A stretch of 64,000 bases of DNA from an uncultured Polyangiaceae bacterium (GTDB taxonomy: Bacteria > Desulfobacterota > Binatia > UTPRO1). A program made the translations under genes and the position numbers. The stretch covers positions 943 to 64,942 of the forward strand of contig CAZWAX010000001.1 of NCBI GenBank assembly GCA_964631985.1, in the 5' to 3' direction. How positions within the stretch are numbered: the stretch's first letter is position 1; each line of letters starts with the position of its first letter. The notes beneath the pieces are model-generated. The model had not been told where the DNA came from. It ran no database searches and worked only from the letters and a program-made list of their open reading frames with translations. Shown piece after piece: positions 1 to 64,000 of this stretch.

Positions 1-682
1 CGATCTCGTCGCCAAAGGCACGATGGCCGGTGCCCTGCATGGCAGCCTCTACGCCGGCCTCGGCCAGTACCTCCCCGACCGCAGCGGTGCGCTCGCGGTC
101 AGCAGCGCGACGCTCCGCGCCCGCGCGGCGACGGCCGGGCAAGAGGTCACGTTCACGTGCGTCCCGCCGGGATCCGGCGTTCGCATCGGGCTCGATCAGG
201 ACGGCGACGGCGCCGCCGACGGCGACGAGCGCGACGGGGGCACCGATCCGGCGAATCCCGCGAGCATCCCGCTCAATGCGCCCCCTCTCTGCAACACCAG
301 CACCGCGGTCGTCTTCAAGCGTGCCACGTTGACCGACAAGCGCGGCGTCCTCTCGCTGTCGAGCGAGATTCCGTTCGAGGTCTACAACCAGGAGAACGTG
401 ACCATTATCGTCGCCGACACCGACGGCGTGATCACCAGCGCGGGCGTGGCCGGCACGGAGGTCGAAACCAAAGGCTCGGCGTATCGCTACCGCGCGCCGC
501 GCGGCGCGATCGGCATCAAGAACATCATGCTGCGCGAGAAGCCGAGCGGCATCTTCAAGGTCACGCTGAAGACGATCGGGGCCTGGGCGATCGGGGCCGC
601 CAATCAGCCGCCGGCGTCGACGCAGATCACGCTCAACATCGGGGGCCAGTGCCTCCGGGGGAACGCGACCAAGGTCCACTGA
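1..682 (+). CDS. 3' portion of a hypothetical secreted protein; the 5' end lies outside the window
   Basis: Open frame runs from the window edge to TGA at 680-682. Gly/Thr/Ala-rich extracellular-like sequence with no recognisable catalytic motif. Confidence 0.4.
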   Translation, partial: DLVAKGTMAGALHGSLYAGLGQYLPDRSGALAVSSATLRARAATAGQEVTFTCVPPGSGVRIGLDQDGDGAADGDERDGGTDPANPASIPLNAPPLCNTSTAVVFKRATLTDKRGVLSLSSEIPFEVYNQENVTIIVADTDGVITSAGVAGTEVETKGSAYRYRAPRGAIGIKNIMLREKPSGIFKVTLKTIGAWAIGAANQPPASTQITLNIGGQCLRGNATKVH

Positions 683-735
683 GGGTCGAGGCACGGTGGG
701 GCGGCGCGACGACGCACCGCTCCGCCCTGCCCCTG

Positions 736-1752
736 CTACGGCAGCAGCACCACCTTGCCGACGTTTTCGCGCGCTTGCATGAAGGCGTGCGCCGCGGCCG
801 CCTCGGCGAGCGGAAAGGTCTTGGCGACGGTCGGCCGCACCTGGCCGTCGCGCGCGTAGTCGAGAACCTTGAGCAGGTAGCCGCGCAACCGCTCCATTTC
901 GTCCCACAGGTGTCCGAGGTTGAAGCCAAGGACGCCGTGGTTGTCGTTCATGAGACGGACGAAGCCGAAGCGCGGCATGCGGGCGAGCTGCCAGAGTGCC
1001 GGCAGAATGCGCCGGGAGGTCGAGGGCGCCATCGACGACACGCCGTAGGCGACCAGCCGGCCGAGCGGCGCCAGCGCCCGGTAGCTCTGGCGCAGGTTCT
1101 CGCCCCCGATCGGGTCGAGGATGACGTCGGCACCCTTCCCGCCGGTCACGCGCTTCGTCTCCGCCACGAAATCCTGCGTGCGATAGTCGATGGTGTGCGT
1201 CACCCCCGCCGCGCGGAGCGCCGCGTGTTTCGTGGCCGACGCGGTGCCGATGATCTCGGCACCATAGATGCGGCAGAGCTGGACCGCGGCGAGCCCGACG
1301 CCGCCGCCGGCGCCGTGGATGAGCACGCGATCGCCGCGCCGGACGTTCCCGAGCACCTCGAGCATGAGGATGGCGGTGAGATAGTTCACCGGGATCGCGG
1401 CGCCCTCCTCGACCCTCATCCCGGCCGGCAGGGGCACCACGTACGCTTGCGGCACGACGACGAGGTCGGCGTAGCCCTTGAAGCGCGTCGGCGCGATCAC
1501 CCGGTCGGCGGCGGCGACGCCGCTGACGCCGGCGCCCACCTCGTCGATCGTGCCCGCCACCTCGTAGCCGACGACGCACGGCAGCTTCGGCGCGTCCGGA
1601 TAGAGCCCCATGCGCGCCATGACGTCGGCGAAGTTCACCCCCGAGGCGGCGACACGAATCCGCACCTCGCCCGGTCCGGGGTGGGGGTCCGGCGTCTCGC
1701 GCAGCTCGAGCACCTCCGGCGGTCCGATACGGGGAATCCAGACTGATCGCAT
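736..1752 (-). CDS. NADPH:quinone oxidoreductase / zinc-type alcohol-dehydrogenase-like (MDR superfamily)
   Basis: ATG at 1752 preceded by GGAGGTGA. Protein MRSVWIPRIGPPEVLEL...GAGGGVG...KVVLLP has a Rossmann GxGGxVG and the MDR fold. The upstream part of the 624-aa track ORF is a spurious extension. Confidence 0.85.
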   Translation of the reverse strand: MRSVWIPRIGPPEVLELRETPDPHPGPGEVRIRVAASGVNFADVMARMGLYPDAPKLPCVVGYEVAGTIDEVGAGVSGVAAADRVIAPTRFKGYADLVVVPQAYVVPLPAGMRVEEGAAIPVNYLTAILMLEVLGNVRRGDRVLIHGAGGGVGLAAVQLCRIYGAEIIGTASATKHAALRAAGVTHTIDYRTQDFVAETKRVTGGKGADVILDPIGGENLRQSYRALAPLGRLVAYGVSSMAPSTSRRILPALWQLARMPRFGFVRLMNDNHGVLGFNLGHLWDEMERLRGYLLKVLDYARDGQVRPTVAKTFPLAEAAAAHAFMQARENVGKVVLLP

Positions 1753-1870
1753 GGTCACCTCCCGTGCGTGCGCGACGGCATGGCGCGTTCCTAGTCGAGC
1801 CCCTCGACATTGGAAAGCCGCGCAACTCTCCGTCTTGACTAGCGGACCGGGCGTGGGGGATCTTCTCCCG

Positions 1871-2806
1871 ATGGTGAAACGCATACCCCTTCGACGATCG
1901 TCGACGTCTCGCATGATCGGCTTCGCGGCCGTGGCCGCCCTGCTCGGAGCGCTCGCCGGCCCCGTGCAGGCCCAGGTGTTCAAGGTCTGCGGCGACGTCG
2001 ACGACAACGACGTCGTCTCGGTCACCGACGGCGTGCAGGTGCTGCGCGCGGCCGCCGGGCTCACCAGCGACTGCACCGACGCGATCTGCGACGTCGACGT
2101 CAGCGGTGCCATCACGGTCACCGACGGCGTCACCATCCTCCGCAAGGCGGCCGGGCTCTCGATCAAGGAGAACTGCATCCCCGACGACGGCCGGATCAAC
2201 CAGCAAGTCGCGTATCTCCTCCAGTTCAGCCAGCCACTCGTCTCCGCCGTGCTGCCGACGATCATCCTCCGACGGAACGAGACGATCGACAACTCCTTCG
2301 AGTGCGACAACGGCGAGGACGGCCTGTACGAGGTCACCTTTCTCGACGGGCAACAAGACAGCTCGTTCTCCGACTGCTTCGTCGACAACGCCGTGATCAA
2401 CGGCGACGTCGAGAACGCCAACGACGACCCGATCCTGGCGATCGAGCTCGGTGACGCGCGCAACGACGATACGATCGGCTTCGAAGGGACCAACGGTGGC
2501 GCCCTCCTCGGCGTGAACATCGAAGGCGGCATCAAATACAGCGGGCGGCTGGACGGGTTACCGTCCTTCGAGCGCTTCGACACCAGCGACTTCCTGTTGG
2601 TCGTGAGCAACCTGCAGGTCGCCGCGACCGGCTATCCCCTCGGCGGCTCGATCTCCTACGAGTTCACCGAGGACTCCGCCGTGCCCGACATCCGCCGCGT
2701 CCGCGTCTTCTTCGACGGCTCGAATCTGGCGCGCGTCGAGGTGACGTTCACCGACGGGGGTTTCAGCTACTACAAGTTCGAGCTGCAGTTCCTCAATTTC
2801 ACCTAG
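1871..2806 (+). CDS. Secreted protein with two dockerin-like Ca-binding repeats
   Basis: Signal peptide MVKRIPLRRSSTSRMIGFAAVAALLGALAGPVQA. Repeats CGDVDDNDVVSVTDGVQVLRAAAGL and CDVDVSGAITVTDGVTILRKAAGL match the dockerin D-x-D-x-D...LR pattern. Confidence 0.7.
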   Translation: MVKRIPLRRSSTSRMIGFAAVAALLGALAGPVQAQVFKVCGDVDDNDVVSVTDGVQVLRAAAGLTSDCTDAICDVDVSGAITVTDGVTILRKAAGLSIKENCIPDDGRINQQVAYLLQFSQPLVSAVLPTIILRRNETIDNSFECDNGEDGLYEVTFLDGQQDSSFSDCFVDNAVINGDVENANDDPILAIELGDARNDDTIGFEGTNGGALLGVNIEGGIKYSGRLDGLPSFERFDTSDFLLVVSNLQVAATGYPLGGSISYEFTEDSAVPDIRRVRVFFDGSNLARVEVTFTDGGFSYYKFELQFLNFT

Positions 2807-2836
2807 AAGCGAAACGTCGATCCGTCGCCGGCTACG

Positions 2837-3484
2837 TCACGACGCGTGGCTGCGATTGGCGCTCATGAGGCGGTCGAGCTCGCGGGCGAAGGCCGGGCGC
2901 GTGAGCACGCGCGCGTACCAGGCCTGGAGGCCCGGATGCGCCTCGGTGAGACCCTGGCCGAGGCTGGTCGCAAACGTGATGGTCATGAAGTAGCCGATGT
3001 CGGCGACGCTGACGTCGCCGCAGAGGAACGCCTGCTCGCCGAGCTGACGCCCCAACCGGTCGTAGTGTCCGGCGATCGCGTCCTTGGCGTTGGCAACCAC
3101 CGTCTCGTCGCGGCCGGCGCCGTCCGGCTTGTAGAAGACCTCGCGGATCAGGTCCCAGACCGGGGGAAACAGGATCTCGTCCGCCGCCGCTTCCAGCACA
3201 CGACAGCGGGCCCGCGCCGCTGGGTCGCGCGGATAGAGCGCGGGCGCGGGGTGCCGATCCTCGAGATACTCGAAGATGATGGTCGAGTCGTAGATCGCGA
3301 GCTCGCCGTCGACCAGCACCGGCACTTGGCGCTTCGGGTTCAGCTCGACCACTTTCGGATGCTTCGGCTCGTAGCCGGCGCGCGAGAACGGCACCGAGAC
3401 GAGCTCGTACTCGACGCCCTTCTCGTCGAGCGCAATGCGGACCTTGCCGGTGAAGAGACTCATCGGACCGGAGTAGAGGATCAT
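2837..3484 (-). CDS. Glutathione S-transferase family protein
   Basis: MILYSGPMSLFTGKVRIALDEKGVEYELVSV... has the thioredoxin-like GST N-domain and alpha-helical C-domain. Its ATG lies 1 nt after the stop of the upstream thioesterase gene, so the two form an operon. Confidence 0.85.
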   Translation of the reverse strand: MILYSGPMSLFTGKVRIALDEKGVEYELVSVPFSRAGYEPKHPKVVELNPKRQVPVLVDGELAIYDSTIIFEYLEDRHPAPALYPRDPAARARCRVLEAAADEILFPPVWDLIREVFYKPDGAGRDETVVANAKDAIAGHYDRLGRQLGEQAFLCGDVSVADIGYFMTITFATSLGQGLTEAHPGLQAWYARVLTRPAFARELDRLMSANRSHAS

Positions 3485-3485
3485 C

Positions 3486-3902
3486 TCATTTGCCCCCCGA
3501 GAGCTTGTAGGTGACGACCGCGCGGGCGACCGCCGTCGCATCGGCACCGCCGATCGCGACCTCGCAGATCGAGATCGACTTGCCGCGTTGGATCACCTCG
3601 GCCGTCGCGATCAGGTCCTGACCACGGCCGGCGTTCAGGTAGTTGATGGTGAGCCCGATGGTGGTGCCGCGCGCGCTCGGATCGACCGTCGGGCTCGCCC
3701 AGCAGGCCGCCGTCGCCGCGACGTCCACGAGCCCGGCGATGGCGCCGCCGTGCACCATGTCGGCGATCGTCACGAGGGTCTCGCGATACGGCAGCCGGAG
3801 CCGCACCCGATCGACTTCGATCTGCTCCGAGACGATGCCCAGGTGCCGCGCATACGGCGACCCGACGATGAACCCTTCGACCAGACTCCGAGCCTGCTCC
3901 AT
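3486..3902 (-). CDS. PaaI-family hotdog-fold acyl-CoA thioesterase
   Basis: AGGAGGAACG RBS before the ATG. ADMVHGGAIAGLVDVAATAAC motif is typical of PaaI/thioesterase superfamily. Confidence 0.8.
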   Translation of the reverse strand: MEQARSLVEGFIVGSPYARHLGIVSEQIEVDRVRLRLPYRETLVTIADMVHGGAIAGLVDVAATAACWASPTVDPSARGTTIGLTINYLNAGRGQDLIATAEVIQRGKSISICEVAIGGADATAVARAVVTYKLSGGK

Positions 3903-4011
3903 CGTTCCTCCTCTCGAACGCTACGATGCCTCTCTAGCCTGAGCAGCGCATTGGTGCTTGTAGTAGTCCACTTTTTGTCACCCCGGTAAGGCCACTCGGA
4001 GGGCACCATCC

Positions 4012-5490
4012 ATGTGGATCCGACTCGACGGCGACGGTCCGCTCTTCCGCCAGCTCTACCGTGCGCTCCGCGGCGGCATCCTCGACGGGATCGTGCCGCC
4101 GGGCTCGCGCCTGCCGGCGACGCGCGCGCTCGCGACCGAGCTCGGCCTCTCCCGCACGACGGTGCTGCTGGCGTACGAGCAGCTGGCCGCCGAAGGCTAC
4201 CTCGACGGTCGGCGGGGCTCGGGGAGCTTCGTGCAGGCGGTCGCGACGCCGGCGACGCCGAGCCGGACCCCGACCGACCTCGGGCCGGCGGCGCCGGCCG
4301 TCCCCCGCTTGTCCGCCTTCGGCACCTTCCTCACCGACCGCCGCTCGCGACCGATCTTCAGCTCGTACGTGAGCGGACGCCCCCGCCTGCCCTACGACTT
4401 CCGCTACGGCGCGCCCGGCATGCACGACTTCCCGGTGCAGATCTGGCAGCGCAGTCTCGGCAGACGGGCGCGCCGGGCGTCGGCCGCCTACTACGACTAC
4501 GGTCACCCACAGGGCTCGCCGGCGCTCCGCGCCGCGCTCGCCGGCTACCTGCTCCGTGGCCGCGGTGTCCGCTGCGAACCCGATCAGCTCCTGATCGTGA
4601 GCGGCTCGCAGCAGGGGCTCGACCTCGCCGCCCGTCTCTTGCTCCGTCCGGGCGACACCGCCGTCGTGGAGGAGCCGGGCTACGAAGGGGCGCGCCGGGC
4701 GCTCCTCGCCGCCGGCGCGCGCCTCGCGTTGATCCCGACCGATGCCGACGGGCTCGACGTCGACGCCCTCGCTCGCGACGGCCGCCATGCCCGTCTCGCC
4801 CACGTCACGCCGTCGCACCAGTATCCGCTCGGAGGGGTCATGCCCTATCCCCGGCGTGTCGCACTGCTCGCGTGGGCGGCGCGGACCGGTGCCTATCTGC
4901 TCGAGGACGACTACGACGGCGAGTATCGGTTCGGTGGCCGGCCCCTCGACGCGCTGAAGGCACTCGACGACGGGGAGCGCGTCGTCTACCTCGGCACCCT
5001 CTCGAAGGTGATGTTTCCCGCGCTCCGCATCGGCTACCTGGTGTTGCCGCGCGCGCTGGTCGAGCCGTTCGCGCGGGCCAAGCTGCTCGCCGACGGCGGC
5101 AGCGCCTTCCTCGAGCAGGAGGCGCTCGCCGACTTCATCGCGAGCGGCGCCTTCGAGCGCCACATCCGGCGCTCACGCACCTGGAACGGCGAGCGCCGCG
5201 CCGCGCTCTTGCGGGCCCTCGACGATCACTTCGGCGACCGCGTGGAGGTCGCGGGCGCGAACGCCGGCCTGCACGTCGTCGCGTGGCTGCGCGGCCTGGC
5301 GCCCCGTCATGCCCGCGACCTCGTCCCCCGTGCCGCGGCCCTCGGTGTCGGGGTCTATCCGGTGACCCCGTACTACGAGGCGCCACCGCCGCGGCTCGGC
5401 CTCCTGCTCGGCTACGGCGCGCTGCAGGCGCGCGCGATCGCGACCGGCATCGCGCGGCTCGCCGAGGCGGTGAAACAGACGCGACGCTGA
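4012..5490 (+). CDS. MocR/PdxR-type transcriptional regulator (GntR HTH fused to an aminotransferase-like domain)
   Basis: N-terminal GntR HTH (LPATRALATELGLSRTTVLLAYEQLAAEGYL) followed by a fold-type I PLP domain of about 400 aa. Divergent from the thioesterase-GST operon. Confidence 0.85.
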   Translation: MWIRLDGDGPLFRQLYRALRGGILDGIVPPGSRLPATRALATELGLSRTTVLLAYEQLAAEGYLDGRRGSGSFVQAVATPATPSRTPTDLGPAAPAVPRLSAFGTFLTDRRSRPIFSSYVSGRPRLPYDFRYGAPGMHDFPVQIWQRSLGRRARRASAAYYDYGHPQGSPALRAALAGYLLRGRGVRCEPDQLLIVSGSQQGLDLAARLLLRPGDTAVVEEPGYEGARRALLAAGARLALIPTDADGLDVDALARDGRHARLAHVTPSHQYPLGGVMPYPRRVALLAWAARTGAYLLEDDYDGEYRFGGRPLDALKALDDGERVVYLGTLSKVMFPALRIGYLVLPRALVEPFARAKLLADGGSAFLEQEALADFIASGAFERHIRRSRTWNGERRAALLRALDDHFGDRVEVAGANAGLHVVAWLRGLAPRHARDLVPRAAALGVGVYPVTPYYEAPPPRLGLLLGYGALQARAIATGIARLAEAVKQTRR

Positions 5491-5543
5491 CGGCTTTCAC
5501 ATCGTCGCGGTCTCTGACAGAGCTTCACATGAGGAGATCATGC

Positions 5544-6497
5544 ATGCCCGAGCCCATGAACATCGAAACCGTCCGCGCCCTCGCAAAGAAGTACCGCAAC
5601 TGGGGACGCTGGGGCGCCACCGACGAGCTCGGGACGGTGAACTTCATCACGCCCGCCAAGATCGCGGCCGCAGCGCGGCTGGTCCGTCAGGGCAAGGTGC
5701 TCTCCCTCGCCATTCCGTTCGACGCCAACGGTCCGCAGAGCGGGTTCGGGGGGCGCGTGAATCCCCTCCACCACATGCTGCAGGACGGCGGGGACATCAC
5801 CAATGGTGCGCAGGACTTCATCCCGGGCCTCCGCTACTGCGACGACGCGATCACCATGCCGCTCCAGTGCGCGACCCAGTGGGACGCGCTCTCCCACATC
5901 TATTTCGACGGCAAGATGTACAACGACCGCGGTCCCGAGCAGGTGACGTCGAACGGCGCCCGCAGCAACGCCATCACGGTGTTGAAGGACAAGATCGTGA
6001 GCCGCGGCGTCCTGCTCGACATCCCACGCCTCAAGAACAAGCCCTGGCTCGAGCCCGGCGAGGCCATCTACCCCGGCGACCTCGACGGGGCCGCGGCCAC
6101 CGCCAAGGTTCGCATCGAGAGCGGCGACATCGTCCTCATCCGAACGGGCCAGATGCGCCAGGTGCGCGAGCGTGGCGGCTGGGGCGACTACGCGGGGGGT
6201 CCGGCGCCGGGCCTCAGCCTGACGTGCGCCGAGTGGCTCGCGACCCACGAGATCGCCGGCTACGCGACCGACACGTGGGGCACCGAGGTCATCCCGAATG
6301 AGACCCCCGACGTGTTCCAACCGCTCCACTGCGTCGCCATCGTCAACATGGGCATGCTGGTCGGCGAGATCTTCACGCTCGAGGCGCTCGCGGACGATTG
6401 CGCCGCCGACGGCGTGTACGAGTTCCTGTTCGTGGCGCCGCCGCTGCCGATCACGGGGGCCGTGGGCTCGCCGATCAATCCGCAGGCGGTCAAGTGA
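5544..6497 (+). CDS. Putative cyclase family protein (kynurenine formamidase-like fold)
   Basis: GAGGAG RBS 7 nt before the ATG. N-terminus ...WGATDELGTVNFITPAKIAAAARLVRQGKVLSLAIPF and ...GDIVLIRTG... are typical of the cyclase family. The 827-aa track ORF is an out-of-frame read-through of the MocR gene. Confidence 0.75.
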   Translation: MPEPMNIETVRALAKKYRNWGRWGATDELGTVNFITPAKIAAAARLVRQGKVLSLAIPFDANGPQSGFGGRVNPLHHMLQDGGDITNGAQDFIPGLRYCDDAITMPLQCATQWDALSHIYFDGKMYNDRGPEQVTSNGARSNAITVLKDKIVSRGVLLDIPRLKNKPWLEPGEAIYPGDLDGAAATAKVRIESGDIVLIRTGQMRQVRERGGWGDYAGGPAPGLSLTCAEWLATHEIAGYATDTWGTEVIPNETPDVFQPLHCVAIVNMGMLVGEIFTLEALADDCAADGVYEFLFVAPPLPITGAVGSPINPQAVK

Positions 6498-6557
6498 CCG
6501 CCTACGGAGGGCGCGGATGCCGCAGCGAACTGACCACGACCTGAGCACCCGGATAGG

Positions 6558-6597
6558 GTCTCAGTTTGCCAAAGGCGCGCGGGAATCAAACTGAGAC
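6558..6597 (+). terminator. Hairpin: 11-bp perfect inverted repeat GTCTCAGTTTG / CAAACTGAGAC with an 18-nt loop, between the cyclase gene and apaG
   Basis: Seen directly in sequence. No U-tract follows, so the terminator versus regulatory role is open. Confidence 0.3.
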
Positions 6598-6657
6598 ACG
6601 ATCACCACCCGGCGTCACTGGCCAACCGGCGGCCGACGTGAGAAAGAGAGGGGCTGC

Positions 6658-7047
6658 ATGTTCTCCTCTCGCGCCGCCACTCGAGGCATCGAGGTTTCCG
6701 TCCAGTCGAGCTACGTAGCGGACCAATCCGAGCCCGAGCAGCACCAGTGGTTCTTCGCCTACCGGGTGCGCATCCACAATGGCGGCGAGGAGACCGTGCA
6801 GCTGATGACCCGCCACTGGATCATCACCGACGCCAACGGCAAGACCGAGGAGGTGCGGGGTCCGGGCGTCGTCGGCAAACAACCGACGCTCGAGCCCGGT
6901 CAGTCCTTCGAATACACCTCGGCCTGCCCGCTCGGGACCGCGTTCGGCACCATGCACGGCACCTACCAGATGCAGGTGCGGGGCGGCGCCGAGTTCGACG
7001 CCGAGATCGCCCCCTTCACGCTCGCCGCACCCAACGCCGTGCAATAG
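6658..7047 (+). CDS. apaG: ApaG (DUF525) protein
   Basis: GAGAGGGG RBS before the ATG. 129 aa with ...YRVRIHNGGEETVQLMTRHWIITDANGKTEEVRGPGVVGKQPTLEPGQSFEYTS... matching ApaG across its whole length. Confidence 0.85.
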   Translation: MFSSRAATRGIEVSVQSSYVADQSEPEQHQWFFAYRVRIHNGGEETVQLMTRHWIITDANGKTEEVRGPGVVGKQPTLEPGQSFEYTSACPLGTAFGTMHGTYQMQVRGGAEFDAEIAPFTLAAPNAVQ

Positions 7048-7088
7048 CGGCAGATTGCTGAAAAAGGCCGATCTGCTTCGTTGCTCTG

Positions 7089-10000
7089 CTACGGGCAGAC
7101 GGTGAGGCTGGTGATCCAGTCTTCGATGGCGGTGCTGCCGGTCGGGTCGGGGAGAAGGGTGGCGAGGGGCGGCATCTGATCCTGTCCGCGGAGCGTCGCG
7201 CGGAGCCAGAGGATCGACGCGTCGGCGTGACCGGGCTTCACGATGCGGGCATCGGCGACGCCGAGATCGCCGGCTTGTGGGAGGGCGTCGCAGAGACCGG
7301 TCGCACCCAATGGCGTCTCGGCCCGCAGGTCGATCGCCGTCGGCGCGGTACCGCCGGGATGATGACAATGCGCGCAATTCGCGTGCAGGGAGCTGCGGGC
7401 GCGGTCGGCGAGCGCGGCGCCGGTATCGGCCGGGTCGGCGAGACGCGGGAGGCTCGCGGGGCGCGCCGGCAGACAGTCCTCGAAGAGCCCGACGTGCTCG
7501 AAGGCCCGGAGCTGGTTGTCGCTCACGCCGTCGTAGTCGTGGCTGCGGTTCAACTGTGCCGTCTGTAGCCCCAGCGCACCGCCGGTCGCCGCGGTGTGAC
7601 AGCGGACGCAATCACCGCGGCTCGGGAAATAGTGGGTGTGGGCGATCGGCGTGCCCGGCTGCTGCGGATCGGTCACCGCGAAGGTCGCGGTCGTCGCGGC
7701 ATCGAGGAGATGGGCCTCGGTCTGGGCGTCGTTCCACACGTACGTGTACCCTTCCCACCCGTCGGTTCGGCGCACGAGGAAACGGGTCTCGAGCGCGCGG
7801 GTCGAAGCGGGATTACCGCGCTCGAGCTCGAGGCCGAACTCCTTCACGAGAATCGTGCCTTCCGGAAACTCCCAACTGCCCGCGGTCGCGTAGCCGATCG
7901 TCCCGGTCGCGGGGAGCGCGAGGAAGCGGCGCTTCCCGGCCCCGTCGGACCAGAGCGGCGACTGGACGTCGTACGGCACGAGACCCGGTGCCGGCGCCCG
8001 TGTCGAGAGATCGGCGAAGCAGCCGGTGGCCGAGAGGGTGCGCGGAAATTCGCCGGGGGACGCGCCGCTCGGACGCCGCAGACGGTGCAGCGTCCCGCCG
8101 ATCACGTTGGTGATGAAGATCTCGCCGTCGCGATCCTCGCCGAAGCTCGAGATGCCGGTGAACCCCGACGCCAGGGGCTGCACGACCGCGCTCGTCCCAT
8201 CCCATCGCAGCGCCGAGAGCCGCCCGTTGCAGTAGTCGCCGTAGACATAGGCACCGTACAGCTCCGGCAGCGCGCTGCCCCGGTAGACGACCCCGCCGGT
8301 GACGGAGCACGCGCCGTCGGTATGCGGATACGCCACGAGCGGCGCCGTCAACGTGCCGTCGTCACAGGCCATGGACGGGTTGTGGCAGGCGTCGCCTTCC
8401 TTCCTGCGCCACCCGTAGTTGGCACCGCGCTCGATGAGATCGATCTCTTCCCAACTTCCTTGTCCGACGTCGCCCGCCCACAGCGCGTGCGTCAGGCGAT
8501 CGAAGCTCATTCGCCACGGATTGCGGAGCCCGCGCGCCCAGATCTCGCCGCGTGCGCCCGGCGTGCCGATGAAGGGATTGTCCTCCGGGATGGCGTAGGC
8601 CAGGCCGGGGTCCGATCGGTCCACGTCGAGGCGCAGGATCTTCCCGAGCAGCACCGACAGATTCTGAGCGCGATTCCCGGGATCGCCGCCGCTTCCGCCG
8701 TCGCCGAGCGAGACGTAGAGCAGACCGTCCGGTCCGAAGGCGAGCTGGCCGCCGTTGTGGTTGTCGTAGGGCTTCTCGATCTCGAGCAGGACCGTCACGC
8801 TGGAAGGATCGGCGACGTCGGGATCGGCACTCACGCGATAACGGGCAATCACGGACCGCTGTGGCCCGGCCGCCGAGTAGAAGACGTAGAAGTAGCCGTT
8901 GGTCGCGAAGTCGGGATGGAAGGCCAGGCCGAGCAGCCCCTCCTCGCCGCCGTAGTTGCTCTCCGGGTCGAGGTCGAGAAACGTCGTCGCGTCGGTGGTG
9001 CCCTCGTCGTTCGCGAAGACGCGGATGCGGCCGGTCTGCTCGACGACGAAGAGACGGTTCCCGCCGTCGGGGGCGTACGTCACTTGCACCGGGGCGCTGA
9101 ACGTCAGGGCGGGAAAGGCGCGCGTCACCTGCAGGCTCGGAAACTGGTCGGGGGTTCCGTCGAAGCGGCAGGTCGTGTTGACGGGCCGGGTGGCGAGCCC
9201 GTACGGCGCCGCATCGCCGTCGCAGGCCCCGCTCGAGGTCGCGAACGGCGACGGCGTGAAGGTCGGCCCGGGCGGCGGAGTCGCCGTCCCCGTGCCGGTT
9301 CGCGTCGGCGTTGGGGTCCGGGTCGCGGTCCGCGTGGCGGTTGGGGTAGCGGTCGCGCCGGGCAACGGCGTCGCCGTGCTGGTGCGCGTCGACGACGGGC
9401 TCGCGGTCGGCGAGGCCGTCGTGCTCGGCGTGAGGCTCGCCGTCGGAACGGGCGTCGGCGTTCGCGTGGGCACCGGCACGTAGCCGGGACAGAACACCGG
9501 CAGGCGCGCGCGCCCGATCCGCGCGAGCAGCGCGTCGGCGCGCGGGTAGACGAAGGCCATCGTCTCGGCCACCTCGCACCCGGCCGTGCGGGTCACGCAG
9601 GCTCGCCAATCGCCGACGTCGTTGAGCGGACCGATCCCGAGCTCGGCACACGCCGAGGCGAGGGCGGCGGCGTTGGCGCCTTCCGCGACCGCGAGTGAGG
9701 CGAAGGGCACTTTCGGTTCCTGGCACGCGTCGTCGACGACCGCGGTCGCAGGATCGACCGCTGGGACTTTCGTGAACGCGGCGTCACAGGCGGCGGAGGC
9801 GCGCGTCCAGCACGCCTCCTCGCCGTTCTCGGGACGGCCGCACGCGAAGAGGGCGCCGAGGCACTTCCCGTAGGCCGAGCGCCAGACGGTCAGGTCACGC
9901 TCGCCGGCCCGCAACATCGCGGTCGCGCACGGGGCGGCCTGCCGGCCGTCGTTCCCGCTGACGATCACTGCCCGCGGCTCGTCGTACGCGGGCAGACAGG

Positions 10001-10622
10001 AAATACCCGTGAGCGACGAGAGCGCGCCGGCGGCATGGAGCAGGGCCGCCGTCCGCGGCACCGACGCGCCCATCGCCTGGGCTCCGGCACAGACCTCCGC
10101 GTCCGCCAGACACGTGATGGCCTGGTCGATGCCATCCACGACGTGCGGGACCCTAGGGCATCGCCCGAGCACATCGCCGAATCCGATGCCCCCCGCCGCG
10201 AGCAGGCTCGCCCCGTCGCAATGCTTGCGAATACTCTTCCGCAGACCCGCCAGAAGCGTGGCCTGCTTGTGATAGGTCTGCGCGCACGTGGTCGTCGAGC
10301 GGAGCGCGCACTTGGCGTCGTCCGGGCGACCCATGAGACATCGCACCAAGCTCCCGACGCATTTGGCCGCGTCGCGATGGCGCGCCGACGCATAGCGCCC
10401 GACCGCGGACGCCACGGTCTTCTGACAGCGCAACGTGGCGGCGACCTGCGGGTCCTGGACGGTCCGCGCTTCCACGGTGGCCGCGCACAGCGCCACCACG
10501 AGCGAACCCACCGCGGCGACGCGATGCCAGCGCGCGCACTCCCGGTCGCGAGGAACACGCGCAGGGAGCGGCGCCGAAGCACCTGAACGTACGTCAGGAG
10601 GAAAACCGGTGGCCACGTCCAT
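7089..10622 (-). CDS. Large secreted protein: N-terminal Cys-rich region, Pro/Thr linker, PQQ-dependent sugar (glucose/sorbosone) dehydrogenase beta-propeller, C-terminal dihaem c-type cytochrome domain
   Basis: [10 protein letters not shown]...[23 protein letters not shown]...RGLRNPWR matches soluble GDH/SGDH. Two CxxCH motifs (CVRCH, CAHCH) sit in the last roughly 250 aa. TPTPT linker. The 5' start is uncertain, as no clear RBS precedes the ATG at 10622. Confidence 0.7.
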   Translation of the reverse strand: [1177 protein letters not shown]

Positions 10623-10782
10623 TCGGTAGCGGTGCGAGCTTCGGTGGGGCGGGCCCGAGAGCCCGTCTGTGCTACCGAAAAACCGTCGCGGAAGTCAATT
10701 CACGGACGCTATGGCGCCTGCCGTGCGCACTGAAGTGCACGGCCCGAGCGCGACGTGGCGACGCGCTCGGGCCGCTCGGATC

Positions 10783-13700
10783 TCAGGGGTTGCAGGCCAC
10801 CTTCAACGAGTCGACGTCCGACCGACCCGTCGTGTCCTCGGTGCGGAGGCGAATCGTCTTCCGAGTGAGACGATCGTTGCGGATGGGAATCGAGAGGTAG
10901 GCCGTCATGCAACGATCCTGCGTGGCGATCGCCGTGGTATACTGGACGATATTGACGTGCGGCCCCAGCACTTGATGGGCGCCCTGCGCCTGCAGCACGG
11001 CCATCAGATCGCGCCCCATCTCGGCGTCGACGTCGTTCCGGCTGTCGGGACGCGGGCTCTTGATGGTCACGGTCTTCACGTCCGAGGGGAAGCAGGCGCT
11101 GCCCTGGAGGCGTGGGTCGTTGTTGTTGATACAGATCAGGACGTGCGCCACGCACGCGCCGTTGGTCTCCCCGTCGAAGTCGGAACCGCCACCGTCGTTG
11201 ATGACGAAACTGTTCTGCTTGAGCGACTTCGGCCCGATCGGGGCATCGACGAAGAACTCGGTAACGCAATCGGTGGTCACGCTCCCACCGCCCGGGGCAC
11301 AACGACCCGGCGCGTTCTCGGTGCACCTGGGGAGCGCCGGAAAGGTCTCGCGCGAGGCCGCGTTGGCGACCACGTCGGCCGTGTAGAGGTAGGTGTCGTG
11401 GTAGCCGTTGCCCAGCCACAGATCGACCTGGTCGCCGAAATGCGGCCGACCGACGACGCCGTCCTGCCCGCCCGGGATCACGTTCTTCGCGACGATCGCG
11501 CCGCTCGCCATCTCAACCACGCTTCGACGGTTGGCGCCGCTGCCGAACGACAGGCCCGTCGCCGAGGTCGGACGAAGACCGTAGTTGGCGACGTCGACCG
11601 TGAAGCGCGCGCCGTCGGACGGCATGCCCGGCGGGAAGCCGACCGCCGGTTGCGGGGGAATGCTGTAGGCGCCGCCGCCGTTGATCAGCGTACCGTTCAG
11701 GTCGCCGTCGATGAAGCTGTTGAAGATGACGTAGTGGACCTTGCCCCAGAGGTAGTCGTCGACGTCGGTGGAGTTGGTGAACGCCGGCGCGAATCCGGCG
11801 CCCGCGAGCAGGGTGAGCGCGTCCTGCAGGCTCTTCACGAGGATGATGTCACGCTCCTCCTCGGCCGAGAGCGCGACCCCAGTGTCGTCGAAGAAGTTGA
11901 TGCCCGAGGCGCCGACGCCCGTGAACGGCATGCGGGTGAGTAGCCGGATCAGGCCGCGGATGCCCTCGGTGGTGCCCTGGCGATAATCGATCCCGGCGGC
12001 CGCGAGCGTGGGATCGAAGGTGCGGTTCATGAGCCGCCCGACCGCGACGTTGTAGAGCGTGGTCGCGACGCTATCGACGAGCTCTTGTGCCGTCGGCACG
12101 CCGGGATCGCCGGGCGTGTCGAACCCGGCGGGCGTGTTGCCCGTCCAGGCAGCAAGGCGGTTCCGCGCGTCGACGACGGTGGCGTTCAGGAGGCTCGAGA
12201 GCTCGACCGGCGCTCCGCCCATGCCGGCGTTGTCGACGGCGTCGATGAAGTACCCGACGAGCCGGCGACCTTCGAGCTGATTCACGTCGGCCTGCATGCG
12301 CTCCATGTCGGCCATCGAGATCGTCCCGTCTCCAGCCGGCGTTCCCGGCGGCGTCGGGATCAGGTTCAGCTCGCTCTTGATCAGCTCGGTGATGCGGGCG
12401 GCCCGGAACTCGTCGTACCCGGGGCTGAGATACGGTCCGGTGCCGGCGAGCGCCTCGTTCAGGACGTCGTTGTCGGCGGTGTTGCCGATGGGATCGTTGT
12501 TGGCGTTCACCCACCAGCCGGCGGGCGGGTTCTCGACCTGCGGGATCTGCGCGTCCGGGACGATCTCGTAGGGGACCGCCTGGGTCGCGGGCTGCGGGCC
12601 GCCGAGCGCCTTCCACTCGTTGCCGCCGGTGCCGTCGCGGATCAGGAAGGGCGGATTGCCGCTGAGCGTCCCGGCATCGAGGTCCTCGCGAATGGGAAAC
12701 TCGCCGCTCGCGAAGTACGCAATGTTGCCCGCCACGTCGGCGTAGCCCCAGTTCTGCGAGCCGAAGTCGAACAGCTGGAGCCCGGCCTTGAACGTGGCGA
12801 GATCGGTCGCGGTGTTCCAGATGTAGAAGGTCTCGAGCTCGCGGGTGGCGTAGTTCCCCGTGAACTTGACGGTGAGCGCCGTCCCCACCTGGTTCGGCAG
12901 GAACGGGTTCCCGACCGCGCCCGAGAACGGGATCGTGATGGTCTGCGGGAACACCGGGCCGTGCCTCGGCACCACCATGGCGCGCGGAGGGACGAAGTTC
13001 GCGAGCAGCCTGTTCACGTTCAGGATGCCGTTCACCGCGGGAATCGCGACTCCCATCGCCGCGGCGATGACCACGCGGTCGAGCGAGCCGACCGGCTCGT
13101 TGCCGTTCTCGATGTTCACGCGCACCAGGATCGGCGACTGCACCACCGGCTCGGGATTGCCCTGGTAGTAGCTGAAGAGATTGCCCGAGGCGTCGGTGAA
13201 CATGTCCTCGAGGTACCAATCGGTGACGTCGGCCGGATTGGTGGTCGAACCCCAGGCGATGCTCTCGTTGTGACCCTGAACGACGCCCGGGGCGCCGGCG
13301 AAGCCGATGCCGGTCGCGTTCAGGTCGCCGCCGCGATCCTTGGTATTGATGTGCACCTCGTAGAACGTCGCCGGGCTGCCCAGCCCGAGGTGAGGATCGT
13401 TAGCGTAGATGGGATTCCCGGTGTCGGTCACCGAGCCGTCGACCGCCCATTGGTTCGAGCCGACCGTGCCGCGCGCCCGGATCTCGCGCATGACCGGCTG
13501 GTCCATCAGCTTGGCGATGAACTCACGCGCCTTCGTGACGGTTTCCTTGCGGGCCTTCGCCAGCTGTCGCTGCTGTTCCTTGGTGAGCGCGCGCTTGCCC
13601 TTCCCCGCCGGCGCCGTGGCCTTGGCGTTCTTCGTCGCGGTGCCGGCCGCGGTCTTTGCGTCGGCGAGCATCGTCGCCTTGTCGCGCCGGAGCCCGGTCA

Positions 13701-14481
13701 ACGGGATCGGCGCGTTGTTGGCGTCGGGGACCGTGAACGCGTTCTCCGCCGGCTGCACCCGCGCCAGATCCTGCGCGAAGGCGGTGGTGCCGGTCGGGAC
13801 GCCGAGCCCGTCGGTGACGTCGGCGAGGTCACCGGTCGGCCCGTCGTCGAAATCGAACGAAAGCTGGAAGGTCTGCAGCTTGCCGAACGCCACCGAGTCG
13901 ACCGACACCCACGGAGCGATCGAGAGAATGTTCAGATTCGTGTACTCGGGCGGCAGGCTCCCGGTCGCGTTCGCGAACCCGATGAACTCGTTCACGCCGT
14001 CGGCATAGGCCTGGAGGAGACTCTGCACGGCCGGCGACAATGCATTGAACGAAGCGACCGCCGCCTGGCGGAAGCCCAACGACTGGAAGAAGAGGTCCTG
14101 AGTGACGTTGCTGATGTTGCCGGGGAACGGCGGCTGCTGCGCTTGCAGCAGGGTCGGACCGGTCTGGAAGTTGGGGAAGCCGAGGAGCTCGGACACCGTG
14201 CCGCTCGGGATCCGGCGGAAGACGTCCATCTGGAACATGCGTTCGCGGGCGTGAATGTTGCCGAGCGCGAACGCGGCGTCGTTCTGCGTCGAGGCGTAGA
14301 TGTGGGGGACGCCCTTCGCATCGCGCACCACGTCGACCGGGGCGCTCAGCTGCGGAAACGTCAGGGTCTGCGCGATCGGCAGGTCGGTGACGGGGTCCGC
14401 CTGCGCCGGCGCGACGCTCAGACACGACCACGCGAGGGCGACGGCGAGGATGAACGACGGGCGGCGACGGCGATGCGGCAT
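10783..14481 (-). CDS. Penicillin amidase (S45 Ntn-hydrolase) family protein with a roughly 200-aa C-terminal Cys-rich extension
   Basis: AGGAGG RBS, signal peptide MPHRRRRPSFILAVALAWSCLSVAPAQA. ERMFQMD motif and GSNQWAV (Ser-Asn-x-Trp beta-subunit N-terminal nucleophile). The C-terminal tail carries about 12 Cys. Confidence 0.8.
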   Translation of the reverse strand: MPHRRRRPSFILAVALAWSCLSVAPAQADPVTDLPIAQTLTFPQLSAPVDVVRDAKGVPHIYASTQNDAAFALGNIHARERMFQMDVFRRIPSGTVSELLGFPNFQTGPTLLQAQQPPFPGNISNVTQDLFFQSLGFRQAAVASFNALSPAVQSLLQAYADGVNEFIGFANATGSLPPEYTNLNILSIAPWVSVDSVAFGKLQTFQLSFDFDDGPTGDLADVTDGLGVPTGTTAFAQDLARVQPAENAFTVPDANNAPIPLTGLRRDKATMLADAKTAAGTATKNAKATAPAGKGKRALTKEQQRQLAKARKETVTKAREFIAKLMDQPVMREIRARGTVGSNQWAVDGSVTDTGNPIYANDPHLGLGSPATFYEVHINTKDRGGDLNATGIGFAGAPGVVQGHNESIAWGSTTNPADVTDWYLEDMFTDASGNLFSYYQGNPEPVVQSPILVRVNIENGNEPVGSLDRVVIAAAMGVAIPAVNGILNVNRLLANFVPPRAMVVPRHGPVFPQTITIPFSGAVGNPFLPNQVGTALTVKFTGNYATRELETFYIWNTATDLATFKAGLQLFDFGSQNWGYADVAGNIAYFASGEFPIREDLDAGTLSGNPPFLIRDGTGGNEWKALGGPQPATQAVPYEIVPDAQIPQVENPPAGWWVNANNDPIGNTADNDVLNEALAGTGPYLSPGYDEFRAARITELIKSELNLIPTPPGTPAGDGTISMADMERMQADVNQLEGRRLVGYFIDAVDNAGMGGAPVELSSLLNATVVDARNRLAAWTGNTPAGFDTPGDPGVPTAQELVDSVATTLYNVAVGRLMNRTFDPTLAAAGIDYRQGTTEGIRGLIRLLTRMPFTGVGASGINFFDDTGVALSAEEERDIILVKSLQDALTLLAGAGFAPAFTNSTDVDDYLWGKVHYVIFNSFIDGDLNGTLINGGGAYSIPPQPAVGFPPGMPSDGARFTVDVANYGLRPTSATGLSFGSGANRRSVVEMASGAIVAKNVIPGGQDGVVGRPHFGDQVDLWLGNGYHDTYLYTADVVANAASRETFPALPRCTENAPGRCAPGGGSVTTDCVTEFFVDAPIGPKSLKQNSFVINDGGGSDFDGETNGACVAHVLICINNNDPRLQGSACFPSDVKTVTIKSPRPDSRNDVDAEMGRDLMAVLQAQGAHQVLGPHVNIVQYTTAIATQDRCMTAYLSIPIRNDRLTRKTIRLRTEDTTGRSDVDSLKVACNP

Positions 14482-14590
14482 GGGGGTCCTCCTGGCTGAA
14501 CGACTGAAGATGGTCTGGCTGACGGACGGCACGGCAAGGATTCCTGGCCGAAAGATCGCGGCATTAGACGGCGGTTGGCTGCCGCCTGTC

Positions 14591-14618
14591 AAGAAAAAAG
14601 ACGCGCGACGATCGCGCG
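14591..14618 (-). terminator. Rho-independent terminator downstream of the thiolase gene
   Basis: On the minus strand: GC stem CGCGCGA-cga-TCGCGCG followed by TCTTTTTTCTT. Confidence 0.5.
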
Positions 14619-14645
14619 GGGACTATGGCGCTTGCAGGAACGAAA

Positions 14646-15878
14646 TCAATGAATCCGCTCGATGATGATGGCCGGCGCCATGCCGCCGGCGGCGCACATG
14701 GTCACGAGCCCGGTCGAGAGACCCCGGCGCTCCAGCTCGTCGAGCACGGTGCCGATGAGCATCGAGCCCGTTGCCGCGATCGGATGTCCGAGCGCGATCG
14801 CCCCGCCGTTCACGTTGACCTTCTCGGGGTCGAGGTCGAGGTCGCGGATGAACTTCCACGCCACCACCGCAAACGCCTCGTTCACTTCGATCAGGTCGAT
14901 GTCGTCGAGGCTCATGCCGGCCTTGGCGAGGACCTTCCGCGCCGCCGGCACCGGCTCGTTCAACATGAGCTCGGGGCTGCCCGCTGCGTTGGCCATCGCG
15001 ACCACCCGCGCCCGCGGCTTCCACCCCTGCCGCTTCGCATACTCCGGTGACGCCAGGAGCAGCGCCGCCGATCCGTCGACGACCCCCGACGAGTTCCCGG
15101 CATGGTGCACGTGGTTGATGGCGATGTCCGGATGGACGCGCCGCACCAGGTCGTCGAAGGTCTCGCCCGTCGTGTCGAACGGCATCGCCATGAAGTTCGA
15201 GAAGACCGCGGGCAGTTTCGCGAGCCCGTCGAGGGTCGTCTGCGGACGCGGGTACTCGTCGTGATCGAGCGCGAGCGTGCCGTCGTCGTTCAGCACCGGC
15301 ACGAGGCTCTTGGCGAAGTACCCGCCCGCGATCGCCCGCGCCGCCCGCTTCTGGCTCTCGAGCGCCAGGCGGTCGACGTCGTCCCGTGTCGCGCCTTCGA
15401 GGGTCGCGATCACGTCGGCGCAGACACCCTGGTGCGGTTGCGGGTGCAGGTCCCGCAGATGCAGGTTCCCCGCGTCGAGCATCCCCGGCGTCAGCGTCGC
15501 CGTGAAGGACATCATTTCGACGCCACCGGCGACCACGAGATCCTCCATCCCGGAAAGGATGCTCGCCGCCGCGAGGTTCACCGCCGTGATGCCCGAGCCG
15601 CAGAAGCGGTCGAGCGTGACCCCGCTCGCCTTGATGCTCCAGCCGGCGTCGAGCGCCGACATCCGCCCGATGCACGTTCCCTGCTTCCCGATCTGCGCGC
15701 TACAGCCCCAGATCACGTCGTCGACCTCCTCGGTGCGGAGATCGTTCCGCTGCTGCAAAGCGCCGAGGACGGTCGCGCCGAGCCGCTGCGGATGGAGGTG
15801 CGACAAGCCCCCCTTCCCTTGCTTGCCGATGCCACGCGGCGTGCGAACGGCATCGATGATCCAGGCTTCTCGCGTCAT
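14646..15878 (-). CDS. Acetyl-CoA C-acetyltransferase (thiolase II)
   Basis: GAAGGAGA RBS. MTREAWIIDAVRTPRG..., catalytic Cys region DRFCGSG, C-terminal NVNGGAIALGHPIAATG and MCAAGGMA thiolase signatures. Confidence 0.9.
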   Translation of the reverse strand: MTREAWIIDAVRTPRGIGKQGKGGLSHLHPQRLGATVLGALQQRNDLRTEEVDDVIWGCSAQIGKQGTCIGRMSALDAGWSIKASGVTLDRFCGSGITAVNLAAASILSGMEDLVVAGGVEMMSFTATLTPGMLDAGNLHLRDLHPQPHQGVCADVIATLEGATRDDVDRLALESQKRAARAIAGGYFAKSLVPVLNDDGTLALDHDEYPRPQTTLDGLAKLPAVFSNFMAMPFDTTGETFDDLVRRVHPDIAINHVHHAGNSSGVVDGSAALLLASPEYAKRQGWKPRARVVAMANAAGSPELMLNEPVPAARKVLAKAGMSLDDIDLIEVNEAFAVVAWKFIRDLDLDPEKVNVNGGAIALGHPIAATGSMLIGTVLDELERRGLSTGLVTMCAAGGMAPAIIIERIH

Positions 15879-15966
15879 GGGATCTCCTTCGGCGATAACC
15901 ACGACGGGGGTCGCGGCCCGAGACGGCTAGCCGACGCCCGCCACCGGAGCAAGGGGGCGTCGCCGA

Positions 15967-17331
15967 TCAGTGCGTGTGCCCGAGCTCGTCGCCGATCGCG
16001 AGACGCGCGAAGCTTCGCACCGCCTCGTTGTCGTGGGACTCGGCGATCGATGCCAGCATCACGCCTCCCTGCGGACCCGTGCGCGCGAGACCGAGCACGG
16101 CGGCGAGCGCCGCGCGCTCGCTGCCGTCGTCGACGACCGCGGCGAGCGGGCCGACCGCGACCGCCCCGAGCGCCCCGAGGCTTTCGGCCATGCCGTTCCG
16201 CACGCTCGCGTCGGAATCGTCGAGCATGCCGATGACGTCGGCGATCGCACGAGTGTCCGCGGCGTCCCCGCTCCCGCGGCGCGCGAGGAGCGCGCGCCCC
16301 GCGGCCAGGCGCACGATCGGCGCCGGGTCGTCGCGCAGGAACGTCACCAACCGTTCACGGGGGGCCTGTTCCCTGTCGACCTCCACCCCCACTGCCCGCA
16401 CGGCCGGATCGGCGTCCGTCAGCAGGCCCTCGACGCGGTCGGGGGAAAGCCCATCGGGAAGCACCGCCAGGACGCGATAGGCTTCGGCACGGATCGGGGA
16501 GGCGGGCTCGGTGAGCGCGAGCGCGGTCTCGCGTGTGCCGGGCAACCTGCGGCCGGCGGCAAAGCGAAGCGCCGCGACCCGTAGCGTCGGCTCGCGTCCC
16601 GCATTGCGCGCGGCGCTCAACAGCGCCGCCGTACCCTCCGCCCCGGGGTCGACGTCTGCGGGGTAAGCCTCGAGGAGCGTCAGTGCTTCGCTCGCGACCG
16701 CGGGGTGTCCGCCGGCCACGATCTCGGCGAGTCGCTGCACGCCCGGTGTCCCGTCTCGCGCCGCGGGGCTCATGACGAGGTAGTGCTGGAGGGCGAAGAG
16801 CGTCAGGCCATCGGGCTGCCGGAGGAACGCCTCACCGCCCGAGGCGACGACCAGCACCGGACCGCTCTCCGCCCCGACCGGAAAGCGCTTGCGCCACAGG
16901 CTCTGCGTCGGCAACGCGTCGAGTACCACTAAGACGCGCTGCCCGTCCTCGAAACGCACCTGGCGCGCCTTGGAAAGCTCCTCCCACGCGATCGTCACCG
17001 TGTCGCCGAGGCGAACGTCCCCACCGAGCGCGGTATCGACCCGCAGCGCGCCGCGCCAGCCCTGAACGTCGAGGCTTTCGACTTTCGAGACGATCCCGGC
17101 GACGACGGCCTGCGCGCGCTTGGCTTCGGCAATGATCCCGACGCCACCCGCCGCGGCGGGCCGCAGCCGCCCGGCAGAGGGAGGGTTCGCCACGGGAACC
17201 GGCGACGGCATCGGCGATGCCGCCATGGTGGGCCTCGCGATGCCCCCGTCCTGCCCCTCGGGGGCACACGACGTCGCGACCGCGACGACGACGGCGATGC
17301 CGAGCACCGCCGCCGTCGCGGCCTTTGTCAC
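15967..17331 (-). CDS. HEAT-repeat lipoprotein
   Basis: GTG start overlapping the upstream TGA (GTGA coupling). N-terminus MTKAATAAVLGIAVVVAVATSCAPEG is a lipoprotein-type signal. Repeated Ala/Leu/Arg-rich HEAT-like units (DPAVRAVGVE..., DSDASVRNGMAESLGALG). Confidence 0.65.
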   Translation of the reverse strand: MTKAATAAVLGIAVVVAVATSCAPEGQDGGIARPTMAASPMPSPVPVANPPSAGRLRPAAAGGVGIIAEAKRAQAVVAGIVSKVESLDVQGWRGALRVDTALGGDVRLGDTVTIAWEELSKARQVRFEDGQRVLVVLDALPTQSLWRKRFPVGAESGPVLVVASGGEAFLRQPDGLTLFALQHYLVMSPAARDGTPGVQRLAEIVAGGHPAVASEALTLLEAYPADVDPGAEGTAALLSAARNAGREPTLRVAALRFAAGRRLPGTRETALALTEPASPIRAEAYRVLAVLPDGLSPDRVEGLLTDADPAVRAVGVEVDREQAPRERLVTFLRDDPAPIVRLAAGRALLARRGSGDAADTRAIADVIGMLDDSDASVRNGMAESLGALGAVAVGPLAAVVDDGSERAALAAVLGLARTGPQGGVMLASIAESHDNEAVRSFARLAIGDELGHTH

Positions 17332-20300
17332 GGTGCCAGAGGCGCGTCGAATCCCGGATTCCCGTCGACGTCGGCGTACAGTGCGTTGGTGTGGCCAAGC
17401 GCCGTCACGCCGCTCTGCCCGAGATTGCCGTCGATGAGATTCGCGAGCGTGGTGTTGCCGGCGGTCGCCAGGTTGGCGGGATGCACCGGGAACATCGGCC
17501 GCGAGATGCCGTCGGTGCCCTTCACGACGACCACGAACCAGGTGTCCTCGGTCATGTTGGTGAACGGGATGGAGACGCTCGCCTCTCGCCGCTCGCCGCC
17601 GGTCACGAGCGGATGCACGTTGTTGGTCGTGATCGTGAAGTCCGCGGGGGCGTTCCGCGTCAGCGTCGGGGTGGCGCTGAAGAGCTCCGGCGCGTCGCTC
17701 GTCGGCGAAGGGATCGTCGACGCGTTGGCATACACGAGGATCTGGTCGAAGTCCGCCCAGAGCGGCGCCTGGACTTCGATCTCGAGCACCAGGCCGGCAA
17801 CCGGGTTGATCACCGTGAGCAGCGTGTCGCCGGCGAGCGTGAGATCGGCGACGTTGGACGCGTTGGTCGCGTCGACCAGGCGGGTCTGCACGTAGATCCC
17901 CTGGCCACCGACGGCTTTACCGGCGCGTACCGACTGCGCCATCTCCGCCGGGGAGATGCTCGGCGGATCGTCGGTCGACGAGGCCGACCACGTCCGGCCA
18001 CCCGCCGTCTCGAGGTTGGCGAAGGCGTGGGTGTCGGTGTCGGTGATCGCGGTCGCGATGAGCCCCTGGTTCAACAGGTTGAACCAGATCCCGATCCGCT
18101 CGTCGAGGAACTGCGACTGGTGAGCGCGGTTGTGGCCGTTCCAGAGCTCGAGGGCCTCGAAGTGCTGGAAGAGGTTGCCGCTTGCCGGATCCATGCGGAA
18201 GTCGAGCTTGCGCGCCGGACTGACGAACGACTGCGGCGGCACCAGCGAGGTGTCGATCTCCATCGGCACGAAGTGCGAGTCGATGTGGTTGATCTGGACG
18301 ACGGTGTCGACGGTCGCCGTGGGGCTGTTGGTCGCGAGCGTCAGCACCTCCGCCGGCGTCATGATGTAGTTGCCGAGCGACTTGAAATCCTCGCCGGCCG
18401 GCGCCGGACGACCCCAGTCGGTCGAGCCGCCAGTCACGAGACTCGGATCGATGGTCATCGGGTAGGCGTTGTAGTGGCCCGCGTCCCAGGTGGTGATCTC
18501 CTCGCCGATGGTCGAGGTGACGAACGCCGAGAAGCCCATCGCCGCGATCCGCGGATTCAGATCGGTGTGGACGTGGTGGTCGGTCATGACGACGTTGTCG
18601 ACGCCCTCGCCCGCGAACTGCCGCACGCGGTCGGACTGGCTGACGCGCGAGTCGGCACTGGCGATGCCGTGGACGTGGTGATCCGAGGAGATGAAACCGG
18701 CGGTGTCGAGCACGCGGGCGATCTGCGCCGAGACGTTCGTGGTCACGCCCCCCGTCACCGTGAGCGCCTGCTCGAACAGCGAGTACTCGCCCCCGCGCGA
18801 CACGTAGATGCGATAGCTTCCCGGCTCGAGGTCGAAGTCCACCTCACCGGCCGCGTCGGTGTACAGGGCGCGCACGATGCCGAACGGGTGCTTGTCGGTC
18901 TGATCGCGGAACCAGCCGGTGTCGGCGCTGAAGGTCGGCTCGGGCGACGCATCGAAGCCGACGACACTCACGCGCGCCGGGACGGCGTCATTGTTCTCGT
19001 CGACGACCGTCACGTCGACGTGACCGGGCGCGGGCAGATCGAAATTCTTCACGAGCGGCGTCACCTGGCTGACGCTGCCGAGACTCACCGGCGGCGTCGC
19101 CGCGCCACCCACGTACATCGTGCCCTCACGCCAGGCGACGAAGCCGTTCGAGCCGATCGGCATCGTCCCTTCGTAGCAACCGTCGGGACCCGTCACCCAC
19201 GTCGAGCGGAGGAGCGTAAGGGCGCCCATCAACACCGGGCCCGCACTGACGCGCGCACCGGGAGCGGGCACGCCGGCCACCGTGACACACCCGGAGACCT
19301 TCCCGGAGAGAGTTCCCTTCACCGCGTTCTCCAACGTGATCAGGTTGCCGCCGCTGCCGTCGCCGACGCCGAAGTACCGGACGAAGGATTTGCTGCCGCC
19401 TGCCGGCACGAAGAACTTCGGATTCCCCGAGACCAATGCCGTCAGGACCGATTCGCTGTGCAGGACGTACGACACGCCGCTGACCGAGAAGTACCCCGTG
19501 CCTTCGTTCGACTCGGCGATCGGAATGGTCGTGAGACCGTAGTCGACGCCCTGGGCCTCGCCGTAACCGAAGTAGCTGAAGACCCCCATGTTTTGGCCGA
19601 GGAGACGGACACCGATACCCTGCTCGCCGCTGCCCCATTGCTCGAGCTCGCCGGCCGCGTTGATGAAGTCGCCCACGAAAAGCCCGAGGGTGGTCGCCTC
19701 GTTGTTGAAGACCGTCGTGACGAGCTTCAGGTAGGCGGCATCCGGCTCGAGGATGTAGTCCGTGCAGCCCTCGACCTCCTGGTCGTTGTCGTCGGCGGAC
19801 GGGGGGAAGTCCAGACCCACCTCCTCGATCACCGTCGACGGGTTCACGAAGTCGAGGATGTCGTCGGGGCCGCAGGTGCGCACGATGGCGGCGCCGCCAT
19901 CGCTTCCATCGTTCACCACTACGAGGGTCGTCGCGTTGATGACGGTTTCGATGTTGATGCTGGGCTGCATCTCCAGGAAGTTGTCGAGGCCGGGATGACC
20001 GACCAGCTCGGCGTCGATGAGATTCCCGCCGAAGCCGCCGACGCTGTACATCTCGCGCACGGCTGGCTTCTGGATGATGAACCGCGCGAGCTCGTTCGCG
20101 ATCATGGTGTCGCCGAGCTGGCCATGCGCAAGGGGTCCGGTGATGAGCTCGCCGCTGTTCGTGATCTCGTGCGCCGTCGCGAACCCGATGCAGGAGTCGT
20201 TGGCCACGGCATCATCGAAGAGGTCGCAGTCGGAGGTGAGCCCCGTCGCGCCGCGAAGCGCGCGACAGAAATGGCACCGGGTCGAGCTGACGGCGCACGT

Positions 20301-21098
20301 AGCCACCTGGGCGGCCGTGGCCCCCGTCGGCAGGCACTTGCCCCCGAACATCTCGACCAACGGCTCTGCCGTGGCGCCACAGGTGTCACTCATGGCGTCG
20401 AGGAGCGCGTTCGTCTCCTTGGCGATCTTTCCCTTCGCATCGGCGGCGAGCGCCGTCTCGATCGCCGTCTGCAGCTCGGCGGCCGACGTGACCGCGGGGT
20501 CGATCTTCCCGGCAAGCGCGCTCTTCGCCGCTCCCTGGAGCTCTTTCCACAGCGTGTCATAGAGCTTGCCCGTGCCCTTGAGCGTTGCGGGCTGACAGGA
20601 GACACCCGCCTTGTCGAGGTAACCGAGCTTCGACGACACGAGGGGCTGAATGGCCGGTCCGAACAAGTCCCGCAGGATCGCCCGACTCTGCGACGCGGCC
20701 GCGCCGGCGATGTTGTCGGCGCCGGCCGTGCCGAACGTCGGAGGCTCGGCGGTGCACTTGCCGGTCTCGGTCTTCGTGACATCGGCGACCTTCTTGGCGA
20801 GCCCGCCCTTCGGGTCGTTGGTCAAGCACGCATCGACCGTGCGCTCCTGATCAGGATTGCCGAGGCTCTCCGTCTTGAGATTCTGCCGGGCCGTCACGCA
20901 CTTGGTATTGGCCTTGCCCTGCGTCTGCGCCACCTTCCCCGCGCTCTTGTAGAGCGCGTTCAGACACTTCTGTTGCGCACTGGTCTGCTGCGCGTGCGTG
21001 ACGCTCGCACTCGCGAGCATCAAGAAGAGGGCTGCTGCCGCAACCATCGAAAACGGCAGGCGTAGGCATCGGGAGTCGCGAGGGGAAGCAATAGACAT
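17328..21098 (-). CDS. Very large secreted multidomain protein: Cys-rich N-terminus, carboxypeptidase-regulatory-like beta-sandwich segments, PHP/CehA-like DHHVH metal-hydrolase-like motifs
   Basis: AGGAG RBS before the ATG at 21098. Long signal peptide ending ...LFLMLASASVTHA. Motifs SSDHHVHGIASADS and MTDHHVHTD. LEPGSYRIYVSRGGEY resembles the CarboxypepD_reg fold. Functional call is tentative. Confidence 0.6.
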   Translation of the reverse strand: MSIASPRDSRCLRLPFSMVAAAALFLMLASASVTHAQQTSAQQKCLNALYKSAGKVAQTQGKANTKCVTARQNLKTESLGNPDQERTVDACLTNDPKGGLAKKVADVTKTETGKCTAEPPTFGTAGADNIAGAAASQSRAILRDLFGPAIQPLVSSKLGYLDKAGVSCQPATLKGTGKLYDTLWKELQGAAKSALAGKIDPAVTSAAELQTAIETALAADAKGKIAKETNALLDAMSDTCGATAEPLVEMFGGKCLPTGATAAQVATCAVSSTRCHFCRALRGATGLTSDCDLFDDAVANDSCIGFATAHEITNSGELITGPLAHGQLGDTMIANELARFIIQKPAVREMYSVGGFGGNLIDAELVGHPGLDNFLEMQPSINIETVINATTLVVVNDGSDGGAAIVRTCGPDDILDFVNPSTVIEEVGLDFPPSADDNDQEVEGCTDYILEPDAAYLKLVTTVFNNEATTLGLFVGDFINAAGELEQWGSGEQGIGVRLLGQNMGVFSYFGYGEAQGVDYGLTTIPIAESNEGTGYFSVSGVSYVLHSESVLTALVSGNPKFFVPAGGSKSFVRYFGVGDGSGGNLITLENAVKGTLSGKVSGCVTVAGVPAPGARVSAGPVLMGALTLLRSTWVTGPDGCYEGTMPIGSNGFVAWREGTMYVGGAATPPVSLGSVSQVTPLVKNFDLPAPGHVDVTVVDENNDAVPARVSVVGFDASPEPTFSADTGWFRDQTDKHPFGIVRALYTDAAGEVDFDLEPGSYRIYVSRGGEYSLFEQALTVTGGVTTNVSAQIARVLDTAGFISSDHHVHGIASADSRVSQSDRVRQFAGEGVDNVVMTDHHVHTDLNPRIAAMGFSAFVTSTIGEEITTWDAGHYNAYPMTIDPSLVTGGSTDWGRPAPAGEDFKSLGNYIMTPAEVLTLATNSPTATVDTVVQINHIDSHFVPMEIDTSLVPPQSFVSPARKLDFRMDPASGNLFQHFEALELWNGHNRAHQSQFLDERIGIWFNLLNQGLIATAITDTDTHAFANLETAGGRTWSASSTDDPPSISPAEMAQSVRAGKAVGGQGIYVQTRLVDATNASNVADLTLAGDTLLTVINPVAGLVLEIEVQAPLWADFDQILVYANASTIPSPTSDAPELFSATPTLTRNAPADFTITTNNVHPLVTGGERREASVSIPFTNMTEDTWFVVVVKGTDGISRPMFPVHPANLATAGNTTLANLIDGNLGQSGVTALGHTNALYADVDGNPGFDAPLAP

Positions 21099-21347
21099 CG
21101 GGTAGCTCCTTGCTCTTGGGGTTGGGCAGCGTCCCTGGCTCAGGGAAGCGCTCGGCTTGCGCATTAGAGCCGACTCCCCCCGCCAGGTCAACGAAAAACT
21201 CCTGTTTCTGGACGGCGAGGCACGAAAGCGGCGCAAAAATGCGCCGACCCCGGCAGGTGTTACCCTCTCGCGGTCGCGCGGGCCTCAGCGGGCTTGGCGC
21301 TGCTCAGCCGGCGATCCCCGCCACTGGAGTCGACCTGACCTCCCGGG

Positions 21348-22109
21348 TCACGGACTCTCGAACAGGACATCGGCAAGTCCGCTATCATAGGCAATGTCGC
21401 TCAAGGTGATGCGGGTCAACGTCTTGGTCGGGACCGTCTGCATCGTGATCTGGGTCGCCGTCGGATGCGATTTGATCGTCTTGACGCCTTCGAGGGTGCG
21501 GATCTTCCACAAGACGCCGGCGCGATCGTAGTACTCGGTGCGCAGCGGGAGGTAGCTCTTGCGGTCCACACAGCTGACGATGCGGCCGTACCACCAGCCG
21601 CTCTGCGGCACGGACTCGAGCCGATGGCAATCGCGCCCCTCAGGGTCCTTGCCGTCCCCGAGCGACTGCTGCTGGAAGTCGAGCGCTTGCAGGCCGAGAT
21701 CCTCGTAGTTGAAATCAGTCCCGAGAAAGCTCTCGCCCCGCATGTCGGCGGTGATGTCACGCACGCGACGAACCCCCGGCAGGTACACCCGGGTATGAGT
21801 TTCCCCATTCGTCCCGCTGATGACCGTCACCTCGGTGCCGCGCAGGTCGAGGGGATGGTCGAACACCAAACGGGTACGCGGAGCGGGTCCGTTCCGACGG
21901 TAGTATTGCCCGGTCCAATGGACGCTCTCCCCCTTGGCGTTGACGATCTCGAAGTCGAAGTTGGCCCGCATGTCCTGGCCCGCAAAGGTGGCGTCGCGAA
22001 TGCGGTGCAACAGCTGCGTGACGTCGATCGCCGCCACCTCGGCAGGCAAGCCGGTGACGGCCAGTAGCGCAACGAACAGCGATCCGCACCACGTCGTGAG
22101 CCTTTTCAT
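21348..22109 (-). CDS. LolA-like outer-membrane lipoprotein carrier/sorting family protein (putative)
   Basis: GGAGG RBS. Signal peptide MKRLTTWCGSLFVALLAVTGLPAEVAA. Size and beta-rich sequence are consistent with the LolA-like fold. Its ATG overlaps the CBS gene stop (ATGA). Confidence 0.5.
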   Translation of the reverse strand: MKRLTTWCGSLFVALLAVTGLPAEVAAIDVTQLLHRIRDATFAGQDMRANFDFEIVNAKGESVHWTGQYYRRNGPAPRTRLVFDHPLDLRGTEVTVISGTNGETHTRVYLPGVRRVRDITADMRGESFLGTDFNYEDLGLQALDFQQQSLGDGKDPEGRDCHRLESVPQSGWWYGRIVSCVDRKSYLPLRTEYYDRAGVLWKIRTLEGVKTIKSHPTATQITMQTVPTKTLTRITLSDIAYDSGLADVLFESP

Positions 22110-22666
22110 CGTCGACCTCCATCGTTTAGCGCCACGCGTTGCCCGCATGGCAGTGAGCGTTCTCTCTCGGAGGGGAGACTCGACACCACATCCCGCTCGG
22201 CCCCGAGTCCGTCAGAACGGCCCAGCGCTGGATCCTCGGCGCCGTGGCGACAGGGCATCTGTCGTCCGAGCACCTTCCGGACTTGGTCGAGCTCTTCGCC
22301 GAGCAAGGCCACCACGTCGTCGAGCGCAATGATGCCGACGAGCTTGCCGGCGCGATCCACGACCGGCAGCCGACGCACGGCGCCGAAGGTCATGAGCGAA
22401 AGCGCGGACTCGATCGGGGCCTCTTCGGCGATGGTCCTCGGAGTCGGCGACATGACGACGCGCACCGGTGCTGCGGCATCGCAGCTTTCGGCAATCGCGC
22501 GTATGGCCAGATCGCGGTCGCTCACGACTCCGACCGGCCGGCCAGCCCGATCGACGGCGACGAGCATGCCGACCTCCCGATCCCGCATCCGGCAGGCAGC
22601 CTCGCGAATGGTCTCGTTCTCGTCGACCAGGTCGACGCTCCGACTACAGATGCGACCGACGGACAT
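22106..22666 (-). CDS. CBS-pair domain protein
   Basis: GGGAGGTG RBS. Two CBS motifs (...REVGMLVAVDRAGRPVGVVSDRDL... and ...RRLPVVDRAGKLVGIIALDDVV...). Confidence 0.75.
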   Translation of the reverse strand: MSVGRICSRSVDLVDENETIREAACRMRDREVGMLVAVDRAGRPVGVVSDRDLAIRAIAESCDAAAPVRVVMSPTPRTIAEEAPIESALSLMTFGAVRRLPVVDRAGKLVGIIALDDVVALLGEELDQVRKVLGRQMPCRHGAEDPALGRSDGLGAERDVVSSLPSERERSLPCGQRVALNDGGRR

Positions 22667-22781
22667 GGAACACCTCCCGACGCCGAAGGGGATCCGCCGC
22701 GGAATGCGGCCGGTGGGCGTGTCGCCCCTTGCCCATGCAAACCCTCTGCCAAATGCATGCGGGGGGGCACGGAGAGCGACC

Positions 22782-23411
22782 TTAGCTGCCGTCCAACAAC
22801 CGAATGAGCGTGGCGCGGAGCCGGCCCCATCTCCCAGCCGGACGAGCTGGCGCACGGGCTGCGATTGCATCGCTGGCATCCCGAGTGGCCTCGTGACCCG
22901 TTACATCGTCGAGCCAGATCCTGAAGTAGATGAAGACCATTGGCTCGGCCGGATCGCGATGGACACGAGCTGCCCAGGCGGTGCAACCCGGCTCCCACCA
23001 CATGGCATGAACGGTCTTGAGGAGGCTCCAGGCGCGTTCCCGTTCATCCTGGTATCCCTCGTCATCCAACTCGCGATAGCGGTCGTCATGCGGCGAACGC
23101 TCTGGGGGCAGGCCGCGACTCGTTGGGGTCTCCGGCAGCTCCTCGTAGCGGCCCATACCGATGACGCTCACCCACCGGTCGTCGGCCACGATCTCGTCCA
23201 CCTCGACGCAGACTCGCGGGTTGGCGCGCATCCACTTGAGCTTTTGTCCGGGGGTCGTGAAGCCGTAGAGACAGCCGAGCACTTCATCGTAGGCGAGGTA
23301 GATGGGAACCACGTAGGGCTGGTTGTCGTGCGCACACGCCAACCTGGCCGACCGCGCTGCAGCCAGCACCCGGTAGCACTCTTCCCTACTCATCTCTCGG
23401 ATCAGCATCAC
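22782..23411 (-). CDS. Pyridoxamine 5'-phosphate oxidase family (FMN-binding split barrel) protein
   Basis: MSREECYRVLAAARSARLACAHDNQPYVVPIYLAY...ANPRVCVEVDE matches the PNPOx-like family. Confidence 0.75.
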   Translation of the reverse strand: MMLIREMSREECYRVLAAARSARLACAHDNQPYVVPIYLAYDEVLGCLYGFTTPGQKLKWMRANPRVCVEVDEIVADDRWVSVIGMGRYEELPETPTSRGLPPERSPHDDRYRELDDEGYQDERERAWSLLKTVHAMWWEPGCTAWAARVHRDPAEPMVFIYFRIWLDDVTGHEATRDASDAIAARAPARPAGRWGRLRATLIRLLDGS

Positions 23412-23495
23412 TCACCGTCGGCACGCAACCCAAAAGCATTCCGCGGTTCCCGGACTTGGGAAGCAAGCATTCAGCGCCACCCTCCCAGCTCCGCG

Positions 23496-23957
23496 CTAGC
23501 GTCGGCGTCGCTGCGTGCCGGCCAGTGGCACGATCAGCACGGGCCGTTTCGCGAAACGCGCGACCCGTTCAGCCACGCTGCCGAGCAGAGCGCGGCGGAA
23601 GCCGCGGCGCCCGTGGCTGCCGATGATGACGAGATGCGCGCGGACGCGATCGGCGAGGTTGCAGATCTGGACCTCGGCCGGACCGCTGGTCAGCTCGATT
23701 CGCACGTCCACACGGTCGCCAAGCCGTCGCTTCATCGTGTCGGCGAGGGTTTGCAGCCGACGGTGCGCTTCGTCGCGGTAGCTGCCCTCGTAGCCGAGGA
23801 TCACCGCCCGAGGCAGCACGTAGGCCGGCGGCTCCATCACGTGCGTCAGGTAGACCGTCACTCGGCCCTCGCCGACCAATGCCTCCACGGCACCGATGGC
23901 CGCCTGACTGCCCGGCGAGAAATCGACGGCAACGACCATGCGACGATATGACTTCAC
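23496..23957 (-). CDS. Universal stress protein (UspA family)
   Basis: MKSYRRMVVAVDFSPGS...HLVIIGSHGRRGFRRALLGSVAERVARFAKRPVLIVP, including the canonical C-terminal ATP-binding G-x2-G-x9-G(S/T) region. Confidence 0.85.
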   Translation of the reverse strand: MKSYRRMVVAVDFSPGSQAAIGAVEALVGEGRVTVYLTHVMEPPAYVLPRAVILGYEGSYRDEAHRRLQTLADTMKRRLGDRVDVRIELTSGPAEVQICNLADRVRAHLVIIGSHGRRGFRRALLGSVAERVARFAKRPVLIVPLAGTQRRRR

Positions 23958-23993
23958 GAGCGCGCTCGCCGCATCAGGTTCTTGGCCACGCTC

Positions 23994-24410
23994 TCAGGTC
24001 CCTTGCGGCTCGACGTCGAGCCACAGCAGCTTCATGTCCTTGGGAAGGACGCTGAAAACGTCCCAGGCTTCGCCCGTCAGACCGCCTGGGCTACCGAGCA
24101 GCACTCGCAGCGTCCGGAACACCGCTCGCACGGCACGATCGGCTTCCGCATCGTCGGGCAAAACTCCTCGCTTCCGCACCCTTTCGATGAACTCATGGGC
24201 GTGTATCTTCTGCGGGGTCCGCTCCGGTATCTCGCCCTCCCGCCATACGCGTTGCAGCGGTAGCGGCAACTGAGCGGCGAGATCGCGGGATTCCTCGGCG
24301 GTCAACCGATCACGCAGCTCCTGGAACACGACCAAGGTCAACGCTTCGGCCCGCTCGCGATCGCATGCGAGATCCGCCGCAACGCTCTCATAGAAGCGAC
24401 CGGTTTCCAT
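23994..24410 (-). CDS. DUF2267 domain protein
   Basis: METGRFYESVAADLACDRERAEALTLVVFQELRDRLTAEESRDLAAQLP matches the DUF2267 pattern. Confidence 0.7.
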   Translation of the reverse strand: METGRFYESVAADLACDRERAEALTLVVFQELRDRLTAEESRDLAAQLPLPLQRVWREGEIPERTPQKIHAHEFIERVRKRGVLPDDAEADRAVRAVFRTLRVLLGSPGGLTGEAWDVFSVLPKDMKLLWLDVEPQGT

Positions 24411-24616
24411 ACCAGCGGAAAGCAGCGATCGTGCCAGGCGGCGAACCGCGTAGCGAGCATTTCCCGTCGCGGCGATTCGCGGCCCTGAGAATCTCGAGGG
24501 GTTGTCTTCTCATTCGCAACAACACGGCTCGTGGCTGAGCTTGTCCCGAACCAGCCCGCGTTCTGCAGGATTTCCTCGACCTCCGGATCGTCGATCTCTG
24601 CGCGACCCGGAGGGAG

Positions 24617-24662
24617 GATCGAATCGGTTGCGAAAGTGGACGCGCTCGCAACCAATTCGAAC
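24617..24662. repeat. 17-bp imperfect inverted repeat (GATCGAATCGGTTGCGA / TCGCAACCAATTCGAAC, 15 of 17) with a 12-nt loop, at the proximal edge of the A/T-richer island
   Basis: Seen directly. Lies in the non-coding stretch upstream of the DUF2267 gene. Confidence 0.5.
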
Positions 24663-24714
24663 CGCCGCGCAGATTCCGCTTCACTTTTCGCTGCTTGAGA
24701 CGGGGCAGCCGTTT

Positions 24715-24882
24715 CCGTACCAAACCATCGCCGAGCGAGCCCTCCAGCTTCATCGGTTGGGGATGTCCGATAGCTCCATTGCTCGCTCGCTTGGTGTCAA
24801 CGACAAGACGGTCGCCAAGTCGATTCGTTGGATCATAGCGGTGCATACCGGTGCGCATTCAGAGACGCCAGAAGGGGCCTGA
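24715..24882 (+). pseudogene. Isolated HTH fragment resembling a transposase/resolvase N-terminal HTH (remnant)
   Basis: ...YQTIAERALQLHRLGMSDSSIARSLGVNDKTVAKSIRW then stop. It has the HTH_23/IS630-like shape but no catalytic domain follows. Confidence 0.35.
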
Positions 24883-24903
24883 CTTGCGTTAGGCTCCTCC
24901 GCG

Positions 24904-25657
24904 CTAACCGTGTCGGTATGTTTCGATACGAAGCCGCACAGAAACGAAATAAACTCCGGAAGGCGGGTCCAAATCCCGTCGGGGACGCTCGTCGCGTACA
25001 CGGAGACCCTTTCGTGCCATCCCGCCGCGCTGTCGCCGTCTGCGGTCCTCAGCGGCACGCCGACGCGCGGCACTTTCTTTGGTTGCTTGTGCCTCCCGCG
25101 GAAGCTCCCGAAGCATGATCTCGACAAATTTCTGATGCTCGAGGAATGCTCCTGCCGCGAACAATTCCAAGGGATCCGAGGTTTCAAGTGCCGCAGTCGC
25201 AACTGCGGCGACCTGGGCCGGTCGCCATACCGGCCCAAAGTCACCAAATTCAAAGCTCGCTTCCTGTTCCTTCCAGTAGTTCTCCAAGAAGGTCAGGTCT
25301 ACAGGAGGCGGCTGCCCCGACTCGGGCGTTCTCCCTGAATGGCTCAGGGGTTCGCGCTACGGTCGCCGCGCAGCGCTTGCACGCGAGGGTATGCCGGCGG
25401 ATCCGCGTGAACGCTTTGAGCTCTCCTGTCGGAACCCCGCGTTGTGCCTTCTTTGGTTGCATCGGTCCAAGCACGCGCTCCTGGAGAACAAAGTCACCCC
25501 CGAAAAGCGGGAGAGTGTTGCTGAGGTACACGTTAAGGATTCGCCAGGCGTCTCGTCGCCGACCTTGCTTGACTAGCGCTGCTTCCGCGTCGGCGATCGT
25601 CTGTCTCAGGTAGTCGTCCAGGCGTTGACGAGAAGGCCGCGAAGTAAGTTCACGCAT
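24904..25657 (-). pseudogene. Two overlapping same-strand ORFs in different frames (135 aa and 127 aa), possibly one frameshifted gene of unknown function
   Basis: ORFs 25250..25657 and 24904..25287 overlap by 38 nt in different frames. No recognisable domains. Confidence 0.25.
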
Positions 25658-26149
25658 CGAGTCGCTCCGACCGCGGGGTGTGGGGCATCTGCGACGGGCG
25701 ACTTCCCACCTTCGGGGAAGTCCCGAACTGCCGGAGTTTCCTAGAGAGCGGCCACGATAGAGCTGGAGAGCCTAGGACAAACGTGATGGCACCGGCTACG
25801 AGTGCGACGGTAGAAGTCAGACGTTCCCGATCGGGTCTCGGTCCATGGGGGCTTGCCAAGATACAAGGGTTTTTCGGGCACGATCTGGGCGGCGTACGCC
25901 TGTTAGGCGCCCCGCCAAGACCTAAGTATTCATGAGCATCGCCAGGTGTCCGACCCGCGGCCATTGCGATTCCGAAAGTCAGCATTTGACAGCTTTCGGT
26001 AGTGCTCGGTCGCCGGGTCGGTCATCCTGCGGGAAGGAGGCTAGGCCTTGTTGACCGGGGGCGTCAGGCCAGGCGCCACTCGTCACGAGTCCCGGGAGGA
26101 TGGGTCCGGCCCTAAGCAGAGGTCATCGGGTTCCACCCGTATTGCCGGC

Positions 26150-26203
26150 GGCTTCATGGGGGCTTCTCAAGTTTCCGGCTTCATGGGGGCTTTCCGGGAA
26201 ATG
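26150..26203 (+). repeat. Imperfect tandem duplication of a roughly 27-nt unit (GGCTTCATGGGGGCTT... twice)
   Basis: GGCTTCATGGGGGCTT occurs at 26150-26165 and 26177-26192. Non-coding context. Confidence 0.55.
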
Positions 26204-26320
26204 AGGGATTTCGGGCGTAACGGCGGTAACCGTAGTCGCCAAGGCCGGCGGGTCAATCGCAGCCGCGATCCTCGGGGTAAACGCCCTGGACAAACCGCCC
26301 GATAGACCCGTCGGAACAGG

Positions 26321-27019
26321 CTAACGGCGGAAGGTCGGGGATTTCTGCATCGCTATCAGCTTCTTACGGCGCGGGTTGGCAGCTCCTTGTGGCCGAGCTC
26401 GAAATCGATAGGCAGTCGCTGCCAACCCCAGAACAGACGGGTACCGATCCCCTGCGCAGCCGCCCACCGCGCCCGGACCACCCCCCCGGGCCGATGTCGT
26501 TAGGTAGCCGGCAGCCCAACGTATGGTGTCCCGCGCGGCTCGGCTCGCGACGATCCGCACTCGACGCTCACGGTACGGCGAATCGAACGAGATTCGCGCG
26601 CCGGGTGCCTGCGCCGCCTCGCCGATGCGGGCGATGTGACCGACGAAGTCTGCGACCTTTGCCTCGCAGACGTCGTAGGGCTCATGGCCAATGCCCCATA
26701 AGACCTCCCGAGAAAATTCGGCGATCTCGTCAACCTCGCCACGCGCGCGGGTGCCTTCGTCAGTGAAGAAGTGGCTGATGCCGAGGCCTGTTCGGTCGAT
26801 GTGGACGCCCCACGCCCACCGTTCGCCAGCGATAACGCCCGCGCCGTTGTAGTGCTCGAGCGTCACCCAGTAGGAGGCCTCATCGACGTCGATCGGCACC
26901 GCCGGCACCGCGCGCAGCAAAGCTTGCGTGCGTACAACGTTCTCGCGCTGCTTCGCCGTCGCGTCGGGATGCCCGCGAATCCAGTCGCCGAGCGCGATCC
27001 CCGCGTGCAGTAGCGGCAT
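26321..27019 (-). CDS. Hypothetical protein
   Basis: ORF with internal ATG at 27019 (MPLLHAGIALGDWIRGHPDATAKQ...). No recognisable domain, weak RBS. The C-terminal third is low complexity. Confidence 0.4.
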   Translation of the reverse strand: MPLLHAGIALGDWIRGHPDATAKQRENVVRTQALLRAVPAVPIDVDEASYWVTLEHYNGAGVIAGERWAWGVHIDRTGLGISHFFTDEGTRARGEVDEIAEFSREVLWGIGHEPYDVCEAKVADFVGHIARIGEAAQAPGARISFDSPYRERRVRIVASRAARDTIRWAAGYLTTSARGGGPGAVGGCAGDRYPSVLGLAATAYRFRARPQGAANPRRKKLIAMQKSPTFRR

Positions 27020-27084
27020 GCACTCGGGTGGCACCTCGAGCGACCGCAGTGGGGAAAGGCGCGGTCGCTCCCGTGCGGCGCGCG

Positions 27085-27474
27085 CTACCACCCGAACCTC
27101 CGAAAGCGCTCGGCCCGCCACTGCTGCACCTTCAGATCGAGCCAGTCGCCAAGGTCGACCATCGCGCGTAGACCCCCGTAGACGCATACGAGCGGCACGA
27201 CGACGAGCGCCAGGAACAGGCCACCCAGCTCACCGGCATGCGCGTGGGTGTAGCGCCCCGCGCGTACGAGGAGGGCCGCTACGCCTTGACCGGGCACCGT
27301 CTCCGTCAGGAAGTGCCACGCGTGAAACGGAAAGGTCACGATGATGAGCACCCAGAGGGCTGCGCCGACACGCTGCAACCAAATGGGAGGTGGCGGCTCG
27401 ATCGCCGCGCCGCACCGCTGGCACCGAACGTCGGCGAGGTACGCCCGCGACTGGCAATGACGGCACCGTTTCAT
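27085..27474 (-). CDS. Small zinc-ribbon membrane protein
   Basis: MKRCRHCQSRAYLADVRCQRCGAAIEPP (CxxC...CxxC zinc ribbon) followed by two predicted TM helices. Confidence 0.5.
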   Translation of the reverse strand: MKRCRHCQSRAYLADVRCQRCGAAIEPPPPIWLQRVGAALWVLIIVTFPFHAWHFLTETVPGQGVAALLVRAGRYTHAHAGELGGLFLALVVVPLVCVYGGLRAMVDLGDWLDLKVQQWRAERFRRFGW

Positions 27475-27872
27475 GGCAGACCCGACGTTAGCGCGCGCAT
27501 GCCCCAGGGGCGAGCCCGATGTCACGCGTTGTCGCGCCACGCTGCTGCGCCGTCCCCCTTATCGCTAAGTTTGGAGGACCTCTCGCATGCCTGTTCCTGC
27601 TTGCCGAAGCAATTGGCGCCGCCGAGCGGCCCCATCATCAGGTGCTCGGCAGCCTCAAAAATTCACCGAGGGCTATGCCGGTCCCTGCCAAGAGGTCATG
27701 AGCACGGATGCCCCACTCTCTCGTCACGCAAGGCGACGCGCTGCGATCGTCACCGGCATGCTCCTAGTAGACCTCACTTTCGACCGAGCACCGTCGTTGC
27801 CGTGCAGGCGACGCTTCAATCGAAGGCCTAGTCGCGGTCTGGTAGGCGGCGTCGCTGGAATCCATTGCTGCC

Positions 27873-29657
27873 TCAGATATCGGCGTAGCCACCCGAGTCT
27901 ATCCACGCTCGGTTCCATGCAATGCGCCATTTGCCTGAAATCTCGACCGTCGATGCCATGATGTCGGGCGACTTGATTCGACGATTGCGCTGCAGTTGAA
28001 CTGTACACACCAGTTGCGGACCCAGTCCGAAACTGCCGAGACGGCGTCTGCGAAAGTCGCGATTGAAGATGGCCACTCGCGCGTAACCGAGCGGTAGGTA
28101 GCGTGCGAGGCTAAAAAGCGGTTGTTCGGCACGAGCCGCACGCATGGCCGCCCTCACGATCCGCTGCCGGTTGGATTGGATCACCGTTGCTGCATTGGCC
28201 GAGTCGAGACCCTCAACGACGACTGCACCCGTCACGACACAGCCCCATGAATTGCGATGCATCTTGGCGTCGCGAGCCGCGATCGTGGCCCGGCCTAGCG
28301 TCTGACTCAGCTGCCTGCGCCCAATCTGCCAGTGCAAGCGAAAACTCTGTACAACCGTGTCGAGCATTCCGAACACCCGGGGCATTGAGGGCATTGGACG
28401 GTAGAAGAACCCGTTTTGTTCGAGAGCCATCGCGAAATCGGGAGCTCTCGTCCCACCGGACTCCCGCGCCTGCCTCAGGCGGCCACCATCGAACGCCGCC
28501 CAGCCTGGCCAGCCCTTTGAGGTCCGTAGGGAAAGGAAGTAGCGGTCAAAACCAGGGGCCAGGCTCTCAGCGAGAGCGGCAGACTGCACGGAAGCCCAAT
28601 GCACCTTGAGCACGTCCCGAGATTCCGGACGGGCGTACACGAGGAGTTGCCTCCCGCTTGATAGTTCGGACTCCAAGCAACCATCGATGGTCCACCACGG
28701 AGACCGGGACTCCTCCATCAATTCTTCGACGAGCAATTCGTGCGGCGTTCGATACCCGAACGAGCTAACAGTCAGCAGGAAGAGCTTCACGGCCGATGCG
28801 ATCGCGTTGCACGAATCAACCATGTCGTCGCAGAGTCGCACAACAGACCGCACATCTAGAGTCTCGGAGTTGCCCTTCTTGTCGCGATATCTGATTTCAG
28901 ACTGCAGGTACGTGATGCCCCCGTGGCCGATCCCGTTCCGAACCGTGTGGCGGTACGCGGAGACGCACGGAGCCAGCGGAGTATTTTTCAGCTCTTCGAC
29001 GACGTTGAATACGTCGAGGCCGTCAGCTTGCTTTCCGCGATCGAGCCTTGAGAAGTGCGCCATGGGCCGCAGAAGAGTCCCGAAGACCCCCTCCACGAGA
29101 CGCAGGTACGTCGGGTGCAGCACCCTATCGATAAGGCCCACTGTCTGGAAGTCGTCACTCTTCTCTAATGGCCGATCGTGCCACGCTTCTGAGTTGATCT
29201 GACGCAGGAAGAGCATTGCCGCGCTTACTTCCGTACCGGAATCAACGAAGTACTGCTGCAGGCCCTTCCGATCAGTAGCATCACGATGCTGTAGCCAGTC
29301 GAAGACGAGGGCATGTACCCGTCGGTCGAAGAATCGTTCGGGGCAATTGAGCAGATAGGGCCTCAGCGCGAGGCACGGTGCCGAGGGATATGACGCAAGA
29401 TGGGGGAACAGGCCCAGGAGACGGAACCGATCATCGGCGTCTTTGGCCGCGGTGAGCGGATTCTTTAGCGCTTCAGTCGTCAAGCGGGCGTTCGATGGAA
29501 AGCACTGCGAGTGCACTGGGCGACGAGACGTGGATCTCCAGCCCGAACCCCAGGGTAGGCAGCAACTGTGGCGAGGCGACGACATGACGTGCTTTCGAGC
29601 GGCCTGTCGGGAAGCTCGCTGCGTGATTTGCCGACAACTGTACGCGGCGCATGTCAA
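27873..29657 (-). CDS. Hypothetical 594-aa protein with a HEPN-like Rx4H motif (VRNGIGHGG); second gene of a coupled pair
   Basis: ATG overlaps the stop of the upstream gene (ATGA at 29654-29657). A/T-richer codon usage than the flanks. No other recognisable domain, no P-loop. Confidence 0.6.
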   Translation of the reverse strand: MTCAAYSCRQITQRASRQAARKHVMSSPRHSCCLPWGSGWRSTSRRPVHSQCFPSNARLTTEALKNPLTAAKDADDRFRLLGLFPHLASYPSAPCLALRPYLLNCPERFFDRRVHALVFDWLQHRDATDRKGLQQYFVDSGTEVSAAMLFLRQINSEAWHDRPLEKSDDFQTVGLIDRVLHPTYLRLVEGVFGTLLRPMAHFSRLDRGKQADGLDVFNVVEELKNTPLAPCVSAYRHTVRNGIGHGGITYLQSEIRYRDKKGNSETLDVRSVVRLCDDMVDSCNAIASAVKLFLLTVSSFGYRTPHELLVEELMEESRSPWWTIDGCLESELSSGRQLLVYARPESRDVLKVHWASVQSAALAESLAPGFDRYFLSLRTSKGWPGWAAFDGGRLRQARESGGTRAPDFAMALEQNGFFYRPMPSMPRVFGMLDTVVQSFRLHWQIGRRQLSQTLGRATIAARDAKMHRNSWGCVVTGAVVVEGLDSANAATVIQSNRQRIVRAAMRAARAEQPLFSLARYLPLGYARVAIFNRDFRRRRLGSFGLGPQLVCTVQLQRNRRIKSPDIMASTVEISGKWRIAWNRAWIDSGGYADI

Positions 29658-30649
29658 TCGCGCACAATCAAGCGAACGGATGGATCGAGCTTCTGAAGAG
29701 ATGCTTCGAGGTCTGCGTACATTGCCCTGACCTCGTCCTGGATGAGAATGGTGTTGCCGGGAGCGTCGGCGTACACGACGATGACTTTCGGCGCATATGG
29801 CCTTCCCTCGTCGCGCTCGAACGCTAGCATCTGCTCGAGAGCCCCAGGCAATCGCGTTGCGAGCGTCCGACGGTACCGCGGAAGGTCGCCCTCAAGAAAT
29901 TTGCCGATGAGAGCTGGCCGACTGGAAGCATCAACAAAGCCGAAAGCGTCGGAAGGCTCGATCTCGATGCGGAGTCTGTAGGATCCCTTGATGTCGCTAA
30001 AGTCGACGGTGGCCGATGTGCCTCCCGAGTTGAGGGCTTCTTCCACGTCAAGGAGAAGCAGCCTGACCGCGTTCGCACCTACCCAGTCGTTCTCGTCGAA
30101 GCGTCGTAGTTCGGGGGCTTCAGTGAGCACGCAGCAAGAACTGCAGAAAAGGGCCGGCTTCGTCACAGCGAGGATCTCAATGTTTTCTCGGATTACCTCA
30201 CTGGCGTCTTGATGGGCGCTCAGGGACTTTACCTCGGCGAGTCCGATTCCTTGCGGCGCCTCAATCTGAAAGTCTGGTCTCTTCCTCTTTTTCTGAGGGG
30301 GAAGGGCAATAGCACTCGAGATTCCGATCTCGTCGCGTAGATGTCTGACGGCGCGGACCTCTGCCAACCACGTACGAATTCGAGCGTCGAACTCGCGCCC
30401 TTGATCGGCGGTCAGGTCAGCAACCAACTCATCCCAGTTCCGGACAAGCTGCGAGGCGGCATCGAGGTTCGCTTCCAGCACGTCCACGCCTACGAACCCG
30501 AGCAGAAGCCTGCGAACAAGTAGATTTCGCAGTGGCGGTACGTTGGAGTCGGTGATTCGTTGCTTCAATGCGTGGCCGATGGTGGACTGAGCGATGGAGC
30601 CGAGCATCGCATGGACGCGAACGGAAAGTTCTTCGGGCGTCATCTCCAA
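29654..30649 (-). CDS. Hypothetical 331-aa protein with a possible PD-(D/E)xK-like motif (RPDFQIE...GLAEVK); first gene of a coupled pair
   Basis: ORF directly abuts the PrimPol remnant. Basic KKRKR patch then PD...EVK spacing typical of restriction-endonuclease-like folds. This rests on motifs only. Confidence 0.55.
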   Translation of the reverse strand: MEMTPEELSVRVHAMLGSIAQSTIGHALKQRITDSNVPPLRNLLVRRLLLGFVGVDVLEANLDAASQLVRNWDELVADLTADQGREFDARIRTWLAEVRAVRHLRDEIGISSAIALPPQKKRKRPDFQIEAPQGIGLAEVKSLSAHQDASEVIRENIEILAVTKPALFCSSCCVLTEAPELRRFDENDWVGANAVRLLLLDVEEALNSGGTSATVDFSDIKGSYRLRIEIEPSDAFGFVDASSRPALIGKFLEGDLPRYRRTLATRLPGALEQMLAFERDEGRPYAPKVIVVYADAPGNTILIQDEVRAMYADLEASLQKLDPSVRLIVRD

Positions 30650-31283
30650 CCAGTAGTAGTCGGAGCTGCGGCGCCTTGTCGATCGAGTTGATTCGCGAGC
30701 GCCGCCATCGGCTCGTCGAGGGCCGAGGCTGCTGCGCCTTCACGCTCGACGGCGACGAAGCACGGTCGAGGACATCGGGGGCCCACATCGACAACGTCGA
30801 TCCGGGTGTAAGGTAGGCGGTATGCGGGGGCTCGCGGTGATCGCTGGCCTCGGGCTTGGTCGGCTGTCGTATACGGCACGCTATTGGCCCTGATCGCGGA
30901 ACCAAGGGCGAGGCGCACGGGTGCCGACCGCCGCCGCCGGTCGCGACGGTGAATGTCGCGGGCAACGTCCCGTGCTCGGGCTCGAAGGCAGCGAGGCTCG
31001 CGTCACCGCCGTGAGGCGGGTCCACGTCGAGGACGAGGAACCCCTAGGTCGTGCCGGTCGAGGTGCCGATGCTCGCGTGCGGCCACTCCGCCCACCAGCC
31101 GCGAATCGTGGCGGCATTGGTGGCGGCCTTCGCCGGCCAGCCCTTGAGCCTGGGGTGCTTGCCGGCGTCCGCGCAAACCTGGCCCTTCCGGCAGCTGCAG
31201 GTGCCTGCCTCGGTGATCTCGCAGACCGGCAAGACGCGCCAACCGCGGGCGGCGTAGCCGAGTGCAACCTCCAACAGCTCCAT
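30650..31283 (-). pseudogene. Bifunctional DNA primase/polymerase (PrimPol, N-terminal domain) gene disrupted by an in-frame TAG and downstream frame loss
   Basis: MELLEVALGYAARGWRVLPVCE...KHPRLKGWPAKAATNAATIRGWWAEWPHASIGTSTGTT-TAG(31044-31046)-GFLVLDVDPPHGGDASLAAFEPEHGTLPATFTVATGGGGRH matches the PrimPol N-domain consensus. Only about 125 codons are recognisable. Confidence 0.55.
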
Positions 31284-31672
31284 GCGCCGAGTCCTTGCTG
31301 CGAAACTCGATGCCGGGCGCCGAGGGCTGCCATCCGCCTACCGTCCGAGGAGATGATCAGGCGCTTCGGTCAGCTCGGAAGCTCGGATGCAATGTTCGGC
31401 TGCGTCAGGCGCCCCAACCAACCGAACTTTGATCGACCCTACATCTGACGCCTTCGTAGCCGAAGGTCTGACCCGCACAACAACTTCATGATGGCAGCCG
31501 CAGTGACGGTCCCCGCCCTCAACGTTCCGGTTAAGTACGCGGACCCGCGCGTTGGTGGAGCTGTTGCGCGCGCGTGGTGCGCCGCGCCTCGGCCGCCGAT
31601 CATCGAGGGCTCGCTGCGATGCCGTCCACCGCGGCTTTTTGCGTAGAGGCCGGAGCACGGTAGGTAGCGGCC

Positions 31673-33034
31673 ATGAGCAGACGCACGCCGGGTGAACAGA
31701 TCGGGCCGTGGACCGTCGTCCGGGATATCGGACAAGGTGGCAACGGTGAAGTCTTCGAAGCGACCGCCGGGGACGGTGGCCGAGTCGCGCTGAAAGTCTT
31801 GAAGGCGATCAATCCAGCTGGGGAACCCTACGGCAGATTCTGCGATGAAGTAGCGATCATGACAAAGGTCGGACCGCACCCCGGGGTGCTCCCGCTCTTG
31901 GCTTCCTCGGTCCCACTTGAGCCCTCGCGAAAGAATCCGCCATGGCTTGCGACCCCAATCGCGGTTGCCATCCGTGACGCCATGACCGACCAGCCGGTCG
32001 AGGTGGTCGTGGAGGCAATCGCTAACGTCGCCGAGACGCTTGCCGATCTTCAAGCGAAGTTCGAGGCGTTCCATCGCGATATCAAGCCGCCGAATCTGTT
32101 CTCGTACGATGGCCGTTGGGTTGTTGGCGATTTTGGTCTGGCAGATTTTCCCCTGAACGCAGGGTTGACCCCGCAGAATCAGAAACTCGGGCCGGTGTTC
32201 TTCATCGCGCCCGAAATGTTGAGGGATGGCTCAGCTCCCAGCCCCACCGCGGATGTGTACTCGCTGGCCAAAACTCTTTGGGTACTAGCTACGGGGCAAA
32301 CCTACCCTCCTCAGGGCGAGCAGCGGATAGATGTCCCCGCGATGACCCTAGCCCACTTTATCGCTCACCCACGGGTGCGTACCCTGGACCGATTGGTCGA
32401 GCGCGCGACCCGGCACGATCCGACTGCGCGACCCTCAATGTCGGAGTTCGCGAGGGAGCTACGCGAATGGCTGAATCCAGTCGGGGCTGTTCCGTCACCG
32501 GGTGACGTGAGCCACCTTCGCGCGCGCTTCGAGGCTGCCGTTGAACCTGCGCGGCGCACCGCGGCCAGCGTTGAGGATTTGCAGGTGCAGGCAATGGAGA
32601 CCTTCAAAGAGATGCGCGTGGCAATGGCGCCTCTCTTGCGAACGGTCCAACAGGTTGTGCCAGCCGCATCGATGGATCCGCGGGACACGATAATTCTCGA
32701 GATTTGCGGGTACATCACTCCACTCAGCGAGCCGAAATTCATTTCGGCGAAGCATCTGACAATCATCGCCAGGCCGATTCCAGGCGATTCTTTCGCGCCC
32801 GTGTTGCGATGTGGCTTTGCACTGCAGCTGCGTCCCGACGGCAAGATGCACATTGGTGGTTCGGTTCTCGTTGGCGGACAAACCAAAGCCGATCAGCAAT
32901 GGAAGGGAATGTTTCGGGAGATGGTGTCAGTAGGGTCGCCGCGAGAACCCAACGCAGCAATGGAATGTGTGGCCGCGGTGCAAGCGGAGCTTCCGAGAGC
33001 CCTGGAAGCCCTTGTCCAAGCGTTGGAAAGGTAG
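31673..33034 (+). CDS. Hanks-type Ser/Thr protein kinase with an uncharacterised roughly 170-aa C-terminal domain
   Basis: GQGGNGEVFEA (Gly loop), VALKVLK (VAIK), HRDIKPPNL (catalytic loop), VGDFGLADF (DFG), APE. The C-terminal part has no recognisable motif. Confidence 0.8.
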   Translation: MSRRTPGEQIGPWTVVRDIGQGGNGEVFEATAGDGGRVALKVLKAINPAGEPYGRFCDEVAIMTKVGPHPGVLPLLASSVPLEPSRKNPPWLATPIAVAIRDAMTDQPVEVVVEAIANVAETLADLQAKFEAFHRDIKPPNLFSYDGRWVVGDFGLADFPLNAGLTPQNQKLGPVFFIAPEMLRDGSAPSPTADVYSLAKTLWVLATGQTYPPQGEQRIDVPAMTLAHFIAHPRVRTLDRLVERATRHDPTARPSMSEFARELREWLNPVGAVPSPGDVSHLRARFEAAVEPARRTAASVEDLQVQAMETFKEMRVAMAPLLRTVQQVVPAASMDPRDTIILEICGYITPLSEPKFISAKHLTIIARPIPGDSFAPVLRCGFALQLRPDGKMHIGGSVLVGGQTKADQQWKGMFREMVSVGSPREPNAAMECVAAVQAELPRALEALVQALER

Positions 33035-33197
33035 CTGCGCAGAGCATCGCTCCAACAGCGTGACGAGCAGCACTCGTCCGAGCAGGGGCCTCGCGCGCCA
33101 GCGCACGTGGCCAGCGTGACGGGTAAAACGCGGCACTGCGCCGCAACCATCTCTATCCCTGACGCCACGACGTGAGCAACACGCTGGGCGTCCGCAA

Positions 33198-34913
33198 CTA
33201 GGCGGAACGTTGCATCGCGGCACTGAAAATAACGGCGAAGATCTCCACGTCACCGTCGCAGCGGAACACCTGATCCTTGCCCGTGTCCTTCTCTACGACG
33301 ATGCCGTCGTCGTACCGCGTCGCGTTGATGACCTTCGAGTACGGAATGTTCGTCGTCTTCCGTGACCCGTCGAGGATCAGCCTCTTGCTGGTCACGTAGA
33401 GGGTGCCTTGGTCGATCTCGTGGAGGACGTCCTCTGTGACGCGGTTCACCGTCGCAGAGCCCACGCGGTAGGCGACGCCCTTCATGATCGGCACGCGCAC
33501 AGTCGGCCCCGCGTAGCGGACCGCGCGCGTGCGCGTTCGGAGTTCGTGGTGGACTGCGGGGATCGTCGCGTGGCATTGCTCGCCGCGCTGAAGCCGGATC
33601 GAAGGCGTGATCAGGGGCAGCTCGCCGTTCTCGATCCGCCACAGGAGGCGGAAGCGGTCCAGCGTGGCCGCCGTGGCGTTGTCGTGGGTCAGCGTCACGT
33701 TCAACTGCCGGGCGAGCGCTGAGAGTTGCGCGTCTTCGTCGGGTGACAGTCGGCGGTCGCTGGTCGCGTTGTCTAGGACTCTCTGAAACAGCGGACCGAT
33801 CGACTCCGCTCGAATCGCGTTCGCGAGCTGGTCGGACATTCGGAGCTTCGTGGCGAGGTCGATCAGGCGCGTCTGTTCGGCCTCGGTCAGTTCGCGGTCG
33901 TCCGCGGCCGCGGCGAAATGATGCTCGTAGATCGGCCGCGTGACGGCTTCGTGCGCGCCGCGCACGTCGTTGTCGTCGAGCCCGAGGAGGCCCTGCAGGT
34001 GGCGAAGGTCGGCGACCTCGTCGTCCGACAGCGCATCATCGCGGACGGCGTGTCGCAGCACGGTCGCGTAGACCTCGCAGCCCTCCGCGCGGAAGTCCTG
34101 CGGCCGGATGCGGTACTGACGCAGGACGTCGCTGACCACTTCCTCGGTGATGTCCGGGATCGCCGTCGTCGCGAGCAGGTTGCCGATCTCTACTACGGCG
34201 TTCGCGCGCGGGCGTCGTCGGAACAGTCGTGCGAAGAACCCGACCTTGCGGAGGGGTGTGAGCGAGAAGCCGTTCAGCCCCGTCGCGGCAGGGGGTGTCG
34301 GCGGCGGTGTGGCGATCGCCTTTGGGCGAGAAGGCGGCGCGTCCTGCGGCTGCGGGTCGTGCGACGGAGAGTCCGCAGCGGGCGGCTGCTGGGGCGGCTG
34401 ATCCAACAAGGCCGCGGCCGTGCGGTAGGCCAGCGTTTTGGTGCTGCCGAGCTGAACGCTGCCGCCGTCGCGCTGTCCGAAGCTGTGGAGGCCGCCGGCG
34501 TAGTTCGCCTCGTGGTAGCGCATGGACGCGACGACCTTTGGGTTGCTGCACATGGCCTCGGCGATGGCGCCGACCTGTGCCTCCGGCAAGCCGCTGTCAT
34601 TAGGATCGTTCCACACGCGCCCGTTTCGATGCCGGTGGACCTGATGGACGAAGTACGTCGCCATGAGGACCTCGTTCCCCGGCATCGCGAGCGTGCCTTC
34701 GACCCGCGCGAACACCTCGCGAGAAGGTCTGTCCGCAGAGTCGACGCCAAGCCGGGTAGCCCACCGCTCCAGCCAGGCGGGTGGCGGGTACTTCGCGCGC
34801 AGTGCTTTGCTGATGAGCGTCGACATCTCGGACATCGAGATGTCGTCCGAGAAACTGATGCCGAGGTCACGGGCGTAGCTTCTTTGTCGTTCTGAGGCCG
34901 ATTCTAGCGACAT
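33198..34913 (-). CDS. Hypothetical protein with a Pro-rich linker, TerB-like repeats and a C-terminal bacterial PH-like domain
   Basis: ATG at 34913; the longer track ORF uses TTG. Repeats ...LSDDEVADLRHLQGLLGLDDNDVR... and ...ELTEAEQTRLIDLATKLRMSDQLANAIRAES are TerB/DjlA-N-like. C-terminal YVTSKRLILDGSRKTTNIPYSKVINATRYDDGIVVEKDTGKDQVFRCDGDVEIFAVIFSAAM looks bPH/GRAM-like. Confidence 0.5.
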   Translation of the reverse strand: MSLESASERQRSYARDLGISFSDDISMSEMSTLISKALRAKYPPPAWLERWATRLGVDSADRPSREVFARVEGTLAMPGNEVLMATYFVHQVHRHRNGRVWNDPNDSGLPEAQVGAIAEAMCSNPKVVASMRYHEANYAGGLHSFGQRDGGSVQLGSTKTLAYRTAAALLDQPPQQPPAADSPSHDPQPQDAPPSRPKAIATPPPTPPAATGLNGFSLTPLRKVGFFARLFRRRPRANAVVEIGNLLATTAIPDITEEVVSDVLRQYRIRPQDFRAEGCEVYATVLRHAVRDDALSDDEVADLRHLQGLLGLDDNDVRGAHEAVTRPIYEHHFAAAADDRELTEAEQTRLIDLATKLRMSDQLANAIRAESIGPLFQRVLDNATSDRRLSPDEDAQLSALARQLNVTLTHDNATAATLDRFRLLWRIENGELPLITPSIRLQRGEQCHATIPAVHHELRTRTRAVRYAGPTVRVPIMKGVAYRVGSATVNRVTEDVLHEIDQGTLYVTSKRLILDGSRKTTNIPYSKVINATRYDDGIVVEKDTGKDQVFRCDGDVEIFAVIFSAAMQRSA

Positions 34914-35036
34914 GTTGCGTGCTCCCACCACACCGTGCGGCGCACGGTCAAGGCCCACCAGCGGCGACGACGCTGCCGGTTGCAAGGCGCCCCGGTCGGG
35001 CCTACACGCGCGGCACCACGAACGAAGGAGGACTTC

Positions 35037-35267
35037 ATGCAGCCCGCAACCGTCCGCGAGCAGCCAGGCCCCTACCAGTTCTTCATGATCGGCCTCTGCG
35101 TTTACGTCCTCGTGATCTTAGGCGCGACCACGTTGTTCGAGTTCAGTAGCCCGACGCGGAGCATCCTCGACTACATCGACAGCGGCATCTGCGTACTGTT
35201 CTTCGCCGACTTCTGCGTGAGCCTGGTACGCGCCCCGAGTCGCTGGCGGTACCTCATCCGACACTGA
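35037..35267 (+). pseudogene. N-terminal fragment (about 76 aa) of an ion-transport (voltage-gated-channel-like) membrane protein
   Basis: Strong RBS GAAGGAGGA before the ATG. MQPATVREQPGPYQFFMIGLCVYVLVILGATTLFEFSSPTRSILDYIDSGICVLFFADFC resembles the S1-S2 region of ion transport proteins, then stops. Confidence 0.4.
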
Positions 35268-35700
35268 CTTCTAGCGAAACGATGCGACCGCTACTGCGCT
35301 CAGTGCCGTTAGCGTCGCAAGCACGATCAAGCAGCCGGTCCCGGCGCGCGCTCTCTTGCCGATCCCATCAGTAACGGTTTCAGGGTCCGATTGGCGTTCG
35401 CGGTCATGTTCTCCTCTTTCCAGAGCTGCCATGCCGCGTGTCGATCAGAATCCTCTGCGTACCATTCATCGAGCCAATCGCTTACCGCCCTTCGGCCGTT
35501 CTGCGCGACGTGTTCATGTCCCCAGAACCGCAGGACCATGAGCTGCCGGCGGCTTACCGATGCCGCTGAGCTGAGGCCGTCAGACGAAGGCCAGATTGTA
35601 CCGCCCATTGGCTTTTGACCGTGTGGAGGAGGGCATCAGCAGTCTACACAAGTGCCGGTTTGCGTTGGTTCTTGAGGCGCGGAGTTCGATCGGCAGAGTC

Positions 35701-36699
35701 CTACCCCTTCTTCGTGATCCGAAGATAGCGGTCGAACACGGGGTCTCCTTCCTGAAGCACGGTGGGGGTCTTCGGCACTGCCTCAACCGGCAGATCCCAA
35801 ACGGCCTCACGGGCCTGGTCTTCGACGTGTATCGAGGCCGAGAAGAACAGGTGGCCGCTACTACCACTCGAGTACGCGCGCTCCATCGCCCGGCGCAGCA
35901 TCGAGAAGTCGATCTCGACACTGAACGGAAAGGCGTTCCTCAGAAGCGATACTGGCACCCGTACGCGAAGCCATTGCAGCCGCGCCGGACGCAACACAAA
36001 CCGCCGCAGGCGATGATGGCCGGCGAGGCGCGCAAAGTCGTTCTCCACGACCGTGCGAAGATAGCCGGCGAGAGGTTGCCCGGCGATTAGGTGCGCCGCG
36101 ATGCTGCACATCGCACTCGTGTACGCAGCCTGGTCCTCAGATGTCAGACTGAGCCTCTGGCGGTTCGTAGTAACCGTCATCGTACCGTTGTTGCTCATCA
36201 CCAAGCCGCCATTGTGGACTACCGCGCCCCGGTAGGGTGCGAAAACACGATAGAGTTCCCAGAAAGCGTGGCTTAAGTCGGGCCACGCCGAGAAGAGCGG
36301 AGGCTCCATCAGCGATCCGCGGTTGCGCAGATCGTTGTAGGCGTCCCGCTTGTCGCTAAAGCGCCACGGCGCTTCGCCGTTGGCGCGAAGAATCCACTCG
36401 ACGGTCAGGTCCTGAAGCTTGAAGGCGGTGCTGAACGCGAGCGGCCGGAAGCGTTCGAGCGCGTTGCGAACGGCGCCTGCTGAAAAGCTTTCCTCGAGTT
36501 GAAGAACAAGGTCTCCCCGAAACTCGCCCGACGTGTTCACGTCCCCAAGCGTGATAGTCATGCCTCCATCCGCCGCCTCGCTTTGCCGCCACAATGTCGC
36601 TCGCAGAAATTCAAGCGCATCGCGCTCGTAGGCAACCGAGTCTTCGAGATCGCTTGGGTTTCCAGTGAACCTGCTGGGGTGTGGCGGTATGCCACCCAT
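35701..36699 (-). CDS. Hypothetical 332-aa protein; last gene of the STAND-linked operon
   Basis: ATG overlaps the upstream stop (TGATG at 36697-36701). No recognisable domains. Confidence 0.55.
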   Translation of the reverse strand: MGGIPPHPSRFTGNPSDLEDSVAYERDALEFLRATLWRQSEAADGGMTITLGDVNTSGEFRGDLVLQLEESFSAGAVRNALERFRPLAFSTAFKLQDLTVEWILRANGEAPWRFSDKRDAYNDLRNRGSLMEPPLFSAWPDLSHAFWELYRVFAPYRGAVVHNGGLVMSNNGTMTVTTNRQRLSLTSEDQAAYTSAMCSIAAHLIAGQPLAGYLRTVVENDFARLAGHHRLRRFVLRPARLQWLRVRVPVSLLRNAFPFSVEIDFSMLRRAMERAYSSGSSGHLFFSASIHVEDQAREAVWDLPVEAVPKTPTVLQEGDPVFDRYLRITKKG

Positions 36700-37946
36700 C
36701 ACTCGTTGCCAGACGCCAACCAGCCGGATCTGAACCGTCTGGTGAAGCGAATATCGAACATGCGCTCCATCTGCCGCAGCCAAGGACCCTGGAGCGGGTG
36801 AAGATAGTCCCTCGGTTCCATCAGCGCCCCGACAGGTGCGAAGGCATATGTGAAGTCGCGCCAGGCGTCGGTCAGCTGCGGGCCCGCAGGCGCCCCCCCG
36901 CGCGGAAGCGTCTCGTCGCCAGGGGAGAAGGCGTACTCGAAGGGTTCGCACCAGGACGCTTCAAGGTAGCGCTCTCCCGTCACATAGTCGTCGGGCGAGG
37001 CGATAACCTTCTGGCGCATCTCCCGCGCCGCCGCTGAAAACTCACCCACGACATTGCTGTAGATGTTGGCGAGATCCTGGTGGTCCTTGCCATAGAGGGC
37101 GATGACCCTCTCCAGGGCGTGGACGGCATCCTTCGCGAAGTAGTCTCCGAAGAGGTTGAGATTCTCCTCGACACTCGTCCACGAGCCTTCGACGGCGCGT
37201 TCCATCGCGGCGAGCAACTCCCCAGGCTTCTTTTCCAGCATGCTGCCCATCATTGTGGCGAACGTGTCGTCGTGCGTCCGATCCGGCGCGGGCAAGTTCG
37301 GATTGCTAAGGCAGAGCTGGATGAAGATGTTGAAGAGTGTCGCCAGCCGGAAGCGCTCGGCCGCTCTGACGCGCGCAAGAAGTATCCGGAGACAGTTGAG
37401 CGGCGTCCCGTACCGAGGGTCTCGCGCGAAGTCTGCGACCAACAGATCGAAGGCCCGACCCTTCAGATCTCGCAACGCGATTGTGAGCTGCATGAGGGTA
37501 GCCGATGCTTCGAAGACGAAACGGGCGGCCCTGGAATACCACAGGTACTGGCGTTCGAACCCGTTGTGCAGATCGAGCATCTCCTGGGTTACGCCAATCG
37601 TCTCTGTCCCAAGGGGAAGCGGCAGATGTCGCCCCCGATTGCGGCCGAGCCTTTTGGCGAGCAGCAGCGTGATCGCGCTTCGTCCGAGGGCCGAGCCGAA
37701 GAGGTGATTTCCGACGGGGGTCAGAAGAACGTCGTGAAAGTGGCGTCGTTCATGGACCCTGGTCGTCATCCGGTGCGCCAGATCGGCCTGTTCCGCGTCG
37801 GAAAGATGCGCCGCCGCGGCGAACGTTTCCGCGGGTGGTTGTCCGGTGGCAAGGAGTAGATCGACGTCCTCCGACGCCTTCCGGTTCAACAACACTGCGA
37901 GCGAGGGGACGTGAAGAAGGCCGTAGCGCTTGTTGCAGAAGTCCAA
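36699..37946 (-). CDS. Hypothetical 415-aa alpha-helical protein; third gene of the STAND-linked operon
   Basis: Long ORF whose only in-frame start near the 5' end is TTG at 37946, 15 nt after the upstream stop. The start is uncertain and no domain is recognised. Confidence 0.5.
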   Translation of the reverse strand: MDFCNKRYGLLHVPSLAVLLNRKASEDVDLLLATGQPPAETFAAAAHLSDAEQADLAHRMTTRVHERRHFHDVLLTPVGNHLFGSALGRSAITLLLAKRLGRNRGRHLPLPLGTETIGVTQEMLDLHNGFERQYLWYSRAARFVFEASATLMQLTIALRDLKGRAFDLLVADFARDPRYGTPLNCLRILLARVRAAERFRLATLFNIFIQLCLSNPNLPAPDRTHDDTFATMMGSMLEKKPGELLAAMERAVEGSWTSVEENLNLFGDYFAKDAVHALERVIALYGKDHQDLANIYSNVVGEFSAAAREMRQKVIASPDDYVTGERYLEASWCEPFEYAFSPGDETLPRGGAPAGPQLTDAWRDFTYAFAPVGALMEPRDYLHPLQGPWLRQMERMFDIRFTRRFRSGWLASGNE

Positions 37947-37961
37947 AGCTTCGGGTCCGCG

Positions 37962-38303
37962 CTACTTGGTGACGGCGATCCGTATGCGCTGCTCGATGCT
38001 CGCTGCGTCCGAGGACTGATCGATCGCGATGATCACATCGTCGGCGCCGCGCACGACGACCGACACGGACTGCTGCGGCGACGCGTCGCGCGCGGCGAGC
38101 AGACGCCGGGCGATCCCGGCGAGGCAGGCCGCGAAATGCTGAGCGCCCACGGCGATGGTGACGACGTCGGCGAGCTGCTCCAGATAGGAGTCGAGGATTG
38201 TGTCAGTTGCGTTGTCCAACGTCCGGCGCGATCCGTCCTCCGTATCGTAGGCCAAATCCTTCGCGAGTTTGGGCGGCGCGACGATCTCGAAGACGATGTC
38301 CAT
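37962..38303 (-). CDS. Small 113-aa hypothetical protein (possible Roadblock/LC7-like or STAS-like fold); second gene of the STAND-linked operon
   Basis: ATG at 38303 lies 85 nt downstream of the STAND gene. ...SVSVVVRGADDVIIAIDQSSD... is the only weak fold hint. Confidence 0.45.
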   Translation of the reverse strand: MDIVFEIVAPPKLAKDLAYDTEDGSRRTLDNATDTILDSYLEQLADVVTIAVGAQHFAACLAGIARRLLAARDASPQQSVSVVVRGADDVIIAIDQSSDAASIEQRIRIAVTK

Positions 38304-38388
38304 CGTGTCCCCATCTCATAGGAGTTCGATCCGAGGTTCAACTGGCGGCGGCATGGAGCCGACGGATATTGCTTCGGGAAGGAGTGCC

Positions 38389-41300
38389 TCAAAGACTCCC
38401 AGCGTCAGGATCGGGCGTCATGATAGGCCACGGTCGACCGGAGGCAAGATCGGGATGGCGCGGCCCGGCTTCCGGTGAGCCGTACTCATCCCAGATCCGG
38501 TCTACTTGGTTCAGGCAACGCGCGGCTGCGTCCAACGCCCCACCGTCTGTCGTCAGTGCAAGAAGTTTCTCGCGAAGTTCAACGGCAGGGACGGGAACAA
38601 TCGTGAACGCCCCCTTCAAATTCTCGGAAGGTACATGCTGGGTGACCACGCGCCCGATCGCCCGCCGCGAGATGAGAGAGCGCCAACCTCCCTCAAAGCT
38701 GAGTAGAAGTAGTACGCCTTCGGCATCGGGATTCTCCACGACGGCCTCGGCGAGCATTGCTAGGCCCGGCGTTGATGCGCCGTTGCTGAGGAACCCATAG
38801 ACGTGGGCACGCAGCGCAGGATGTGCGTCGAATAACTCGCCGATGTGGCCGGCCATGTGCCAGCGATCGAGGTTCCCGTCCGCAAAGGAACCGCCTGCAG
38901 CCAAGTCCACAAAGCGGCGCGCGGCGGAGAGGGTTCTCCGGCGCGTGACGGCGTCGCGCCACACGTGACTGTCATAGAAGGCGGGACAGGCTTCAGCAAA
39001 AGCAAAGAGCGCGTTTTCAGCGTCAACACCAGGTGCTTCGCCGAAGGCACGGATCATTTCCTCCAAACGATCGGGCCTTCGTTGCTCCTCCGGCAGGGTC
39101 TGAACAACAGTGAGCGCCTCAGCTGGAAAATTCGTGAACGGCAGTAGTCGCAGCCATTCACTGACTTCGTAGCCATCACTCAGGATCCAGCTTTGGGTTC
39201 TGCCAGCCTCCATGACCTCAGCGAGGCCTGTCTTCACGACGCCGATGTCGACGATGTGACCGGACAGCACTTGGTTCAGAAGTAGTGCGGCCCGTAAGCG
39301 GCGTGGTGCGATGGCGATCAGACTTTGAACCGTCGCATCACGCTGGCCATGCGGCAGCCGCGATGCCACGACGCCAAGCGCGAGGCCGAGCTTTTTCCGC
39401 TCTTCCGGCACGCCGTCGGCGATCAGTGGCTCAAGCGCTGCGAAGATTGTCTCCGCTTCCACCGAAGTCGCTGAAGGATTGGCGGCGCGAGCGGCTCTTT
39501 TCTCTTCCACGCGTGAGAAATCCGGACCGCCGAAAACCCGCCTGCTGTTCGGCGGATCGTTCGCCTTCTGCCATCTGGCCGCGAGGACGTGCGCGGCAGC
39601 TTCGCCGAAATGGTCGTCGATAAGATACTCTCGCATCAAAGCGGCTGTCTCCGGAGCGTCGATGGACAGGAACGCGTGCTGGTACTCATTCGTATGCGGT
39701 GTGATGGCTTCGGTCGCGGCTTCGCTGTGGGCTCGCCCACCGGCTGCTTGCGCTTCGGCACGGAAGGCGCGATAGTGGCGGAGGTTGTCGTCCAGCAAGC
39801 GCCTCAACAATGGCAGCAGCGCGATAGAGGGGGCCTGGCTTGCTAGCGTTGCGATGCTAGCCGTCTGCCAGCGCTTCGCGGTACCGGAAGCCAGCATGCG
39901 GTCGCCCCACTCCTGGGCGATTGCCTGAATAGTCGCACGTGAATCAGCGTCGAACGGTCTGCCGTGATCGCCCTCCCCACTTGGATGACGCGAGAGAAGC
40001 CCTGCCAAGCGCGCCATTTGGTCGTTATCGGCTTGCAGAGAGCGGGCATGGATGGCGGCAACGAGACTGGCGCCGCGGGCATGCGCGAGCCGACGCAAAA
40101 GGGTGTGGTAGCGGTCACTTGCGGCTTGGTCGTATGTACCGTCCACATTCAGCCGCGCCCGTGCTTCGTTCAGTGCCTCGATCATGCGGCCGACGGCCAA
40201 CGGTCCGAGCGCGGAAGCCGCGGCTTCTCCGCGGTCATGCGGCCGGGTGGCGTCCATCAGCGCAAGTTCCAGTAGTGCGTCGTCTTCGAGACTGAAACAG
40301 GCTGCAGCGAGAATATCATCGGCTCCGTAGAATAAGGTTCGCCCGGTGCGCACGCGGGTGAGGAGGCCGCTCGCGACAGCACGGGGATAACGCTGGCGCG
40401 CTTCGTAGACGAGATGAACCGCCGCGTCCCGCCCCTCGGTTTCCATCGACCCGATGAAGTCGGCCAGCTCTAAAGCCCGGTCTTCGGCAAAATCCGAGTA
40501 CACGATCGAGTGAAGCCGGTCGTAATCCGAAACTCCTGTCGCGATCTCCCGCTCGCGCGCAGCGGCGAGGCGCTCCTTGACGCGCTCGTCGGGAACGTTG
40601 TGGACGAACCTGTTGCGCGCAACCAGGTCGATGGTCTCGTCGCCAGCGTACCGCAGCACGTCGGCGACGTGTCGATCCGCGCCCCGAAAAGCCAGCGCCT
40701 CAACCGTCGAGACTTGAACTTCAGTCGCGGGATCATCGCTTGCGATAGCGGTCGCGAGATCGAGACCGTCGATGCCGCTGTTGGATGCCATCTCGTGCAG
40801 CAGGACGGTCCGCACCTTGGCCGACAGCCCACAGATCCTCGTCACGGCATCACTCCCGAGGATTGACGGTCGGAACCGGCTGCAGTTGCGCAGCGCCTTG
40901 AGACTCGTCTGATCGTCCTCGTGCGTGATGAGCGGCCAGACCGCGTCAAGGAACTCAGGGCGTCCCGACGCGAGCATAAAACGCAATGCGCGATCCACCT
41001 TGCCCGGCGTATGCCAGCGAGCGACGAGCCCCCGGATTGTTGGGGCGATGGGCGCCCACACTTCCTCCGTCGCCCTGAAGATCATCTCGGCCGCGAGAAT
41101 GGGATCGACTTCGAACGCCGAGAGAATGGCCTTGCCGCACACGGCCTGCTGGTGCGCATCGCTGCGCGCCATACGTTCCACCGCGAAGAGAATGGCTTCT
41201 TCCCATATGGGAAGGTTGAATACTTCAGCCTTCAGCGCCTCGCGGCTCCTCGGATCATCGGCCGCCGCGGTAGTCCGGCGCTCTACGGAGTGAGAGGCAT

Positions 41301-42729
41301 ACCACTCCTGAAACTGCTGGTGCTGGAAAGAGTAGCCCAGCGTGCCGCCCGTGCGGATCAGAACATGATTGCTGGCGAGCACGTCCAGCACGTCGTCCGG
41401 CTGGGACGGGATAGTGATCTGCCCGTCCCCGATCAGCGTTGCCTGGGTTTGAGAGACGGTCCGCCGGGCGTTCGTGTCGGCGATAGACGTGTTCTGTGTC
41501 CGCGTGGCGAACACGGCGAGACACTCCAGATGATCCTGCTGGAAACCATGCACAACGTCGCGCAGCGTCTCGGCGCGACGGGCATCAGTTTCGTGCACAG
41601 TCACGAAGTGCCGCAGGAGTTCCTCCTTGGTCGTTGGGAAGGGCGCGCCTTCAGGAAGGGAGAGCAGTGCGGTGAGATAGAGTGGGATCGTTACGAGCTC
41701 GCGGACACCAGGCGTGCGCCAAGCCTGATCGACGATCCTCAGGCCTGCTTCGCCGCGCATCGCGGCGGCGATCTGCGTTTGCTGCTTTTGGTTGAGCGGC
41801 AGGAGATCGACGCGCATCCCGACGAAAGGAACGTCGAGGGCGTGCTTGCGGGTCGAGACGATGAAGCCGAGCTCAGGTAGCTCCGCCATCAGGCGATCGA
41901 CCTGTACGCGCGCTCGCGTCCGCCCGTCCGGACTCAATTCGTTCCAGCCGTCGAGCAGCAGGACAACACCGGGTTTGGCGGCGACTGCACGGAAGTCGTC
42001 TTCCGATATGGCCTGGAACCCCTGACGAGTGAGGATGGACCCTAGCAGTGACAACGTTTGCGTGGCCCAATCGGCGAGCGGGATGATGATGGGCGTGCCT
42101 CCGGCGTCGGCGATGAGGGCTTGGGCGATCTGGAATAGTGTCGTCGTCTTTCCTGTGCCGGGTCCGGCGACGAGGATTAGATCGTCGAGCGACGTGACGA
42201 CGCGCGCGAGCGCGGTTGTCGTCGCAGGCTGACCAAAGCCTTCTACCTCCAGCGTGAGCGCTACGGCACTGGATGGCCATTTGGTTGTGCGGCGGAAAAC
42301 AGAGAGATCCGCCTCAGCAGCGGCGCGAAGACGATCCGCCGGTTGCCCGACGGCAATAGGCAGAGGCCCACGGGACGCTTCGTTCTGCAACACGCGGCGT
42401 CGAGCGTCGTCTTCCGCTAGCTTCTTCCATTCGCGTAGACGCTCGATGGTGAATTCTGGATCCTTATCGTCGATAGCCTTGCCGTGATTGCGACACATCC
42501 AGATGCCGTTGCTTGCGGAACGGCGTTCCGCGGATGACATGTTTGCGTCACCGCGGGGGCTGCGGTCGGATTCCACGGCGCCGATGATGTGCGCCGCCGT
42601 GCCGAGATTGATTTCACCGCCGACGGTCAGCGCACGACAAGATGGATAGGAGCAAAGCCAGCCCGCGCGCTTAGCGATCTGGGTCTTTATCCGGTCTGTG
42701 AACTCGTCTCTGTTTCTGTTTCCTGGCAT
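38389..42729 (-). CDS. STAND-class NTPase: N-terminal HNH-like nuclease motif, NACHT NTPase module and long C-terminal HEAT/ARM-like repeats (antiviral-STAND/Avs-like architecture)
   Basis: HNH-like segment: C-x2-C (CSYPSC)...AAHII...N-x4-C-x2-H (NGIWMCRNH). Walker A: LILVAGPGTGKTTTL. NACHT-type Walker B: VVLLLDGWNEL. Roughly 900 aa of helical repeats follow. Confidence 0.8.
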   Translation of the reverse strand: MPGNRNRDEFTDRIKTQIAKRAGWLCSYPSCRALTVGGEINLGTAAHIIGAVESDRSPRGDANMSSAERRSASNGIWMCRNHGKAIDDKDPEFTIERLREWKKLAEDDARRRVLQNEASRGPLPIAVGQPADRLRAAAEADLSVFRRTTKWPSSAVALTLEVEGFGQPATTTALARVVTSLDDLILVAGPGTGKTTTLFQIAQALIADAGGTPIIIPLADWATQTLSLLGSILTRQGFQAISEDDFRAVAAKPGVVLLLDGWNELSPDGRTRARVQVDRLMAELPELGFIVSTRKHALDVPFVGMRVDLLPLNQKQQTQIAAAMRGEAGLRIVDQAWRTPGVRELVTIPLYLTALLSLPEGAPFPTTKEELLRHFVTVHETDARRAETLRDVVHGFQQDHLECLAVFATRTQNTSIADTNARRTVSQTQATLIGDGQITIPSQPDDVLDVLASNHVLIRTGGTLGYSFQHQQFQEWYASHSVERRTTAAADDPRSREALKAEVFNLPIWEEAILFAVERMARSDAHQQAVCGKAILSAFEVDPILAAEMIFRATEEVWAPIAPTIRGLVARWHTPGKVDRALRFMLASGRPEFLDAVWPLITHEDDQTSLKALRNCSRFRPSILGSDAVTRICGLSAKVRTVLLHEMASNSGIDGLDLATAIASDDPATEVQVSTVEALAFRGADRHVADVLRYAGDETIDLVARNRFVHNVPDERVKERLAAAREREIATGVSDYDRLHSIVYSDFAEDRALELADFIGSMETEGRDAAVHLVYEARQRYPRAVASGLLTRVRTGRTLFYGADDILAAACFSLEDDALLELALMDATRPHDRGEAAASALGPLAVGRMIEALNEARARLNVDGTYDQAASDRYHTLLRRLAHARGASLVAAIHARSLQADNDQMARLAGLLSRHPSGEGDHGRPFDADSRATIQAIAQEWGDRMLASGTAKRWQTASIATLASQAPSIALLPLLRRLLDDNLRHYRAFRAEAQAAGGRAHSEAATEAITPHTNEYQHAFLSIDAPETAALMREYLIDDHFGEAAAHVLAARWQKANDPPNSRRVFGGPDFSRVEEKRAARAANPSATSVEAETIFAALEPLIADGVPEERKKLGLALGVVASRLPHGQRDATVQSLIAIAPRRLRAALLLNQVLSGHIVDIGVVKTGLAEVMEAGRTQSWILSDGYEVSEWLRLLPFTNFPAEALTVVQTLPEEQRRPDRLEEMIRAFGEAPGVDAENALFAFAEACPAFYDSHVWRDAVTRRRTLSAARRFVDLAAGGSFADGNLDRWHMAGHIGELFDAHPALRAHVYGFLSNGASTPGLAMLAEAVVENPDAEGVLLLLSFEGGWRSLISRRAIGRVVTQHVPSENLKGAFTIVPVPAVELREKLLALTTDGGALDAAARCLNQVDRIWDEYGSPEAGPRHPDLASGRPWPIMTPDPDAGSL

Positions 42730-42870
42730 CGGGCAGCGCGCTACTCAAAGGTTCGCCCGGCGACCCGGGCGGGGGCGACTATACCAGTTCGGGATGTAGG
42801 CTCGAATGGAGAGCTTCACACGCTTCGAACTTCTCGATTGATCTACAGGGTGATCAGGCAAACGCGATGA

Positions 42871-43059
42871 CGGTACCGCCTGGCCTATCACCGCATGAAG
42901 GCCACCGAGGAGGCGCCGCATCAGCTACTGGTCGTGGGCGTTCGCTACGGGGACAAACTGTCGCGCGACGAGGGTCGGTGGCGCATCACCGACCGGATCG
43001 TTCACATGGACTGGCAGAGCCGGCACCCGGTGGCGGTTCCGGCGCTGTGCAGAGACTGA
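42871..43059 (+). pseudogene. C-terminal fragment of an NTF2-like/SnoaL-like protein
   Basis: ...HQLLVVGVRYGDKLSRDEGRWRITDRIVHMDWQ has the characteristic SnoaL/DUF4440 C-terminus. An in-frame stop lies immediately upstream, so no N-terminal half exists. Confidence 0.4.
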
Positions 43060-43147
43060 GCGACGTCGCGACGCAACCAAGCGTGGGGACGTTGCTCCCG
43101 TGGGATCGATGCTGCCGCGCGCCTTCATGGGGCTCTCCCTGTCCGCT

Positions 43148-43208
43148 GCCATCAACGGTCGACGAGTTCGCCTGCCGATACGGGGCCGGCGAGGGACGTT
43201 GTGGAATC
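43148..43208 (+). repeat. Direct repeat copy A (about 60 nt), downstream of the 701-aa gene
   Basis: GCCATCAACGGTCGACGAGTTCGCCTGCC...CGAGGGACGTTGTGGAATC. The first 29 nt match copy B at 26 of 29. Confidence 0.5.
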
Positions 43209-43323
43209 ACGACCGGTGGATCTGCGCATGCGAGCGCTCGCCTCTGTTGCGTGGTTCTGACCGGCGACAGCCTCCGGGCTCCGCTCACTCTAGAGTTGTC
43301 TAGAAGTCACGCCCTCGCCGCGA

Positions 43324-45429
43324 CTAACCTTCTTCTGCGCACGACGGACGTGGCGTAAGATAGACCGCAACAGGTGACCACTTGGTGATGATCTGCGTGC
43401 AGTCATCGTCCAAGACTTTCGAGCACGGGCACCCCCGATACGGCGTCGTGCACAGCGAACACTCACTGTCGTCGACGATCATAGCTACCGCAGGAACCAC
43501 GCATCCGGCTCGCGCGGCTTCGGCAGGGTAGGTCTTGTCGTCGGGGTCGGGTAGGTACTCGACGAGGACGTTCTTCCCGACGACCTTGAGATCGTACAAC
43601 CCACGTTCGAGCTCGAGGCGGTCTATCTCAAGGACTCTGTTAAGGGTCAGGCACTCGAGTGCATCCGGTCTCGGCTCATCCGAGTCGCCATCGCCAACGA
43701 GCTTCTTGAGGGCGTCGCCCAATCGCACGGGATCGCCGAGCAGCGGGGCTACGACTGTAGACCACTGAGGCAAGAACTCGGCCACGTCGTCGAGGTGTCC
43801 GCACACGGAAACAATCAAAGCCGAGCAGCCAATGGGATAGGCGATCGAAAATCCGATCAAGCGATCTGACCGGCGCACATACCGCCGGACGAGTTCCTGC
43901 AGAGCCTCTATGGTCGTCGCTACCGCGGAGACCTCTGGATGCCATACCGTTCCGAAGTTCACGTCCAGATCCTCGATCTTTACCAGCAGGACGTCAGCGT
44001 TCAACTCGATCCGCATCTCGTGACGCGCGACCGCCTTTACGAGTTCCAACGACTCCGCCTCCACGAATGGACCTCCGCCATCGCCGATCTCCAATTTGCG
44101 GGCTGGCAAGATGTGCAAGCGGTCGCGCGCGAGAATCCGCTCGAGTGGAAGGAAACTCATGCCTGCTCGTATTCCTCCCCCCCGCGCAATGCGGAACGAG
44201 GCCGGAGAATCCTTACTCGGGGCATCACCAGCTTCTGGCGCTGGGATGGGGCCGAACTGCGCGGCCGGTGGTGCGCCCAGATATTCGCCGACGAGATGGT
44301 TGTCGCGGAAGTAATCGGAGAGCAGACGTTTCCAGAGCGCGACAGGGATGTCTCCGTCGACGCGCCACAGCTTCAGATAGTCTGGCGCGCGGTTCGCCTT
44401 CGAGAGGTCTTTGCCTCGTCGATCTGTGAGGCCGTCCTCATCGTAGATCCGCACTGCCCCATCGAAGTGATCGAGGTTGCCGTTCGGTGCGACAATCGAA
44501 TGTGCGTACCGACACGCGTATCGGACTCCATCCACTCCGAACGTCGAGGCCGCGCGGACTTCCTCCACGGCGAAGATCCGCTCTCCATCGCGGTCGCCCC
44601 ATCGGAAGTCTGTGAATTCAATTCCGCTGTAGAAGCGTTCGGCGTCGGTCGCCCGGTGTTGCGACACCCCGGCGGGAATGGTCGACAGGTCGTCGTTGAA
44701 CTCAGGACCCCACCAATACTGTTGTTCCATGATCGGCCTGTAGCTCTCGGCGAGGCCAACCATGTCGGGATCAAGAGCGACACGTGGACGAAGAGCAGCG
44801 GGCACGCCCGCGAGTGCGGAGAGAAAAGGGGCATTCAGGGAGTTAACTGGCACACCGCTCCGGCGAAGATCGCGGTGGGCGAAAAGGGCTAGGGGTCCGT
44901 GTCTGTATACCCCCGGACCAATGACGTCCACCTTGCTCAGATCGATGAGTCCGTCGCCGTCCAACTCCTTGAAGACCGCGGCGGCCACCCTCGTCGCAAT
45001 CCCGATATTGAACACGGCCACGCATTCCGCGACCAACAGCTGTAGGTCCCCACTAAGGCCGGCAGCGAGGAGCTTCAGCAGGGTCGCAAATTCGTCCTGC
45101 CGGGCGACGATCTTCTTCCCGCGAAACTCGGTCAATGCACCGCCGAGGTTTGCCCGCTCCTCAGGCGAATCAGCGACAAGCATCTGAGCGGTGAGACGAC
45201 AGACGCTCGGCGCAAAAAACACCGCCGTGGGATATGTCCAGCCGAATGGCCGACTCATATCGTGAGAGACGAGGCCCGGAATCCCCGCCTCCCAGTTCTC
45301 CTGCAGCGCCTGCACCAGCGCACCGGGAGAGAATCGCGTGTTCGCCCGCGTAAGTTGGTCGGTGGCGAGGGTCGCGATCAACTTCATGGCAGCCGAGGTC
45401 ATACCAGACGGGCGCGAACGATTCCGCAT
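43324..45429 (-). CDS. Hypothetical 701-aa protein with a C-terminal Cys cluster (SECSLCTTPYRGCPCS), flanked by direct repeats
   Basis: Uninterrupted ORF in the A/T-richer island. No recognised domain. The start is uncertain because no SD precedes any of three N-terminal ATGs. Confidence 0.5.
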   Translation of the reverse strand: MRNRSRPSGMTSAAMKLIATLATDQLTRANTRFSPGALVQALQENWEAGIPGLVSHDMSRPFGWTYPTAVFFAPSVCRLTAQMLVADSPEERANLGGALTEFRGKKIVARQDEFATLLKLLAAGLSGDLQLLVAECVAVFNIGIATRVAAAVFKELDGDGLIDLSKVDVIGPGVYRHGPLALFAHRDLRRSGVPVNSLNAPFLSALAGVPAALRPRVALDPDMVGLAESYRPIMEQQYWWGPEFNDDLSTIPAGVSQHRATDAERFYSGIEFTDFRWGDRDGERIFAVEEVRAASTFGVDGVRYACRYAHSIVAPNGNLDHFDGAVRIYDEDGLTDRRGKDLSKANRAPDYLKLWRVDGDIPVALWKRLLSDYFRDNHLVGEYLGAPPAAQFGPIPAPEAGDAPSKDSPASFRIARGGGIRAGMSFLPLERILARDRLHILPARKLEIGDGGGPFVEAESLELVKAVARHEMRIELNADVLLVKIEDLDVNFGTVWHPEVSAVATTIEALQELVRRYVRRSDRLIGFSIAYPIGCSALIVSVCGHLDDVAEFLPQWSTVVAPLLGDPVRLGDALKKLVGDGDSDEPRPDALECLTLNRVLEIDRLELERGLYDLKVVGKNVLVEYLPDPDDKTYPAEAARAGCVVPAVAMIVDDSECSLCTTPYRGCPCSKVLDDDCTQIITKWSPVAVYLTPRPSCAEEG

Positions 45430-45713
45430 GCGCGCGGCAACGGTAGAGAAGCCTCCAGCGCCGGACGTGATCTTGGCTGGCTGCGAGGCAGCTCACCTGT
45501 CCTGTCGTTCCGATCCTCCAACTTCCGGATGCCAGATGGGACCGCCACAACGGATGAGACACCAGCTAGGGAGTTCGAACGCGGTACTGAGGTCGCAGCC
45601 GACCCCAGCACCTCGAAAACGGTTGCCTTGACGCAGAGGTGGGCCAACGACGTTTCGAGATCGCCGGGTTGGCCTTCCGCGAAGAGGTCCTAGAGGCTCG
45701 TTTCGTGTGCAAG

Positions 45714-45773
45714 GCCATCAACGGTTGACGGTTTCGCCTGCCTCCAAGGGTTCTCGAGGGACATTGCGGGATC
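45714..45773 (+). repeat. Direct repeat copy B (about 60 nt), upstream of the 701-aa gene
   Basis: GCCATCAACGGTTGACGGTTTCGCCTGCC...CGAGGGACATTGCGGGATC. Same orientation as copy A. Confidence 0.5.
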
Positions 45774-45854
45774 TTGGTGAGACGCGGCCACCGCGATCAT
45801 GTGCGCGATTTCCCTGGTCGTGCACGCTTCTTCGACAGGGCGGTGCTAGCTGCG

Positions 45855-45886
45855 TGAGTGGGTTCAAATCCCGGCGGGTTTGCACC
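45855..45886 (+). tRNA. tRNA-derived 3' fragment (T-arm GGGTTCAAATCCC plus acceptor-like tail); not a complete tRNA gene. Possible attachment-site remnant at the island boundary
   Basis: GTGGGTTCAAATCCCGGCGGGTTTGCACC. No D-arm or anticodon-arm partner sequence can be found upstream. Confidence 0.4.
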
Positions 45887-46145
45887 CTATTATTCCCGCA
45901 ATTCCCAATCCTTGTGAACGTAAAGTGGGCTGCGTAGCCCGCGGGATTGCCGGGGGTTTCCTCATCCGCGAACGATCTTCAGCATCGGCTGGTAGCGCCT
46001 TGCGGCTTCTTCTGGAAGCTCATCGAAGGTGGGGGCCCGACTAGCGTGACGCTCGCATCATTGCTGCTCTCCGGGTTGTCAGGTCAGAAGTGTTTCTTCG
46101 CTCGCCTGCCCACCGATCCTCGTAAGGAGAGACTCGCCGTAGCGG

Positions 46146-48020
46146 TCAGGGCTCGATGTTCCAGATGCCCATCATCCCGATGTCCTCGTGCTCGACGATG
46201 TGGCAGTGAAACACGGTCTTCCCCGCGTGATCCATGACCGGAACGAGCAGCGTGATGCTGCCGCCCTTGGGGACGATGACCGTGTCCTTGAGCCCGGGCA
46301 CGCGGGTGTAGAGGTCGGCGTAAGTCGCGAACGCGGGATCGGGACCGTTGGCCGACAGAACCTGCGCGGAGTTGACGTGCTGGTGCCAGGGGTGGTCCAT
46401 CCCGGTCTGGTTCACTATCTCCCAGACCTCGTAGGTGCCCACCTTCGAGTCGTGTTGGTACGCGCTCACGGTGCCATCGGCCATCTCGTCGAAGCTCACG
46501 CCGTTGATGGTTCCCCGGCCCATGAACATGCCGAGGACGAACCGCGTCCGCGGCAACGAGCCCGCGTCGATGGTGAGCCGCCTCGCCGCGGGGTCTACCT
46601 GGGCCGGGAGGACGTCGCCCATTTCCGCTCCTGCGTCTTCGAGCGTGAGGAGCGTCACCTGTGCCGAGGGAGCGCCTCCGAATCCGGGCATGCCGCCCAT
46701 CATCCCCATGCCTCCGCGGTCGTACGGCAGCGCGAGCAGCCGGAAGTTGCCGGCAGCGGGGGACGCCTGGACGAGCAAGTCGAGCCGCTCGGCGGGCGCC
46801 ACCAGGATCTCGCTTACGGAGTACGGCCGGTCGAGCAGACCTCCGTCGGTACCGATGACGTTGAGGGAATGCCCCTCGAGGCTCAGCCGGTAGAAGCGCG
46901 CCGTGCTGGCGTTGAAGATGCGCCACCGCTGCACTTGCCCGGGCCGGATCGCGAGAACGGGGTTCACCTGGCCGTTCACCATCACCAAGTTGCCCTCCTT
47001 CCCCATCACGTAATCCAGGATCGAGTCGTAGGGGGCCGGGCCTCCGCCCGAGAGCGAAATATCCTTGAGCACGAGGAGGTGGGTCTCGTACGCAGCCAGC
47101 GGGCTACCCGGCTCGTCGGCGACGTCGATGGGGCCGATCATGCCGCCCCAGATCTGCTCGGCGACCGCGCCGTGCTGATGCGGGTGGTAGAGCCCCATCG
47201 AGCCAGCGGGTTGCAGCGAAAGGTCGTACTCGTAGTCGAGGCTTCCTCCGCCGGCAGCGACCGACCTGAAGACGTCGTCCCCGGGCGTACCGTTCGGGTT
47301 GGTTGCCGGCGTGACATGCAGGCCGTGCGCGTGAAGATTCGTCACGAACCGCGGATGGCCGAGGAGGTTCGTGGCCCCACTGGCGGGGAGAGCGTTCGTG
47401 AAGTGCAGCCGCAGCAGGTCACCGCGCCTCGCCTGGATGACGGGGGCCACGAAGCCGCCGCCGTAGGTCAGGAACGTGGCCGTGGAGCCGCCGAGGTCGT
47501 CGGCGGCAGTTCGGGCCTCGATCGTGACGCCAACGACGTTGCCGTTCCGTGTGCTCGGCGCCACCGGGGGATCAGCGAATGCCGATCCTGGGGGCGGATC
47601 GGACGGCGGATGGCCCCTCCCCGCGTAGGCATGTGGCGCGTCACAATCTCCGCCCGGGCCAAAGAACGAGCCATCTCTGACGTAGCAACATGACTGAGGG
47701 CACTGGCCCTTTACCAGAAGACCGGCCGCGGCGCGCAAGCTGTTGACCCCGTCGGTGACGGTCATATGCCCGTCACCGTTCATGTCGCACGACGCCATGT
47801 AGTAGACGTCCGCGCCATCGCGCAGCTCGCAGGTGCTTGAGAGACCCGCGGCTGCTCGCAGCATCTGCACCCCGTCCGTGACGGTGACGGCTTGCCGCGA
47901 GTCGCCGCTGGTATGCCCGCACGCGGGCATCATGAAGGATCCTGGGTGGTGCGCTGCCGCTGATGTGGCCAACGTGGCACCGATCAGCACCGTGAACCAC
48001 GAAAGGACTCTCTTTTTCAT
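46146..48020 (-). CDS. Multicopper oxidase (three-domain laccase/CueO-like) with two N-terminal dockerin-like repeats
   Basis: GAGGAG RBS, signal peptide MKKRVLSWFTVLIGATLATSAAA. Cu-ligand motifs HAHGLH, HPHQHG, HPWHQH and HCHIVEHEDIGMMG. N-terminal TVTDGVQMLRAAAGL and CDMNGDGHMTVTDGVNSLRAAAGL repeats. Confidence 0.85.
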   Translation of the reverse strand: MKKRVLSWFTVLIGATLATSAAAHHPGSFMMPACGHTSGDSRQAVTVTDGVQMLRAAAGLSSTCELRDGADVYYMASCDMNGDGHMTVTDGVNSLRAAAGLLVKGQCPQSCCYVRDGSFFGPGGDCDAPHAYAGRGHPPSDPPPGSAFADPPVAPSTRNGNVVGVTIEARTAADDLGGSTATFLTYGGGFVAPVIQARRGDLLRLHFTNALPASGATNLLGHPRFVTNLHAHGLHVTPATNPNGTPGDDVFRSVAAGGGSLDYEYDLSLQPAGSMGLYHPHQHGAVAEQIWGGMIGPIDVADEPGSPLAAYETHLLVLKDISLSGGGPAPYDSILDYVMGKEGNLVMVNGQVNPVLAIRPGQVQRWRIFNASTARFYRLSLEGHSLNVIGTDGGLLDRPYSVSEILVAPAERLDLLVQASPAAGNFRLLALPYDRGGMGMMGGMPGFGGAPSAQVTLLTLEDAGAEMGDVLPAQVDPAARRLTIDAGSLPRTRFVLGMFMGRGTINGVSFDEMADGTVSAYQHDSKVGTYEVWEIVNQTGMDHPWHQHVNSAQVLSANGPDPAFATYADLYTRVPGLKDTVIVPKGGSITLLVPVMDHAGKTVFHCHIVEHEDIGMMGIWNIEP

Positions 48021-48682
48021 TGCTCCTCTATCCTCGACAATCAATCACGTGGTGAACGGCAACGCCCCTGAGCCCAGAGTCCCTTCCTGCCGGTTCGACA
48101 ATCTCGTCAGATTCGCGCTGCGTGGCTCGACATTCCTTGCGCCAACTGCTTCGGGGTGTATTCCCAGTGATGCGATTCCCAGTCGTGGCAACGAGAACGG
48201 GGCGCCGAGCCCCCCCCATGCGAATGCTCTGAAAGCTGGGCGCCACCTATGCCGCGATAGCACCCCGGCGGCGTCCCTGAGAGGCCCGGTGAGGCTTCCG
48301 CACTATGGCGATATTTCAGCGACTCGTCGCGTGGATCATCGACCAGATGCCCAGAGCATTGGTCGAACTCCAACGTGACTAGCTCTTCCCCATCCGCCAG
48401 CTTCACAATTCGCGTAACCGGCATGCCCAATCAAAGAAGCAAGCGTCATGCCCATCGAAACAATACGTACAATTGAATCGCGGCCCAAAGCTTCTCATGC
48501 AAATTTCGCGACGTCGGCTTCGCGCGCGCGGTCGGCATCGAGGGCGATTTCCGAAAGTCACGAATCCGATGACGCATCCGTGAGAATCCAGTCGTTCACG
48601 GCCCTGACATTGCACGCTTGAAGGGCGGCACGCCGTTCGCTTCTCGACTGTAGGTGGCTTCTCGAAAGGAGGTGAGAACTGG

Positions 48683-48814
48683 ATGTCACCAATCGCATTC
48701 GCTCCCCTCATTTGGGGTCTCGCGGCGTTGACGTTCATCGTGATGTTGCGATGGTGGGCGATGAGATCTCACGAGCGCGACCATGGCACGCATCATCATC
48801 ATCATCCGAGCTAG
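48683..48814 (+). CDS. 43-aa membrane peptide with a His5 C-terminus (MSPIAFAPLIWGLAALTFIVMLRWWAMRSHERDHGTHHHHHPS)
   Basis: AGGAGGTGA RBS 7 nt before the ATG. One TM helix then HHHHH. Absent from the ORF track (under 60 aa). Divergent from the MCO gene and upstream of the AraC regulator. Confidence 0.45.
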   Translation: MSPIAFAPLIWGLAALTFIVMLRWWAMRSHERDHGTHHHHHPS

Positions 48815-49106
48815 TGCCCCGACAACGACGGCGCGTCGTAGTAGCGCTCGATCGCGAAGGTGATCCGAACGCGCTCGGCGAGTCCGGCAGGTCGTAAGCG
48901 GACGGCGGGCATCGTCCCCTGGATGACCGCCATCCGTGTCCGGGGTGACGCCAACACTTCACGGTTTCCGTGTGTTTCATCTCAATGGACGTTCGCTCGT
49001 GGGGTTTTCGGTATGCGAGTGCAACGGCGTTACTGTCACTACGGTCAGAGAATCGCTGCACGCCTGGGACCGATCTTTCCTGACGGAGTCATCATCGCCG
49101 GGCGTG

Positions 49107-50042
49107 ATGAGAATCGCGGTCTGCAGACCAACGGCGAGCTTGGTTACAGCGTACGGGTGGCGTCGGGTGGACATCCATGATCGAGGCCCCTTCTGGATGT
49201 CGGAACCGTTGTCAGCTGTCGCGCAGCACGAGAAGTTGCATCTCCTGAACGCGTGCATTGCGCGCGGTGTTGCGGGATTCAAGGCAGGGGGCCCTGTATT
49301 CGCCCCCAAGATGCGTTTCCGCTACTGGTGTGTCGAGATGTGGAACGGGCGCCTGACGCTCGGCGAGTTTTGGGCGACCTACGTCGGACCGAGTGATCAA
49401 AACTCGCCGCATGCGCATGTTGCCGTACAATTGGCTCTCGGCATCGGCGAAGATGTCACGGTGCGCGTTGGGCGCCGCCGGCTCAAGGCGCGCGGCGTCC
49501 TCATCCGACCGCTCACGACCCACACGGTCGCGACCGGGCTTCAGGTCGCTCTTGTCTACGTCGAGCCGCAAGCATCGCTGGGGCGCGCGCTTGTTCAGGC
49601 TTTGGGTGGACGCCTCGCGATGCCACTACCACCTGAGGTCGTCCAAGCTACTTCGCATCTCGACGACCCGGTCGCTCTTCTAAGCCGTCTCGCAGCGGCG
49701 CTCGGCCTAGAGCCACGAGCGGCTCTTGATGCCAGGCTCGCGCACGCGCTCGAACTCCTCGAGCGCTCCGTTGGTGCAGCCGGAGCGATCGCGGATGCCG
49801 CGCACGATGCCGGACTGTCGACTCCTCGGCTGCGCGCCCTAGCGAGCGAACAGCTTGGTGCGCCCCTTGCACGCTGGGTCTTATGGCGGAAGCTTGAGCG
49901 GGCGGGACGCTCGCTTGCTCGCGGGGCGTCTTTAGCTGAGGCAGCGGCTGACGGTGCGTTCGCTGACCAGGCACACCTTGCCCGTACGATGCGGCGGATG
50001 TTCGGTGTCACGCCGAGGGTTGCGGCTCGCGTGCTTCGATAG
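49107..50042 (+). CDS. AraC-family transcriptional regulator
   Basis: C-terminal dual HTH ...GLSTPRLRALASEQLG...LAEAAADGAFADQAHLARTMRRMFGVTP. N-terminal start approximate. Confidence 0.7.
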   Translation: MRIAVCRPTASLVTAYGWRRVDIHDRGPFWMSEPLSAVAQHEKLHLLNACIARGVAGFKAGGPVFAPKMRFRYWCVEMWNGRLTLGEFWATYVGPSDQNSPHAHVAVQLALGIGEDVTVRVGRRRLKARGVLIRPLTTHTVATGLQVALVYVEPQASLGRALVQALGGRLAMPLPPEVVQATSHLDDPVALLSRLAAALGLEPRAALDARLAHALELLERSVGAAGAIADAAHDAGLSTPRLRALASEQLGAPLARWVLWRKLERAGRSLARGASLAEAAADGAFADQAHLARTMRRMFGVTPRVAARVLR

Positions 50043-50109
50043 CAAGCGATTCGTTCAAGACAGGTCGTAGAGAGATGGTGAGGATGTAGCGTCAGGGAGG
50101 TGTCTGAAG

Positions 50110-50979
50110 GTGCTTAACTCTTTGCTTCGCTACGCCTACGCGCCGGTCTTCTTCGTCGGCTTTCTCGGTGCTGGGGTTCTTCTCTCAGGAGGCGGGACGC
50201 GGCCGTCTGCACTCGGGGCGCTCTTGCTGCTTGCGATCGCCGTATCCTTTGCAGCGGAGCGAGCGCTGCCCTACGAACATGGGTTCAATTCGCCGCATGG
50301 AGACGGGTGGCGCGATGTTGCCCATGCGCTCGTGAACGAGGCTTCGAACGCGCTCTCAATCATGTCGCTCCCACTGCTCGCGGCGCTCGTCCCCGATACG
50401 GGACTGTGGCCGTCTGGCTGGCCCCTGCCCCTCCAGGTTCTGCTCGCGGTCGCTGTTGCCGATGTAGGCATCACGCTCGCACACTACGTAAGCCACCGTT
50501 CGCAACTGCTGTGGCGCTTCCATGCTGTCCATCACTCCGTTCAGCGGATGTATGGGTTCAACGGCCTCATGAAACACCCGCTCCACCAGGCCTTCGAGCT
50601 CACGTGTGCAAGTCTCCCTCTCCTTGCTCTCGGCATGCCCGTAAACGTGGCGTGGCTCCTGGGATTTGCTGTTGCGGTGCAGCTTCTCCTGCAACATTCA
50701 AACGTCGATCTCCGAGTTGGACCGCTCATGCACGTCTGGGCTGTTGCACCGGCCCACCGGTTCCACCACCTGAATCGCGCCGGGGACGGCGATGTCAATT
50801 TCGCGCTCTTCTCATCGGTTTGGGATCATCTGCTCGGAACGTTCCACTACGATGTCGGGAAGCAACCGCGCCTCGGTGAGCTCGGCATCGAAGGTCGCGC
50901 CGACTACCCGGTGGGCTACGTTGCGCAGCTTCTCGAACCATTTCGCCCGGAGGACCTCAAGGTCGCTACCTACCGCTAG
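50110..50979 (+). CDS. Sterol desaturase / fatty-acid hydroxylase superfamily membrane protein
   Basis: Histidine boxes HRSQLLWRFHAVHHS and HRFHHL, with several TM helices. Confidence 0.8.
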   Translation: MLNSLLRYAYAPVFFVGFLGAGVLLSGGGTRPSALGALLLLAIAVSFAAERALPYEHGFNSPHGDGWRDVAHALVNEASNALSIMSLPLLAALVPDTGLWPSGWPLPLQVLLAVAVADVGITLAHYVSHRSQLLWRFHAVHHSVQRMYGFNGLMKHPLHQAFELTCASLPLLALGMPVNVAWLLGFAVAVQLLLQHSNVDLRVGPLMHVWAVAPAHRFHHLNRAGDGDVNFALFSSVWDHLLGTFHYDVGKQPRLGELGIEGRADYPVGYVAQLLEPFRPEDLKVATYR

Positions 50980-51060
50980 TGGGCCTTCTGGTCCGCCCTT
51001 TCGACGAGCGCTTCGATCTCCACGTCGATCGCGCCGTCCGTGCAGCGACCGGGCCGGCCT

Positions 51061-51220
51061 CGAGCGCTTGTGCCGCTACCTCTCGACGGTGCGGATGGCC
51101 GATCACATCGTCGTGCTCTCCGAGGGGCGGGTCGCGGAAGGTGGGACGCACGCCGAGGTGATGGCGCGGGAGGGGGTCTATGCCCGCGTCTTCAGCCTCC
51201 AGGCGACCGGCCACCGCTGA
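51061..51220 (+). pseudogene. C-terminal remnant of an ABC-exporter ATPase domain
   Basis: ...LSTVRMADHIVVLSEGRVAEGGTHAEVMAREGVYARVFSLQ corresponds to the conserved ABC C-terminus (H-loop region). No Walker A or signature motif lies upstream. Confidence 0.4.
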
Positions 51221-51410
51221 CCGGCCGGGAGACCCGCAAAAAATATTTGCGTCCTTCATGCAATCTGGCATGTTCGTCGCGCGGTGGGTTCCCACCGTGT
51301 TGCTGCACCGCTCCACTCCCGACGCCATACTGCAATCCCGCTCGACACGGCGGTTTCGGAGTGGTCAAGCAGCGATTCCAGAGCGCACGGAGCGCAGAGG
51401 AGATCCCTCC

Positions 51411-52040
51411 ATGAAACTTCTCGGATGGTTGGTTGCGGTGGTGGCGTGCCCGCTGGTCCTCGGATCGTCGGCCGAGGCGCAAACGGTCTCGGTCGACCGC
51501 TGCGCCGGCGCCAAGATGCGGTGCGTGATGGGTTACACGCACATCTGCGGCGTTGTGGGTGTGGAAGGGCAGCTCAAGTGCTACCAGACCGCGACGCTCC
51601 GCGGCCGGTTCGTCGATCAGGTCTGCATCACTCGCACGGTCGACAAGATTCACGAGTGCTTCCGGGCTGCCGAAAGCCGGAACGTCTGCCGGACGGCCGG
51701 CGACGCGAACCAGATCCAGGCCAAGATCGAACCCTTCGTGCTCGACGTGATCCGCGACGTGACGCCCGGGTTCCCGTATCCGTCGATCAACACGTGCGCT
51801 GCCGGCAAGCAGAAGGCGCTCGCTGACGCGACCTCGGCGAAGCTCGGTTGCTTCGAAGAGGCGTTCCGGCGCGACCCGGGCCTCGTCGCCCCGGGTTGCC
51901 TCGCGCAGGCCCAGGCGCAGTACGAGTACGCCTGGCTCCGCCTGGCGCTGAATGGTGGGTGCGCCACGGGCGACGAGATCGCGCTCACGGCCAAGATGGA
52001 CGCGTTCGTCGCGGACATGGTTGTGACGCTCGATCCCTGA
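51411..52040 (+). CDS. Secreted Cys-rich protein (209 aa, about 12 Cys)
   Basis: GAGGAG RBS, signal peptide MKLLGWLVAVVACPLVLGSSAEA. Cys spacing resembles the Cys-rich modules of the three giant secreted proteins upstream. Confidence 0.6.
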   Translation: MKLLGWLVAVVACPLVLGSSAEAQTVSVDRCAGAKMRCVMGYTHICGVVGVEGQLKCYQTATLRGRFVDQVCITRTVDKIHECFRAAESRNVCRTAGDANQIQAKIEPFVLDVIRDVTPGFPYPSINTCAAGKQKALADATSAKLGCFEEAFRRDPGLVAPGCLAQAQAQYEYAWLRLALNGGCATGDEIALTAKMDAFVADMVVTLDP

Positions 52041-52115
52041 GCGTCTCGCCAATCGGGCCGCGGAACACGAGCCGGTTACCGGGCGGTCTTCGTCCAGGTG
52101 CCCGAGGCGGGCAGC

Positions 52116-52407
52116 ATGGGCGTTGTCGGCGTGCTCGCCCTCCTGGTCAACATTGTTTGTGCCGCCGTGCTCCTCCCACATCGCGAGGGCGATGCAAACG
52201 TGCGCGCCGTGTGGCTGTTCAGTCGAACGATGCCATCGGCAATGCCGGCGTAGTCGCCGCCGCCGCGGCCGTACCGCTCACTGGAACCCTGTGGCCGGAC
52301 CTTGTGGTGGCCGTCGCCATTGCTGGCCTGTTTCTACATTTGGCCGCCGACACATCCGCGATGGCCTGGCCGAACTGCGCGGGCAGCCGGCCGTGGAACC
52401 GCGGTAA
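52116..52407 (+). pseudogene. Decayed cation-diffusion-facilitator (CzcD-like) gene remnant with frameshifts
   Basis: Frame 1 reads ...VLALLVNIVCAAVLLPHREGDANVRAVWLF. The +1 frame continues NDAIGNAGVVAAAAAVPLTGTLWPDLVVAVAIAGLF, matching the CDF TM4-TM5 signature (LNVRGA...LGDALGSVGV...W.DP) only across frames. Confidence 0.4.
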
Positions 52408-52651
52408 CAAAACTACTGGGGCTTCGAGACGTCGCTGATTTCCGAGATACATCGAGTGCGTAAGTGCGTACCACGACGGAACGCGCTCCACTGCTCCGGT
52501 GTACAAGCTGCGCTGTTGGCGGTTCTATCGCTGCTGGTCGCGGGGCCCGAGGATCTGCTCACGTAGTTTCACGCGTAGCCCTCAAGCGACCGGCTTGAAA
52601 CTGTGAGTCTGTACTCCCGGTCTCGGGAGCCCAAACCGAAGGAGGATACGA

Positions 52652-52990
52652 ATGAAGAAGACCCCGATGGTAGCTCTGGCCGCAGTGTTGATGCTCAGCG
52701 CCGCCACGGCATTGCCCGTATTCGCGGCCGACATGTCCGCAAAGGTTGGGGCGGCCAAGACGGCAGCCGACCATGAGGCCATCGCCACCGAGTACGCGAA
52801 CGAGGCCAAAGAGGCGGAAGCACGCGCTGCCGAGCACGACAAGATGGCCGCCAGTTACAAAGGCCTCGGCAAAATTGGCCAGGTGCATGACACCCACTGT
52901 GCGGCCATCGCGAAGCGGGAGCGCGAGAATGCGAAGGATTTGACCGGGCTCGCTGACGCGCACCGCGCGCAAGCTAAATCAGCCAAGTAA
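52652..52990 (+). CDS. Small secreted protein (112 aa), unknown function
   Basis: GGAGGA RBS, signal peptide MKKTPMVALAAVLMLSAATALPVFAA. Helical Ala/Glu/Lys-rich mature part. Confidence 0.6.
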   Translation: MKKTPMVALAAVLMLSAATALPVFAADMSAKVGAAKTAADHEAIATEYANEAKEAEARAAEHDKMAASYKGLGKIGQVHDTHCAAIAKRERENAKDLTGLADAHRAQAKSAK

Positions 52991-53107
52991 CCCCAAAAGA
53001 GAGTATCAGGCGGACGGGCACCGCCCGCCGGGTGTCCGTCCGCGTGTTCTCGCAGCGGCTCCCGCTGCGGCGATTCATTCCTTGAGACAAGAAAGGAGCA
53101 ACACGTC

Positions 53108-53302
53108 ATGCAACGACTCACGCAACTCGTGGTGTTGGGCCTGGGAGTCATAGTCACCACCACACTGCTTCAAGGCTGCGCCTACGAAAACCGCGCGACA
53201 GGGAAGCCCAGCCACTACCACTCGATGCTGTATGGGACTCAAGCGGGCAAGAATCTTGCGGTGAAGACTGGATTCCCCAAGCCGCAGCGTCACGGCGGGT
53301 GA
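53108..53302 (+). CDS. Small lipoprotein (64 aa)
   Basis: AGGAGC RBS. MQRLTQLVVLGLGVIVTTTLLQGC has an LQGC lipobox. Confidence 0.5.
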   Translation: MQRLTQLVVLGLGVIVTTTLLQGCAYENRATGKPSHYHSMLYGTQAGKNLAVKTGFPKPQRHGG

Positions 53303-53307
53303 TGCCA

Positions 53308-54250
53308 CTACCCCGTCGGAACCAAGGGGCCGAGGGAGCAGGCCTTCATGCGAAAAGCAGCTTCAGATCGGCGACCCCACCAACATCTCGAGGTTGACGT
53401 CGCTTGCGACATCAGGCGGTCATCGGCAACGAGAGTAACGTACACGCGCGGGGTGCTGGAGCAATCGTTCGCCGCGCCCGCGATCGCGTCAAGCTCGAAC
53501 CTGGAACAGCGGCCATTGGGGGCGGCGCCCATGAGCCAGCTGAAGTCCACGACGCTTGGACGAAAGATGACGTCCCGTCCGTTGCAGAATCCGCACTCGT
53601 GCAGCGTGTAGCCGGCACGCTGTGCGAACGAGATCGCGGTCGCGATGGGCCCGATCTCCATGCGTGACCAGCCCGAGAGTCGCGGCCCACGGGCTTATTG
53701 TGGACGGCAGTGTGAGGGCTTCGCTCGTCTCGCGTCTCGCGAGGAAACGCTCGACGCGCTGACGGGGATCAAGCGGCATCCCTTCCATTCTGGGCAACTC
53801 GAAAAAGCTCGCAGTGCCACTTACGAACAGATGGTTCACGTGGCCCAGCTCGACGTCGATGCTCCACGCCGGAGGCGCCATCGTAGGGTCGACATGCTCG
53901 TTCGGCCGAGTGACGGACGCCCGCCACGGCAACTCGATCGAACCGTCCACGGCATCCACTTTGAACGCGTGATCCCAGAACCAGACCGTCGTCCCGGCCG
54001 TGACGTAGGCGCTTTCACGGGGCAGATGCAGGACGAGCACCAATGCGGGCGATGTCCTGCATGAGATTCGCGCTTCGAGCGCCGGACGAACGTCACCGAA
54101 TGGCGAGTCGATAGTTCCGAGCGGCAGGTTGAACACTCCGACCGCGCCAGCCTGCGTGAGAGAAGGAACGCTCGAAGGAATCCACTTGGTCCCCCGTGCG
54201 GTGAAGTCCTTTTCGGCGAGTTCGGAAAGCCATTCCAGGTGGTCGCGCAT
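53308..54250 (-). pseudogene. Two overlapping same-strand ORFs (253 aa and 117 aa) in different frames, possibly one frameshifted gene of unknown function
   Basis: ORFs 53489..54250 and 53308..53661 overlap by 173 nt. No recognisable domain. Confidence 0.3.
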
Positions 54251-54352
54251 CGCGCTCCTCCAGCGGTTCGAAAGCGAACCACGTCATTGCCAGTCGCAAT
54301 TCGCCCGGCAGTTGTGGCGGGGGCCACATACAACGCGCGTCAGATTCCTGAT

Positions 54353-56338
54353 CTAGTCTGCTGTTACACGAACGATCCGCCCGACCGACGGAACGTCATC
54401 AGCCATCGCGAAGAGAATGTAGTGGCCGAGCGGCAGAATGTTAGGATCGGACGGCAACGTGAGCTCGGCGTTCGGACCCGCTTGCGTCACAGGAAGGACG
54501 AGACGGCGCGGCACCCCGCCGTCGACCCAATGCGTGTGCGCGCCCGTGCCGACTAGCACCGCTGATGTAATTTCCGTCGCCGGGAACACGGGGAATGTGA
54601 GCACGGTGCCCCGCGCGGCCTCGGAGCTTACTGCGCCAATCACGGGACGAACGCCGCGGAAAAGATACGGCGGCGAGTACGCTTCGATGTCCGACGATGT
54701 GGGTCCGATCTGAAACTTGATTAGCGTTCCGCCGGTGGTGAGCACTCTCCCATCGGGAACGAGAAGGGTAATGGCGTGGTACTCACGAAACTGGGCCATG
54801 TCCGCAACACGCCGCCAGCGGTTCGCGCGGGCGTTGTATAGATCGGTCCAGCGCACCACTCCGAGCACGTCTGGAACAGGTGCGGGAGTGGGTGCATCCC
54901 CCGCTGCGACGAGCACCGAGCCATCCGGAAGCTGGACGACCTCCGGCCGGCTGCGCGGGAGAGCCGAATTCGCCGTGAGGCTCCACATGCCGGTTTGGGG
55001 ATCGTAGATTTCACCCATGACACCGCCGGCACCGGGGCGAATCCCAATCGCGAGCGCACGACCGTCGTCGAGCATGACGAGCGAGTGGTCGGAGTGGTCC
55101 GGCCAGCCACGGTTTGGCTGCACGAATCCGCCCGTCATCCGCCACACGCCCGTGACTGGGTCGTAGAGCTGGGGGAATGCCCACGTCGCAAGCACATCGC
55201 CGGTGTAGAGCAGCGCCGCCGGCGGATACTCGGCCGGCGCAAGCATCGAACCCGTGTAGGTCCAGGTTTCTGTGCTGAGGTCGAATCGTTCCGCGGTATC
55301 TGTCCGCTCGGCATTCGGTGCCGTACCGCCGCCCATCACCAAGAGCGAGCCGTCGGCAAGGCGCGCGAGTCCCGGATACCAGCGCCCGACGCCGAGCTGC
55401 AGGTTGGGCATGAGCTCCCAAGAGCCGTCAGACCGGTACGATTTCACCCACGGGACGGCGTTTCGAAACGAGCCCGGATCAGTGGGAGTCTGACCGCCGA
55501 TAAAGACAATCCGGTCGTCTGCGAGGAGCGTCGCGGCGGTACAGCCCTGCTCGGAAGGCGACGAGGCGGGAAAGCTTTTTGCGCCGGTCAGCGGGTCGAA
55601 CACGACCGGGTCGACGGTGTCGTGGCAGTAGAATAGGCGACCGTCGGCCATGAGAATCGCGATGTCCGTAGCGTCGAAGAGCTCGGGCGACGTGTCTCCC
55701 ACGATCGCCCATGAGCCTGGGTGCGACTCCGGAGTAACGGTGATCGCGCCGGGGCTCCGCCCAGGGACGAGCAGTTCACGTTCGATGTAGTCGTAGCCTT
55801 CGGCCGCGACACCGAGGCGGTAGGCACCGGGCGGAACGTTGGCGAGTGTCCAGCGGCCGGACATCGCGGAACGCAATTCGCGAAAAAAGGATAGGTCGCC
55901 CTTGAAGATGGTCACACGGGCGTTCGCGACGCCGCTCGCTCCGGCGCGCACGCGACCGGAGAGGCGCTTGGGCGTAGGGCCAACCGTAACCGTCTGGCGC
56001 GCAGTGCGCGTACGACCGTCTGCTAGGGTCACTGTGACGTCCCGCGCGCCGACGGCGGCATTCGCGGCGACATTGAGCTTCAGCTGCAAGCGGTCCGCGG
56101 ATTTCCACCGTACTTCAGTGACGGTGATGCCACCGCCGGCGACACCGACTGCGGACACCGCCGCGGCGCTCGTCCCGAAGCCGGCACCGAACACCGTCAC
56201 TGTCGAACGCTTACCAGGACGGACAGCGGACGGCTTCGTATAGGCTACGACAAGCGGCGTCGACGCCGCTTGAGTGACGGCCGGGGCGATGATCGCCAGT
56301 GCGACGACGAGAGCGAGTATCAACCTGAAGACACGCAT
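54353..56338 (-). CDS. Galactose-oxidase/glyoxal-oxidase-like protein (Kelch beta-propeller plus C-terminal DUF1929-like domain) with an N-terminal Ig-like region
   Basis: GAGGAGG RBS, signal peptide. Repeated W/GG-containing Kelch-like blades (...LLVMGGG..., ...VLVAAGD...). C-terminal ...LPLGHYILFAMADDVPSVGRIVRV is typical of DUF1929. Confidence 0.6.
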   Translation of the reverse strand: MRVFRLILALVVALAIIAPAVTQAASTPLVVAYTKPSAVRPGKRSTVTVFGAGFGTSAAAVSAVGVAGGGITVTEVRWKSADRLQLKLNVAANAAVGARDVTVTLADGRTRTARQTVTVGPTPKRLSGRVRAGASGVANARVTIFKGDLSFFRELRSAMSGRWTLANVPPGAYRLGVAAEGYDYIERELLVPGRSPGAITVTPESHPGSWAIVGDTSPELFDATDIAILMADGRLFYCHDTVDPVVFDPLTGAKSFPASSPSEQGCTAATLLADDRIVFIGGQTPTDPGSFRNAVPWVKSYRSDGSWELMPNLQLGVGRWYPGLARLADGSLLVMGGGTAPNAERTDTAERFDLSTETWTYTGSMLAPAEYPPAALLYTGDVLATWAFPQLYDPVTGVWRMTGGFVQPNRGWPDHSDHSLVMLDDGRALAIGIRPGAGGVMGEIYDPQTGMWSLTANSALPRSRPEVVQLPDGSVLVAAGDAPTPAPVPDVLGVVRWTDLYNARANRWRRVADMAQFREYHAITLLVPDGRVLTTGGTLIKFQIGPTSSDIEAYSPPYLFRGVRPVIGAVSSEAARGTVLTFPVFPATEITSAVLVGTGAHTHWVDGGVPRRLVLPVTQAGPNAELTLPSDPNILPLGHYILFAMADDVPSVGRIVRVTAD

Positions 56339-56526
56339 GACGCCTCCTCGTAAGAGCCCGAAAAGGCGTCATAGCACGAGTGAGATCGGAGGGTACCGCG
56401 AAAGATGGTCGGGCCAGCCGCGCGTATTGCCCGCCGGCGTGCCGCGCGCTCTCAGCGTGCGAGTCGGCGAAGGAGATCGAGTAGTCCATTCACCTTCTGC
56501 CGCTGCGCGGAGGCCTTCCCGCTCTG

Positions 56527-56886
56527 CTAGCGCCGATACGGGTCGTGGAACTCTTCGTGTTGCTGGTTGAGATCCTGGTGAACCGCGCCGTGCTCGGCGT
56601 TTCGCTCCCGGTGGCCTTCTTCGTGAGCGCGGTCCAATCGCCGATGAACACGGCGATGCTGCTTACGCGTCATCGGCTGCGAATGCACAGCGCGATGGGC
56701 ATCGTTCAAGTCGCGGTGTTCGGCGTTGTGCTGCTGCCCCAGATCCTGATGGGTGTCCTGGTGGTCGGCGTTGAGATCCTCGTGAACGGATTCATGCTCG
56801 GGGTCGTGCGCGGGAACGGCGCCCGGAAGAGCAACGAATGCGCTCAGGACGAGGGCGAGAAAATACGCATGGTGTCGGCGAAGCAT
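56527..56886 (-). CDS. Secreted His-rich repeat protein (about 119 aa)
   Basis: Signal peptide MLRRHHAYFLALVLSAFVALPGAVPA, then repeated H-x-DLN-x2-H / HQDxxxxH units (HEDLNADHQDTHQDLGQQHNAEHRDLNDAHRAVH...HGAVHQDLNQQHEEFH). Confidence 0.6.
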   Translation of the reverse strand: MLRRHHAYFLALVLSAFVALPGAVPAHDPEHESVHEDLNADHQDTHQDLGQQHNAEHRDLNDAHRAVHSQPMTRKQHRRVHRRLDRAHEEGHRERNAEHGAVHQDLNQQHEEFHDPYRR

Positions 56887-57243
56887 TTGTATACCCTGTC
56901 CTTCGTTCAGTCTGACGTGCTTACGTTTTTTGCCAAGCTCGAGAGCGAGCTCACGAGTAGTTCTTCTCGCGGCCGCGCGTTTCCAGGACCCATGCGCCGT
57001 ACAACGGAGTCGAGGCGCGGCGGTTGCGGCCGAGCCGTAACGCACGCAGTGGCTCAACTGCGCTTTAGGTCTCGGGAGAACTACGCCGTCGAAACAATCA
57101 GAGGGCGCTGGCCTCAGTCCGAGCAACGGTCGTCGCTCGTACAAGGGTCAGTCCCTACTGCCCTTCCCCTGCGTTTCGCAGTACGCGGCACCGGCGAAGT
57201 GGCGCGTTCGGCGCGGCTACTCGCCGCGTCGAAGTCGCACGCC

Positions 57244-58425
57244 CTAAAGCGGGTTCGTTTCAGGACCGGAGCCGCACTCGTAGACTCGGATCGTCCACTG
57301 ACTTCCAGAGGTGAGGGTTGTGGTCGTAATCGCTTGGATGGGTGTCGAGATTCGGGCGAGCAGTCGCCAGATGTGAGAGGCCTTCGGATTCGTCCCCATC
57401 GAGACGACGACAACTCCACCGCTATTTCGCAGAAGTGCGTGCGCTCGCCGAAACACACCCTCTACTGACGCGAGCGGGAAGTAATAGAGAACTTCGTTGA
57501 GGACGACCACGTCGAAGCGCTTGGCGGGTTGAAAGTCGGCGAATGACCCGGTGTAGAAAGAGCGGTCGACGCCTTCACCGAAATCCCGCAGACAGTCCGC
57601 GACAACTGCGGGCGCGATATCCAGCCCGGTGTAGGACGACACAGCTCCCTTCAGAAGCGGATACAGTATCGCGTGTCCGCAACCGACGTCGAGCACGTCG
57701 GCGCCGAGCGGGAAACGATCGCGAACAATGCCGCTGATGACGTAGTGACGAGGCCGTTGAGGGAGGGAACGCAGGAACTCCCACTCGCCGTTCGCATACA
57801 TCCGGTTCCACCGCGTGGGACTGCTCGCGACGAAAAGATTCCATGCGTTCGAGACTTCATGTCTGAGTGAGGTCGCCGGCGCCGGTGAATCGAGAAAGCT
57901 CAAGGTAGACGTCCGGGCCACTCTGAAGGCAACGGCGCCGAAGAGGACTCCGGTGATCAACTCGGCCGCCGTGTGGTGCCGGATGACGTATGCGGACCCG
58001 ACGATGAGGGCTAGCGCAGCCGCAAGTAGTAGCCGCTGTGCCCCACGAACTTCGATGAATACTACTGAGCTCGCCAGGACCACGCTCGCCGTTTGGAAAC
58101 ATGTTGCATAGGGCGTTTGTCGCGGCGCCCCGATCAGCACGTAGACGGCGCTTCCGATTGTGAGAAGCAGCAGACCTACGGAGAACCGCCACAGAGCGCC
58201 CGAGTGCGAGCGGAGCGGGAAAACGAGAAAGGGCAGGAGATTCAATGCATATCCGGACAGGTTCACTAGCCTCCACACCGACCTACCGGGTGGCCCGAGG
58301 CCTGCGAACACATCTAACGGCCGGTGAATCGCGTGCTCAGCATGGCTCGCGGTTTCGAAGCCGAATAGCGTCGCTGTCAGACCGACGGCAAAAATCGCCA
58401 GCGGCGGCGTTGCTCGAGGCCTCAC
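57244..58425 (-). CDS. Membrane protein with a PAP2-like N-terminal region fused to a class I SAM-dependent methyltransferase domain
   Basis: GTG start immediately after the upstream stop. Multiple TM helices. VLDVGCGHAILYPLL (motif I) and ...VVLNEVLYY... . The PAP2 assignment is tentative. Confidence 0.55.
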   Translation of the reverse strand: MRPRATPPLAIFAVGLTATLFGFETASHAEHAIHRPLDVFAGLGPPGRSVWRLVNLSGYALNLLPFLVFPLRSHSGALWRFSVGLLLLTIGSAVYVLIGAPRQTPYATCFQTASVVLASSVVFIEVRGAQRLLLAAALALIVGSAYVIRHHTAAELITGVLFGAVAFRVARTSTLSFLDSPAPATSLRHEVSNAWNLFVASSPTRWNRMYANGEWEFLRSLPQRPRHYVISGIVRDRFPLGADVLDVGCGHAILYPLLKGAVSSYTGLDIAPAVVADCLRDFGEGVDRSFYTGSFADFQPAKRFDVVVLNEVLYYFPLASVEGVFRRAHALLRNSGGVVVVSMGTNPKASHIWRLLARISTPIQAITTTTLTSGSQWTIRVYECGSGPETNPL

Positions 58426-58794
58426 CTATTTCGTCGTTGAGTCGCTGTGGCTAGGGGACGGCAAAGGCGGTGCAGGTGTCTCCAATGGCACGACAACCCC
58501 GAGCATTACGTCGGTGGCAAGCAAGTTGCCGCTTCGCAGTCGAGACCCGTGCACCGTGACCTGCATGCCTGGCGTTAGGTCAGCCTGTGCGGCTGGTCCG
58601 TCCCAACGGCGGAACTTGGTACTATCGTTGATCTTGACGGTTGCGTTGCCACCATCGGGAGTTTTCATCACGAATTCGTTTTTCCCGACGGTGGTCACTT
58701 CTCCGTCAAAGGTCGTTTCGTTCTGCTGAGTAGGTCCGTGAGCCAAAGCCACGGCCGCCGGAAGGATGAAAGCAAGTAGTATCGTCGCACGCAT
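58426..58794 (-). CDS. Small periplasmic protein (DUF5666-like beta-fold)
   Basis: Signal peptide MRATILLAFILPAAVALAHG. ...TVKINDSTKFRRWDGPAAQADLTPGMQVTVHG... pattern also occurs in the protein at 63537. Confidence 0.55.
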   Translation of the reverse strand: MRATILLAFILPAAVALAHGPTQQNETTFDGEVTTVGKNEFVMKTPDGGNATVKINDSTKFRRWDGPAAQADLTPGMQVTVHGSRLRSGNLLATDVMLGVVVPLETPAPPLPSPSHSDSTTK

Positions 58795-58997
58795 GTTGAG
58801 TTCCTTTTCGCCATTAGCCCACAAAGAGCGGGCAAGTGGATGTCCTGGACGTGAGACGGCGCGGCGATCTATGGCGCGCCAGCGTCAAGCATCGGAGGTA
58901 ACGCGTGGAACGCGGAAGGTCTCACACCGTTCGGTTCAGCAGCCCACTAGGACTCGGAACCGGCGTGGAGTCCGAAGACGTCTCGGGGAGAGACCTC

Positions 58998-59423
58998 TCA
59001 GATCAGAAAGATATGGTGGAGAAGGTGTTTCCGCTGCGGGGAGCCTCTGGGGGCGTACGTTCGCTTAACTAGGGACGCCGACGCGAGCCATGGCGACCGC
59101 TGAGATGCTGAAGCGATCGGCAAACGAACCGAGTCGAGAACGGGACCAGTCGAACTTCCCGGGTCGCTAGAGGCCACAAGTTGCCAAGCATCACAGTGCC
59201 GACAAGTGTTAGTGCTCCGCTCAGCGGGTGAAGATTGGCGATTCTCGTCAGCCGTCGTCGTCGCGGGACGGCCGTGACAGCTCGCGACTGCGGACGGTGA
59301 GGCGAGGTTCTTTTCCGGTCGGGAAAGTTCGAAGCCGCACCGGCACAGCGCTGACATGAGTACGAGCGAGGCCGTCAGCATGGTCACTAGGGTGCGGCGC
59401 AGTGTCATGCTGCGGGTGATCAT
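58998..59423 (-). CDS. Small Cys/His-motif secreted protein (CzcI/CusF-neighbourhood type); paralogue of 59601..59987
   Basis: MITRSMTLRRTLVTMLTASLVLMSALCRC...CHG...CRHC...HLLHHIFLI. Start uncertain (no SD). Confidence 0.45.
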   Translation of the reverse strand: MITRSMTLRRTLVTMLTASLVLMSALCRCGFELSRPEKNLASPSAVASCHGRPATTTADENRQSSPAERSTNTCRHCDAWQLVASSDPGSSTGPVLDSVRLPIASASQRSPWLASASLVKRTYAPRGSPQRKHLLHHIFLI

Positions 59424-59600
59424 GGGTCTCTGTCGGATGCCTAGCAAGACGACGCCTGCGTTTCCAACGAAGTGCCTGTTGTCACGTAAGAGCTTATGGG
59501 CGGCGGCTCCTGGTCTCCTCGTGGGCGTGAAAGGCGCGAGATTGCTCACCGAATGACGGGTCTTGCCAGCTGCCTCTGAAGAGGCGCATGATCGCGAAGC

Positions 59601-59987
59601 ATGCGGTATCGGCAAGTCATTGGGACCATCGCGATCGTCACCTTAGCGGTGACCTCGGTCCTCTGTGGCTGCAAGTCGAGTTTTGCCGCGTCGACCTCCG
59701 CCGCCGCGGCGGAAGGCTGTCACGGCGGGCATCAGTCGAAGTCGAGCGATTCGAGCTCGCACGAACATCAGAAGAATTGTCAGCACTGCAAGCACGCACA
59801 GTTCCTTGAGAGTAAGGACGCCGGCAAGTTGGCCGCTGCACCTGTTCTTCAGCCGCTCGCCTGGGCGTCTAGTAACTTCCTTGTTGCCGTTCCGCCGATG
59901 GTGTTCGTGACGTCTCGTCAACGGATGCCCTGTTCGCGGGCGGCGCCCCCACCACTTCACCTCCTGAATCAAGTCTTCCTGATCTGA
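59601..59987 (+). CDS. Small lipoprotein-like Cys/His-rich protein, immediately upstream of the TolC-like gene; paralogue of 58998..59423
   Basis: MRYRQVIGTIAIVTLAVTSVLCGC...CHGGHQSKSSDSSSHEHQKNCQHCKH...HLLNQVFLI. Confidence 0.5.
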   Translation: MRYRQVIGTIAIVTLAVTSVLCGCKSSFAASTSAAAAEGCHGGHQSKSSDSSSHEHQKNCQHCKHAQFLESKDAGKLAAAPVLQPLAWASSNFLVAVPPMVFVTSRQRMPCSRAAPPPLHLLNQVFLI

Positions 59988-60348
59988 ACCCCTCTCCCAA
60001 CGGTGCGCAGAAGGCGCGCCAGGGCTGAGCTGCGTCCGCCATTCTATTTCCTCGCGGACGCCATGTTTTCCTCCGGCCATCGAGGATGAGGGGTGATGAG
60101 AAGACTATCGTTTGTACTTTTGATGCTGCCGCTTGCGAGCTGTGTCGCAGCGGTCCAGATGCCGCCGCTCTCGGCGAACCATCCGGCGAGCCCGGCCGCT
60201 GAAGAAGCGCCGGTTCCCGCATTGTCGCCGACGCTCGCCCTGCCAGAGCGGGCTGGCGACTCGCGCGGTGCGATCAAGTCGCGCGAATCAGTCCGAGGAG
60301 ATGAGCCCACAACGCCCCAAGGCGATCACAAGGGCCATGGAGGCGGGC

Positions 60349-61782
60349 ATGCTCACTAAACCGCTTCTTGGTCTCGTGCTTGTCGCTTTGACGACCGGAG
60401 GTTGTGCGGCCGTGAATGCACGGTTGGGACTCCCGGACGTAGAGCGGCTGGTTGCCGAGCGTGCGAACGCTTCCGTCTCGTGGCCCGAGACCGCGGAGGA
60501 GCGCGCGCAGGTCGAGCACACCGTTCAAGGGATTCTTGGGGAAGATCTCACGGTTGAGAGCGCGGTTCGGCTCGCGCTTCTCCACAACCGGAACCTGCAG
60601 GCCGTCTACCAAGAGCTTGGCATTGCTCAAGCCGAGCTCGTTCAGGCGGGTCTGCTTCCGAACCCGGTGCTAAGCGCGAATGTGCGCTTCGGGCTTGGCC
60701 CATCCGGGACGGGGGCTGAGCTTGGGCTCGTTCAAGAGCTCATCAATCTCTTGCAGATTCCTCTCAAGAAGCGCGTCGCAGCGGCCAATCTGGAACGGGC
60801 GAAGGCCGAGGTTGCGGGGGCCGTGCTCGACCTCGTCTTCGATGTGAAAGCTGCCTTCTACGGGCTCCAAGCGGGACTGCAGATGCTCGAGCTTCGGCGG
60901 AGTGTTGCGGACGCGACGGGATTCTCGCGCCTCGTCGCGGAACGGCAGCACGAGGCTGGAAATATCTCGGATCTCGAGGTGCGGACCGAACAGGCGCTCC
61001 ACGAAGAATCGAAAGTTGAGCTGGCGATCGCAGAAGCCGCCGTGCTCGAGGATCGCGAGACGCTCAACACCCAGCTTGGGCTCTGGGGTGGACAGACCAC
61101 ATGGTCCATCGGCGGGCGCCTACCGAGTCTTCCGCGCGAGGAGTCGAGCGGGAAGGGCCTCGAGAGCCGTGCCGTGGCTCAGCGATTGGACCTTGTTGTC
61201 GCTCGCACGCAAGGCCTCTCCCAGGTCGCGGAGCTTCGATTGACCCGCTTCTACGGCCTCCTCCCTTCAGGCTCGACGGGAGTGGCCTCCGAACGTGAGA
61301 CTGAAGGCGGCTGGTCGCTTGGACCCTCCGTCAATGTTCCGCTTCCGATCTTCGATCAGAATCAAGCGCTGATCGCGAGTAGCGCCGCCCGACTGCGGGC
61401 GAGTGAGGAACGAGTTGCTGCACTCGCCGTAGAGATTCGCGCCGATGTGCGTCGGGCCCGGATTCGTCTCGAAGCAGCACGGCAGCGAGCCGCCTACTAC
61501 GAGGCGGTTTTGCTGCCGCTCAAGAGCGATGTCGTTGAGGAGACGCTGCTTCAGTACAACGCGATGCAGGTCGGGCCCCTTCAACTGGTCCAGGCGAAGC
61601 GCGACCAGATTGATGTGGGGCGCCGCTACATCGAGACACTGGGTGAGTATTGGGCGGCCCGCACGGAGCTCGAGCGTGCCGTAGGTGGCGAGCTCACGCT
61701 TACGGACGGGCTTCCCGCGGCAGTCGAGACACCCGCGATTCCCGCGCCGCAAACGGGGTCGCAGCATCATCACGGAGGTTGA
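60349..61782 (+). CDS. TolC-family outer-membrane efflux protein (CusC/CzcC-like)
   Basis: GGAGG RBS 5 nt before the ATG. Lipoprotein-like N-terminus MLTKPLLGLVLVALTTGGC. Two repeats of the outer-membrane-factor helical/beta pattern. The Arg-rich N-terminal extension of the track ORF is spurious. Confidence 0.8.
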   Translation: MLTKPLLGLVLVALTTGGCAAVNARLGLPDVERLVAERANASVSWPETAEERAQVEHTVQGILGEDLTVESAVRLALLHNRNLQAVYQELGIAQAELVQAGLLPNPVLSANVRFGLGPSGTGAELGLVQELINLLQIPLKKRVAAANLERAKAEVAGAVLDLVFDVKAAFYGLQAGLQMLELRRSVADATGFSRLVAERQHEAGNISDLEVRTEQALHEESKVELAIAEAAVLEDRETLNTQLGLWGGQTTWSIGGRLPSLPREESSGKGLESRAVAQRLDLVVARTQGLSQVAELRLTRFYGLLPSGSTGVASERETEGGWSLGPSVNVPLPIFDQNQALIASSAARLRASEERVAALAVEIRADVRRARIRLEAARQRAAYYEAVLLPLKSDVVEETLLQYNAMQVGPLQLVQAKRDQIDVGRRYIETLGEYWAARTELERAVGGELTLTDGLPAAVETPAIPAPQTGSQHHHGG

Positions 61783-61789
61783 GGGAATC

Positions 61790-63484
61790 ATGGCAAGCGA
61801 GAAGGATCAGAAGATTGCGACCTGGGCTCGACCTATGTCGCGCCGTCAAGCGATCGCGACTGGTGCGGGTGCGTTGGTAGCAGGCACGAGCCTACTTGGT
61901 GGCGTTCGCGAGGCGCGTGCGGAAACGACGGCGCCTTCAGAGACGCCGAGCTTCGAGCAGTATCCGTTCGGACGGTCCGTGGATGCCAGTGGCACGCGGT
62001 ATTCGGACGCACACTGGGATCTGCCCGGCGAACCCGGACGCGACTACACGCCGGTCGTCACACCAAACGGTTGGACCCTCCCCTATCGGGTCGTCGACGG
62101 GGTCAAGGTCTTCGAGCTCGTCGCCGAAGAGGTGGAGCACGAGTTCGCTCCGGGACTGAAAGCGAAGTGCTGGGGTTTTAACGGCGGCGTACACGGCCCG
62201 ACCATCGAAGCGGTCGAGGGCGATCGCGTGCGCATCTACGTTACGAACCGGCTTCCTGCGCCGCACGCTGTGCACTGGCACGGGATTCTTCTTCCAAACG
62301 GCATGGACGGTGTGGCGGGCCTCAATCAACCGACGATCCGGCCGGGCGAGACCTTCCGATACGAGTTTACTCTCCGGCAGCACGGCACGCACATGTACCA
62401 CAGCCATCACGACGAGATGACGCAGATGGCGCTTGGTTCCATGGGGTTGTTCATCATCCATCCGCGGTCTCCTGGTGTCCGCCCTGATCGGGACTTCGCG
62501 CTGCTCATCAGCGAGTGGCAGATCCGAGTCGGCACCGCTCGGCCTAATCCGAACGAGATGACGGACTTCAACATCTTCACGTTTAACGCGAAGGCCTTCC
62601 CGGGTACGGCACCGCTCGTCGCAAAACTCGGGGACAAGGTTCGGATGCGGTTTGCGAGCGTTGCCGTGATGGACCATCACCCGATCCATCTCCACGGGTA
62701 CCAGTTCCCGATTGTTGCAACCGATGGCGGAACAATTTCGCCCTCCGCACGGCATATGGAGACCACAGTTCTGGTGGCGGTCGGGCAGTCGCGAATGATC
62801 GAGTTCACCGCTGACGAGCCTGGCGACTGGGCGATGCACTGTCACATGACTCACCACGTGATGAACCAGATGGGCGACGATTTCCCGAACATGATTGGCG
62901 TGAATCCAGAGGGGCTCGACGAGAAGGCTCGCGCGCTTCTGCCTGGCTACATGAGCATGGGCCACGACGGCATGGGCGACATGGCCGAGCACATCGAATC
63001 GGGCCACATGCCGGTGCCGAAGAACAGCATTCCGATGATCGGCGGCGCTGGCCCGTTCGACTACATCACCATGGGCGGCCTCTTCACGGTCTTCAAAGTC
63101 CACCCGGATCTCACGAGCTACGAGGATCCAGGCTGGTACAAGAATCCGCCGGGAACGGTCGCCGACCGCGCGAGCGGCGAGGCGCTGCGTCGCGATGGCG
63201 TGAAGTTCGATGGGAGCTCTGCGCCGCGAGCGCCGGCTGCGGCGCTTCGGTCTCACAAGCTCGCGGCTCCTCCGCCAGGTCAATACCGCGGGCGCCTTCC
63301 GACGAAGCGCGGAAACGGTGGCGGTCATGCCGGGCACAGCATGCCGAAGTCGACCACGAAAGCGCCGAAAGCCGCACCGGCTTCGGACGGGACTTACACG
63401 TGCCCGATGCACCCGGAAGTCGTGTCGAAGAAGCCCGGCGTCTGTCCCAAGTGCGGCATGCGGCTCACTCGGCGAGGAAACTGA
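61790..63484 (+). CDS. Multicopper oxidase (CopA/CueO-like) with a Tat signal and a C-terminal CxxC heavy-metal-binding tail
   Basis: SRRQAIATGAGALVAGTSLL (twin-Arg). HWHGI, HSHHDE, HPIHLHG and HCHMTHH Cu sites. C-terminal YTCPMHPEV...CPKCGM. Confidence 0.85.
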   Translation: MASEKDQKIATWARPMSRRQAIATGAGALVAGTSLLGGVREARAETTAPSETPSFEQYPFGRSVDASGTRYSDAHWDLPGEPGRDYTPVVTPNGWTLPYRVVDGVKVFELVAEEVEHEFAPGLKAKCWGFNGGVHGPTIEAVEGDRVRIYVTNRLPAPHAVHWHGILLPNGMDGVAGLNQPTIRPGETFRYEFTLRQHGTHMYHSHHDEMTQMALGSMGLFIIHPRSPGVRPDRDFALLISEWQIRVGTARPNPNEMTDFNIFTFNAKAFPGTAPLVAKLGDKVRMRFASVAVMDHHPIHLHGYQFPIVATDGGTISPSARHMETTVLVAVGQSRMIEFTADEPGDWAMHCHMTHHVMNQMGDDFPNMIGVNPEGLDEKARALLPGYMSMGHDGMGDMAEHIESGHMPVPKNSIPMIGGAGPFDYITMGGLFTVFKVHPDLTSYEDPGWYKNPPGTVADRASGEALRRDGVKFDGSSAPRAPAAALRSHKLAAPPPGQYRGRLPTKRGNGGGHAGHSMPKSTTKAPKAAPASDGTYTCPMHPEVVSKKPGVCPKCGMRLTRRGN

Positions 63485-63536
63485 GAGGCGAGAGAATCGA
63501 GATGAAGAACGCGAACCAACGAGCGGAGATAGAACC

Positions 63537-63893
63537 ATGCGAACGAAAGTAGTGACAGCGGTCCTCGGTCTGACCGTGTTCCTGAGCGCCACCCACTCGT
63601 GGGCGCACGACGAGTCGATGCACAAGGCGAAGCCGACCCGAGGGCGCGTCGCCGCGCTCCAGGGCGAATCGCTGACGCTGACGACCGACGATGGCCAGAT
63701 CGGCGTCATCCTCACGCCTGAGACCAAGGTGGAGCAAGGGGACAAGATCGTCGGGCGCGAAGCGCTGACGGCTGGAACAGCGGTAGATGTGTTCGGAACT
63801 ACTGTGCCGGGGCAAGGTCTTGTGGCGAAGGAGATCCTCGTGGGTGACGCTCACGATGGGCATTCCGAGGCGGGCGCAGGTCACAAGCACTAG
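63537..63893 (+). CDS. Small periplasmic protein (DUF5666-like) with a His-rich C-terminus
   Basis: Signal peptide MRTKVVTAVLGLTVFLSATHSWA. ...DAHDGHSEAGAGHKH at the end. Confidence 0.6.
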   Translation: MRTKVVTAVLGLTVFLSATHSWAHDESMHKAKPTRGRVAALQGESLTLTTDDGQIGVILTPETKVEQGDKIVGREALTAGTAVDVFGTTVPGQGLVAKEILVGDAHDGHSEAGAGHKH

Positions 63894-63902
63894 GAGCGGG
63901 CG

Positions 63903-64000
63903 ATGAAACTCAACCGCTTACTGCTTGTCCTCGCGGTGGCCGCAGTCCTCGTAGGAGTCGCCGGCTACGCCTACCTCGTCTCGCACACCTTCAGTGCACG
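63903..64000 (+). CDS. 5' end of a membrane/periplasmic protein gene (truncated by the window edge)
   Basis: AGGAGC RBS 5 nt before the ATG. MKLNRLLLVLAVAAVLVGVAGYAYLVSHTFS is a TM anchor. It could be an efflux adaptor but is too short to call. Confidence 0.35.
   Translation, partial: MKLNRLLLVLAVAAVLVGVAGYAYLVSHTFSA

Follow-up and report, generated by a model that had tools for sequence, protein, structure and literature searches.

In the window (the whole 64,000-nt stretch of DNA analysed), the segment from 24,411 to 45,890 carries defence-type genes, orphan genes and gene remnants (Table 1). Intact defence-like genes had been predicted among the remnants, and the Pfam and PADLOC searches bore this out: they include an HNH-NACHT-NCAB2 gene, a PD-T4-6/MAD6-like kinase gene and an EACC1-like/HExxH module.

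Table 1. Genes, remnants and repeats of the segment at 24.4-45.9 kb.
Feature	Position	Strand	Basis or remark
C-terminal HTH stump (transposase/resolvase-type), without catalytic domain	24736..24879	+	Pfam HTH_23, HTH_SB
Overlapping orphan ORF pair in different frames; possible frameshifted gene	24750..25657	-	ORF lists
Left tRNA T-arm-like 19-mer, GGGTCCAAATCCCGTCGGG	24965..24983	+	possible degenerate att scar
Non-coding stretch with three same-strand TCATGGGGGCTT copies (iteron- or operator-like)	25843..26192	+	motif count
Zinc-ribbon and membrane ORF, 151 aa	27085..27540	-	common to the unrelated contig L015; GC3 0.80
Orphan protein, 547 aa, downstream member of a two-gene pair	27873..29516	-	GC3 0.69
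Orphan protein, 329 aa, upstream partner of the 547-aa gene	29654..30643	-	GC3 0.66
PrimPol (primase-polymerase) pseudogene	30891..31283	-	Pfam Prim-Pol; GC3 0.91
Ser/Thr protein kinase, 453 aa, defence-associated PD-T4-6/MAD6 type	31673..33034	+	Pfam, PADLOC, PHROG
Tic110-like repeat protein (weak), 571 aa	33198..34913	-	Pfam, PADLOC; GC3 0.84
Ion-transport channel N-terminal stump, first transmembrane helices only	35037..35267	+	Pfam Ion_trans; GC3 0.83-0.84
Orphan protein, 332 aa, abuts the 415-aa gene	35701..36699	-	no family match
Rare-family protein, 415 aa; invariant HExxH-FHD and ExxA motifs; putative zinc metallopeptidase	36699..37946	-	
EACC1-like small protein, 113 aa, central hydrophobic helix	37962..38303	-	Pfam EACC1, sub-threshold
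Bacterial NLR-related protein, 1446 aa: N-terminal HNH nuclease, NACHT NTPase, C-terminal NCAB2	38389..42729	-	Pfam, PADLOC, PDB
NTF2-like (SnoaL_4) protein, C-terminal stump	42871..43056	+	Pfam SnoaL_4; GC3 0.85
Imperfect direct repeat, 61 nt, left copy	43148..43208	+	local alignment
Orphan protein, 692 aa	43324..45402	-	GC3 0.71
Imperfect direct repeat, 61 nt, right copy	45714..45773	+	local alignment
Right tRNA T-arm-like 19-mer, GGGTTCAAATCCCGGCGGG	45860..45878	+	"tRNA 3' fragment" of the original prediction

The NACHT domain of the 1446-aa protein contains a Walker A motif (GPGTGKT). Pfam detected NCAB2 (1.6e-26) and NACHT (2.3e-4); PADLOC HNH effector models matched down to 2.7e-19, and the HNH endonuclease 9om4 in the PDB at 1.9e-5. 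There are 1366 homologues, and full-length identities of 60-66% were found in Proteobacteria, with proteins from Burkholderia, Ralstonia, Halomonas, Sphingopyxis and Bradyrhizobium. The bNACHT paper names HNH DNase effectors and NCAB domains (Kibby et al., bioRxiv 10.1101/2022.07.19.500537). Like the bNACHT proteins, the present one combines an N-terminal effector, a NACHT NTPase and a C-terminal NCAB-type domain in a single polypeptide, and its family is widely spread by horizontal transfer; whereas its Pfam NACHT match is sub-threshold (21.5 vs 26.7 bits). Judged from the family, the protein might detect a cue from the phage, then oligomerise and set its HNH DNase free; no phage-defence assay for its clade was found as far as checked. 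The gene shares 78.7% nucleotide identity with contigs L013 and L014, limited to 38404-42740 and ending at most 15 nt from the gene ends. The other copy lies in a different defence island, beside DarT-Macro, Mob_CxxC and helicases.

The 453-aa kinase was recognised by Pfam Pkinase (2e-19), by the PADLOC models mad6 (1.6e-28) and PD-T4-6 (5.8e-26), and by a PHROG serine-threonine kinase. The PADLOC models are matched over nearly the full kinase length, which resembles the PD-T4-6 kinases and the MAD6 kinases of MADS. The differences are an NCBIfam MAD6 score far below the cut-off (64.8 vs 460 bits), 180 uncharacterised C-terminal residues, and no methylation-associated partner genes nearby. As a member of this family, the kinase may phosphorylate host or phage proteins, so that infection is aborted. 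The 571-aa protein matched Pfam Tic110 (2.5e-8) and the PADLOC defence-candidate model PDC-S48 (1.8e-10). The 329-aa, 547-aa and 692-aa orphans had no match in Pfam, PADLOC, NCBIfam or PHROGs; the latter two also had none in the PDB, and the 692-aa protein none in IMG/VR.

The EACC1-like/HExxH pair is the sole mildly novel item of the segment. The 113-aa protein matched Pfam EACC1 at E=0.005 (17.2 bits, under the 23.6-bit cut-off), and this match was not found in a homologue of 38% identity. The 415-aa protein belongs to no Pfam family and has no caspase or cysteine-protease domain. The EACC1-like gene invariably lies on the 5' side of the HExxH gene, and contigs L015-L018 and one JGI contig keep this pair; the module shares 89.4% nucleotide identity with contigs of three other samples. 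In L015 it lies in a patch of GC 0.59-0.64 beside core genes of GC 0.70-0.77, and the 332-aa orphan, which has no family match in Pfam or PHROGs, was not found in that copy. The 151-aa ORF (weak DZR matches) is 81% identical in nucleotides to L015 8101-8561 and collinear with the module, and the DNA between the two holds a 1.7-kb cargo in L015 vs a different 9.2 kb here. The pair is similar to the EACC1-protease two-gene conflict system (Kaur et al. 2020, PMC7159879; Evans et al. 2025, bioRxiv 10.1101/2025.11.14.688446) in having a small 5' gene with a larger 3' gene close behind, in the single central hydrophobic helix of the small protein, rich in small residues, and in being kept across divergent copies. 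It departs from that system in the sub-threshold and inconstant EACC1 match and in the 3' protein, which has an invariant HExxH...E instead of a caspase or cysteine-protease domain. From the families, the small protein is perhaps a membrane toxin licensed by the protease.

PrimPol is a clear pseudogene and the one solid gene stump. An in-frame TAG at 31044-31046 divides two Pfam Prim-Pol pieces, which cover profile positions 1-54 (51 bits, 2.9e-13) and 57-107 (30.5 bits, 5.8e-7), and the match stops after position 107 of 158. Three further pieces have sub-threshold scores and the expected truncated shape, and are probably gene stumps: HTH_23 (E=0.0034, 17.6 bits, cut-off 24.6; HTH_SB E=0.05), Ion_trans (profile 4-64 of 241, E=1e-3, 18.8 bits, cut-off 25) and SnoaL_4 (profile 91-125 of 126, E=1.9e-4, 21.8 bits, cut-off 24). 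Of the at least five decayed genes predicted, PrimPol with its TAG is firm, whereas the HTH, ion-channel and NTF2-like pieces stand at the level of sub-threshold Pfam matches. The orphan ORFs at 24750-25657 had no homologues and no Pfam match; the one at 25250-25657 had no PHROGs match either.

The computed GC profile is not uniform. GC is 0.689 at 1-21236, 0.658 at 21237-24410, 0.628 in the segment and 0.634 at 45891-64000; the corresponding gene GC3 is 0.89 +/- 0.02 (n=10), 0.78, 0.74 and 0.72. The left flank differs from the segment (Mann-Whitney, p = 2e-4); the segment could not be distinguished from the right flank (p = 0.36). AAA, GAA and TTT codons are commoner in the segment, as predicted: from the left flank to the segment, the synonymous share rises from 0.15 to 0.39 for GAA/Glu, from 0.10 to 0.22 for AAA/Lys and from 0.09 to 0.23 for TTT/Phe (per 1000 codons, 6.0 to 23.2, 2.1 to 5.0 and 2.9 to 8.6). 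The segment is thus supported as foreign in composition relative to the left flank. The shift had been placed at 24.4-45.9 kb between flanks of about 70% GC. It is real, but it begins at about 21.2-21.3 kb, where GC3 falls from 0.89 to 0.73-0.83, and neither GC nor GC3 has an edge at 45.9 kb; about 70% GC applies to the left flank only. The low-GC3 domain starts at about 21.2 kb, reaches at least 64 kb and shows no return to left-flank values.

Synteny with the nearest relatives found is kept left of 21.2 kb and lost right of it, where the relatives carry ordinary genes of native GC3; a core flanking protein shows only 55-76% identity to the best relatives found, in contrast to the 60-66% of the NACHT protein with its Proteobacterial homologues. 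The synteny break lies at 21.2 kb and not at 24.4 kb, the left boundary of the prediction. It is very unlikely that assembly or binning joined the DNA of two organisms and so produced the step at about 21-24 kb as a chimeric junction, although the contig is metagenome-assembled and its GC3 falls sharply at 21.3 kb. In a separate Logan assembly (run SRR13723395), one contig covers the step at 100% identity over the part read (14,655-34,410). Moreover, the intergenic DNA upstream of the 1256-aa gene, conserved in the relative L002 up to about 21,205, continues directly into the next gene. The Logan contig does stop at 46,184, as placed by gene layout; however, this position lies at the 3' end of a multicopper oxidase with a paralogue at 61.7-63.5 kb, among conserved codons of the copper site, and the end is a trivial graph break.

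As a decayed defence island, the segment is a genome feature of an ordinary kind. We consider it probably a decayed portion, rich in defence genes, of a larger region of the chromosome of a high-GC MAG. This region, from about 21.2 to at least 64 kb, would be flexible or acquired horizontally, and the segment would have been built by several acquisitions and not as one intact element. The mosaic origin is shown directly, because the NACHT gene (79% nucleotide identity) and the EACC1-like module (89%) recur in unrelated contexts; on these sequence matches both are demonstrably mobile. GC3 varies between 0.66 and 0.91 within the segment; together with the independent relatives of the shared modules, this indicates several separate acquisitions. 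Low values (0.66-0.71) are found in the HNH-NACHT-NCAB2, kinase, 547-aa plus 329-aa and 692-aa genes, and high values (0.80-0.91) in the PrimPol, ion-channel and SnoaL stumps and the 571-aa, EACC1-like and 151-aa genes. The low-GC3 cassettes may have been pasted between and into the older high-GC3 pieces, leaving truncated genes behind. As in known defence islands and hotspots, bNACHT, PD-T4-6/MAD6-like, PDC-S48-like and EACC1-like genes are clustered in DNA of atypical composition, interspersed with orphan genes, pseudogenes and mobile-element gene stumps, and the same cassettes have other neighbours in other genomes. Unlike such islands, the present one has no recombinase or identifiable carrier element, and is embedded in a larger low-GC3 region with a copper-oxidase and efflux cluster.

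The original prediction of one old integrated element turned defence island covers half of the picture at most: the mosaic, the remnants and the defence-type genes agree with it, but no integrase or tRNA was found and several acquisitions are indicated. An earlier tRNA-targeting integrative element is probable, as the PrimPol pseudogene, the HTH stump and the T-arm-like repeats would fit; its integrase may have been lost, leaving it immobile. Here we infer the order of events and the former integrase, as well as the defence functions given above. The segment resembles tRNA-targeting PrimPol islands in its GC deviation, its PrimPol gene (here a pseudogene) and the short direct repeats like tRNA 3' ends at both ends. 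It differs in that neither end has an integrase or an intact tRNA, the repeats span just 19 nt and have two mismatches, and the right end has no composition boundary. The two 19-mers are direct copies 20.9 kb apart, and their likeness is confined to 19 nt with no extension. The 19-mer predicted as a tRNA 3' fragment at the right end does occur in real tRNAs: in 15 of 25 IMG/VR occurrences it makes up the T-arm of a called tRNA together with the first part of its 3' acceptor strand. However, its first T-stem pair is mismatched here and the 5' tRNA half is absent; ARAGORN called no tRNA in the whole window, and Rfam gave no match at the gathering threshold, nor any at E <= 10 in 45600-46100. Against a tRNA insertion, which should leave one intact tRNA, neither copy lies within a tRNA; as tRNA-derived att sites the sequences are suggestive at most, and the predicted tRNA boundary holds up poorly.

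Alternatively, there may never have been a discrete element: 21.2 to >64 kb would be a flexible arm of the chromosome in a bacterium of large genome size, with individual genes and small cassettes gained and lost by illegitimate recombination, and the 19-mers would be coincidental or unrelated scars. The matching composition of segment and right flank suits this explanation, as does the general synteny loss at a site where relatives have ordinary genes. The module homologies also stop at or inside gene ends with unshared flanks, and 0.34 occurrences of the T-loop motif by itself are expected per window by chance. Integrase, recombinase and transposase catalytic domains were absent from the fragments scanned at 24.4-38.4 and 42.7-46.15 kb, as were such domains from the fragments and ORFs scanned at 46-64 kb; altogether, neither tRNA nor phage genes were found at 21-64 kb, nor any gene for an integrase, recombinase or transposase. 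We nevertheless regard this alternative as rather unlikely. PrimPol and HTH stumps are typical cargo of integrative elements; the 19-nt pair is on the same strand and brackets the remnant-rich segment, with about 0.04 matches expected by chance per shuffled window; and the two collinear segments shared with L015 around a variable middle look like a common element backbone. A degraded prophage or phage satellite, to which the att-like repeats and a PrimPol, common in satellites and prophages, might point, is highly improbable. PHROG matches are limited to the kinase, and a six-frame Pfam scan of open fragments of at least 40 aa found no capsid, terminase, portal, tail or integrase domain. There was no megablast match among 50,697 phage records, and the 692-aa and 547-aa proteins, the two tested, have no IMG/VR relatives.

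Two other repeats were observed in the segment. The 61-nt pair brackets the 692-aa gene, with a local alignment score of 50 that was reached by 0 of 300 shuffles. The motif TCATGGGGGCTT occurs three times vs 0.2 expected, and none of 100 shuffles got to three.

The segment at 24,411-45,890 is an ordinary, decayed defence island of multiple origins within a larger accessory region. Its composition departed from that of the left flank (gene GC3, p = 2e-4) and not from that of the right flank (p = 0.36), so the two-sided deviation typical of a genomic island was absent. The GAA, AAA and TTT codons were two- to four-fold commoner in the segment than in the left flank, as originally predicted. The predicted shift in base composition and codon usage is therefore real, but it was wrongly placed. 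Because the right flank is close to the segment in GC and GC3, a flank of about 70% GC exists on the left only, and there is no composition boundary at the predicted right edge of 45.9 kb. The main lesson is that a reader of sequence alone could spot such an island yet misplace its edges. Within the segment, pieces with a GC3 of 0.80-0.91 (PrimPol, the 571-aa gene, the ion-channel and SnoaL stumps, the EACC1-like gene and the 151-aa gene) alternate with cassettes with a GC3 of 0.66-0.71.

Coordinates and properties of the features in the window and in related contigs (GC3, mean over genes)
Feature	Coordinates	Strand	Properties
Left flank	1-21,236		GC 0.689; GC3 0.89 (sd 0.02); ordinary metabolism (alcohol dehydrogenase, GntR-aminotransferase, glucose/sorbosone dehydrogenase, penicillin amidase, thiolase)
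Conserved non-coding stretch	21,140-21,205	-	tttttcgttgacc...tcggctctaatgc
Five small genes	21,237-24,410 (genes 21.3-24.4 kb)		GC 0.658; GC3 0.78; LolA-like, CBS, Pyridox_ox_2, Usp, DUF2267
Segment	24,411-45,890		GC 0.628; GC3 0.74
Left 19-mer copy	24,965-24,983	+	2 mismatches
Triple repeat	25,843-26,192	+	three copies of TCATGGGGGCTT
151-aa gene	27,075-27,538
415-aa gene	36,699-37,946	-	very rare family; P0122, P0134-P0199
End of homology to L015	36,699-36,727	-	putative breakpoint
113-aa and 415-aa gene pair	36,699-38,303	-	EACC1-like and HExxH
113-aa gene	37,962-38,303	-	weak EACC1 match
NACHT gene	38,389-42,729	-	1446-aa protein
61-nt direct repeat	43,148-43,208; 45,714-45,773	+	imperfect
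692-aa gene	43,324-45,402	-	orphan
Right 19-mer copy	45,860-45,878	+	GGGTTCAAATCCCGGCGGG
Right flank	45,891-64,000		GC 0.634; GC3 0.72; two multicopper oxidases, AraC, fatty-acid hydroxylase, Kelch/galactose-oxidase-like protein, methyltransferase, outer-membrane efflux protein, DUF5666, DUF2946
tRNA-Arg(ACG) of a related MAG	L002:704-777
Counterpart of the non-coding stretch	L002:905-965
Closest NACHT homologue	L013:955-2669		75% amino-acid identity
Segments collinear with window 38,341-27,075	L015:4823-8561		two segments, 89% and 81% nucleotide identity

Genes were predicted as crude GC3-guided ORFs and searched with Pfam, PADLOC, NCBIfam and PHROGs. The segment encodes a Ser/Thr kinase with PADLOC matches to PD-T4-6 and mad6/MAD6, a 571-aa protein that PADLOC matches to the defence candidate PDC-S48, and a protein of 1446 aa combining HNH, NACHT (Walker A GPGTGKT) and NCAB2 regions. 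Five further proteins are orphans (547, 329, 332, 415 and 692 aa). For gene remnants, all six frames of 24.4-38.4 and 42.7-46.15 kb were cut at stop codons, and the 148 resulting fragments of 40 aa or longer were scanned against Pfam; this added solely Prim-Pol (two fragments), SnoaL_4, Ion_trans, HTH_23 and zinc-ribbon noise. The Prim-Pol remnant leaves no doubt: of the 158 profile positions, 1-54 and 57-107 match on the two sides of a TAG, and the match stops after position 107. Of the truncated genes in the original prediction, the PrimPol split by TAG was confirmed, whereas the SnoaL_4, Ion_trans and HTH_23 remnants have the truncated shape described but score under the Pfam cut-offs. Overall, the content had been described largely correctly. 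At least two recognised defence genes are clustered with mobile-element remnants, as expected of a defence island; these are the kinase, HNH effector and PDC-S48 matches in PADLOC and NCAB2, together with the PrimPol and HTH stumps. The region at 46,146-64,000 has a GC3 as low as that of the segment and resembles a copper-handling accessory cluster, one multicopper oxidase carrying an HMBD; no mobility genes were found there in the Pfam scan of fragments and ORFs. Decay and cassette swapping are common among defence islands, and the island per se is of little weight. The orphans in a defence context (547+329, 692 and 332 aa) and the rare EACC1-like/HExxH module are reasonable candidates for a defence screen.

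The mosaic origin of the segment could be seen directly by comparison with unrelated contigs. The module of the 113-aa and 415-aa genes shares 89.4% nucleotide identity over 36,727-38,341 with contigs of three other samples (L015-L017). In L015, an unrelated contig of 74% GC, the module lies in a patch with a GC of 0.59-0.64, directly past two-component and efflux genes of 0.70-0.77 GC. The 151-aa gene is also found in L015 (81% identity), collinear with the module. The cargo in the middle is 1.7 kb in L015 (a 214-aa protein and an HSDR_N_2 protein) and a different 9.2 kb in the window. The shared segments hint that the two contigs have a backbone in common, in which the defence slot can be exchanged. 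Moreover, the homology to L015 stops 28 nt short of the stop of the 415-aa gene, so that its final ~8 codons are different; the 332-aa gene starts right next to this stretch. This indicates a recombination breakpoint within the 3' end of the 415-aa gene. The segment is a clean case of cassette-level mosaicism, in which breakpoints can be located within a few nucleotides of gene ends via unrelated contigs.

The NACHT gene shares 78.7% nucleotide identity with JGI and Logan contigs (L013 and L014), restricted to 38,404-42,740. The closest homologue, in L013, lies beside a DarT-Macro (DarTG-like) pair, and its further neighbours include an MPTase-PolyVal fragment, Mob_CxxC and helicases; these surroundings are another defence or mobile island, with neighbours unlike those of the window. 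The protein family shows 60-66% identity over the full length across Beta-, Gamma- and Alphaproteobacteria, which exceeds that of some core-gene relatives of its own genome. The predicted layout is that of a bNACHT protein, a bacterial NLR-related antiviral STAND: a Walker A-containing NTPase lies between an N-terminal effector and a sensor-type domain at the C-terminus. The NACHT match itself (E=2.3e-4) is under the cut-off, and that of NCAB2 (93 bits) is over it; the HNH effector is backed by PADLOC and PDB matches. Further to the right, the imperfect 61-nt direct repeat brackets the orphan 692-aa gene (none of 300 shuffles scored as high), which suggests that this gene arrived as a cassette or through recombination between the repeats. 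The three same-strand copies of the triple repeat (0.2 expected; none of 100 shuffles reached three) sit within a ~660-nt stretch without a convincing gene. Their arrangement is iteron- or operator-like, and may represent a relic origin or a regulatory site.

The segment might instead be a single old element, as originally predicted, and the remnants of mobile-element genes would agree with such an origin. However, neither a single element nor its predicted boundaries could be established. Neither an integrase nor a recombinase (either being expected of a tRNA-associated genomic island) was found among the 148 fragments scanned with Pfam or in 46-64 kb, and these scans were equally negative for transposase catalytic domains and phage structural domains. 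A prophage or phage satellite was rejected, since the Pfam fragment scan, PHROGs, phage megablast and IMG/VR searches with the 692-aa and 547-aa proteins were all against it: they gave no structural, packaging or lysis genes and no likeness to known phage DNA. Plasmids and phages also had no megablast match to the segment as a whole. The island was also predicted to end beside a tRNA 3' fragment. ARAGORN detected no tRNA genes in the 64 kb and Rfam gave no matches; ARAGORN with relaxed thresholds returned noise only, and the E-value mode of Rfam was likewise without a tRNA match, so neither a tRNA nor a piece of one was recovered. What has the form of a tRNA 3' end is the 19-mer at 45,860. IMG/VR contains 25 perfect matches to it, of which 15 correspond to the T-arm and the initial acceptor bases of a called tRNA, always on the tRNA strand and ending 5-7 nt short of the tRNA 3' end. 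The left copy is on the same strand (~0.04 matches are expected per shuffled window, and 0.34 for the T-loop motif on its own). The likeness of the two copies is confined to the 19 nt, neither is within a tRNA, and the right copy has a mismatch in its first T-stem pair. An att scar is plausible from this pair, although unproven, and the tRNA association is not established; the tRNA-3'-end-like string to be compared with tRNA 3' ends under the att reading is GGGTTCAAATCCCGGCGGGTTTGCACC.

In L002, a related MAG locus, the tRNA-Arg(ACG) lies 236 nt upstream of the gene of the 1256-aa flanking protein, precisely at the point where synteny with the window is lost. The equivalent position in the window, about 21.24-21.35 kb, is without a tRNA. 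Insertion at this tRNA-Arg was rejected as an origin: no trace of its 3' end is present in the window, and thus the island is not visibly a tRNA-Arg island.

The family of the 415-aa protein is very rare, with 3 word-indexed matches in 5.8e9 proteins and 66 representatives in 1.84e9. Residues H69, D72 and E146 are fully conserved, and H65 and E66 almost so (HExxH-FHD...EASA), a pattern that reads as a gluzincin-like signature; Pfam gave no match for the family, and no fold match was convincing. A small gene precedes the 415-aa-family gene in every case. The 113-aa protein scored 17.2 bits for EACC1 against a cut-off of 23.6 bits, its homologue in L018 (38% identical) had no EACC1 match at E <= 0.1, and its AF2 model (pLDDT 45) was unusable. 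In the published EACC1 systems, a single-helix pro-toxin is partnered by a caspase-like protease (PMC7159879; bioRxiv 10.1101/2025.11.14.688446), whereas the 3' gene of the window pair encodes an HExxH...E protein and not a caspase-like cysteine protease. A metallopeptidase version of the EACC1 system is possible, with the EACC1 assignment being sub-threshold. It seems rather unlikely that the pair, with its EACC1-like single-helix 113-aa protein, is an undescribed EACC1 protease-effector variant for defence, in which a zinc metallopeptidase, not a caspase-like cysteine protease, would license a pore-forming toxin. The module itself is mobile, judging from its 89% nucleotide identity to a copy in the unrelated genome setting of 74% GC.

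The window is a 64-kb part of a metagenome-assembled contig. A NACHT protein of identical sequence is recorded on a 70,795-nt NCBI contig and on the Logan contig SRR13723395_10949. The Logan contig (31,530 nt) is 100% identical to the window over 14,655-34,410, the part read, and its far end was placed at 46,184 by gene layout. This end is 38 nt inside the 3' end of a multicopper oxidase gene, at conserved copper-site codons. Strain heterogeneity at the island edge might also end a contig near this point; this reading was dropped because 46,184 is within the copper-site codons of a multicopper oxidase with a paralogue in the window. The end is probably a break of the k-mer graph caused by paralogues, not a biological boundary. 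Exact-protein look-up of the multicopper oxidase and a 701-aa ORF gave no match; their predicted start codons are probably wrong.

The closest GTDB genomes are MAGs labelled Polyangiaceae, Binatia, Thermodesulfobacteriota and 'delta proteobacterium', with 55-76% identity in the 1256-aa protein. In the empty-site scan of GTDB with this protein, right-hand synteny was absent in these relatives, which are too distant for an empty-site comparison; a scan of JGI metagenomes with DUF2267 found only relatives of 49-74% identity on short contigs. The relatives retain the order of the HEAT, thiolase, penicillin-amidase and GSDH genes on the left side of the 1256-aa gene, with the thiolase gene missing from one locus (L003). 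To the right, the relatives have nothing in common with the window or with one another, and their neighbours are ordinary genes of native GC3. Synteny is lost at 21.2 kb, and none of the tested genes of 21-64 kb occurs in the 1-10 kb upstream in the relatives. The non-coding stretch upstream of the 1256-aa gene is conserved in L002, where the protein is 75% identical, and is likely a promoter or leader; conservation ends with this stretch, and the variable region follows.

Follow-up and report, generated by a model that had tools for sequence, protein, structure and literature searches.

ORF1 and ORF2, two adjoining genes on the minus strand of the window (the whole stretch of 64,000 nucleotides that was analysed), encode putative nucleases and are probably two independent single-gene nuclease genes that lie side by side in a defence island. 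The protein of ORF1 has a PD-(D/E)xK fold, that of ORF2 has a HEPN domain followed by a long C-terminal region, and each gene occurs alone at the loci of its homologues. An earlier note, made from the DNA letters, had regarded the pair as a translationally coupled orphan module. In this case, neighbouring position together with nuclease motifs was no sign of an operon.

The two co-directional reading frames of 331 and 594 amino acid residues described in that note are present on the minus strand. ORF1 (29654..30649) consists of 331 residues and starts with TTG at 30649 or, alternatively, with ATG at 30643. The 594 residues of ORF2 (27873-29657) represent its longest frame, which is used for residue numbers below. 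The likely gene is shorter (27873..29483, about 536 residues) and starts from the TTG codon of Leu59 (29483), where the N-termini of the homologues align. Residues 1-56 of the longest frame are missing in all homologues, are predicted to be disordered with a pLDDT below 50 in the AF2 model, and have an atypical codon-position GC. Public gene calls place the start of ORF2 at Met25 (ATG 29585, 570 residues) or Val48 (GTG 29516, 547 residues).

The AF2 model of ORF1 (pLDDT 87, pTM 0.83) contains a nuclease core of the type alpha-beta-beta-beta-alpha-beta, spanning residues 84-177 (30119..30400, minus strand). This core consists of helix 84-108, which carries D88 and E97, three strands, a helix and a last strand; residues 1-80 form a helical domain before it, and residues 180-331 an alpha/beta extension after it. 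The basic patch KKRKRPDFQIE...GLAEVK, residues 120-141, had suggested a PD-(D/E)xK-like nuclease in the earlier note, and the fold bears this out. The catalytic-type motif (30227..30292, minus strand) reads KKRKRP125-D126-F, followed after 12 residues by L-A-E139-V-K141. In the model, P125-D126 is located directly before strand 127-131, and E139-V-K141 lies within strand 134-143. Both P-D and E-V-K are kept in all ten family members covering the motif region (10/10), and the set E97, D126, E139 and K141 is conserved in all members covering those positions, so that the core fold, the placement of the catalytic residues and the E...PD...ExK pattern of the family all agree with the PD-(D/E)xK assignment.

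Relatives of ORF1 are very few. Only about 12 were found among billions of proteins, with 20-41% identity to the window protein, and seven of them are full length (325-363 residues). The PD-(D/E)xK domains of the CdiA-CT toxins (4g6u, 4zqu, 5j4a), HamA, Shedu SduA and Can2/Card1 share 7-20% identity with ORF1. Unlike those systems, ORF1 is without a CdiI-like immunity gene, a helicase partner (HamB) or a CARF domain, and has its own N-terminal helical domain and C-terminal alpha/beta extension. ORF1 is a rare stand-alone PD-(D/E)xK-fold protein whose acidic and lysine catalytic residues are intact, and most likely a metal-dependent nuclease acting alone.

The AF2 model of ORF2 (pLDDT 83.8, pTM 0.82) shows a four-helix up-and-down bundle, the HEPN fold, in residues ~112-296 (28770..29324, minus strand), in which a beta-hairpin (248-268) is inserted after the motif helix, ahead of the last one. 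The hallmark of HEPN domains is Rx4-6H, placed where helix 3 ends on its C-terminal side, in which a polar residue (N, D or H) comes right after the Arg (PMC3710099). The segment VRNGIGHGG (residues 239-247), from which the earlier note had proposed a HEPN RNase, presents this hallmark as RNxxxH at a helix end: the catalytic motif R240-N241-G-I-G-H245 (28923..28940, minus strand) is located at the C-terminal end of helix 237-244. R240 is found in 52/52 aligned sequences and N241 and H245 in 51/52, down to 26% identity; the single exception is a decayed copy (L050). E189 in the long helix 169-206 preceding the motif is invariant, and is a candidate for the conserved acidic residue that HEPN domains carry in helix 2 near the motif. 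The proposed HEPN domain is therefore supported by both the fold and the conserved residues, and the positions singled out in that note, D, E and K of ORF1 and R and H of ORF2, are kept among the homologues of each protein.

Scans of ORF1 and of ORF2 with Pfam, PADLOC, NCBIfam and PHROGs gave no match, and the last three libraries gave no defence-specific HMM match for either family. Pfam on 30 homologues of ORF2 returned only HEPN_AbiU2, in one member (E=0.032). One family member is named "Apea-like HEPN domain-containing protein" in UniRef, a label that Pfam did not reproduce on ORF2 or the 30 homologues.

The C-terminal alpha/beta region of ORF2, residues ~300-590 (27888..28760, minus strand), is highly conserved. 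It comprises about 290 residues without a solved structural counterpart, is of mixed alpha/beta type with 16 strands in the AF2 model, and gives weak ferredoxin-like matches. The invariant Arg and aromatic positions of this region are WW321-322, R372-Y373, R462, D534-x-R536-x-R538 and W581-N582. A candidate second HEPN motif, R462...H467 ("Rx4H"), was rejected: its residues belong to beta strands, and several members have Phe instead of H467.

The family of ORF2, of which the copy in the window is an intact member, is an uncharacterised stand-alone family with a HEPN and a C-terminal domain, widespread and scattered horizontally. The homologues form 203 clusters, with 46-79% identity among the 120 matches listed. 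A scan of one genome each for 185,579 species gave 65 loci, which are distributed over more than 15 phyla as well as archaea. Uncultured environmental phyla, together with some archaea, account for most of the family, which has Nitrospira and Bacteroidota among its members; no relatives were found in plasmid and phage collections. The description of the pair as orphan holds for ORF1, with its dozen or so relatives, and fails for ORF2, with more than 200 homologue clusters.

The neighbours of the ORF2 homologues include DNA methylases, type IIG restriction-modification (R-M) genes, integrases and transposases, as well as HicB, BrnT and AbiEii-type ATPases. Of the 124 neighbouring genes scanned, most are neither defence nor mobile genes, and several loci are surrounded by ordinary metabolic genes. 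No recurrent neighbour was present in more than 3 of the ~55 loci compared, and the 3 loci that share a neighbour family are syntenic Chloroflexota. A conserved small ORF flanking the homologues was not found. Several copies of the family are decayed or IS-truncated. Such patchy spread, with R-M and mobile neighbours and decayed copies, is typical of a defence or selfish gene.

It is useful to compare ORF2 with the known self-contained HEPN proteins. In ApeA, DARNA and HepS, each of them a single HEPN protein, allosteric activation is followed by cleavage of tRNA anticodon loops; neither its sequence nor its architecture places ORF2 with any of the three. ApeA, an anticodon nuclease activated by deoxydinucleotides and regulated by a conserved non-catalytic pocket, resembles ORF2 in standing alone, in its size and in having HepT as the closest solved HEPN structure. 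However, the HEPN domain of ApeA is C-terminal (335-583 in Ec2ApeA), behind a helical N-terminal and a Mid domain, while that of ORF2 is N-terminal, so that the order is reversed; Pfam HEPN_Apea (PF18739) and the PADLOC ApeA model gave no match at E<=1-10 for ORF2 and 30 homologues. DARNA (PD-T7-3), a single-protein HEPN abortive-infection RNase, has 456 residues versus about 540 for ORF2. At its C-terminus DARNA has an entirely helical, Pds5-like domain for ssDNA binding, while the C-terminal region of ORF2 is alpha/beta, and no PADLOC model, PD-T7-3 included, matches ORF2 at E<=1.

The HepT/DUF86 toxins (PDB codes 7ae2, 8xdj, 5yep) are only 8-12% identical to ORF2. HepT has about 130-140 residues and relies on an adjacent AMPylating MNT antitoxin, while ORF2 carries the additional C-terminal region of ~290 residues. 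An HEPN-MNT (HepT/MntA) pair would call for an adjacent minimal nucleotidyltransferase gene, but no neighbour of the ORF2 homologues recurs among about 55 loci, and NTP_transf_2 is missing from the neighbour families that recur. The family "HEPN-T (Cpin_6617)" of Anantharaman et al. (2013), listed there for Bacteroidetes and Nitrospirae, carries a fusion to a pair of ferredoxin-like domains. Compared by description, the ORF2 family is similar in its Nitrospira and Bacteroidota members and its weak ferredoxin-like C-terminal matches. However, HEPN-T (Cpin_6617) is listed as not conserving Rx4-6H, and the motif is essentially invariant in the ORF2 family.

The most plausible reading, by analogy with ApeA, DARNA and HepS, is that ORF2 acts as a self-restrained, trigger-activated HEPN RNase. 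HEPN RNases form a composite active site by dimerisation and do not depend on metal. ORF2 would dimerise or oligomerise through its HEPN domain and be held inactive, as in ApeA, DARNA/PD-T7-3 and HepS. A cue derived from infection would be sensed by the region outside the HEPN domain and switch the protein on. The activated ORF2 would then cut RNA, probably at tRNA anticodon loops, and the infection would be aborted. On the same analogy the C-terminal region could be the sensor; alternatively, it could bind substrate or be a second enzyme. The folds, the motif conservation, the solo occurrence of each gene and the gene context are observed here; the RNase activity of ORF2, its trigger, substrate and defence role, and likewise the DNase activity and defence role of ORF1, are what we infer.

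We suggest, tentatively, that the ORF2 family is an unrecognised class of single-protein HEPN abortive-infection systems, whose C-terminal region is a new infection sensor gating the RNase, for example through a nucleotide or nucleic-acid-derived ligand, and that ORF1 is a separate, very rare stand-alone PD-(D/E)xK defence nuclease. If the ORF2 family is an immune RNase, it would represent a fourth architecture among the self-contained HEPN sensor-effectors, next to ApeA, DARNA and HepS. It would also be a useful target in the search for a new activation signal, since the sensor candidate is a domain of unassigned fold, and the phyla that carry it have poorly charted defence repertoires.

The ORF2 family might instead serve outside immunity, as a cellular RNA-processing or stress-response RNase or as an interbacterial toxin, with the C-terminal region used for RNA binding or substrate selection. 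The abundance of invariant Arg and aromatic residues in that region, the loci among metabolic genes and the lack of a match in the defence HMM libraries could be understood in this way. However, we hold such a role to be improbable. A housekeeping function is disfavoured because the family is sparse and scattered over unrelated phyla, with only the 65 loci in the species scanned. The toxin variant would lead one to expect secretion genes, immunity genes or a polymorphic-toxin context, which were not seen, and no partner is conserved. The frequent pseudogenisation and the mobile-element and R-M neighbours fit conflict systems.

The surroundings in the window are best read as a lower-GC defence island that also holds mobile-element remnants. 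The GC content of the two genes is 58-60%, which confirms the lower GC pointed out in the earlier note; the window has 65% overall and 69% in its initial 23 kb. The whole 24-64 kb stretch is also lower, at about 63%. Nearby, the window encodes a PD-T4-6/mad6-like kinase and a STAND protein of Avs-like type, in which an endonuclease effector at the N-terminus is combined with NACHT and NCAB2 domains. Upstream of ORF1 there is a frameshifted and truncated PrimPol remnant (30890..31283, minus strand), in agreement with the decayed neighbour seen before: Pfam PF09250 is split over two frames, with profile positions 1-54 in ORF 31044-31283 and positions 64-107 in the different-frame ORF 30429-31025. 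Downstream of ORF2, the translation of a 151-residue ORF (27085-27540) shows by eye a CxxC...CxxC pattern (zinc-ribbon-like) and hydrophobic stretches. The stretch at 24.4-26.3 kb is gene-poor. No tandem or flanking repeats were found around ORF1 and ORF2, and an Rfam scan of the window gave no match.

The decayed PrimPol directly upstream of ORF1, the gene-poor stretch, the lower GC and the decayed copies of the ORF2 family common elsewhere could also mean that both genes have no function in the present host and are inert cargo left behind by a degraded integrated element. This is unlikely. Both frames have their full length and keep all residues that are invariant in their families, the codon-position GC of ORF1 (0.66/0.42/0.66) is normal and even along the whole ORF, and the alignment of ORF2 with its homologues runs from end to end. 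Moreover, carriage as mobile-element cargo is compatible with a defence function and is the usual situation. The two PrimPol fragments of the window found no match at the homologue loci (low-sensitivity tblastn), and a replication role is therefore not indicated; the consistent residence in PrimPol-helicase replicons that the earlier note had considered was not observed.

The same note had taken the two genes of its coupled toxin or abortive-infection module to overlap by ATGA. The junction on the minus strand, cgcgaTTGAcatg, gives TTGA, and only if TTG at 29657 is the start, which requires the unconserved, disordered 56-residue extension; the ATG close by, at 29652, belongs to a different frame. 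The supported starts (ATG 29585, GTG 29516 and TTG 29483) leave a gap of 69-171 nt after the ORF1 stop, and translational coupling is therefore unsupported. The spacer up to the likely ORF2 start (29484..29653, minus strand) holds the spurious N-terminal extension of the 594-residue frame. An uninformative scan found no sigma-70-like promoter or terminator in it, and it is conceivable that both genes are co-transcribed in this genome.

The two families were not seen as conserved neighbours in other genomes. A profile search for the ORF1 family at about 55-60 ORF2-homologue loci gave no match, no ORF2 homologue was present at five ORF1-homologue loci, and the gene lists at these loci agree with solo occurrence of each gene. 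One co-evolved, translationally coupled module, combining DNase and RNase or toxin and regulator, is thus very unlikely: the genes adjoin, are co-directional, similarly low in GC and both nuclease-like, with no terminator found between them, but they are separated by a real spacer, do not co-occur at any homologue locus compared, which largely refutes the module, and belong to families of very unequal size, about 12 members versus more than 200 clusters. Even the closest relatives of ORF2 (72-75% identical) are flanked by genes other than those found here.

The two genes are co-directional on the minus strand, with ORF1 at 29654-30649 (331 aa) and ORF2, taken as the longest ORF, at 27873-29657 (594 aa). 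The observation reported in the earlier note was confirmed in part. Both ORFs are present, as are the peptides quoted from them, KKRKRPDF...LAEVK at residues 120-141 of ORF1 and RNGIGH at residues 240-245 of ORF2. Their GC content (58.2% for ORF1 and 59.9% for ORF2) is indeed lower than the window mean of 65%; the first 23 kb have 69% and the sequence from 24 kb onward about 63%. However, the overlap is not ATGA. The junction reads ...cgc gaT TGA cat g... on the coding strand, where the ATG at 29652 is not in the ORF2 reading frame and solely a TTG start at 29657 could overlap the ORF1 stop, as TTGA. This start is disfavoured because it would add 56 N-terminal residues that are missing in all ORF2 homologues, have an inverted codon-position GC pattern and are predicted to be disordered (pLDDT <50), and because the starts in public gene calls are M25 (ATG 29585) or V48 (GTG 29516) and the N-termini of homologues align at TTG L59 (29483). 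The downstream starts therefore leave a gap of 69-171 nt between the genes, and the proposed translational coupling is not borne out.

The interpretation of the locus was likewise supported in part: nuclease folds were correctly proposed for both proteins, but the coupled orphan-pair module must be abandoned. ORF1 and ORF2 are not one module. A profile of the ORF1 family matched no ORF in about 60 ORF2 loci, and no relative of ORF2 was found in five ORF1-homologue loci, where the ORF1 homologues stand alone after sucD or birA or lie beside a methylase/HEPN/MNT cluster. Neighbours of ORF2 homologues vary by locus, examples being a BrnT toxin-antitoxin pair, a glyoxalase, an SSB/RadC/methylase/helicase island, a type IIG-like methylase, and an integrase with an insertion sequence. 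All-against-all clustering of 446 flanking proteins showed that no family is shared by more than three loci, all three being syntenic Chloroflexota. No conserved small ORF flanks the ORF2 homologues, and neither repeats (tandem or flanking) nor an Rfam RNA were found around the two genes in the window. The alternative of a replication role, based on residence with PrimPol, is not indicated, as the two PrimPol fragments of the window gave no tblastn match near homologue loci in a test of low sensitivity. Just upstream of the ORF2 homologue at two loci (L003 and L004) are duplicated small-gene pairs (96 aa and 123 aa, 4-nt overlap), possibly a cassette of the toxin-antitoxin type; they are not kept at other ORF2 loci.

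The codon-position GC of ORF1 (0.66/0.42/0.66, even over the whole ORF) is typical of a real gene. The protein has no family match in Pfam, PADLOC, NCBIfam or PHROG, and when 5.8 billion proteins were searched with a word index, only the protein itself came up. An exhaustive phmmer search against 1.84 billion cluster representatives, together with a profile search, gave a family of about 12 members, 20-41% identical. Residues D88 and E97 are invariant in the alignment, and all members covering the region have P-D-F and, 10-13 residues later, (L/F)-x-E-V-K. ORF1 is most simply an independent, putative metal-dependent nuclease; its family is very rare and is part of what is new here. At one locus (L007) an uncharacterised 258-aa protein (375-1151, plus strand) is encoded just upstream of the ORF1 homologue with a 9-nt gap. 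The window lacks a counterpart, and the protein may therefore be a partner in that ORF1 sub-lineage only.

ORF2 is no orphan, having 203 homologue clusters; among 120 matches listed, identity is 46-79% and nearly all are about 540 aa long. With one genome scanned for each species, the family was found at 65 loci, distributed over Nitrospirota, Chloroflexota, Planctomycetota, Gemmatimonadota, Acidobacteriota, Verrucomicrobiota, Bacteroidota, Campylobacterota, Desulfobacterota, Alphaproteobacteria, Actinomycetota, Synergistota, candidate phyla and also archaea, Methanosphaerula among them. Across 52 aligned sequences, with identities down to 26%, the HEPN motif R240-N241-x-x-x-H245-G246 is kept in at least 51, and only a decayed copy departs from it; the same degree of conservation is seen for E189, D277, D281 and C283. 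Searches of plasmid and phage collections gave no relatives. Several copies are decayed (L070-L074, L068, L069, L050 and L077), among them C-terminal remnants of 46-98 aa, HEPN-only truncations and one internal-deletion relic, and one copy is cut short beside an IS transposase, a pattern that points to rapid turnover.

Three characterised single-protein HEPN systems, all of which cut tRNA anticodon loops, offer a comparison for ORF2. Deoxydinucleotides activate ApeA, which assembles into decamers; in DARNA/PD-T7-3 the HEPN domain is N-terminal and an ssDNA sensor C-terminal; and the HepS tetramer is opened by a phage tail-tip protein. The best-supported option, by analogy, is that ORF2 would follow a mechanism of this kind. 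Its domain order is that of DARNA. However, its C-terminal region is alpha/beta, while that of DARNA is helical, and ORF2 matches neither the ApeA nor the PD-T7-3 models. ORF2 therefore most plausibly works like these systems while being a member of none, and its family is a new variation on the single-protein HEPN effector theme, with an uncharacterised C-terminal domain.

The 124 nearest neighbours of ORF2 homologues include scattered DNA methylases, type IIG R-M genes, integrases, transposases, HicB and AbiEii-type ATPases, with no class dominant. In the window, a PrimPol remnant (30429-31283, minus strand) lies directly upstream of ORF1 and marks a decayed mobile element; PF09250 is split over two frames and breaks off at about profile position 107, and no helicase portion remains. 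Divergent from it is a 453-aa Ser/Thr protein kinase gene (31673-33034, plus strand) with strong matches to the PADLOC PD-T4-6 and MADS mad6 kinases (E 1e-28 to 1e-26). A 595-aa protein (33198-34985, minus strand) has weak similarity to PADLOC PDC-S48 (E 2e-10) and a Tic110/ARM-like helical repeat match. The 1446-aa STAND NTPase (38389-42729, minus strand) combines an N-terminal endonuclease effector with NACHT and a C-terminal NCAB2; the effector matches in PADLOC, to models of the PDC-M68A, CBASS 'Effector' and SAVED-HNH types, cover its first ~110 residues. With this make-up the protein resembles an Avs-like antiviral STAND nuclease. From these neighbours, the decayed copies and the window features we infer horizontally moving conflict or defence genes. 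Three minus-strand ORFs of 416, 415 and 701 aa (35701-37946 and 43324-45429) flank the STAND gene and have no match in Pfam, PADLOC or PHROG; they are possibly further island cargo. The segment 24400-26300 is gene-poor, with short overlapping ORFs only and lower GC (~61%), and may be more decayed element sequence. Within it, the 17-nt sequence CGGCTTCATGGGGGCTT is present twice as a perfect direct repeat, at 26149 and 26176.

Follow-up and report, generated by a model that had tools for sequence, protein, structure and literature searches.

The locus is summarised in Table 1 and comprises a soluble kinase gene and a second, convergent gene, which lie in the window, i.e. the whole 64,000-nucleotide stretch of DNA analysed here. 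From about 24 kb onward in the window the G+C content falls from ~0.68-0.72 to ~0.60-0.64, and the island so delimited holds, near the kinase, a Prim-Pol fragment and one HNH-NACHT-NCAB2 gene. Most of the other island genes match nothing, and in the window neither a tRNA gene nor an integrase domain was identified that would delimit the island. The term defence-type island, used in a preliminary description of this DNA, is only partly supported, namely by the G+C drop, the Prim-Pol fragment and the HNH-NACHT gene. The search for promoters, terminators, repeats, tRNAs and Rfam families around both genes gave nothing informative, and the spacer between the two stop codons contains no terminator-like site, meaningful repeat or Rfam family.

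Table 1. Position, strand and supporting evidence of the features identified at the locus (window coordinates).
Feature	Positions	Strand	Evidence
Soluble Hanks-type Ser/Thr kinase gene, 453 aa, CTD1-kinase family	31673..33034	+	ORF; identical database protein P0001; family HMM; AlphaFold2
Kinase catalytic domain, residues ~14-270	31712..32482	+	Pfam Pkinase, invariant columns, Foldseek
Long linker helix and C-terminal alpha/beta domain (CTD1), residues 272-453	32486..33031	+	
Spacer of 163 bp separating the stop codons of the two convergent genes	33035..33197	.	Direct reading of the sequence
Neighbour gene, soluble 571-aa protein	33198..34913	-	ORF; database proteins P0121, P0122; blastn to L007
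Neighbour, conserved C-terminus, residues ~430-571, probably a GRAM/PH-like domain	33201..33626	-	Alignment A4, GRAM and Vps36-GLUE matches
Neighbour, TerB/Tic110-like helical repeats, residues ~239-420	33654..34199	-	Pfam Tic110, PADLOC PDC-S48, family and PDB profile matches
Neighbour, Pro-rich linker, residues 166-215, 30% proline	34269..34418	-	Composition
Neighbour, N-terminal domain, residues 1-165	34419..34913	-	Alignment A4

The catalytic domain of the kinase is matched by Pfam Pkinase (PF00069; E 2e-19, 70.5 bits against a cutoff of 31.7, residues 14-259) and contains the complete set of Hanks motifs reported in the preliminary description, each of them located in the 453-aa open reading frame: GQGGNGEV (20-27), VALK (38-41), HRDIKPPN (134-141), DFG (153-155) and APE (179-181). 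By motifs and by threshold the protein belongs to the superfamily of Hanks-type (eukaryotic-like) Ser/Thr protein kinases. A family motif, ADVYSLAKTLWVLATGQ, lies inside the same domain, in the C-lobe. In an alignment of 33 full-length homologues (A1) the residues K41, E59, D136, K138, N141 and D153 are invariant, as are the activation-loop T166, the RD arginine and the HRDxKxxN Ser/Thr signature. The AlphaFold2 model of the full-length protein has a pLDDT of 90.8 and retrieves with Foldseek the kinase domains of PknB, IRAK4 and FGFR2 (E ~1e-14). From the invariance of the catalytic residues and the confident models the kinase is predicted to be catalytically active. The pTM of the full-length model is only 0.63, so the mutual packing of the two domains, and hence autoinhibition, is not given by the model. 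With a maximum 19-residue hydropathy of 1.08, the protein lacks a membrane helix.

The C-terminal domain (CTD1) is a module of ~180 residues unique to the family, modelled as a sandwich of two helices and four strands that is preceded by a long helix; the predicted order is helix 280-328, four antiparallel strands at 358-419 and helix 424-452. At sequence level the earlier statement that this region carries no recognisable domain is correct: no match was identified in Pfam even at E<=5, in NCBIfam, in PHROGs or, by profile search, in the PDB, and BFVD returned nothing at E<=0.001. The fold gave no specific functional clue. Two candidate relationships were discarded. Stand-alone CTD1 proteins of ~198 aa appear to be pieces of kinase genes and not a family apart, as each of the four inspected either opens with the last part of the kinase domain or lacks a genuine start context. 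Homology with the C-terminal domain of a sister family of 477-aa kinases was rejected because the hhalign probability is 0.15%.

The CTD1-kinase family was defined operationally by a kinase core, the motif ADVYSLAKTLW and a C-terminal helix-sheet-helix domain, in a full-length match. The window kinase presents all of these elements and, judged by profile matches, is a member of the family (family HMM, E 7.8e-167, profile positions 4-452; CTD profile, E 2.2e-43, residues 274-452). CTD1 is present in 110 of the 120 best kinase homologues, and an exhaustive profile search produced 607 clusters at 50% identity, nearly all ~450 aa long with CTD1 at ~270-455. This kinase module was also identified, at ~48-50% identity, with an N-terminal pentapeptide-repeat region, with an alternative C-terminal tail of ~340 aa, with added Kelch/NHL propellers and with the unrelated C-terminal domain (~200 aa) of the 477-aa family. 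The CTD1 kinases are therefore a large, previously undescribed family of cytoplasmic Hanks Ser/Thr kinases whose hallmarks are the invariance of the catalytic core, a C-lobe motif of their own and the unique C-terminal module.

The neighbour gene is convergent with the kinase gene, as had been described, but its product is one residue shorter than the 572 previously given, the ATG start being backed by the database protein P0121 and by the 87%-identical homologue P0122. The N-terminal domain was identified only in the window protein and in this homologue (alignment A4), with no Pfam match at E<=5 and no PDB sequence match. It is followed by the Pro-rich linker already recognised in the preliminary description. 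The helical repeats, with the recurring motif D..LS..E...L..L, are matched by Pfam Tic110 (E 2.2e-8, 33.5 bits against a cutoff of 27, residues 239-331). Within the protein family Tic110 is present in 24 of 26 members and TerB (PF05099) in 18 (best E 6e-7), and the family profile matches the Tic110 structure 4bm5 (E 4.9e-11) and the TerB structure 2ou3 (E 0.04). The earlier designation as TerB-like repeats is accordingly sustained by these family and structure matches and by the Tic110 score, but not by a TerB match in the window protein itself, which has none at E<=0.01. The C-terminal domain is the most conserved block of alignment A4 and, from matches in relatives, is probably GRAM/PH-like: GRAM was identified in seven of the 26 members, with a best E of 0.0021, and Vps36-GLUE in four. 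In the window protein the only Pfam match to this region is Voldacs (E 0.23), which leaves the PH-like sandwich proposed before as a weak call.

Among known proteins the neighbour resembles the TerB/Tic110 helical-repeat proteins, since its D..LS..E...L..L hairpins match the Tic110 model and, in members of its family, the TerB model as well. It differs from them in that its family adds the conserved GRAM/PH-like C-terminus and the gene stands outside any ter operon, and the window protein carries in addition its own 165-aa N-terminal domain and the Pro-rich linker. The PADLOC candidate PDC-S48 is matched with E 1.6e-10 but only partially (residues 266-369 on profile positions 218-314, ~97 of 411), whereas membership requires most of the 411-position model; the neighbour is thus not a PDC-S48 protein. 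It is not an ordinary TerB stress protein and constitutes a small family of its own.

The preliminary description regarded kinase and neighbour as a pair, proposing to look for the same pair in other islands and taking a lack of conserved linkage as evidence against it. No such linkage was found. The neighbour-family HMM identified no relative among the open reading frames of 96 other kinase-family loci (51 with at least 1.9 kb of sequence downstream and 62 with at least 1.9 kb on one side), and the three contexts of neighbour homologues examined (P0122, P0145 and P0144) contain no adjacent kinase. In blastn the window and locus L007 share 86.7% identity over 1749 nt (window positions 33205-34953) and no other DNA; this 87%-identical copy stands in an unrelated context, the similarity ending at the gene borders, so that the common DNA is limited to the neighbour gene. 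A two-gene defence system, in which the TerB/PH-like protein would be a membrane or stress sensor or a substrate of the kinase, is suggested by the convergent arrangement of adjacent genes 163 bp apart in an island, by the partial PDC-S48 match of the repeats and by one kinase homologue locus (L002) in which the third gene downstream encodes another protein with a faint likeness to TerB. The last protein and the neighbour are not related (BLASTP E 0.79), and neither product of the window pair has a membrane segment. The two-gene system is largely refuted by the lack of co-occurrence and is extremely improbable. The neighbour is an independent cassette and not a partner of the kinase; as an accessory gene of its own it may encode a single-gene stress or defence protein.

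A partner gene was identified in another branch of the kinase family. The sister clade of CTD1 kinases is always paired with a double zinc-ribbon protein of ~160 aa, scored as an adjacent gene of ~155-165 aa with the pattern CxxC...CPYC...CHP...CxxCG, either upstream and co-directional or downstream and convergent. This gene, which is clade-specific, is the sole recurrent neighbour in the ~96 kinase loci, being present in 15 of the 35 whose flanks could be used. Three of three independently chosen zinc-ribbon homologues directly adjoin a kinase of the CTD1 type, and most pairs are convergent with overlapping stops. No zinc-ribbon gene was identified by tblastn and HMM in the whole window, and a neighbour-joining tree places the window kinase in a neighbouring clade without this partner. 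The window kinase is thus outside the zinc-ribbon-partnered branch and is a partner-less member of the family.

The genomic contexts of the kinase family are heterogeneous. One member lies beside a type I restriction-modification system with HicAB and relaxase/TrwB, another locus contains BREX and a reverse transcriptase, and further contexts include type III methyltransferases and a CBASS cyclase. Zinc-ribbon/kinase pairs were identified in a conjugative T4SS cluster, next to an integrase with IS elements and next to an RHS toxin, and the loci L002, L091 and L191 have housekeeping flanks. There is no conserved chromosomal neighbourhood across the ~96 loci, and no defence family recurs among 74 flanking proteins. 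The family moves between unrelated contexts, many of them mobile or defence-adjacent, and its association with defence is moderate, not overwhelming. The defence setting previously attributed to the kinase stands as far as the contexts of its relatives are variable and often rich in mobile or defence genes.

The reading preferred here, to which we give an even chance, is that of two unrelated single-gene cassettes, tail-to-tail in a variable island of lower G+C, the kinase being a putative self-contained sensor-effector in conflicts with phages or other mobile elements. It would act in the manner of Stk2 and PD-T4-6, by analogy with these kinases. CTD1 may keep the RD-type kinase inactive or mediate its oligomerisation; a trigger, either a phage protein or an infection-induced change, would lead to autophosphorylation on the activation-loop Thr166, and the active kinase would phosphorylate host and/or invader proteins, with the infection or the cell being stopped. 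The wider proposal, advanced here only tentatively and at somewhat less than even chance, is that CTD1 kinases with or without the zinc-ribbon partner form a widespread class of immune or conflict systems, so far undescribed, that operate through phosphorylation. In these systems the CTD1 sandwich, together with the zinc-ribbon protein where there is one, would detect the invader and activate a promiscuous Ser/Thr kinase, and the window would hold the minimal one-gene version.

Family members within a conjugative T4SS cluster or beside relaxase and coupling-protein genes, related kinases on plasmids and prophage contigs and the Prim-Pol remnant adjoining the window copy are consistent with a kinase that serves the element carrying it. 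It would then be an anti-defence or host-takeover kinase or a toxin-like addiction module, for which in the partnered clades the zinc-ribbon protein would be the antidote; the tight kinase/zinc-ribbon coupling resembles toxin-antitoxin logic. Two reports, on a T7 kinase that broadly counteracts defences (PMC13645617) and on KKP, a prophage kinase-phosphatase module (PMC11341870), count in the same direction. This alternative is nevertheless rather unlikely: the kinase matches in IMG/VR lack CTD1, several loci have purely chromosomal housekeeping flanks and the convergent layout of most zinc-ribbon/kinase pairs, with overlapping stops, is unusual for a co-transcribed toxin-antitoxin pair. As the window contains no partner, its kinase is not a classical two-gene addiction module. 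High-G+C soil bacteria often encode dozens of Hanks kinases, and a genome scan with the full-length kinase alignment was swamped by generic ones, only the loci L009-L013 being relevant, and was repeated with a family-specific sub-alignment. This abundance, the housekeeping neighbours of some homologues and an NCBIfam similarity to PknB, AfsK and StpK7 as high as that to MAD6 would fit an ordinary cellular signalling kinase for host physiology (stress, development), merely located in a variable region. Such a role is quite improbable given that the protein has no membrane or sensor-repeat architecture, that the ~96 loci share no chromosomal neighbourhood, that close relatives were identified in only a handful of species-representative genomes, that many copies are on mobile elements and that the dedicated partner of the sister clade travels with the kinase.

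To our knowledge only a few cases of kinase-based bacterial immunity have been described, namely Stk2, PD-T4-6, KKP and the kinases of BREX and MADS, and the way in which infection is sensed is largely open. A large family with an invariant core, swappable accessory modules and one clade with an obligatory small zinc-ribbon partner provides tractable natural variants, and one- and two-gene variants with different sensor modules make it possible to study how the inactive state of a Hanks kinase is maintained and then released. The locus is also a case in which two genes that adjoin in an island do not form a system, since the TerB/PH gene is a separate cassette.

PknB/Stk1 PASTA kinases are housekeeping enzymes of cell-wall signalling. 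The catalytic fold is alike, PknB being the top Foldseek match (E 1.8e-14, 25% identity), but the window kinase scores 62.5 bits on NF033483 against a cutoff of 450 and has no transmembrane helix and no PASTA match. It is therefore not a member of this group, so that the grouping with housekeeping PknB-like kinases, which the preliminary description named as a point against its proposal, does not hold. PknB/Stk1 kinases are moreover conserved and syntenic, whereas the window kinase family is patchy and mobile.

Mad6 (MADS) and PglW (BREX) are kinases within multi-gene, methylation-associated defence systems. The Hanks domain is shared with both, and mad6 is the best single PADLOC match of the window kinase (98 bits). 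However, the latter scores only 64.8 bits on NF047741 (Mad6) against an NCBIfam cutoff of 460 and 21.4 bits on NF033442 (PglW) against 990, so it is neither of the two. Their architectures (612-1391 aa) are unlike the 453-aa window kinase, no mad model matched the neighbouring open reading frames scanned (26321-30649 and 33198-42729) and no Brx or Pgl gene was identified among the window open reading frames scanned.

PD-T4-6, a single-gene eukaryotic-like Ser/Thr kinase of E. coli UMB0949, confers protection from phage T4 (Vassallo et al. 2022, PMC9519451). Like the window kinase it is a single-gene soluble Hanks kinase, with 436 aa (1311-nt ORF, RRM76169.1) against 453, and in each of them ~165-180 aa follow the kinase domain. 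The PADLOC models of PD-T4-6 are among the best matches to the window kinase (E 5.8e-26; best 89.7 bits, residues 7-276), but on the long models (415-564 positions) the matches end by profile position ~350, at or just past the kinase domain, the comparison being one through models alone. On these PADLOC models 58-86 bits are also scored by two kinases whose C-terminal domain is unrelated, and for this reason the PD-T4-6 and mad6 matches are not diagnostic; a 478-aa prophage kinase of E. coli likewise has generic PADLOC scores only with respect to PD-T4-6. Automated labels such as PD-T4-6 or mad6 on kinases of the CTD1 type reflect the common catalytic domain only. Stk2 of Staphylococcus epidermidis is a kinase of abortive infection that a phage protein activates (Depardieu 2016, cited in PMC9519451). 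Its PADLOC match to the window kinase is weak and partial (29.3 bits, residues 113-208) and the accessory regions differ; the likeness is conceptual, that of a cytoplasmic Hanks kinase which would sense infection and phosphorylate many targets.

The kinase gene and the gene convergent with it were both identified at the positions given in the preliminary description, and the five catalytic motifs named there are all present in the kinase. The Pfam Pkinase match comprises residues 14-259 (E 2e-19). K41, E59, H134, R135, D136, K138, N141, D153 and the activation-loop T166 are invariant in an alignment of the kinase with 32 full-length homologues, a pattern that marks the family, judging from sequence, as active, RD-type and Ser/Thr-specific. 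The kinase lacks hydrophobic segments: its Kyte-Doolittle mean over 19 residues peaks at 1.08.

Features of the kinase locus and its surroundings (window coordinates; residues for the kinase motifs)
Feature	Position	Strand	Description
Kinase ORF	31673-33034	+	453 aa
GQGGNGEV motif	residues 20-27		
VALK motif	residues 38-41		
HRDIKPPN motif	residues 134-141		
DFG motif	residues 153-155		
APE motif	residues 179-181		
Neighbour ORF	33198-34913	-	571 aa, convergent with the kinase
Prim-Pol ORF	31044-31283	-	79 aa, just upstream of the kinase
Short ORF	35037-35267	+	76-110 aa
Four-gene group	35701-42729	-	co-directional, tiny gaps
HNH-NACHT-NCAB2 gene	38389-42729	-	1446 aa, first of four; HNH-like nuclease N-terminus (PADLOC PDC-M68A and 'Effector endonuclease'), NACHT domain, NCAB2 domain
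113-aa gene	37962-38303	-	after the NACHT gene
415-aa gene	36699-37946	-	after the 113-aa gene
332-aa gene	35701-36699	-	last of four

The C-terminal part of the kinase (CTD1, residues ~272-453) had been presented as having no recognisable domain, and it found no match in Pfam, even at E<=5, in NCBIfam, in PHROGs or in a profile search of the PDB; no model for it was found in Pfam, NCBIfam or PADLOC. Full-length homologues are abundant (450-460 aa, 35-44% identity) and CTD1 was identified in 110 of the 120 best kinase matches. An exhaustive CTD1 profile search of 1.84 billion representatives recovered 607 clusters at E<=0.001, nearly all of ~450 aa with CTD1 at ~270-455. CTD1 proteins of ~198 aa were rejected as a separate family: the four that were inspected resemble pieces of kinase genes, and two of these start at the conserved Met that lies towards the end of the kinase domain. 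AlphaFold2 models the whole kinase with a pLDDT of 90.8 and CTD1 alone with 93.1 (pTM 0.83), the predicted fold of the domain being a helix of ~49 residues, four antiparallel strands and a closing helix. The protein is an accessory kinase of an unusual sort, and its C-terminal domain is novel.

Kinase modules ~48-50% identical to that of the window were also found in other combinations: with an N-terminal pentapeptide-repeat region and no C-terminal domain, with a different tail of ~340 aa, with extra Kelch/NHL propellers, and with N-terminal extensions. Among immune sensors, the Avs (STAND NTPase) and CapRel families likewise combine a constant enzymatic module with variable accessory ones. 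A sister family of 477-aa kinases, ~33-37% identical in the kinase core, carries a different, internally conserved C-terminal domain of ~200 aa; homology of the latter with CTD1 was rejected (hhalign probability 0.15%). The sister family occurs in Pantoea (plasmid pSOD02, L187), Rhizobium (plasmid pTiB21/90, L188), Vibrio, Caulobacter, IMG/VR prophage contigs and 3 of 5426 E. coli genomes; further member loci are L011, L013, L175-L180 and L189 (E. coli MS 119-7). On pTiB21/90 the kinase lies beside two more kinases, a PP2C phosphatase and an 'ABC-three component system protein', and in E. coli MS 119-7, the one E. coli genome inspected, at the tail-fibre end of a prophage, adjoining a GIY-YIG protein and the pinE recombinase.

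Flanking ORFs across the kinase-family loci were clustered to find recurrent neighbours. The sole recurrent gene encodes a double zinc-ribbon protein of ~155-165 aa with invariant CxxC...CPYC and CHP...CxxCG motifs, identified in 15 of the 35 loci where the kinase is complete and 600 bp or more is available on each side (13 of 31 distinct kinases). Two layouts were observed: upstream, co-directional and overlapping the kinase start (L089, L093, L108), or, at most loci, downstream and convergent, the stop codons overlapping or lying within ~11 nt. Strict adjacency was recorded at L089/L090, L093, L108, L118, L127, L135, L141, L147-149, L152-155, L165-168, L170, L172 and L184-186. The zinc-ribbon family is large, with 1789 clusters at 90% identity, all of them without annotation; no model for it was found in Pfam, NCBIfam or PADLOC. 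A kinase of the CTD1 type abuts the zinc-ribbon protein in all three independently chosen members, two of these kinases being of 456-459 aa and the third disrupted. Together the two genes appear to form an undescribed module. Partnered kinases occupy adjacent clades of a neighbour-joining tree; the window kinase is placed in a clade next to these that lacks the partner, and the window contains no zinc-ribbon gene.

The window kinase lies inside a stretch of lower G+C that starts at ~24 kb (0.60-0.64 in ~24000-46000 vs 0.66-0.72 upstream); its left edge, which follows a DUF2267 gene, is near 24.4 kb. Ordinary genes, beginning with a multicopper oxidase, resume from ~46.1 kb, the G+C still lower to the window end. 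Nothing that would mark the island ends (tRNA gene, integrase domain, Rfam element) was found in the window. The ORF upstream of the kinase (Prim-Pol Pfam match in the Logan gene call, GC3 0.91) probably remains from a replication gene of a mobile element, and the short ORF between the neighbour and the NACHT genes (GC3 0.84, weak Ion_trans match, E 8e-4) looks like an ion-channel gene fragment. The HNH-NACHT-NCAB2 gene, 5 kb from the kinase, and the three genes after it, which have no match in Pfam, PADLOC, NCBIfam or PHROGs, may constitute a multi-gene NACHT defence operon.

The neighbour has the same sequence as database protein P0121, and its ATG start recurs in an 87% homologue, P0122. 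Most relatives, at ~360 aa, match the C-terminal 60% of the window protein; the N-terminal 165 aa and the Pro-rich linker, for which no match was found, are confined to the window copy and P0122. Several results bear on the TerB-like part of its preliminary description: the repeat region matches Tic110 above threshold, Tic110 matches 24 and TerB 18 of 26 family members, and the family profile matches the Tic110 structure 4bm5 (E 4.9e-11). The C-terminal block, the most conserved part of the family, gave weak matches to GRAM (7 of 26) and Vps36-GLUE (4 of 26), which are consistent with the proposed PH-like fold, without proving it. The PADLOC PDC-S48 match is partial, and no membrane segment was identified.

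That this protein and the kinase function as a pair, as was proposed, is essentially excluded. The neighbour-family HMM, run against 97 kinase-family loci, matched the window only; downstream sequence of 1.9 kb or more is available at 51 of the other 96, and such a length on one side at 62. Eight further kinase loci were also negative, and an adjacent kinase is absent from the three neighbour-homologue contexts examined (P0122, P0145, P0144). The 87%-identical copy in locus L007 shares with the window only the DNA of 33205-34953, and because this ends at the gene plus ~40 bp the neighbour is a discrete cassette in two unrelated settings. The P0122 context (L007/L008) is mobile-looking, with a lambda Ea47-like protein, a Trypsin_2 protease, a DnaB/DUF3987 primase-helicase and large FG-GAP/DUF4215 proteins, and beyond the neighbour gene has no DNA in common with the window. 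In L002 a protein with a faint 'TerB' match lies three genes downstream of the kinase homologue, but it proved unrelated to the neighbour. The preliminary interpretation is supported in part: it stands for the unusual kinase with its novel domain, and fails for the pairing by the refuting condition set there, a lack of conserved linkage.

The best-supported reading, which we infer, is that the kinase is a self-contained sensor-effector. The C-terminal module would gate kinase activity, by autoinhibition or trigger-dependent oligomerisation, with the zinc-ribbon protein contributing in the partnered clades; activation would proceed via phosphorylation of T166, as in other RD kinases, and the active kinase would phosphorylate host or invader proteins. 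The flanks of the family are heterogeneous and frequently contain mobile-element and defence markers: type I RM with HicAB and relaxase/TrwB; BREX with a reverse transcriptase; a conjugative T4SS cluster; integrase, IS elements and M78-DUF4411; an RHS toxin; and type III methyltransferases, a CBASS cyclase and integrases. Elsewhere the family is flanked by housekeeping genes. A role in defence or conflict is rated most likely, with a serious rival in which the kinase serves the element that carries it, in anti-defence or addiction.

NCBIfam scores of the window kinase were far under the cutoffs: 64.8 bits for MAD6 (cutoff 460), 62.5 for PknB_PASTA (450) and 21.4 for PglW (990). The PADLOC matches, mad6 with 98 bits and PD-T4-6 with up to 89.7, are limited to the kinase core even with PD-T4-6 models of 415-564 positions, and the same models also give 58-86 bits to two kinases whose C-terminal domain is unrelated; for these reasons the labels are not diagnostic. 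The full-text literature searched contains no description of the family. PD-T4-6, compared by size and through the PADLOC models, is a single gene of 1311 nt encoding 436 aa, the size class of the 453-aa kinase, which we class with the known stand-alone conflict-associated Hanks kinases as a variant of its own.

Follow-up and report, generated by a model that had tools for sequence, protein, structure and literature searches.

The four co-oriented genes located at positions 35,701-42,729 of the window (i.e., the whole stretch of 64,000 nucleotides analyzed here) very probably make up three stacked modules, each inherited independently, which abut in the same orientation in a lower-GC, defence-rich stretch. 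Module 1 is a solo gene coding for a STAND protein with an HNH-NACHT-helical-NCAB2 architecture. Module 2 is a two-gene cassette of 1.6 kb (36,727-38,341, minus strand), delimited by blastn of the window against three metagenomic loci (L001-L003) and by the gene maps of L001-L004; its sequence suggests a hitherto undescribed variant of the EACC1 two-gene conflict system, itself a predicted one. Module 3 is again a solo gene, encoding a HEPN-like protein of 332 aa. Three unrelated modules placed end to end do therefore not make a new four-gene system, as had been proposed by a sequence-only reading of the same DNA in which the three downstream genes were accessories of the STAND protein.

Organization and inheritance of the locus

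All four genes lie on the minus strand: the HNH-NACHT gene (1446 aa, 38,389-42,729), the 113-aa gene (37,962-38,303), the 415-aa gene (36,699-37,946, with a TTG start) and the 332-aa gene (35,701-36,699), the latter read from an internal ATG which is backed by the length of its homologues (~320-330 aa). Gaps of 85 nt and 15 nt separate the first three genes, and the 415-aa and 332-aa genes share one nucleotide (36,699) in a TGATG overlap reading AGTGATG at 36,697-36,703. Open reading frames, motifs and junctions are thus all where the sequence-only reading had placed them. Such an arrangement, with a single orientation and junctions of 85, 15 and -1 nt, speaks for one multi-gene defence system, as does the identical arrangement in an assembly made from an independent read set (L005). 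Scanned for promoters and terminators, the sequence gives about as many candidate sites as shuffled sequence does, and none of them lies within the junctions; the lack of a terminator-like site there is a further point in favor of a single system. Since the genes are moreover co-oriented, a common transcript is quite possible at this locus, and in this one genome they may also interact functionally, beyond the reach of comparative data.

Comparison with other genomes gives a different picture of their inheritance. Using tblastn, no homologue of the 113-, 415- or 332-aa proteins was found in any of 80 genome loci carrying NACHT homologues (36-66% identical, with up to 10 kb of flank on each side), and conversely none of 35 loci with 415- or 332-family genes contains a homologue of the NACHT protein. 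Within these 35 loci, the 332-aa family and the 113/415 pair never occur together. The closest NACHT relatives (75% and 66% identical) have unrelated neighbours, namely DarT-Macro genes and the tra genes of a conjugative element, and they too are devoid of homologues of the three downstream genes. The sequence-only reading had itself named unlinked accessory genes as evidence against its proposal, and this is what all the sampled loci show, since homologues of the accessory genes are nowhere linked to this NACHT family.

Breaks in DNA homology, seen in the comparisons with L001 and with the NACHT loci, fall exactly on the module borders. DNA homology to the NACHT relatives is limited to 38,401-42,740 and breaks off at 38,401-38,404, while the 89% identity between the window and L001 spans only 38,341-36,727, leaving a junction between modules 1 and 2 (38,342-38,400) without homology to the NACHT relatives or to the L001 cassette. 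At the other border, the last ~9 codons of the 415-aa gene are junction-derived. Because DNA homology breaks there, the TGATG "coupling" is, as judged from the alignments, a junction artefact: the junction would have removed the original 3' end of the 415-aa gene, which now reads on to the first stop and by chance overlaps the ATG of the 332-aa gene. With no linkage in 80 NACHT loci and 35 accessory-gene loci, different neighbours around the closest NACHT relatives, breakpoints coinciding with module borders and a junction-derived gene end, the tightly coupled four-gene system is largely refuted by the comparative data, and we regard it as highly improbable. More generally, the stacking of modules in a defence island can produce genes of one orientation with short gaps between them, or even with a TGATG overlap; the proper test of a system is provided by homology breakpoints and neighbourhood conservation, and not by tight spacing.

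Regarding the surroundings, GC content is ~0.62 at the locus vs ~0.70 in the first 18 kb of the window, partly in line with the A/T-richer island described previously; of the mobile-element debris said to fill it, a single 79-aa Prim-Pol fragment was seen. The tRNA scan of the whole window returned no integration-site tRNA, and around the 113/415 cassette a search for target-site duplications and for direct or inverted repeats returned short repeats at chance level only. Two other potential partners of the NACHT gene were considered and rejected: a 701-aa ORF located upstream, which has no family matches and is missing from 80 of 80 NACHT loci, and a ~1004-aa partner known from a NACHT subclade, which was looked for in the window and is absent.

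The HNH-NACHT protein

The 1446-aa protein consists, in this order, of an HNH domain, a NACHT-type P-loop, a helical region of ~830 aa and an NCAB2 (NACHT C-terminal alpha/beta 2) domain. Its N-terminus (residues 1-115; 42,385-42,729, minus strand, as all coordinates in this section) is an HNH (His-Me finger) nuclease domain of the Cap5/SPARHA type, an assignment based on PADLOC models, PDB matches and conservation. The PADLOC HNH models of CBASS, SAVED_HNH, Effector and PDC-M68A type match it with E-values from 2.7e-19 to 6e-7, and its PDB matches include the SPARHA HNH (9om4, E 4.5e-14) and Cap5 (7rwk, 7rwm and 8ysq, at about 1e-5). The HNH residues are C26, C31, H47, N74, C79 and H82 and, with a first cysteine pair of C-x4-C type (CSYPSC), the signature described previously holds except for its initial CxxC. 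Their conservation in homologues, which had been named as a check, is borne out: among ~80 aligned homologues, the first five are kept in 79-80, and position 82 is His in 64 and Cys in 16.

The NTPase module contains a Walker A motif (GPGTGKTT, residues 189-196; 42,142-42,165) and a NACHT-like Walker B motif of the form D-G-h-N-E (LLLDGWNEL, residues 257-265; 41,935-41,961), with K194 of the former and D260 and E264 of the latter conserved in 81 of 81 sequences. Compared with D[GAS]hDE, the Walker B signature given for NACHT proteins by Kibby et al. (bioRxiv 10.1101/2022.07.19.500537), the first acidic residue is replaced here by Asn (D260-G-W-N263-E264), a feature invariant across the family. 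The Pfam NACHT model (PF05729) reaches 21.5 bits, below its cut-off of 26.7. More than 1366 homologues were found, and the best 120 are full-length (~1450 aa) and 59-75% identical; among these 120, precomputed annotations give NACHT PF05729 for 3, HEAT_2 for 2 and NCAB2 for all 120. In the window's protein, NCAB2 covers residues 1359-1435 (38,425-38,655) with an E-value of 1.6e-26 (Pfam PF22726, 93 bits for a cut-off of 27), so that the C-terminal repeats, earlier put at ~900 aa, are correct as a helical region but not for the last ~80 aa. Taken together, the PADLOC and PDB matches of the HNH domain, the P-loop and the NCAB2 match uphold the reading of an effector fused to an NTPase, the NACHT match itself being weak.

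That this protein could rather be a non-defence, NLR-like regulator draws some support from the literature, in which we found no experimental test of the HNH-NACHT-NCAB2 family, and from PADLOC-DB 2.0.0, whose significant matches are all confined to the N-terminal ~140 residues, i.e., to the HNH part; beyond it, no STAND model matches the NTPase or sensor regions and only three weak P-loop matches to GajB are seen (E 0.02-0.1, residues 176-203). This alternative is nonetheless very doubtful: the protein begins with a conserved nuclease domain of the type found in the Cap5, SPARHA and PDC-M68A defence effectors, relatives are carried as cargo by conjugative elements and adjoin DarTG, AbiE and HipA genes, and the family is scattered patchily over Alpha-, Beta- and Gammaproteobacteria, Nitrospira and Binatia, with identities of 44-66%. 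For a defence protein of this architecture, the C-terminal helical/NCAB2 part would bind a phage-derived or perturbed host ligand, upon which the NTP-bound NACHT module would oligomerize. The N-terminal HNH domains could then form the dimer-of-dimers required for activity, and indiscriminate DNA cleavage would result in abortive infection. Widespread, very conserved and present in many proteobacterial genera, in some instances on conjugative elements, the HNH-NACHT-NCAB2 family is a candidate addition to the STAND repertoire.

The 113/415 cassette

The DNA of module 2 is 89% identical, by blastn, to metagenomic loci lacking both the NACHT and the 332-aa genes, and the pairing of the 113- and 415-aa genes is kept at 90%, 49% and 33% identity. 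In most of 23 metagenome loci, an ORF of 90-170 aa is found directly upstream of the 415-family gene, and 9 to 11 of these small ORFs match the HMM built on the 113-aa family, so that homologous small ORFs directly precede 415-family genes in at least 11 further loci; in most of 23 + 4 loci, the small ORF ends between -5 and +16 nt from the start of its partner. The 113-aa protein has EACC1 as its sole Pfam match (E 0.005; 17.2 bits, below the cut-off of 23.6), and 5 of 18 members of the small-protein family match EACC1, with a best E-value of 9.8e-7. It contains a central hydrophobic helix rich in small residues (A, G, S, T), and its maximal 19-residue Kyte-Doolittle hydropathy of 1.75 (1.28-2.16 in the 18 members) is borderline for a transmembrane helix.

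The 415-aa protein belongs to a rare family, with 3 homologues among 5.8e9 proteins in one search and 66 representatives among 1.84e9 in another. It has no Pfam, PADLOC or NCBIfam match, NCBIfam returning only noise for all four proteins of the locus, and neither this protein nor 40 family members match a caspase or a cyclase. Its AlphaFold2 model is all-alpha with moderate confidence (pLDDT 69.7) and, searched with Foldseek against the PDB, finds no match at E <= 0.001; PDB sequence searches with the 415-aa and 332-aa family profiles likewise gave nothing meaningful. The protein carries an HERRHFHD motif (H65-E66-x-x-H69-F70-H71-D72; 37,731-37,754, minus strand). Across 40 family members, some as little as 15% identical, E66, H69 and D72 are kept without exception, and H65, F70 and H71 in 90% or more. 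E146 (37,509-37,511, minus strand), located in an EASAxxxQ helix (residues 142-160), is invariant in the family alignment and a candidate third metal ligand; both this site and HExxH are helical in the model. With this HExxH...E signature, the 415-aa protein is a candidate zincin (gluzincin-like) metallopeptidase and, having neither a Pfam family nor a solved relative, a candidate orphan metalloenzyme. The H71-D72 doublet, with His residues upstream and an acidic residue downstream, could alternatively denote another helical metal-dependent enzyme such as an HD-type phosphohydrolase, which we consider improbable.

In a metallopeptidase-based cassette, the zinc enzyme would take the place of the caspase usual in EACC1 systems, with the small EACC1-like protein in a holding or sensing role and the peptidase as the output. 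More tentatively, and as a possibility to which we give somewhat less than even weight, the cassette may belong to a so far undescribed EACC1 branch in which the caspase is replaced by an orphan helical HExxH...E metalloenzyme, with a membrane-proximal sensor and a protease acting together in abortive infection or addiction, the 332-aa gene being in addition a new stand-alone Abi gene of HEPN type. There is also a small but real chance that the pair has no immune or conflict function and serves instead for addiction, in the manner of a toxin-antitoxin cassette, or for housekeeping, as a membrane-associated regulator and protease. In favor of this, the two genes are tightly packed, their insertion sites vary, PADLOC finds no match and, outside this window, the pair sits among metabolic genes (GH31, desaturase, peptidase S9, DAP dehydrogenase and radical SAM) and not in defence islands. 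Against this stand the match of the small-protein family to EACC1, whose described occurrences are all in predicted conflict systems, and the position of the cassette in the window, between the NACHT and HEPN-like genes and near PD-T4-6-like and PDC-S48-like genes. Furthermore, the 415-aa family is both patchy and rare, and a housekeeping role is therefore disfavored. If the EACC1-type assignment holds, a class of conflict systems so far purely computational gains a new enzymatic partner.

The HEPN-like gene

The 332-aa protein has a fold resembling the four-helix HEPN domain and an RGAVVH motif (R157-x4-H162; 36,214-36,231, minus strand), a candidate for the HEPN catalytic motif Rx4-6H, whose R157 and H162 are kept by all of 34 sequences. 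The protein itself matches no curated HEPN model and none of the 34 family members reaches threshold; sub-threshold HEPN matches in Pfam, each in one of the 34, are RiboL-PSP (0.011), Cthe2314 (0.058) and MAE_28990 (0.17). Hence the earlier statement that none of the three downstream proteins has an assignable domain is accurate at curated thresholds, but below them the sub-threshold EACC1 match, the HEPN-like fold and the invariant HExxH motif qualify it for the 113-, 332- and 415-aa proteins, respectively. Homologues of the 332-aa gene are solo elsewhere and adjoin genes of defence type (HsdR, AbiU2, Mrr and AAA_13). The family has no conserved partner, the upstream genes in five loci being mutually unrelated. 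A kinship of the family with an AbiU2-HEPN neighbour was considered and dropped, as hhalign finds no relationship between them. The 332-aa protein would act as an RNase of Abi or toxin type. Two uncharacterized families are thereby delimited together with the residues to mutate, i.e., H65, E66, H69 and E146 in the 415-aa protein and R157 and H162 in the 332-aa protein.

Comparison with known systems

In HEPN motifs, the residue following the Arg is usually polar. The 332-aa protein has a Gly at this position and further differs from known HEPN RNases (MNT-HEPN toxins, RnlA/LsoA, Csm6 and AbiU2-type proteins) by matching no curated model at threshold, by additional beta-rich N- and C-terminal parts and by the lack of an MNT or other conserved partner.

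The EACC1 two-gene conflict system was described as "System 4" (Kaur et al., 2020, eLife, PMC7159879, section 33), with a 3' gene that starts with a caspase-superfamily peptidase or a cNMP cyclase and continues into a variable C-terminal effector. The cassette shares with it a 5' gene for a small EACC1-like protein, with a central helix of borderline hydrophobicity that is rich in small residues and flanked by alpha + beta elements, the tightly coupled 3' gene for a putative enzyme and the sporadic phyletic distribution. By contrast, the 415-aa protein has no caspase, cNMP cyclase or variable C-terminal effector, an orphan helical HExxH...E protein being found instead, and the window's 113-aa protein scores below the EACC1 cut-off; the main text of PMC7159879 makes no mention of a metallopeptidase version.

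Among bNACHT proteins, HNH is one of the N-terminal effector domains, grouped with the DNases, HEAT and NCAB appear in the domain key, and genes are rarely in operons, those operons being poorly conserved (Kibby et al., bioRxiv 10.1101/2022.07.19.500537). The 1446-aa protein resembles them (Kibby et al.; Kaur et al., 2021) in being a single polypeptide with an N-terminal effector, a central NACHT module and a C-terminal superstructure-forming helical region ended by a small domain; its architecture corresponds to the "hybrid" sensor class, with NCAB among the catalogued domains and a usually operon-free gene. It departs from them by its DGWNE Walker B and its sub-threshold Pfam NACHT score, and the HNH...NCAB2 family is missing from the tested set (Fig. 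S3: LRR, HEAT, REase, TIR, TM, NNH1 and NCH1).

Finally, the N-terminal ~110 aa match in sequence the HNH domains of Cap5 (CBASS SAVED-HNH) and of SPARHA (HNH-APAZ), two enzymes in which oligomerization into HNH tetramers switches on an indiscriminate degradation of DNA (PMC12738770). Unlike in these enzymes, the HNH domain is fused here to a STAND NTPase and not to a SAVED or APAZ sensor; by analogy, it would be activated through NACHT oligomerization, and the kinship with the Cap5/SPARHA-type HNH hence provides a clear and testable model of oligomerization-based activation.

A locus made of three modules

The locus is composed of three modules: a bNACHT-type gene, an EACC1-type gene pair and a HEPN-like solo gene. 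Four minus-strand open reading frames (ORFs), with the positions and gaps announced by the sequence-only reading, are indeed present: the NACHT gene (38389-42729, 1446 aa), the small (37962-38303, 113 aa) and large (36699-37946, 415 aa, TTG start) genes of the pair, and the 332-aa gene (35701-36699). In this order, they are separated by 85 nt, by 15 nt and then share a 1-nt overlap reading AGTGATG. The mechanical ORF of the last gene reaches back to a GTG at 36951; because ~40 homologues measure 320-330 aa, the true start is the ATG at 36699.

The A/T-richer island previously described was recovered in part (GC ~0.62 at the locus vs ~0.70 in the first 18 kb), but the mobile-element debris said to fill it is reduced to one fragment. 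This 79-aa Prim-Pol (PF09250) remnant (31044-31283, minus strand), predicted in L005, the matching Logan contig, is the only clear one seen near the four-gene block. GC drops near 18-19 kb from ~0.68-0.72 to ~0.60-0.66 and stays low to the window end, implying that the "island" is >45 kb or all the rest of the contig. This low-GC part (19000-64000) also holds ordinary-looking genes, for a multicopper oxidase, a Kelch/galactose-oxidase-like protein, a methyltransferase and an OEP. Just downstream of the block, within 5 kb, are a PD-T4-6/mad6-like Ser/Thr kinase gene (31673-33034, plus strand; PADLOC mad6/PD-T4-6 models, E 1e-28 to 1e-24) and a gene for a 595-aa PDC-S48-like protein (33198-34985, minus strand; candidate defence model PDC-S48, E 1.8e-10), matches which support a defence-island context. 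Such a defence-rich stretch explains the stacking of the modules, and no tRNA, flanking repeat or terminator was found at their borders.

The HNH-NACHT-NCAB2 protein

The assignment of the 1446-aa protein to the STAND NTPases is borne out by its C-terminal domain, its defence-type HNH matches and its conserved HNH and NTPase residues. The Walker A (GPGTGKTT) and Walker B (LLLDGWNEL) motifs were both found in the translation. With Pfam, NCAB2 (NACHT C-terminal alpha/beta 2) gives a strong match at the C-terminus (E 1.6e-26), the NACHT match at residues 189-321 being sub-threshold and the HNH_2 match faint. With PADLOC, residues ~7-114 match the HNH effector models of CBASS (SAVED-HNH), PDC-M68A and SduA (E 2.7e-19 to 5e-7), and the NTPase region yields just three GajB P-loop matches (E 0.02-0.1). 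Among solved structures, the family profile retrieves the SPARHA HNH effector 9om4 (4.5e-14) and Cap5 (~1e-5). Tetramerisation of the HNH domains of SPARHA and Cap5 leads to their activation and to indiscriminate DNA degradation (PMC12738770).

The HNH signature residues are present, except that the first cysteine pair is C-x4-C and not CxxC, and a search for their loss in homologues left the claim standing. Indeed, C26, C31, H47, N74 and C79 are kept in 79-80 of ~80 genome homologues, and K194, D260 and E264 in all of them. Residue 82 (42484-42486) is a histidine in 64 and a cysteine in 16 of 80 homologues, an alternation suggesting that, together with C26, C31 and C79, it is more likely a structural zinc ligand than a catalytic metal-binding histidine. 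The protein has >1366 homologues, which form a large and strikingly uniform family: the best 120 are 59-75% identical, nearly all ~1440-1500 aa long (four being 1378-1416 aa) and all equipped with NCAB2, in genera including Burkholderia, Ralstonia, Bordetella, Halomonas, Pandoraea, Bradyrhizobium, Mesorhizobium and Sphingopyxis.

Linkage of the NACHT gene to its neighbours

The sequence-only reading viewed the four genes as one defence system in which three accessory genes are coupled to the STAND protein. While the STAND protein itself was correctly recognized, its linkage to the other genes was not upheld. The 113-, 415- and 332-aa proteins were compared by tblastn with 80 genome loci containing NACHT homologues (36-66% identity), flanks of up to 10 kb per side included, and matched none of them. 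Relatives have other neighbours: a 75%-identical one adjoins DarT-Macro genes, and a 66%-identical one belongs to a conjugative element, where it sits between the TraI and the TraW/TraU/TraN genes and close to AbiE and HipA. Moreover, the window and five NACHT loci resemble each other at the DNA level over 38401-42740 only, the span of the ORF itself. With four genes on one strand and short junctions, co-transcription might still permit functional cross-talk between the modules in this one genome, an eventuality we regard as very improbable. The reading as three modules is retained below.

Two genes lying upstream of NACHT genes were also noted. In the window, a 701-aa orphan ORF (43324-45429, minus strand) precedes the NACHT gene by 594 nt on the same strand; searches of Pfam, PADLOC and the PDB gave no match for it, and all 80 loci lack a counterpart. 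In a NACHT subclade (18-19 of the 80 loci), a conserved partner of ~1004 aa is found upstream, its stop overlapping the NACHT start (L019:7000-10014, plus strand; also L024, L025, L026, L029, L030, L033, L034, L036, L051, L052, L073, L076, L077 and others). Full-length copies of this partner are 77-93% identical to each other and match nothing in Pfam, PADLOC or the PDB, and the window contains no copy; with NACHT, it may form a genuine two-gene STAND variant or be the cargo of one spreading element.

The 113- and 415-aa pair

Among 5.8 billion proteins, the 415-aa protein has three homologues (90%, 49% and 33% identity), each directly preceded by a small gene (113, 154 or 123 aa), and neither the NACHT gene nor the 332-aa gene is near any of them. 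An exhaustive HMMER search retrieved 66 representatives of the family among 1.84 billion (35 at E <= 1e-10). Most of the 23 metagenome loci then inspected contain a 90-170-aa ORF whose end lies -5 to +16 nt from the large-gene start, and nine of these small ORFs, rising to 11 after one iteration, match the 113-family HMM. Outside the window, the neighbours of the pair are metabolic genes, so that a role in defence is suggested solely by its EACC1 link and by this island.

The borders of the pair also bear on the proposed translational coupling through TGATG. In the metagenomic locus L001, a two-component system is followed by the pair and then by opposite-strand genes. DNA similarity to L001-L003 (89% identity) is limited to 38341 to 36727: it begins 38 nt before the ATG of the 113-aa gene and stops 28 nt before the 415-aa stop, and the protein ends in ...RSGWLASGNE vs ...RSP in its homologue P0001. 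The native 3' end of the 415-aa gene was thus lost at the junction, the ORF now running on to where the following module starts, which makes the overlap an accident of juxtaposition; coupling by this route is not sustained.

In 40 members of the 415 family, down to 15% identity, E66, H69, D72, G79, P111 and E146 are invariant and H65, F70, H71, A149 and Q153 are >= 90% conserved, forming an HExxH(F)HD helix and an EASAxxxQ helix. From this motif, the protein is read as a candidate gluzincin-like metallopeptidase; an HD-type phosphohydrolase, suggested by the H71-D72 doublet, is the lesser alternative. Family members have no enzyme-family match in Pfam and no relative by sequence in the PDB. 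The all-alpha AF2 model (pLDDT 69.7) gave weak structural matches (DPP III, 6.3; LasB, 5.2) and, with Foldseek against the PDB, none at E <= 0.001. Of note, P0003 (the 33% homologue, JGI 3300071358 contig) carries a C-terminal SEC-C zinc motif, and a UPF0149 + SEC-C protein (L119:7200-7916) directly precedes the 66% NACHT relative on the conjugative element; this is probably a coincidence.

The HEPN-like gene

The 332-aa gene is a member of a new HEPN-like solo family. Its protein has 40 homologues, whose loci contain no NACHT gene, no 113/415 pair and no shared neighbour; defence genes are frequent around them (HsdR with a DEAD helicase; AbiU2-HEPN with SNase and Mrr; an AAA_13 ATPase). The R157-x4-H162 motif is kept without exception in 34 sequences, and curated HEPN models give scattered matches, all sub-threshold. 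We read the protein as a putative stand-alone HEPN-type RNase, Abi or toxin-like. On the same strand, directly before family members, are found an 804-aa AAA_13 protein (L115:2500-4914, 86-nt gap) and a 286-aa DUF815/AAA_16 protein (L007:8913-9773), making lineage-specific ATPase partners possible.

Comparison with known systems

The interest of this locus lies in a rare EACC1-HExxH cassette and in a very widespread HNH-NACHT-NCAB2 family for which no experimental test was found in the literature. Eighteen small proteins of the cassette type align, with a beta-strand, an acidic stretch, a small-residue-rich hydrophobic helix (hydropathy 1.3-2.2, borderline for a transmembrane segment), a basic stretch and beta-strands. 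Pfam EACC1 is matched by 5 of the 18 (best E 9.8e-7), the 113-aa protein of the window scoring 17.2 bits, below the cut-off of 23.6. In the EACC1 system, the 3' gene normally has a caspase at its start and rarely a cNMP cyclase, and the main text of PMC7159879 mentions no metallopeptidase version. The cassette is hence best described, from its sequences, as a putative new version of the two-gene EACC1 system, itself a prediction.

Regarding the first module, bNACHT genes are seldom in operons, and those operons are poorly conserved (Kibby et al., 10.1101/2022.07.19.500537). In the same catalogue, the DNase effectors include HNH and the domain key includes HEAT and NCAB, and the architecture of the 1446-aa protein fits its "hybrid" sensor class, in which repeats are combined with a small terminal domain. 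This protein is a further member of an already catalogued bNACHT type.
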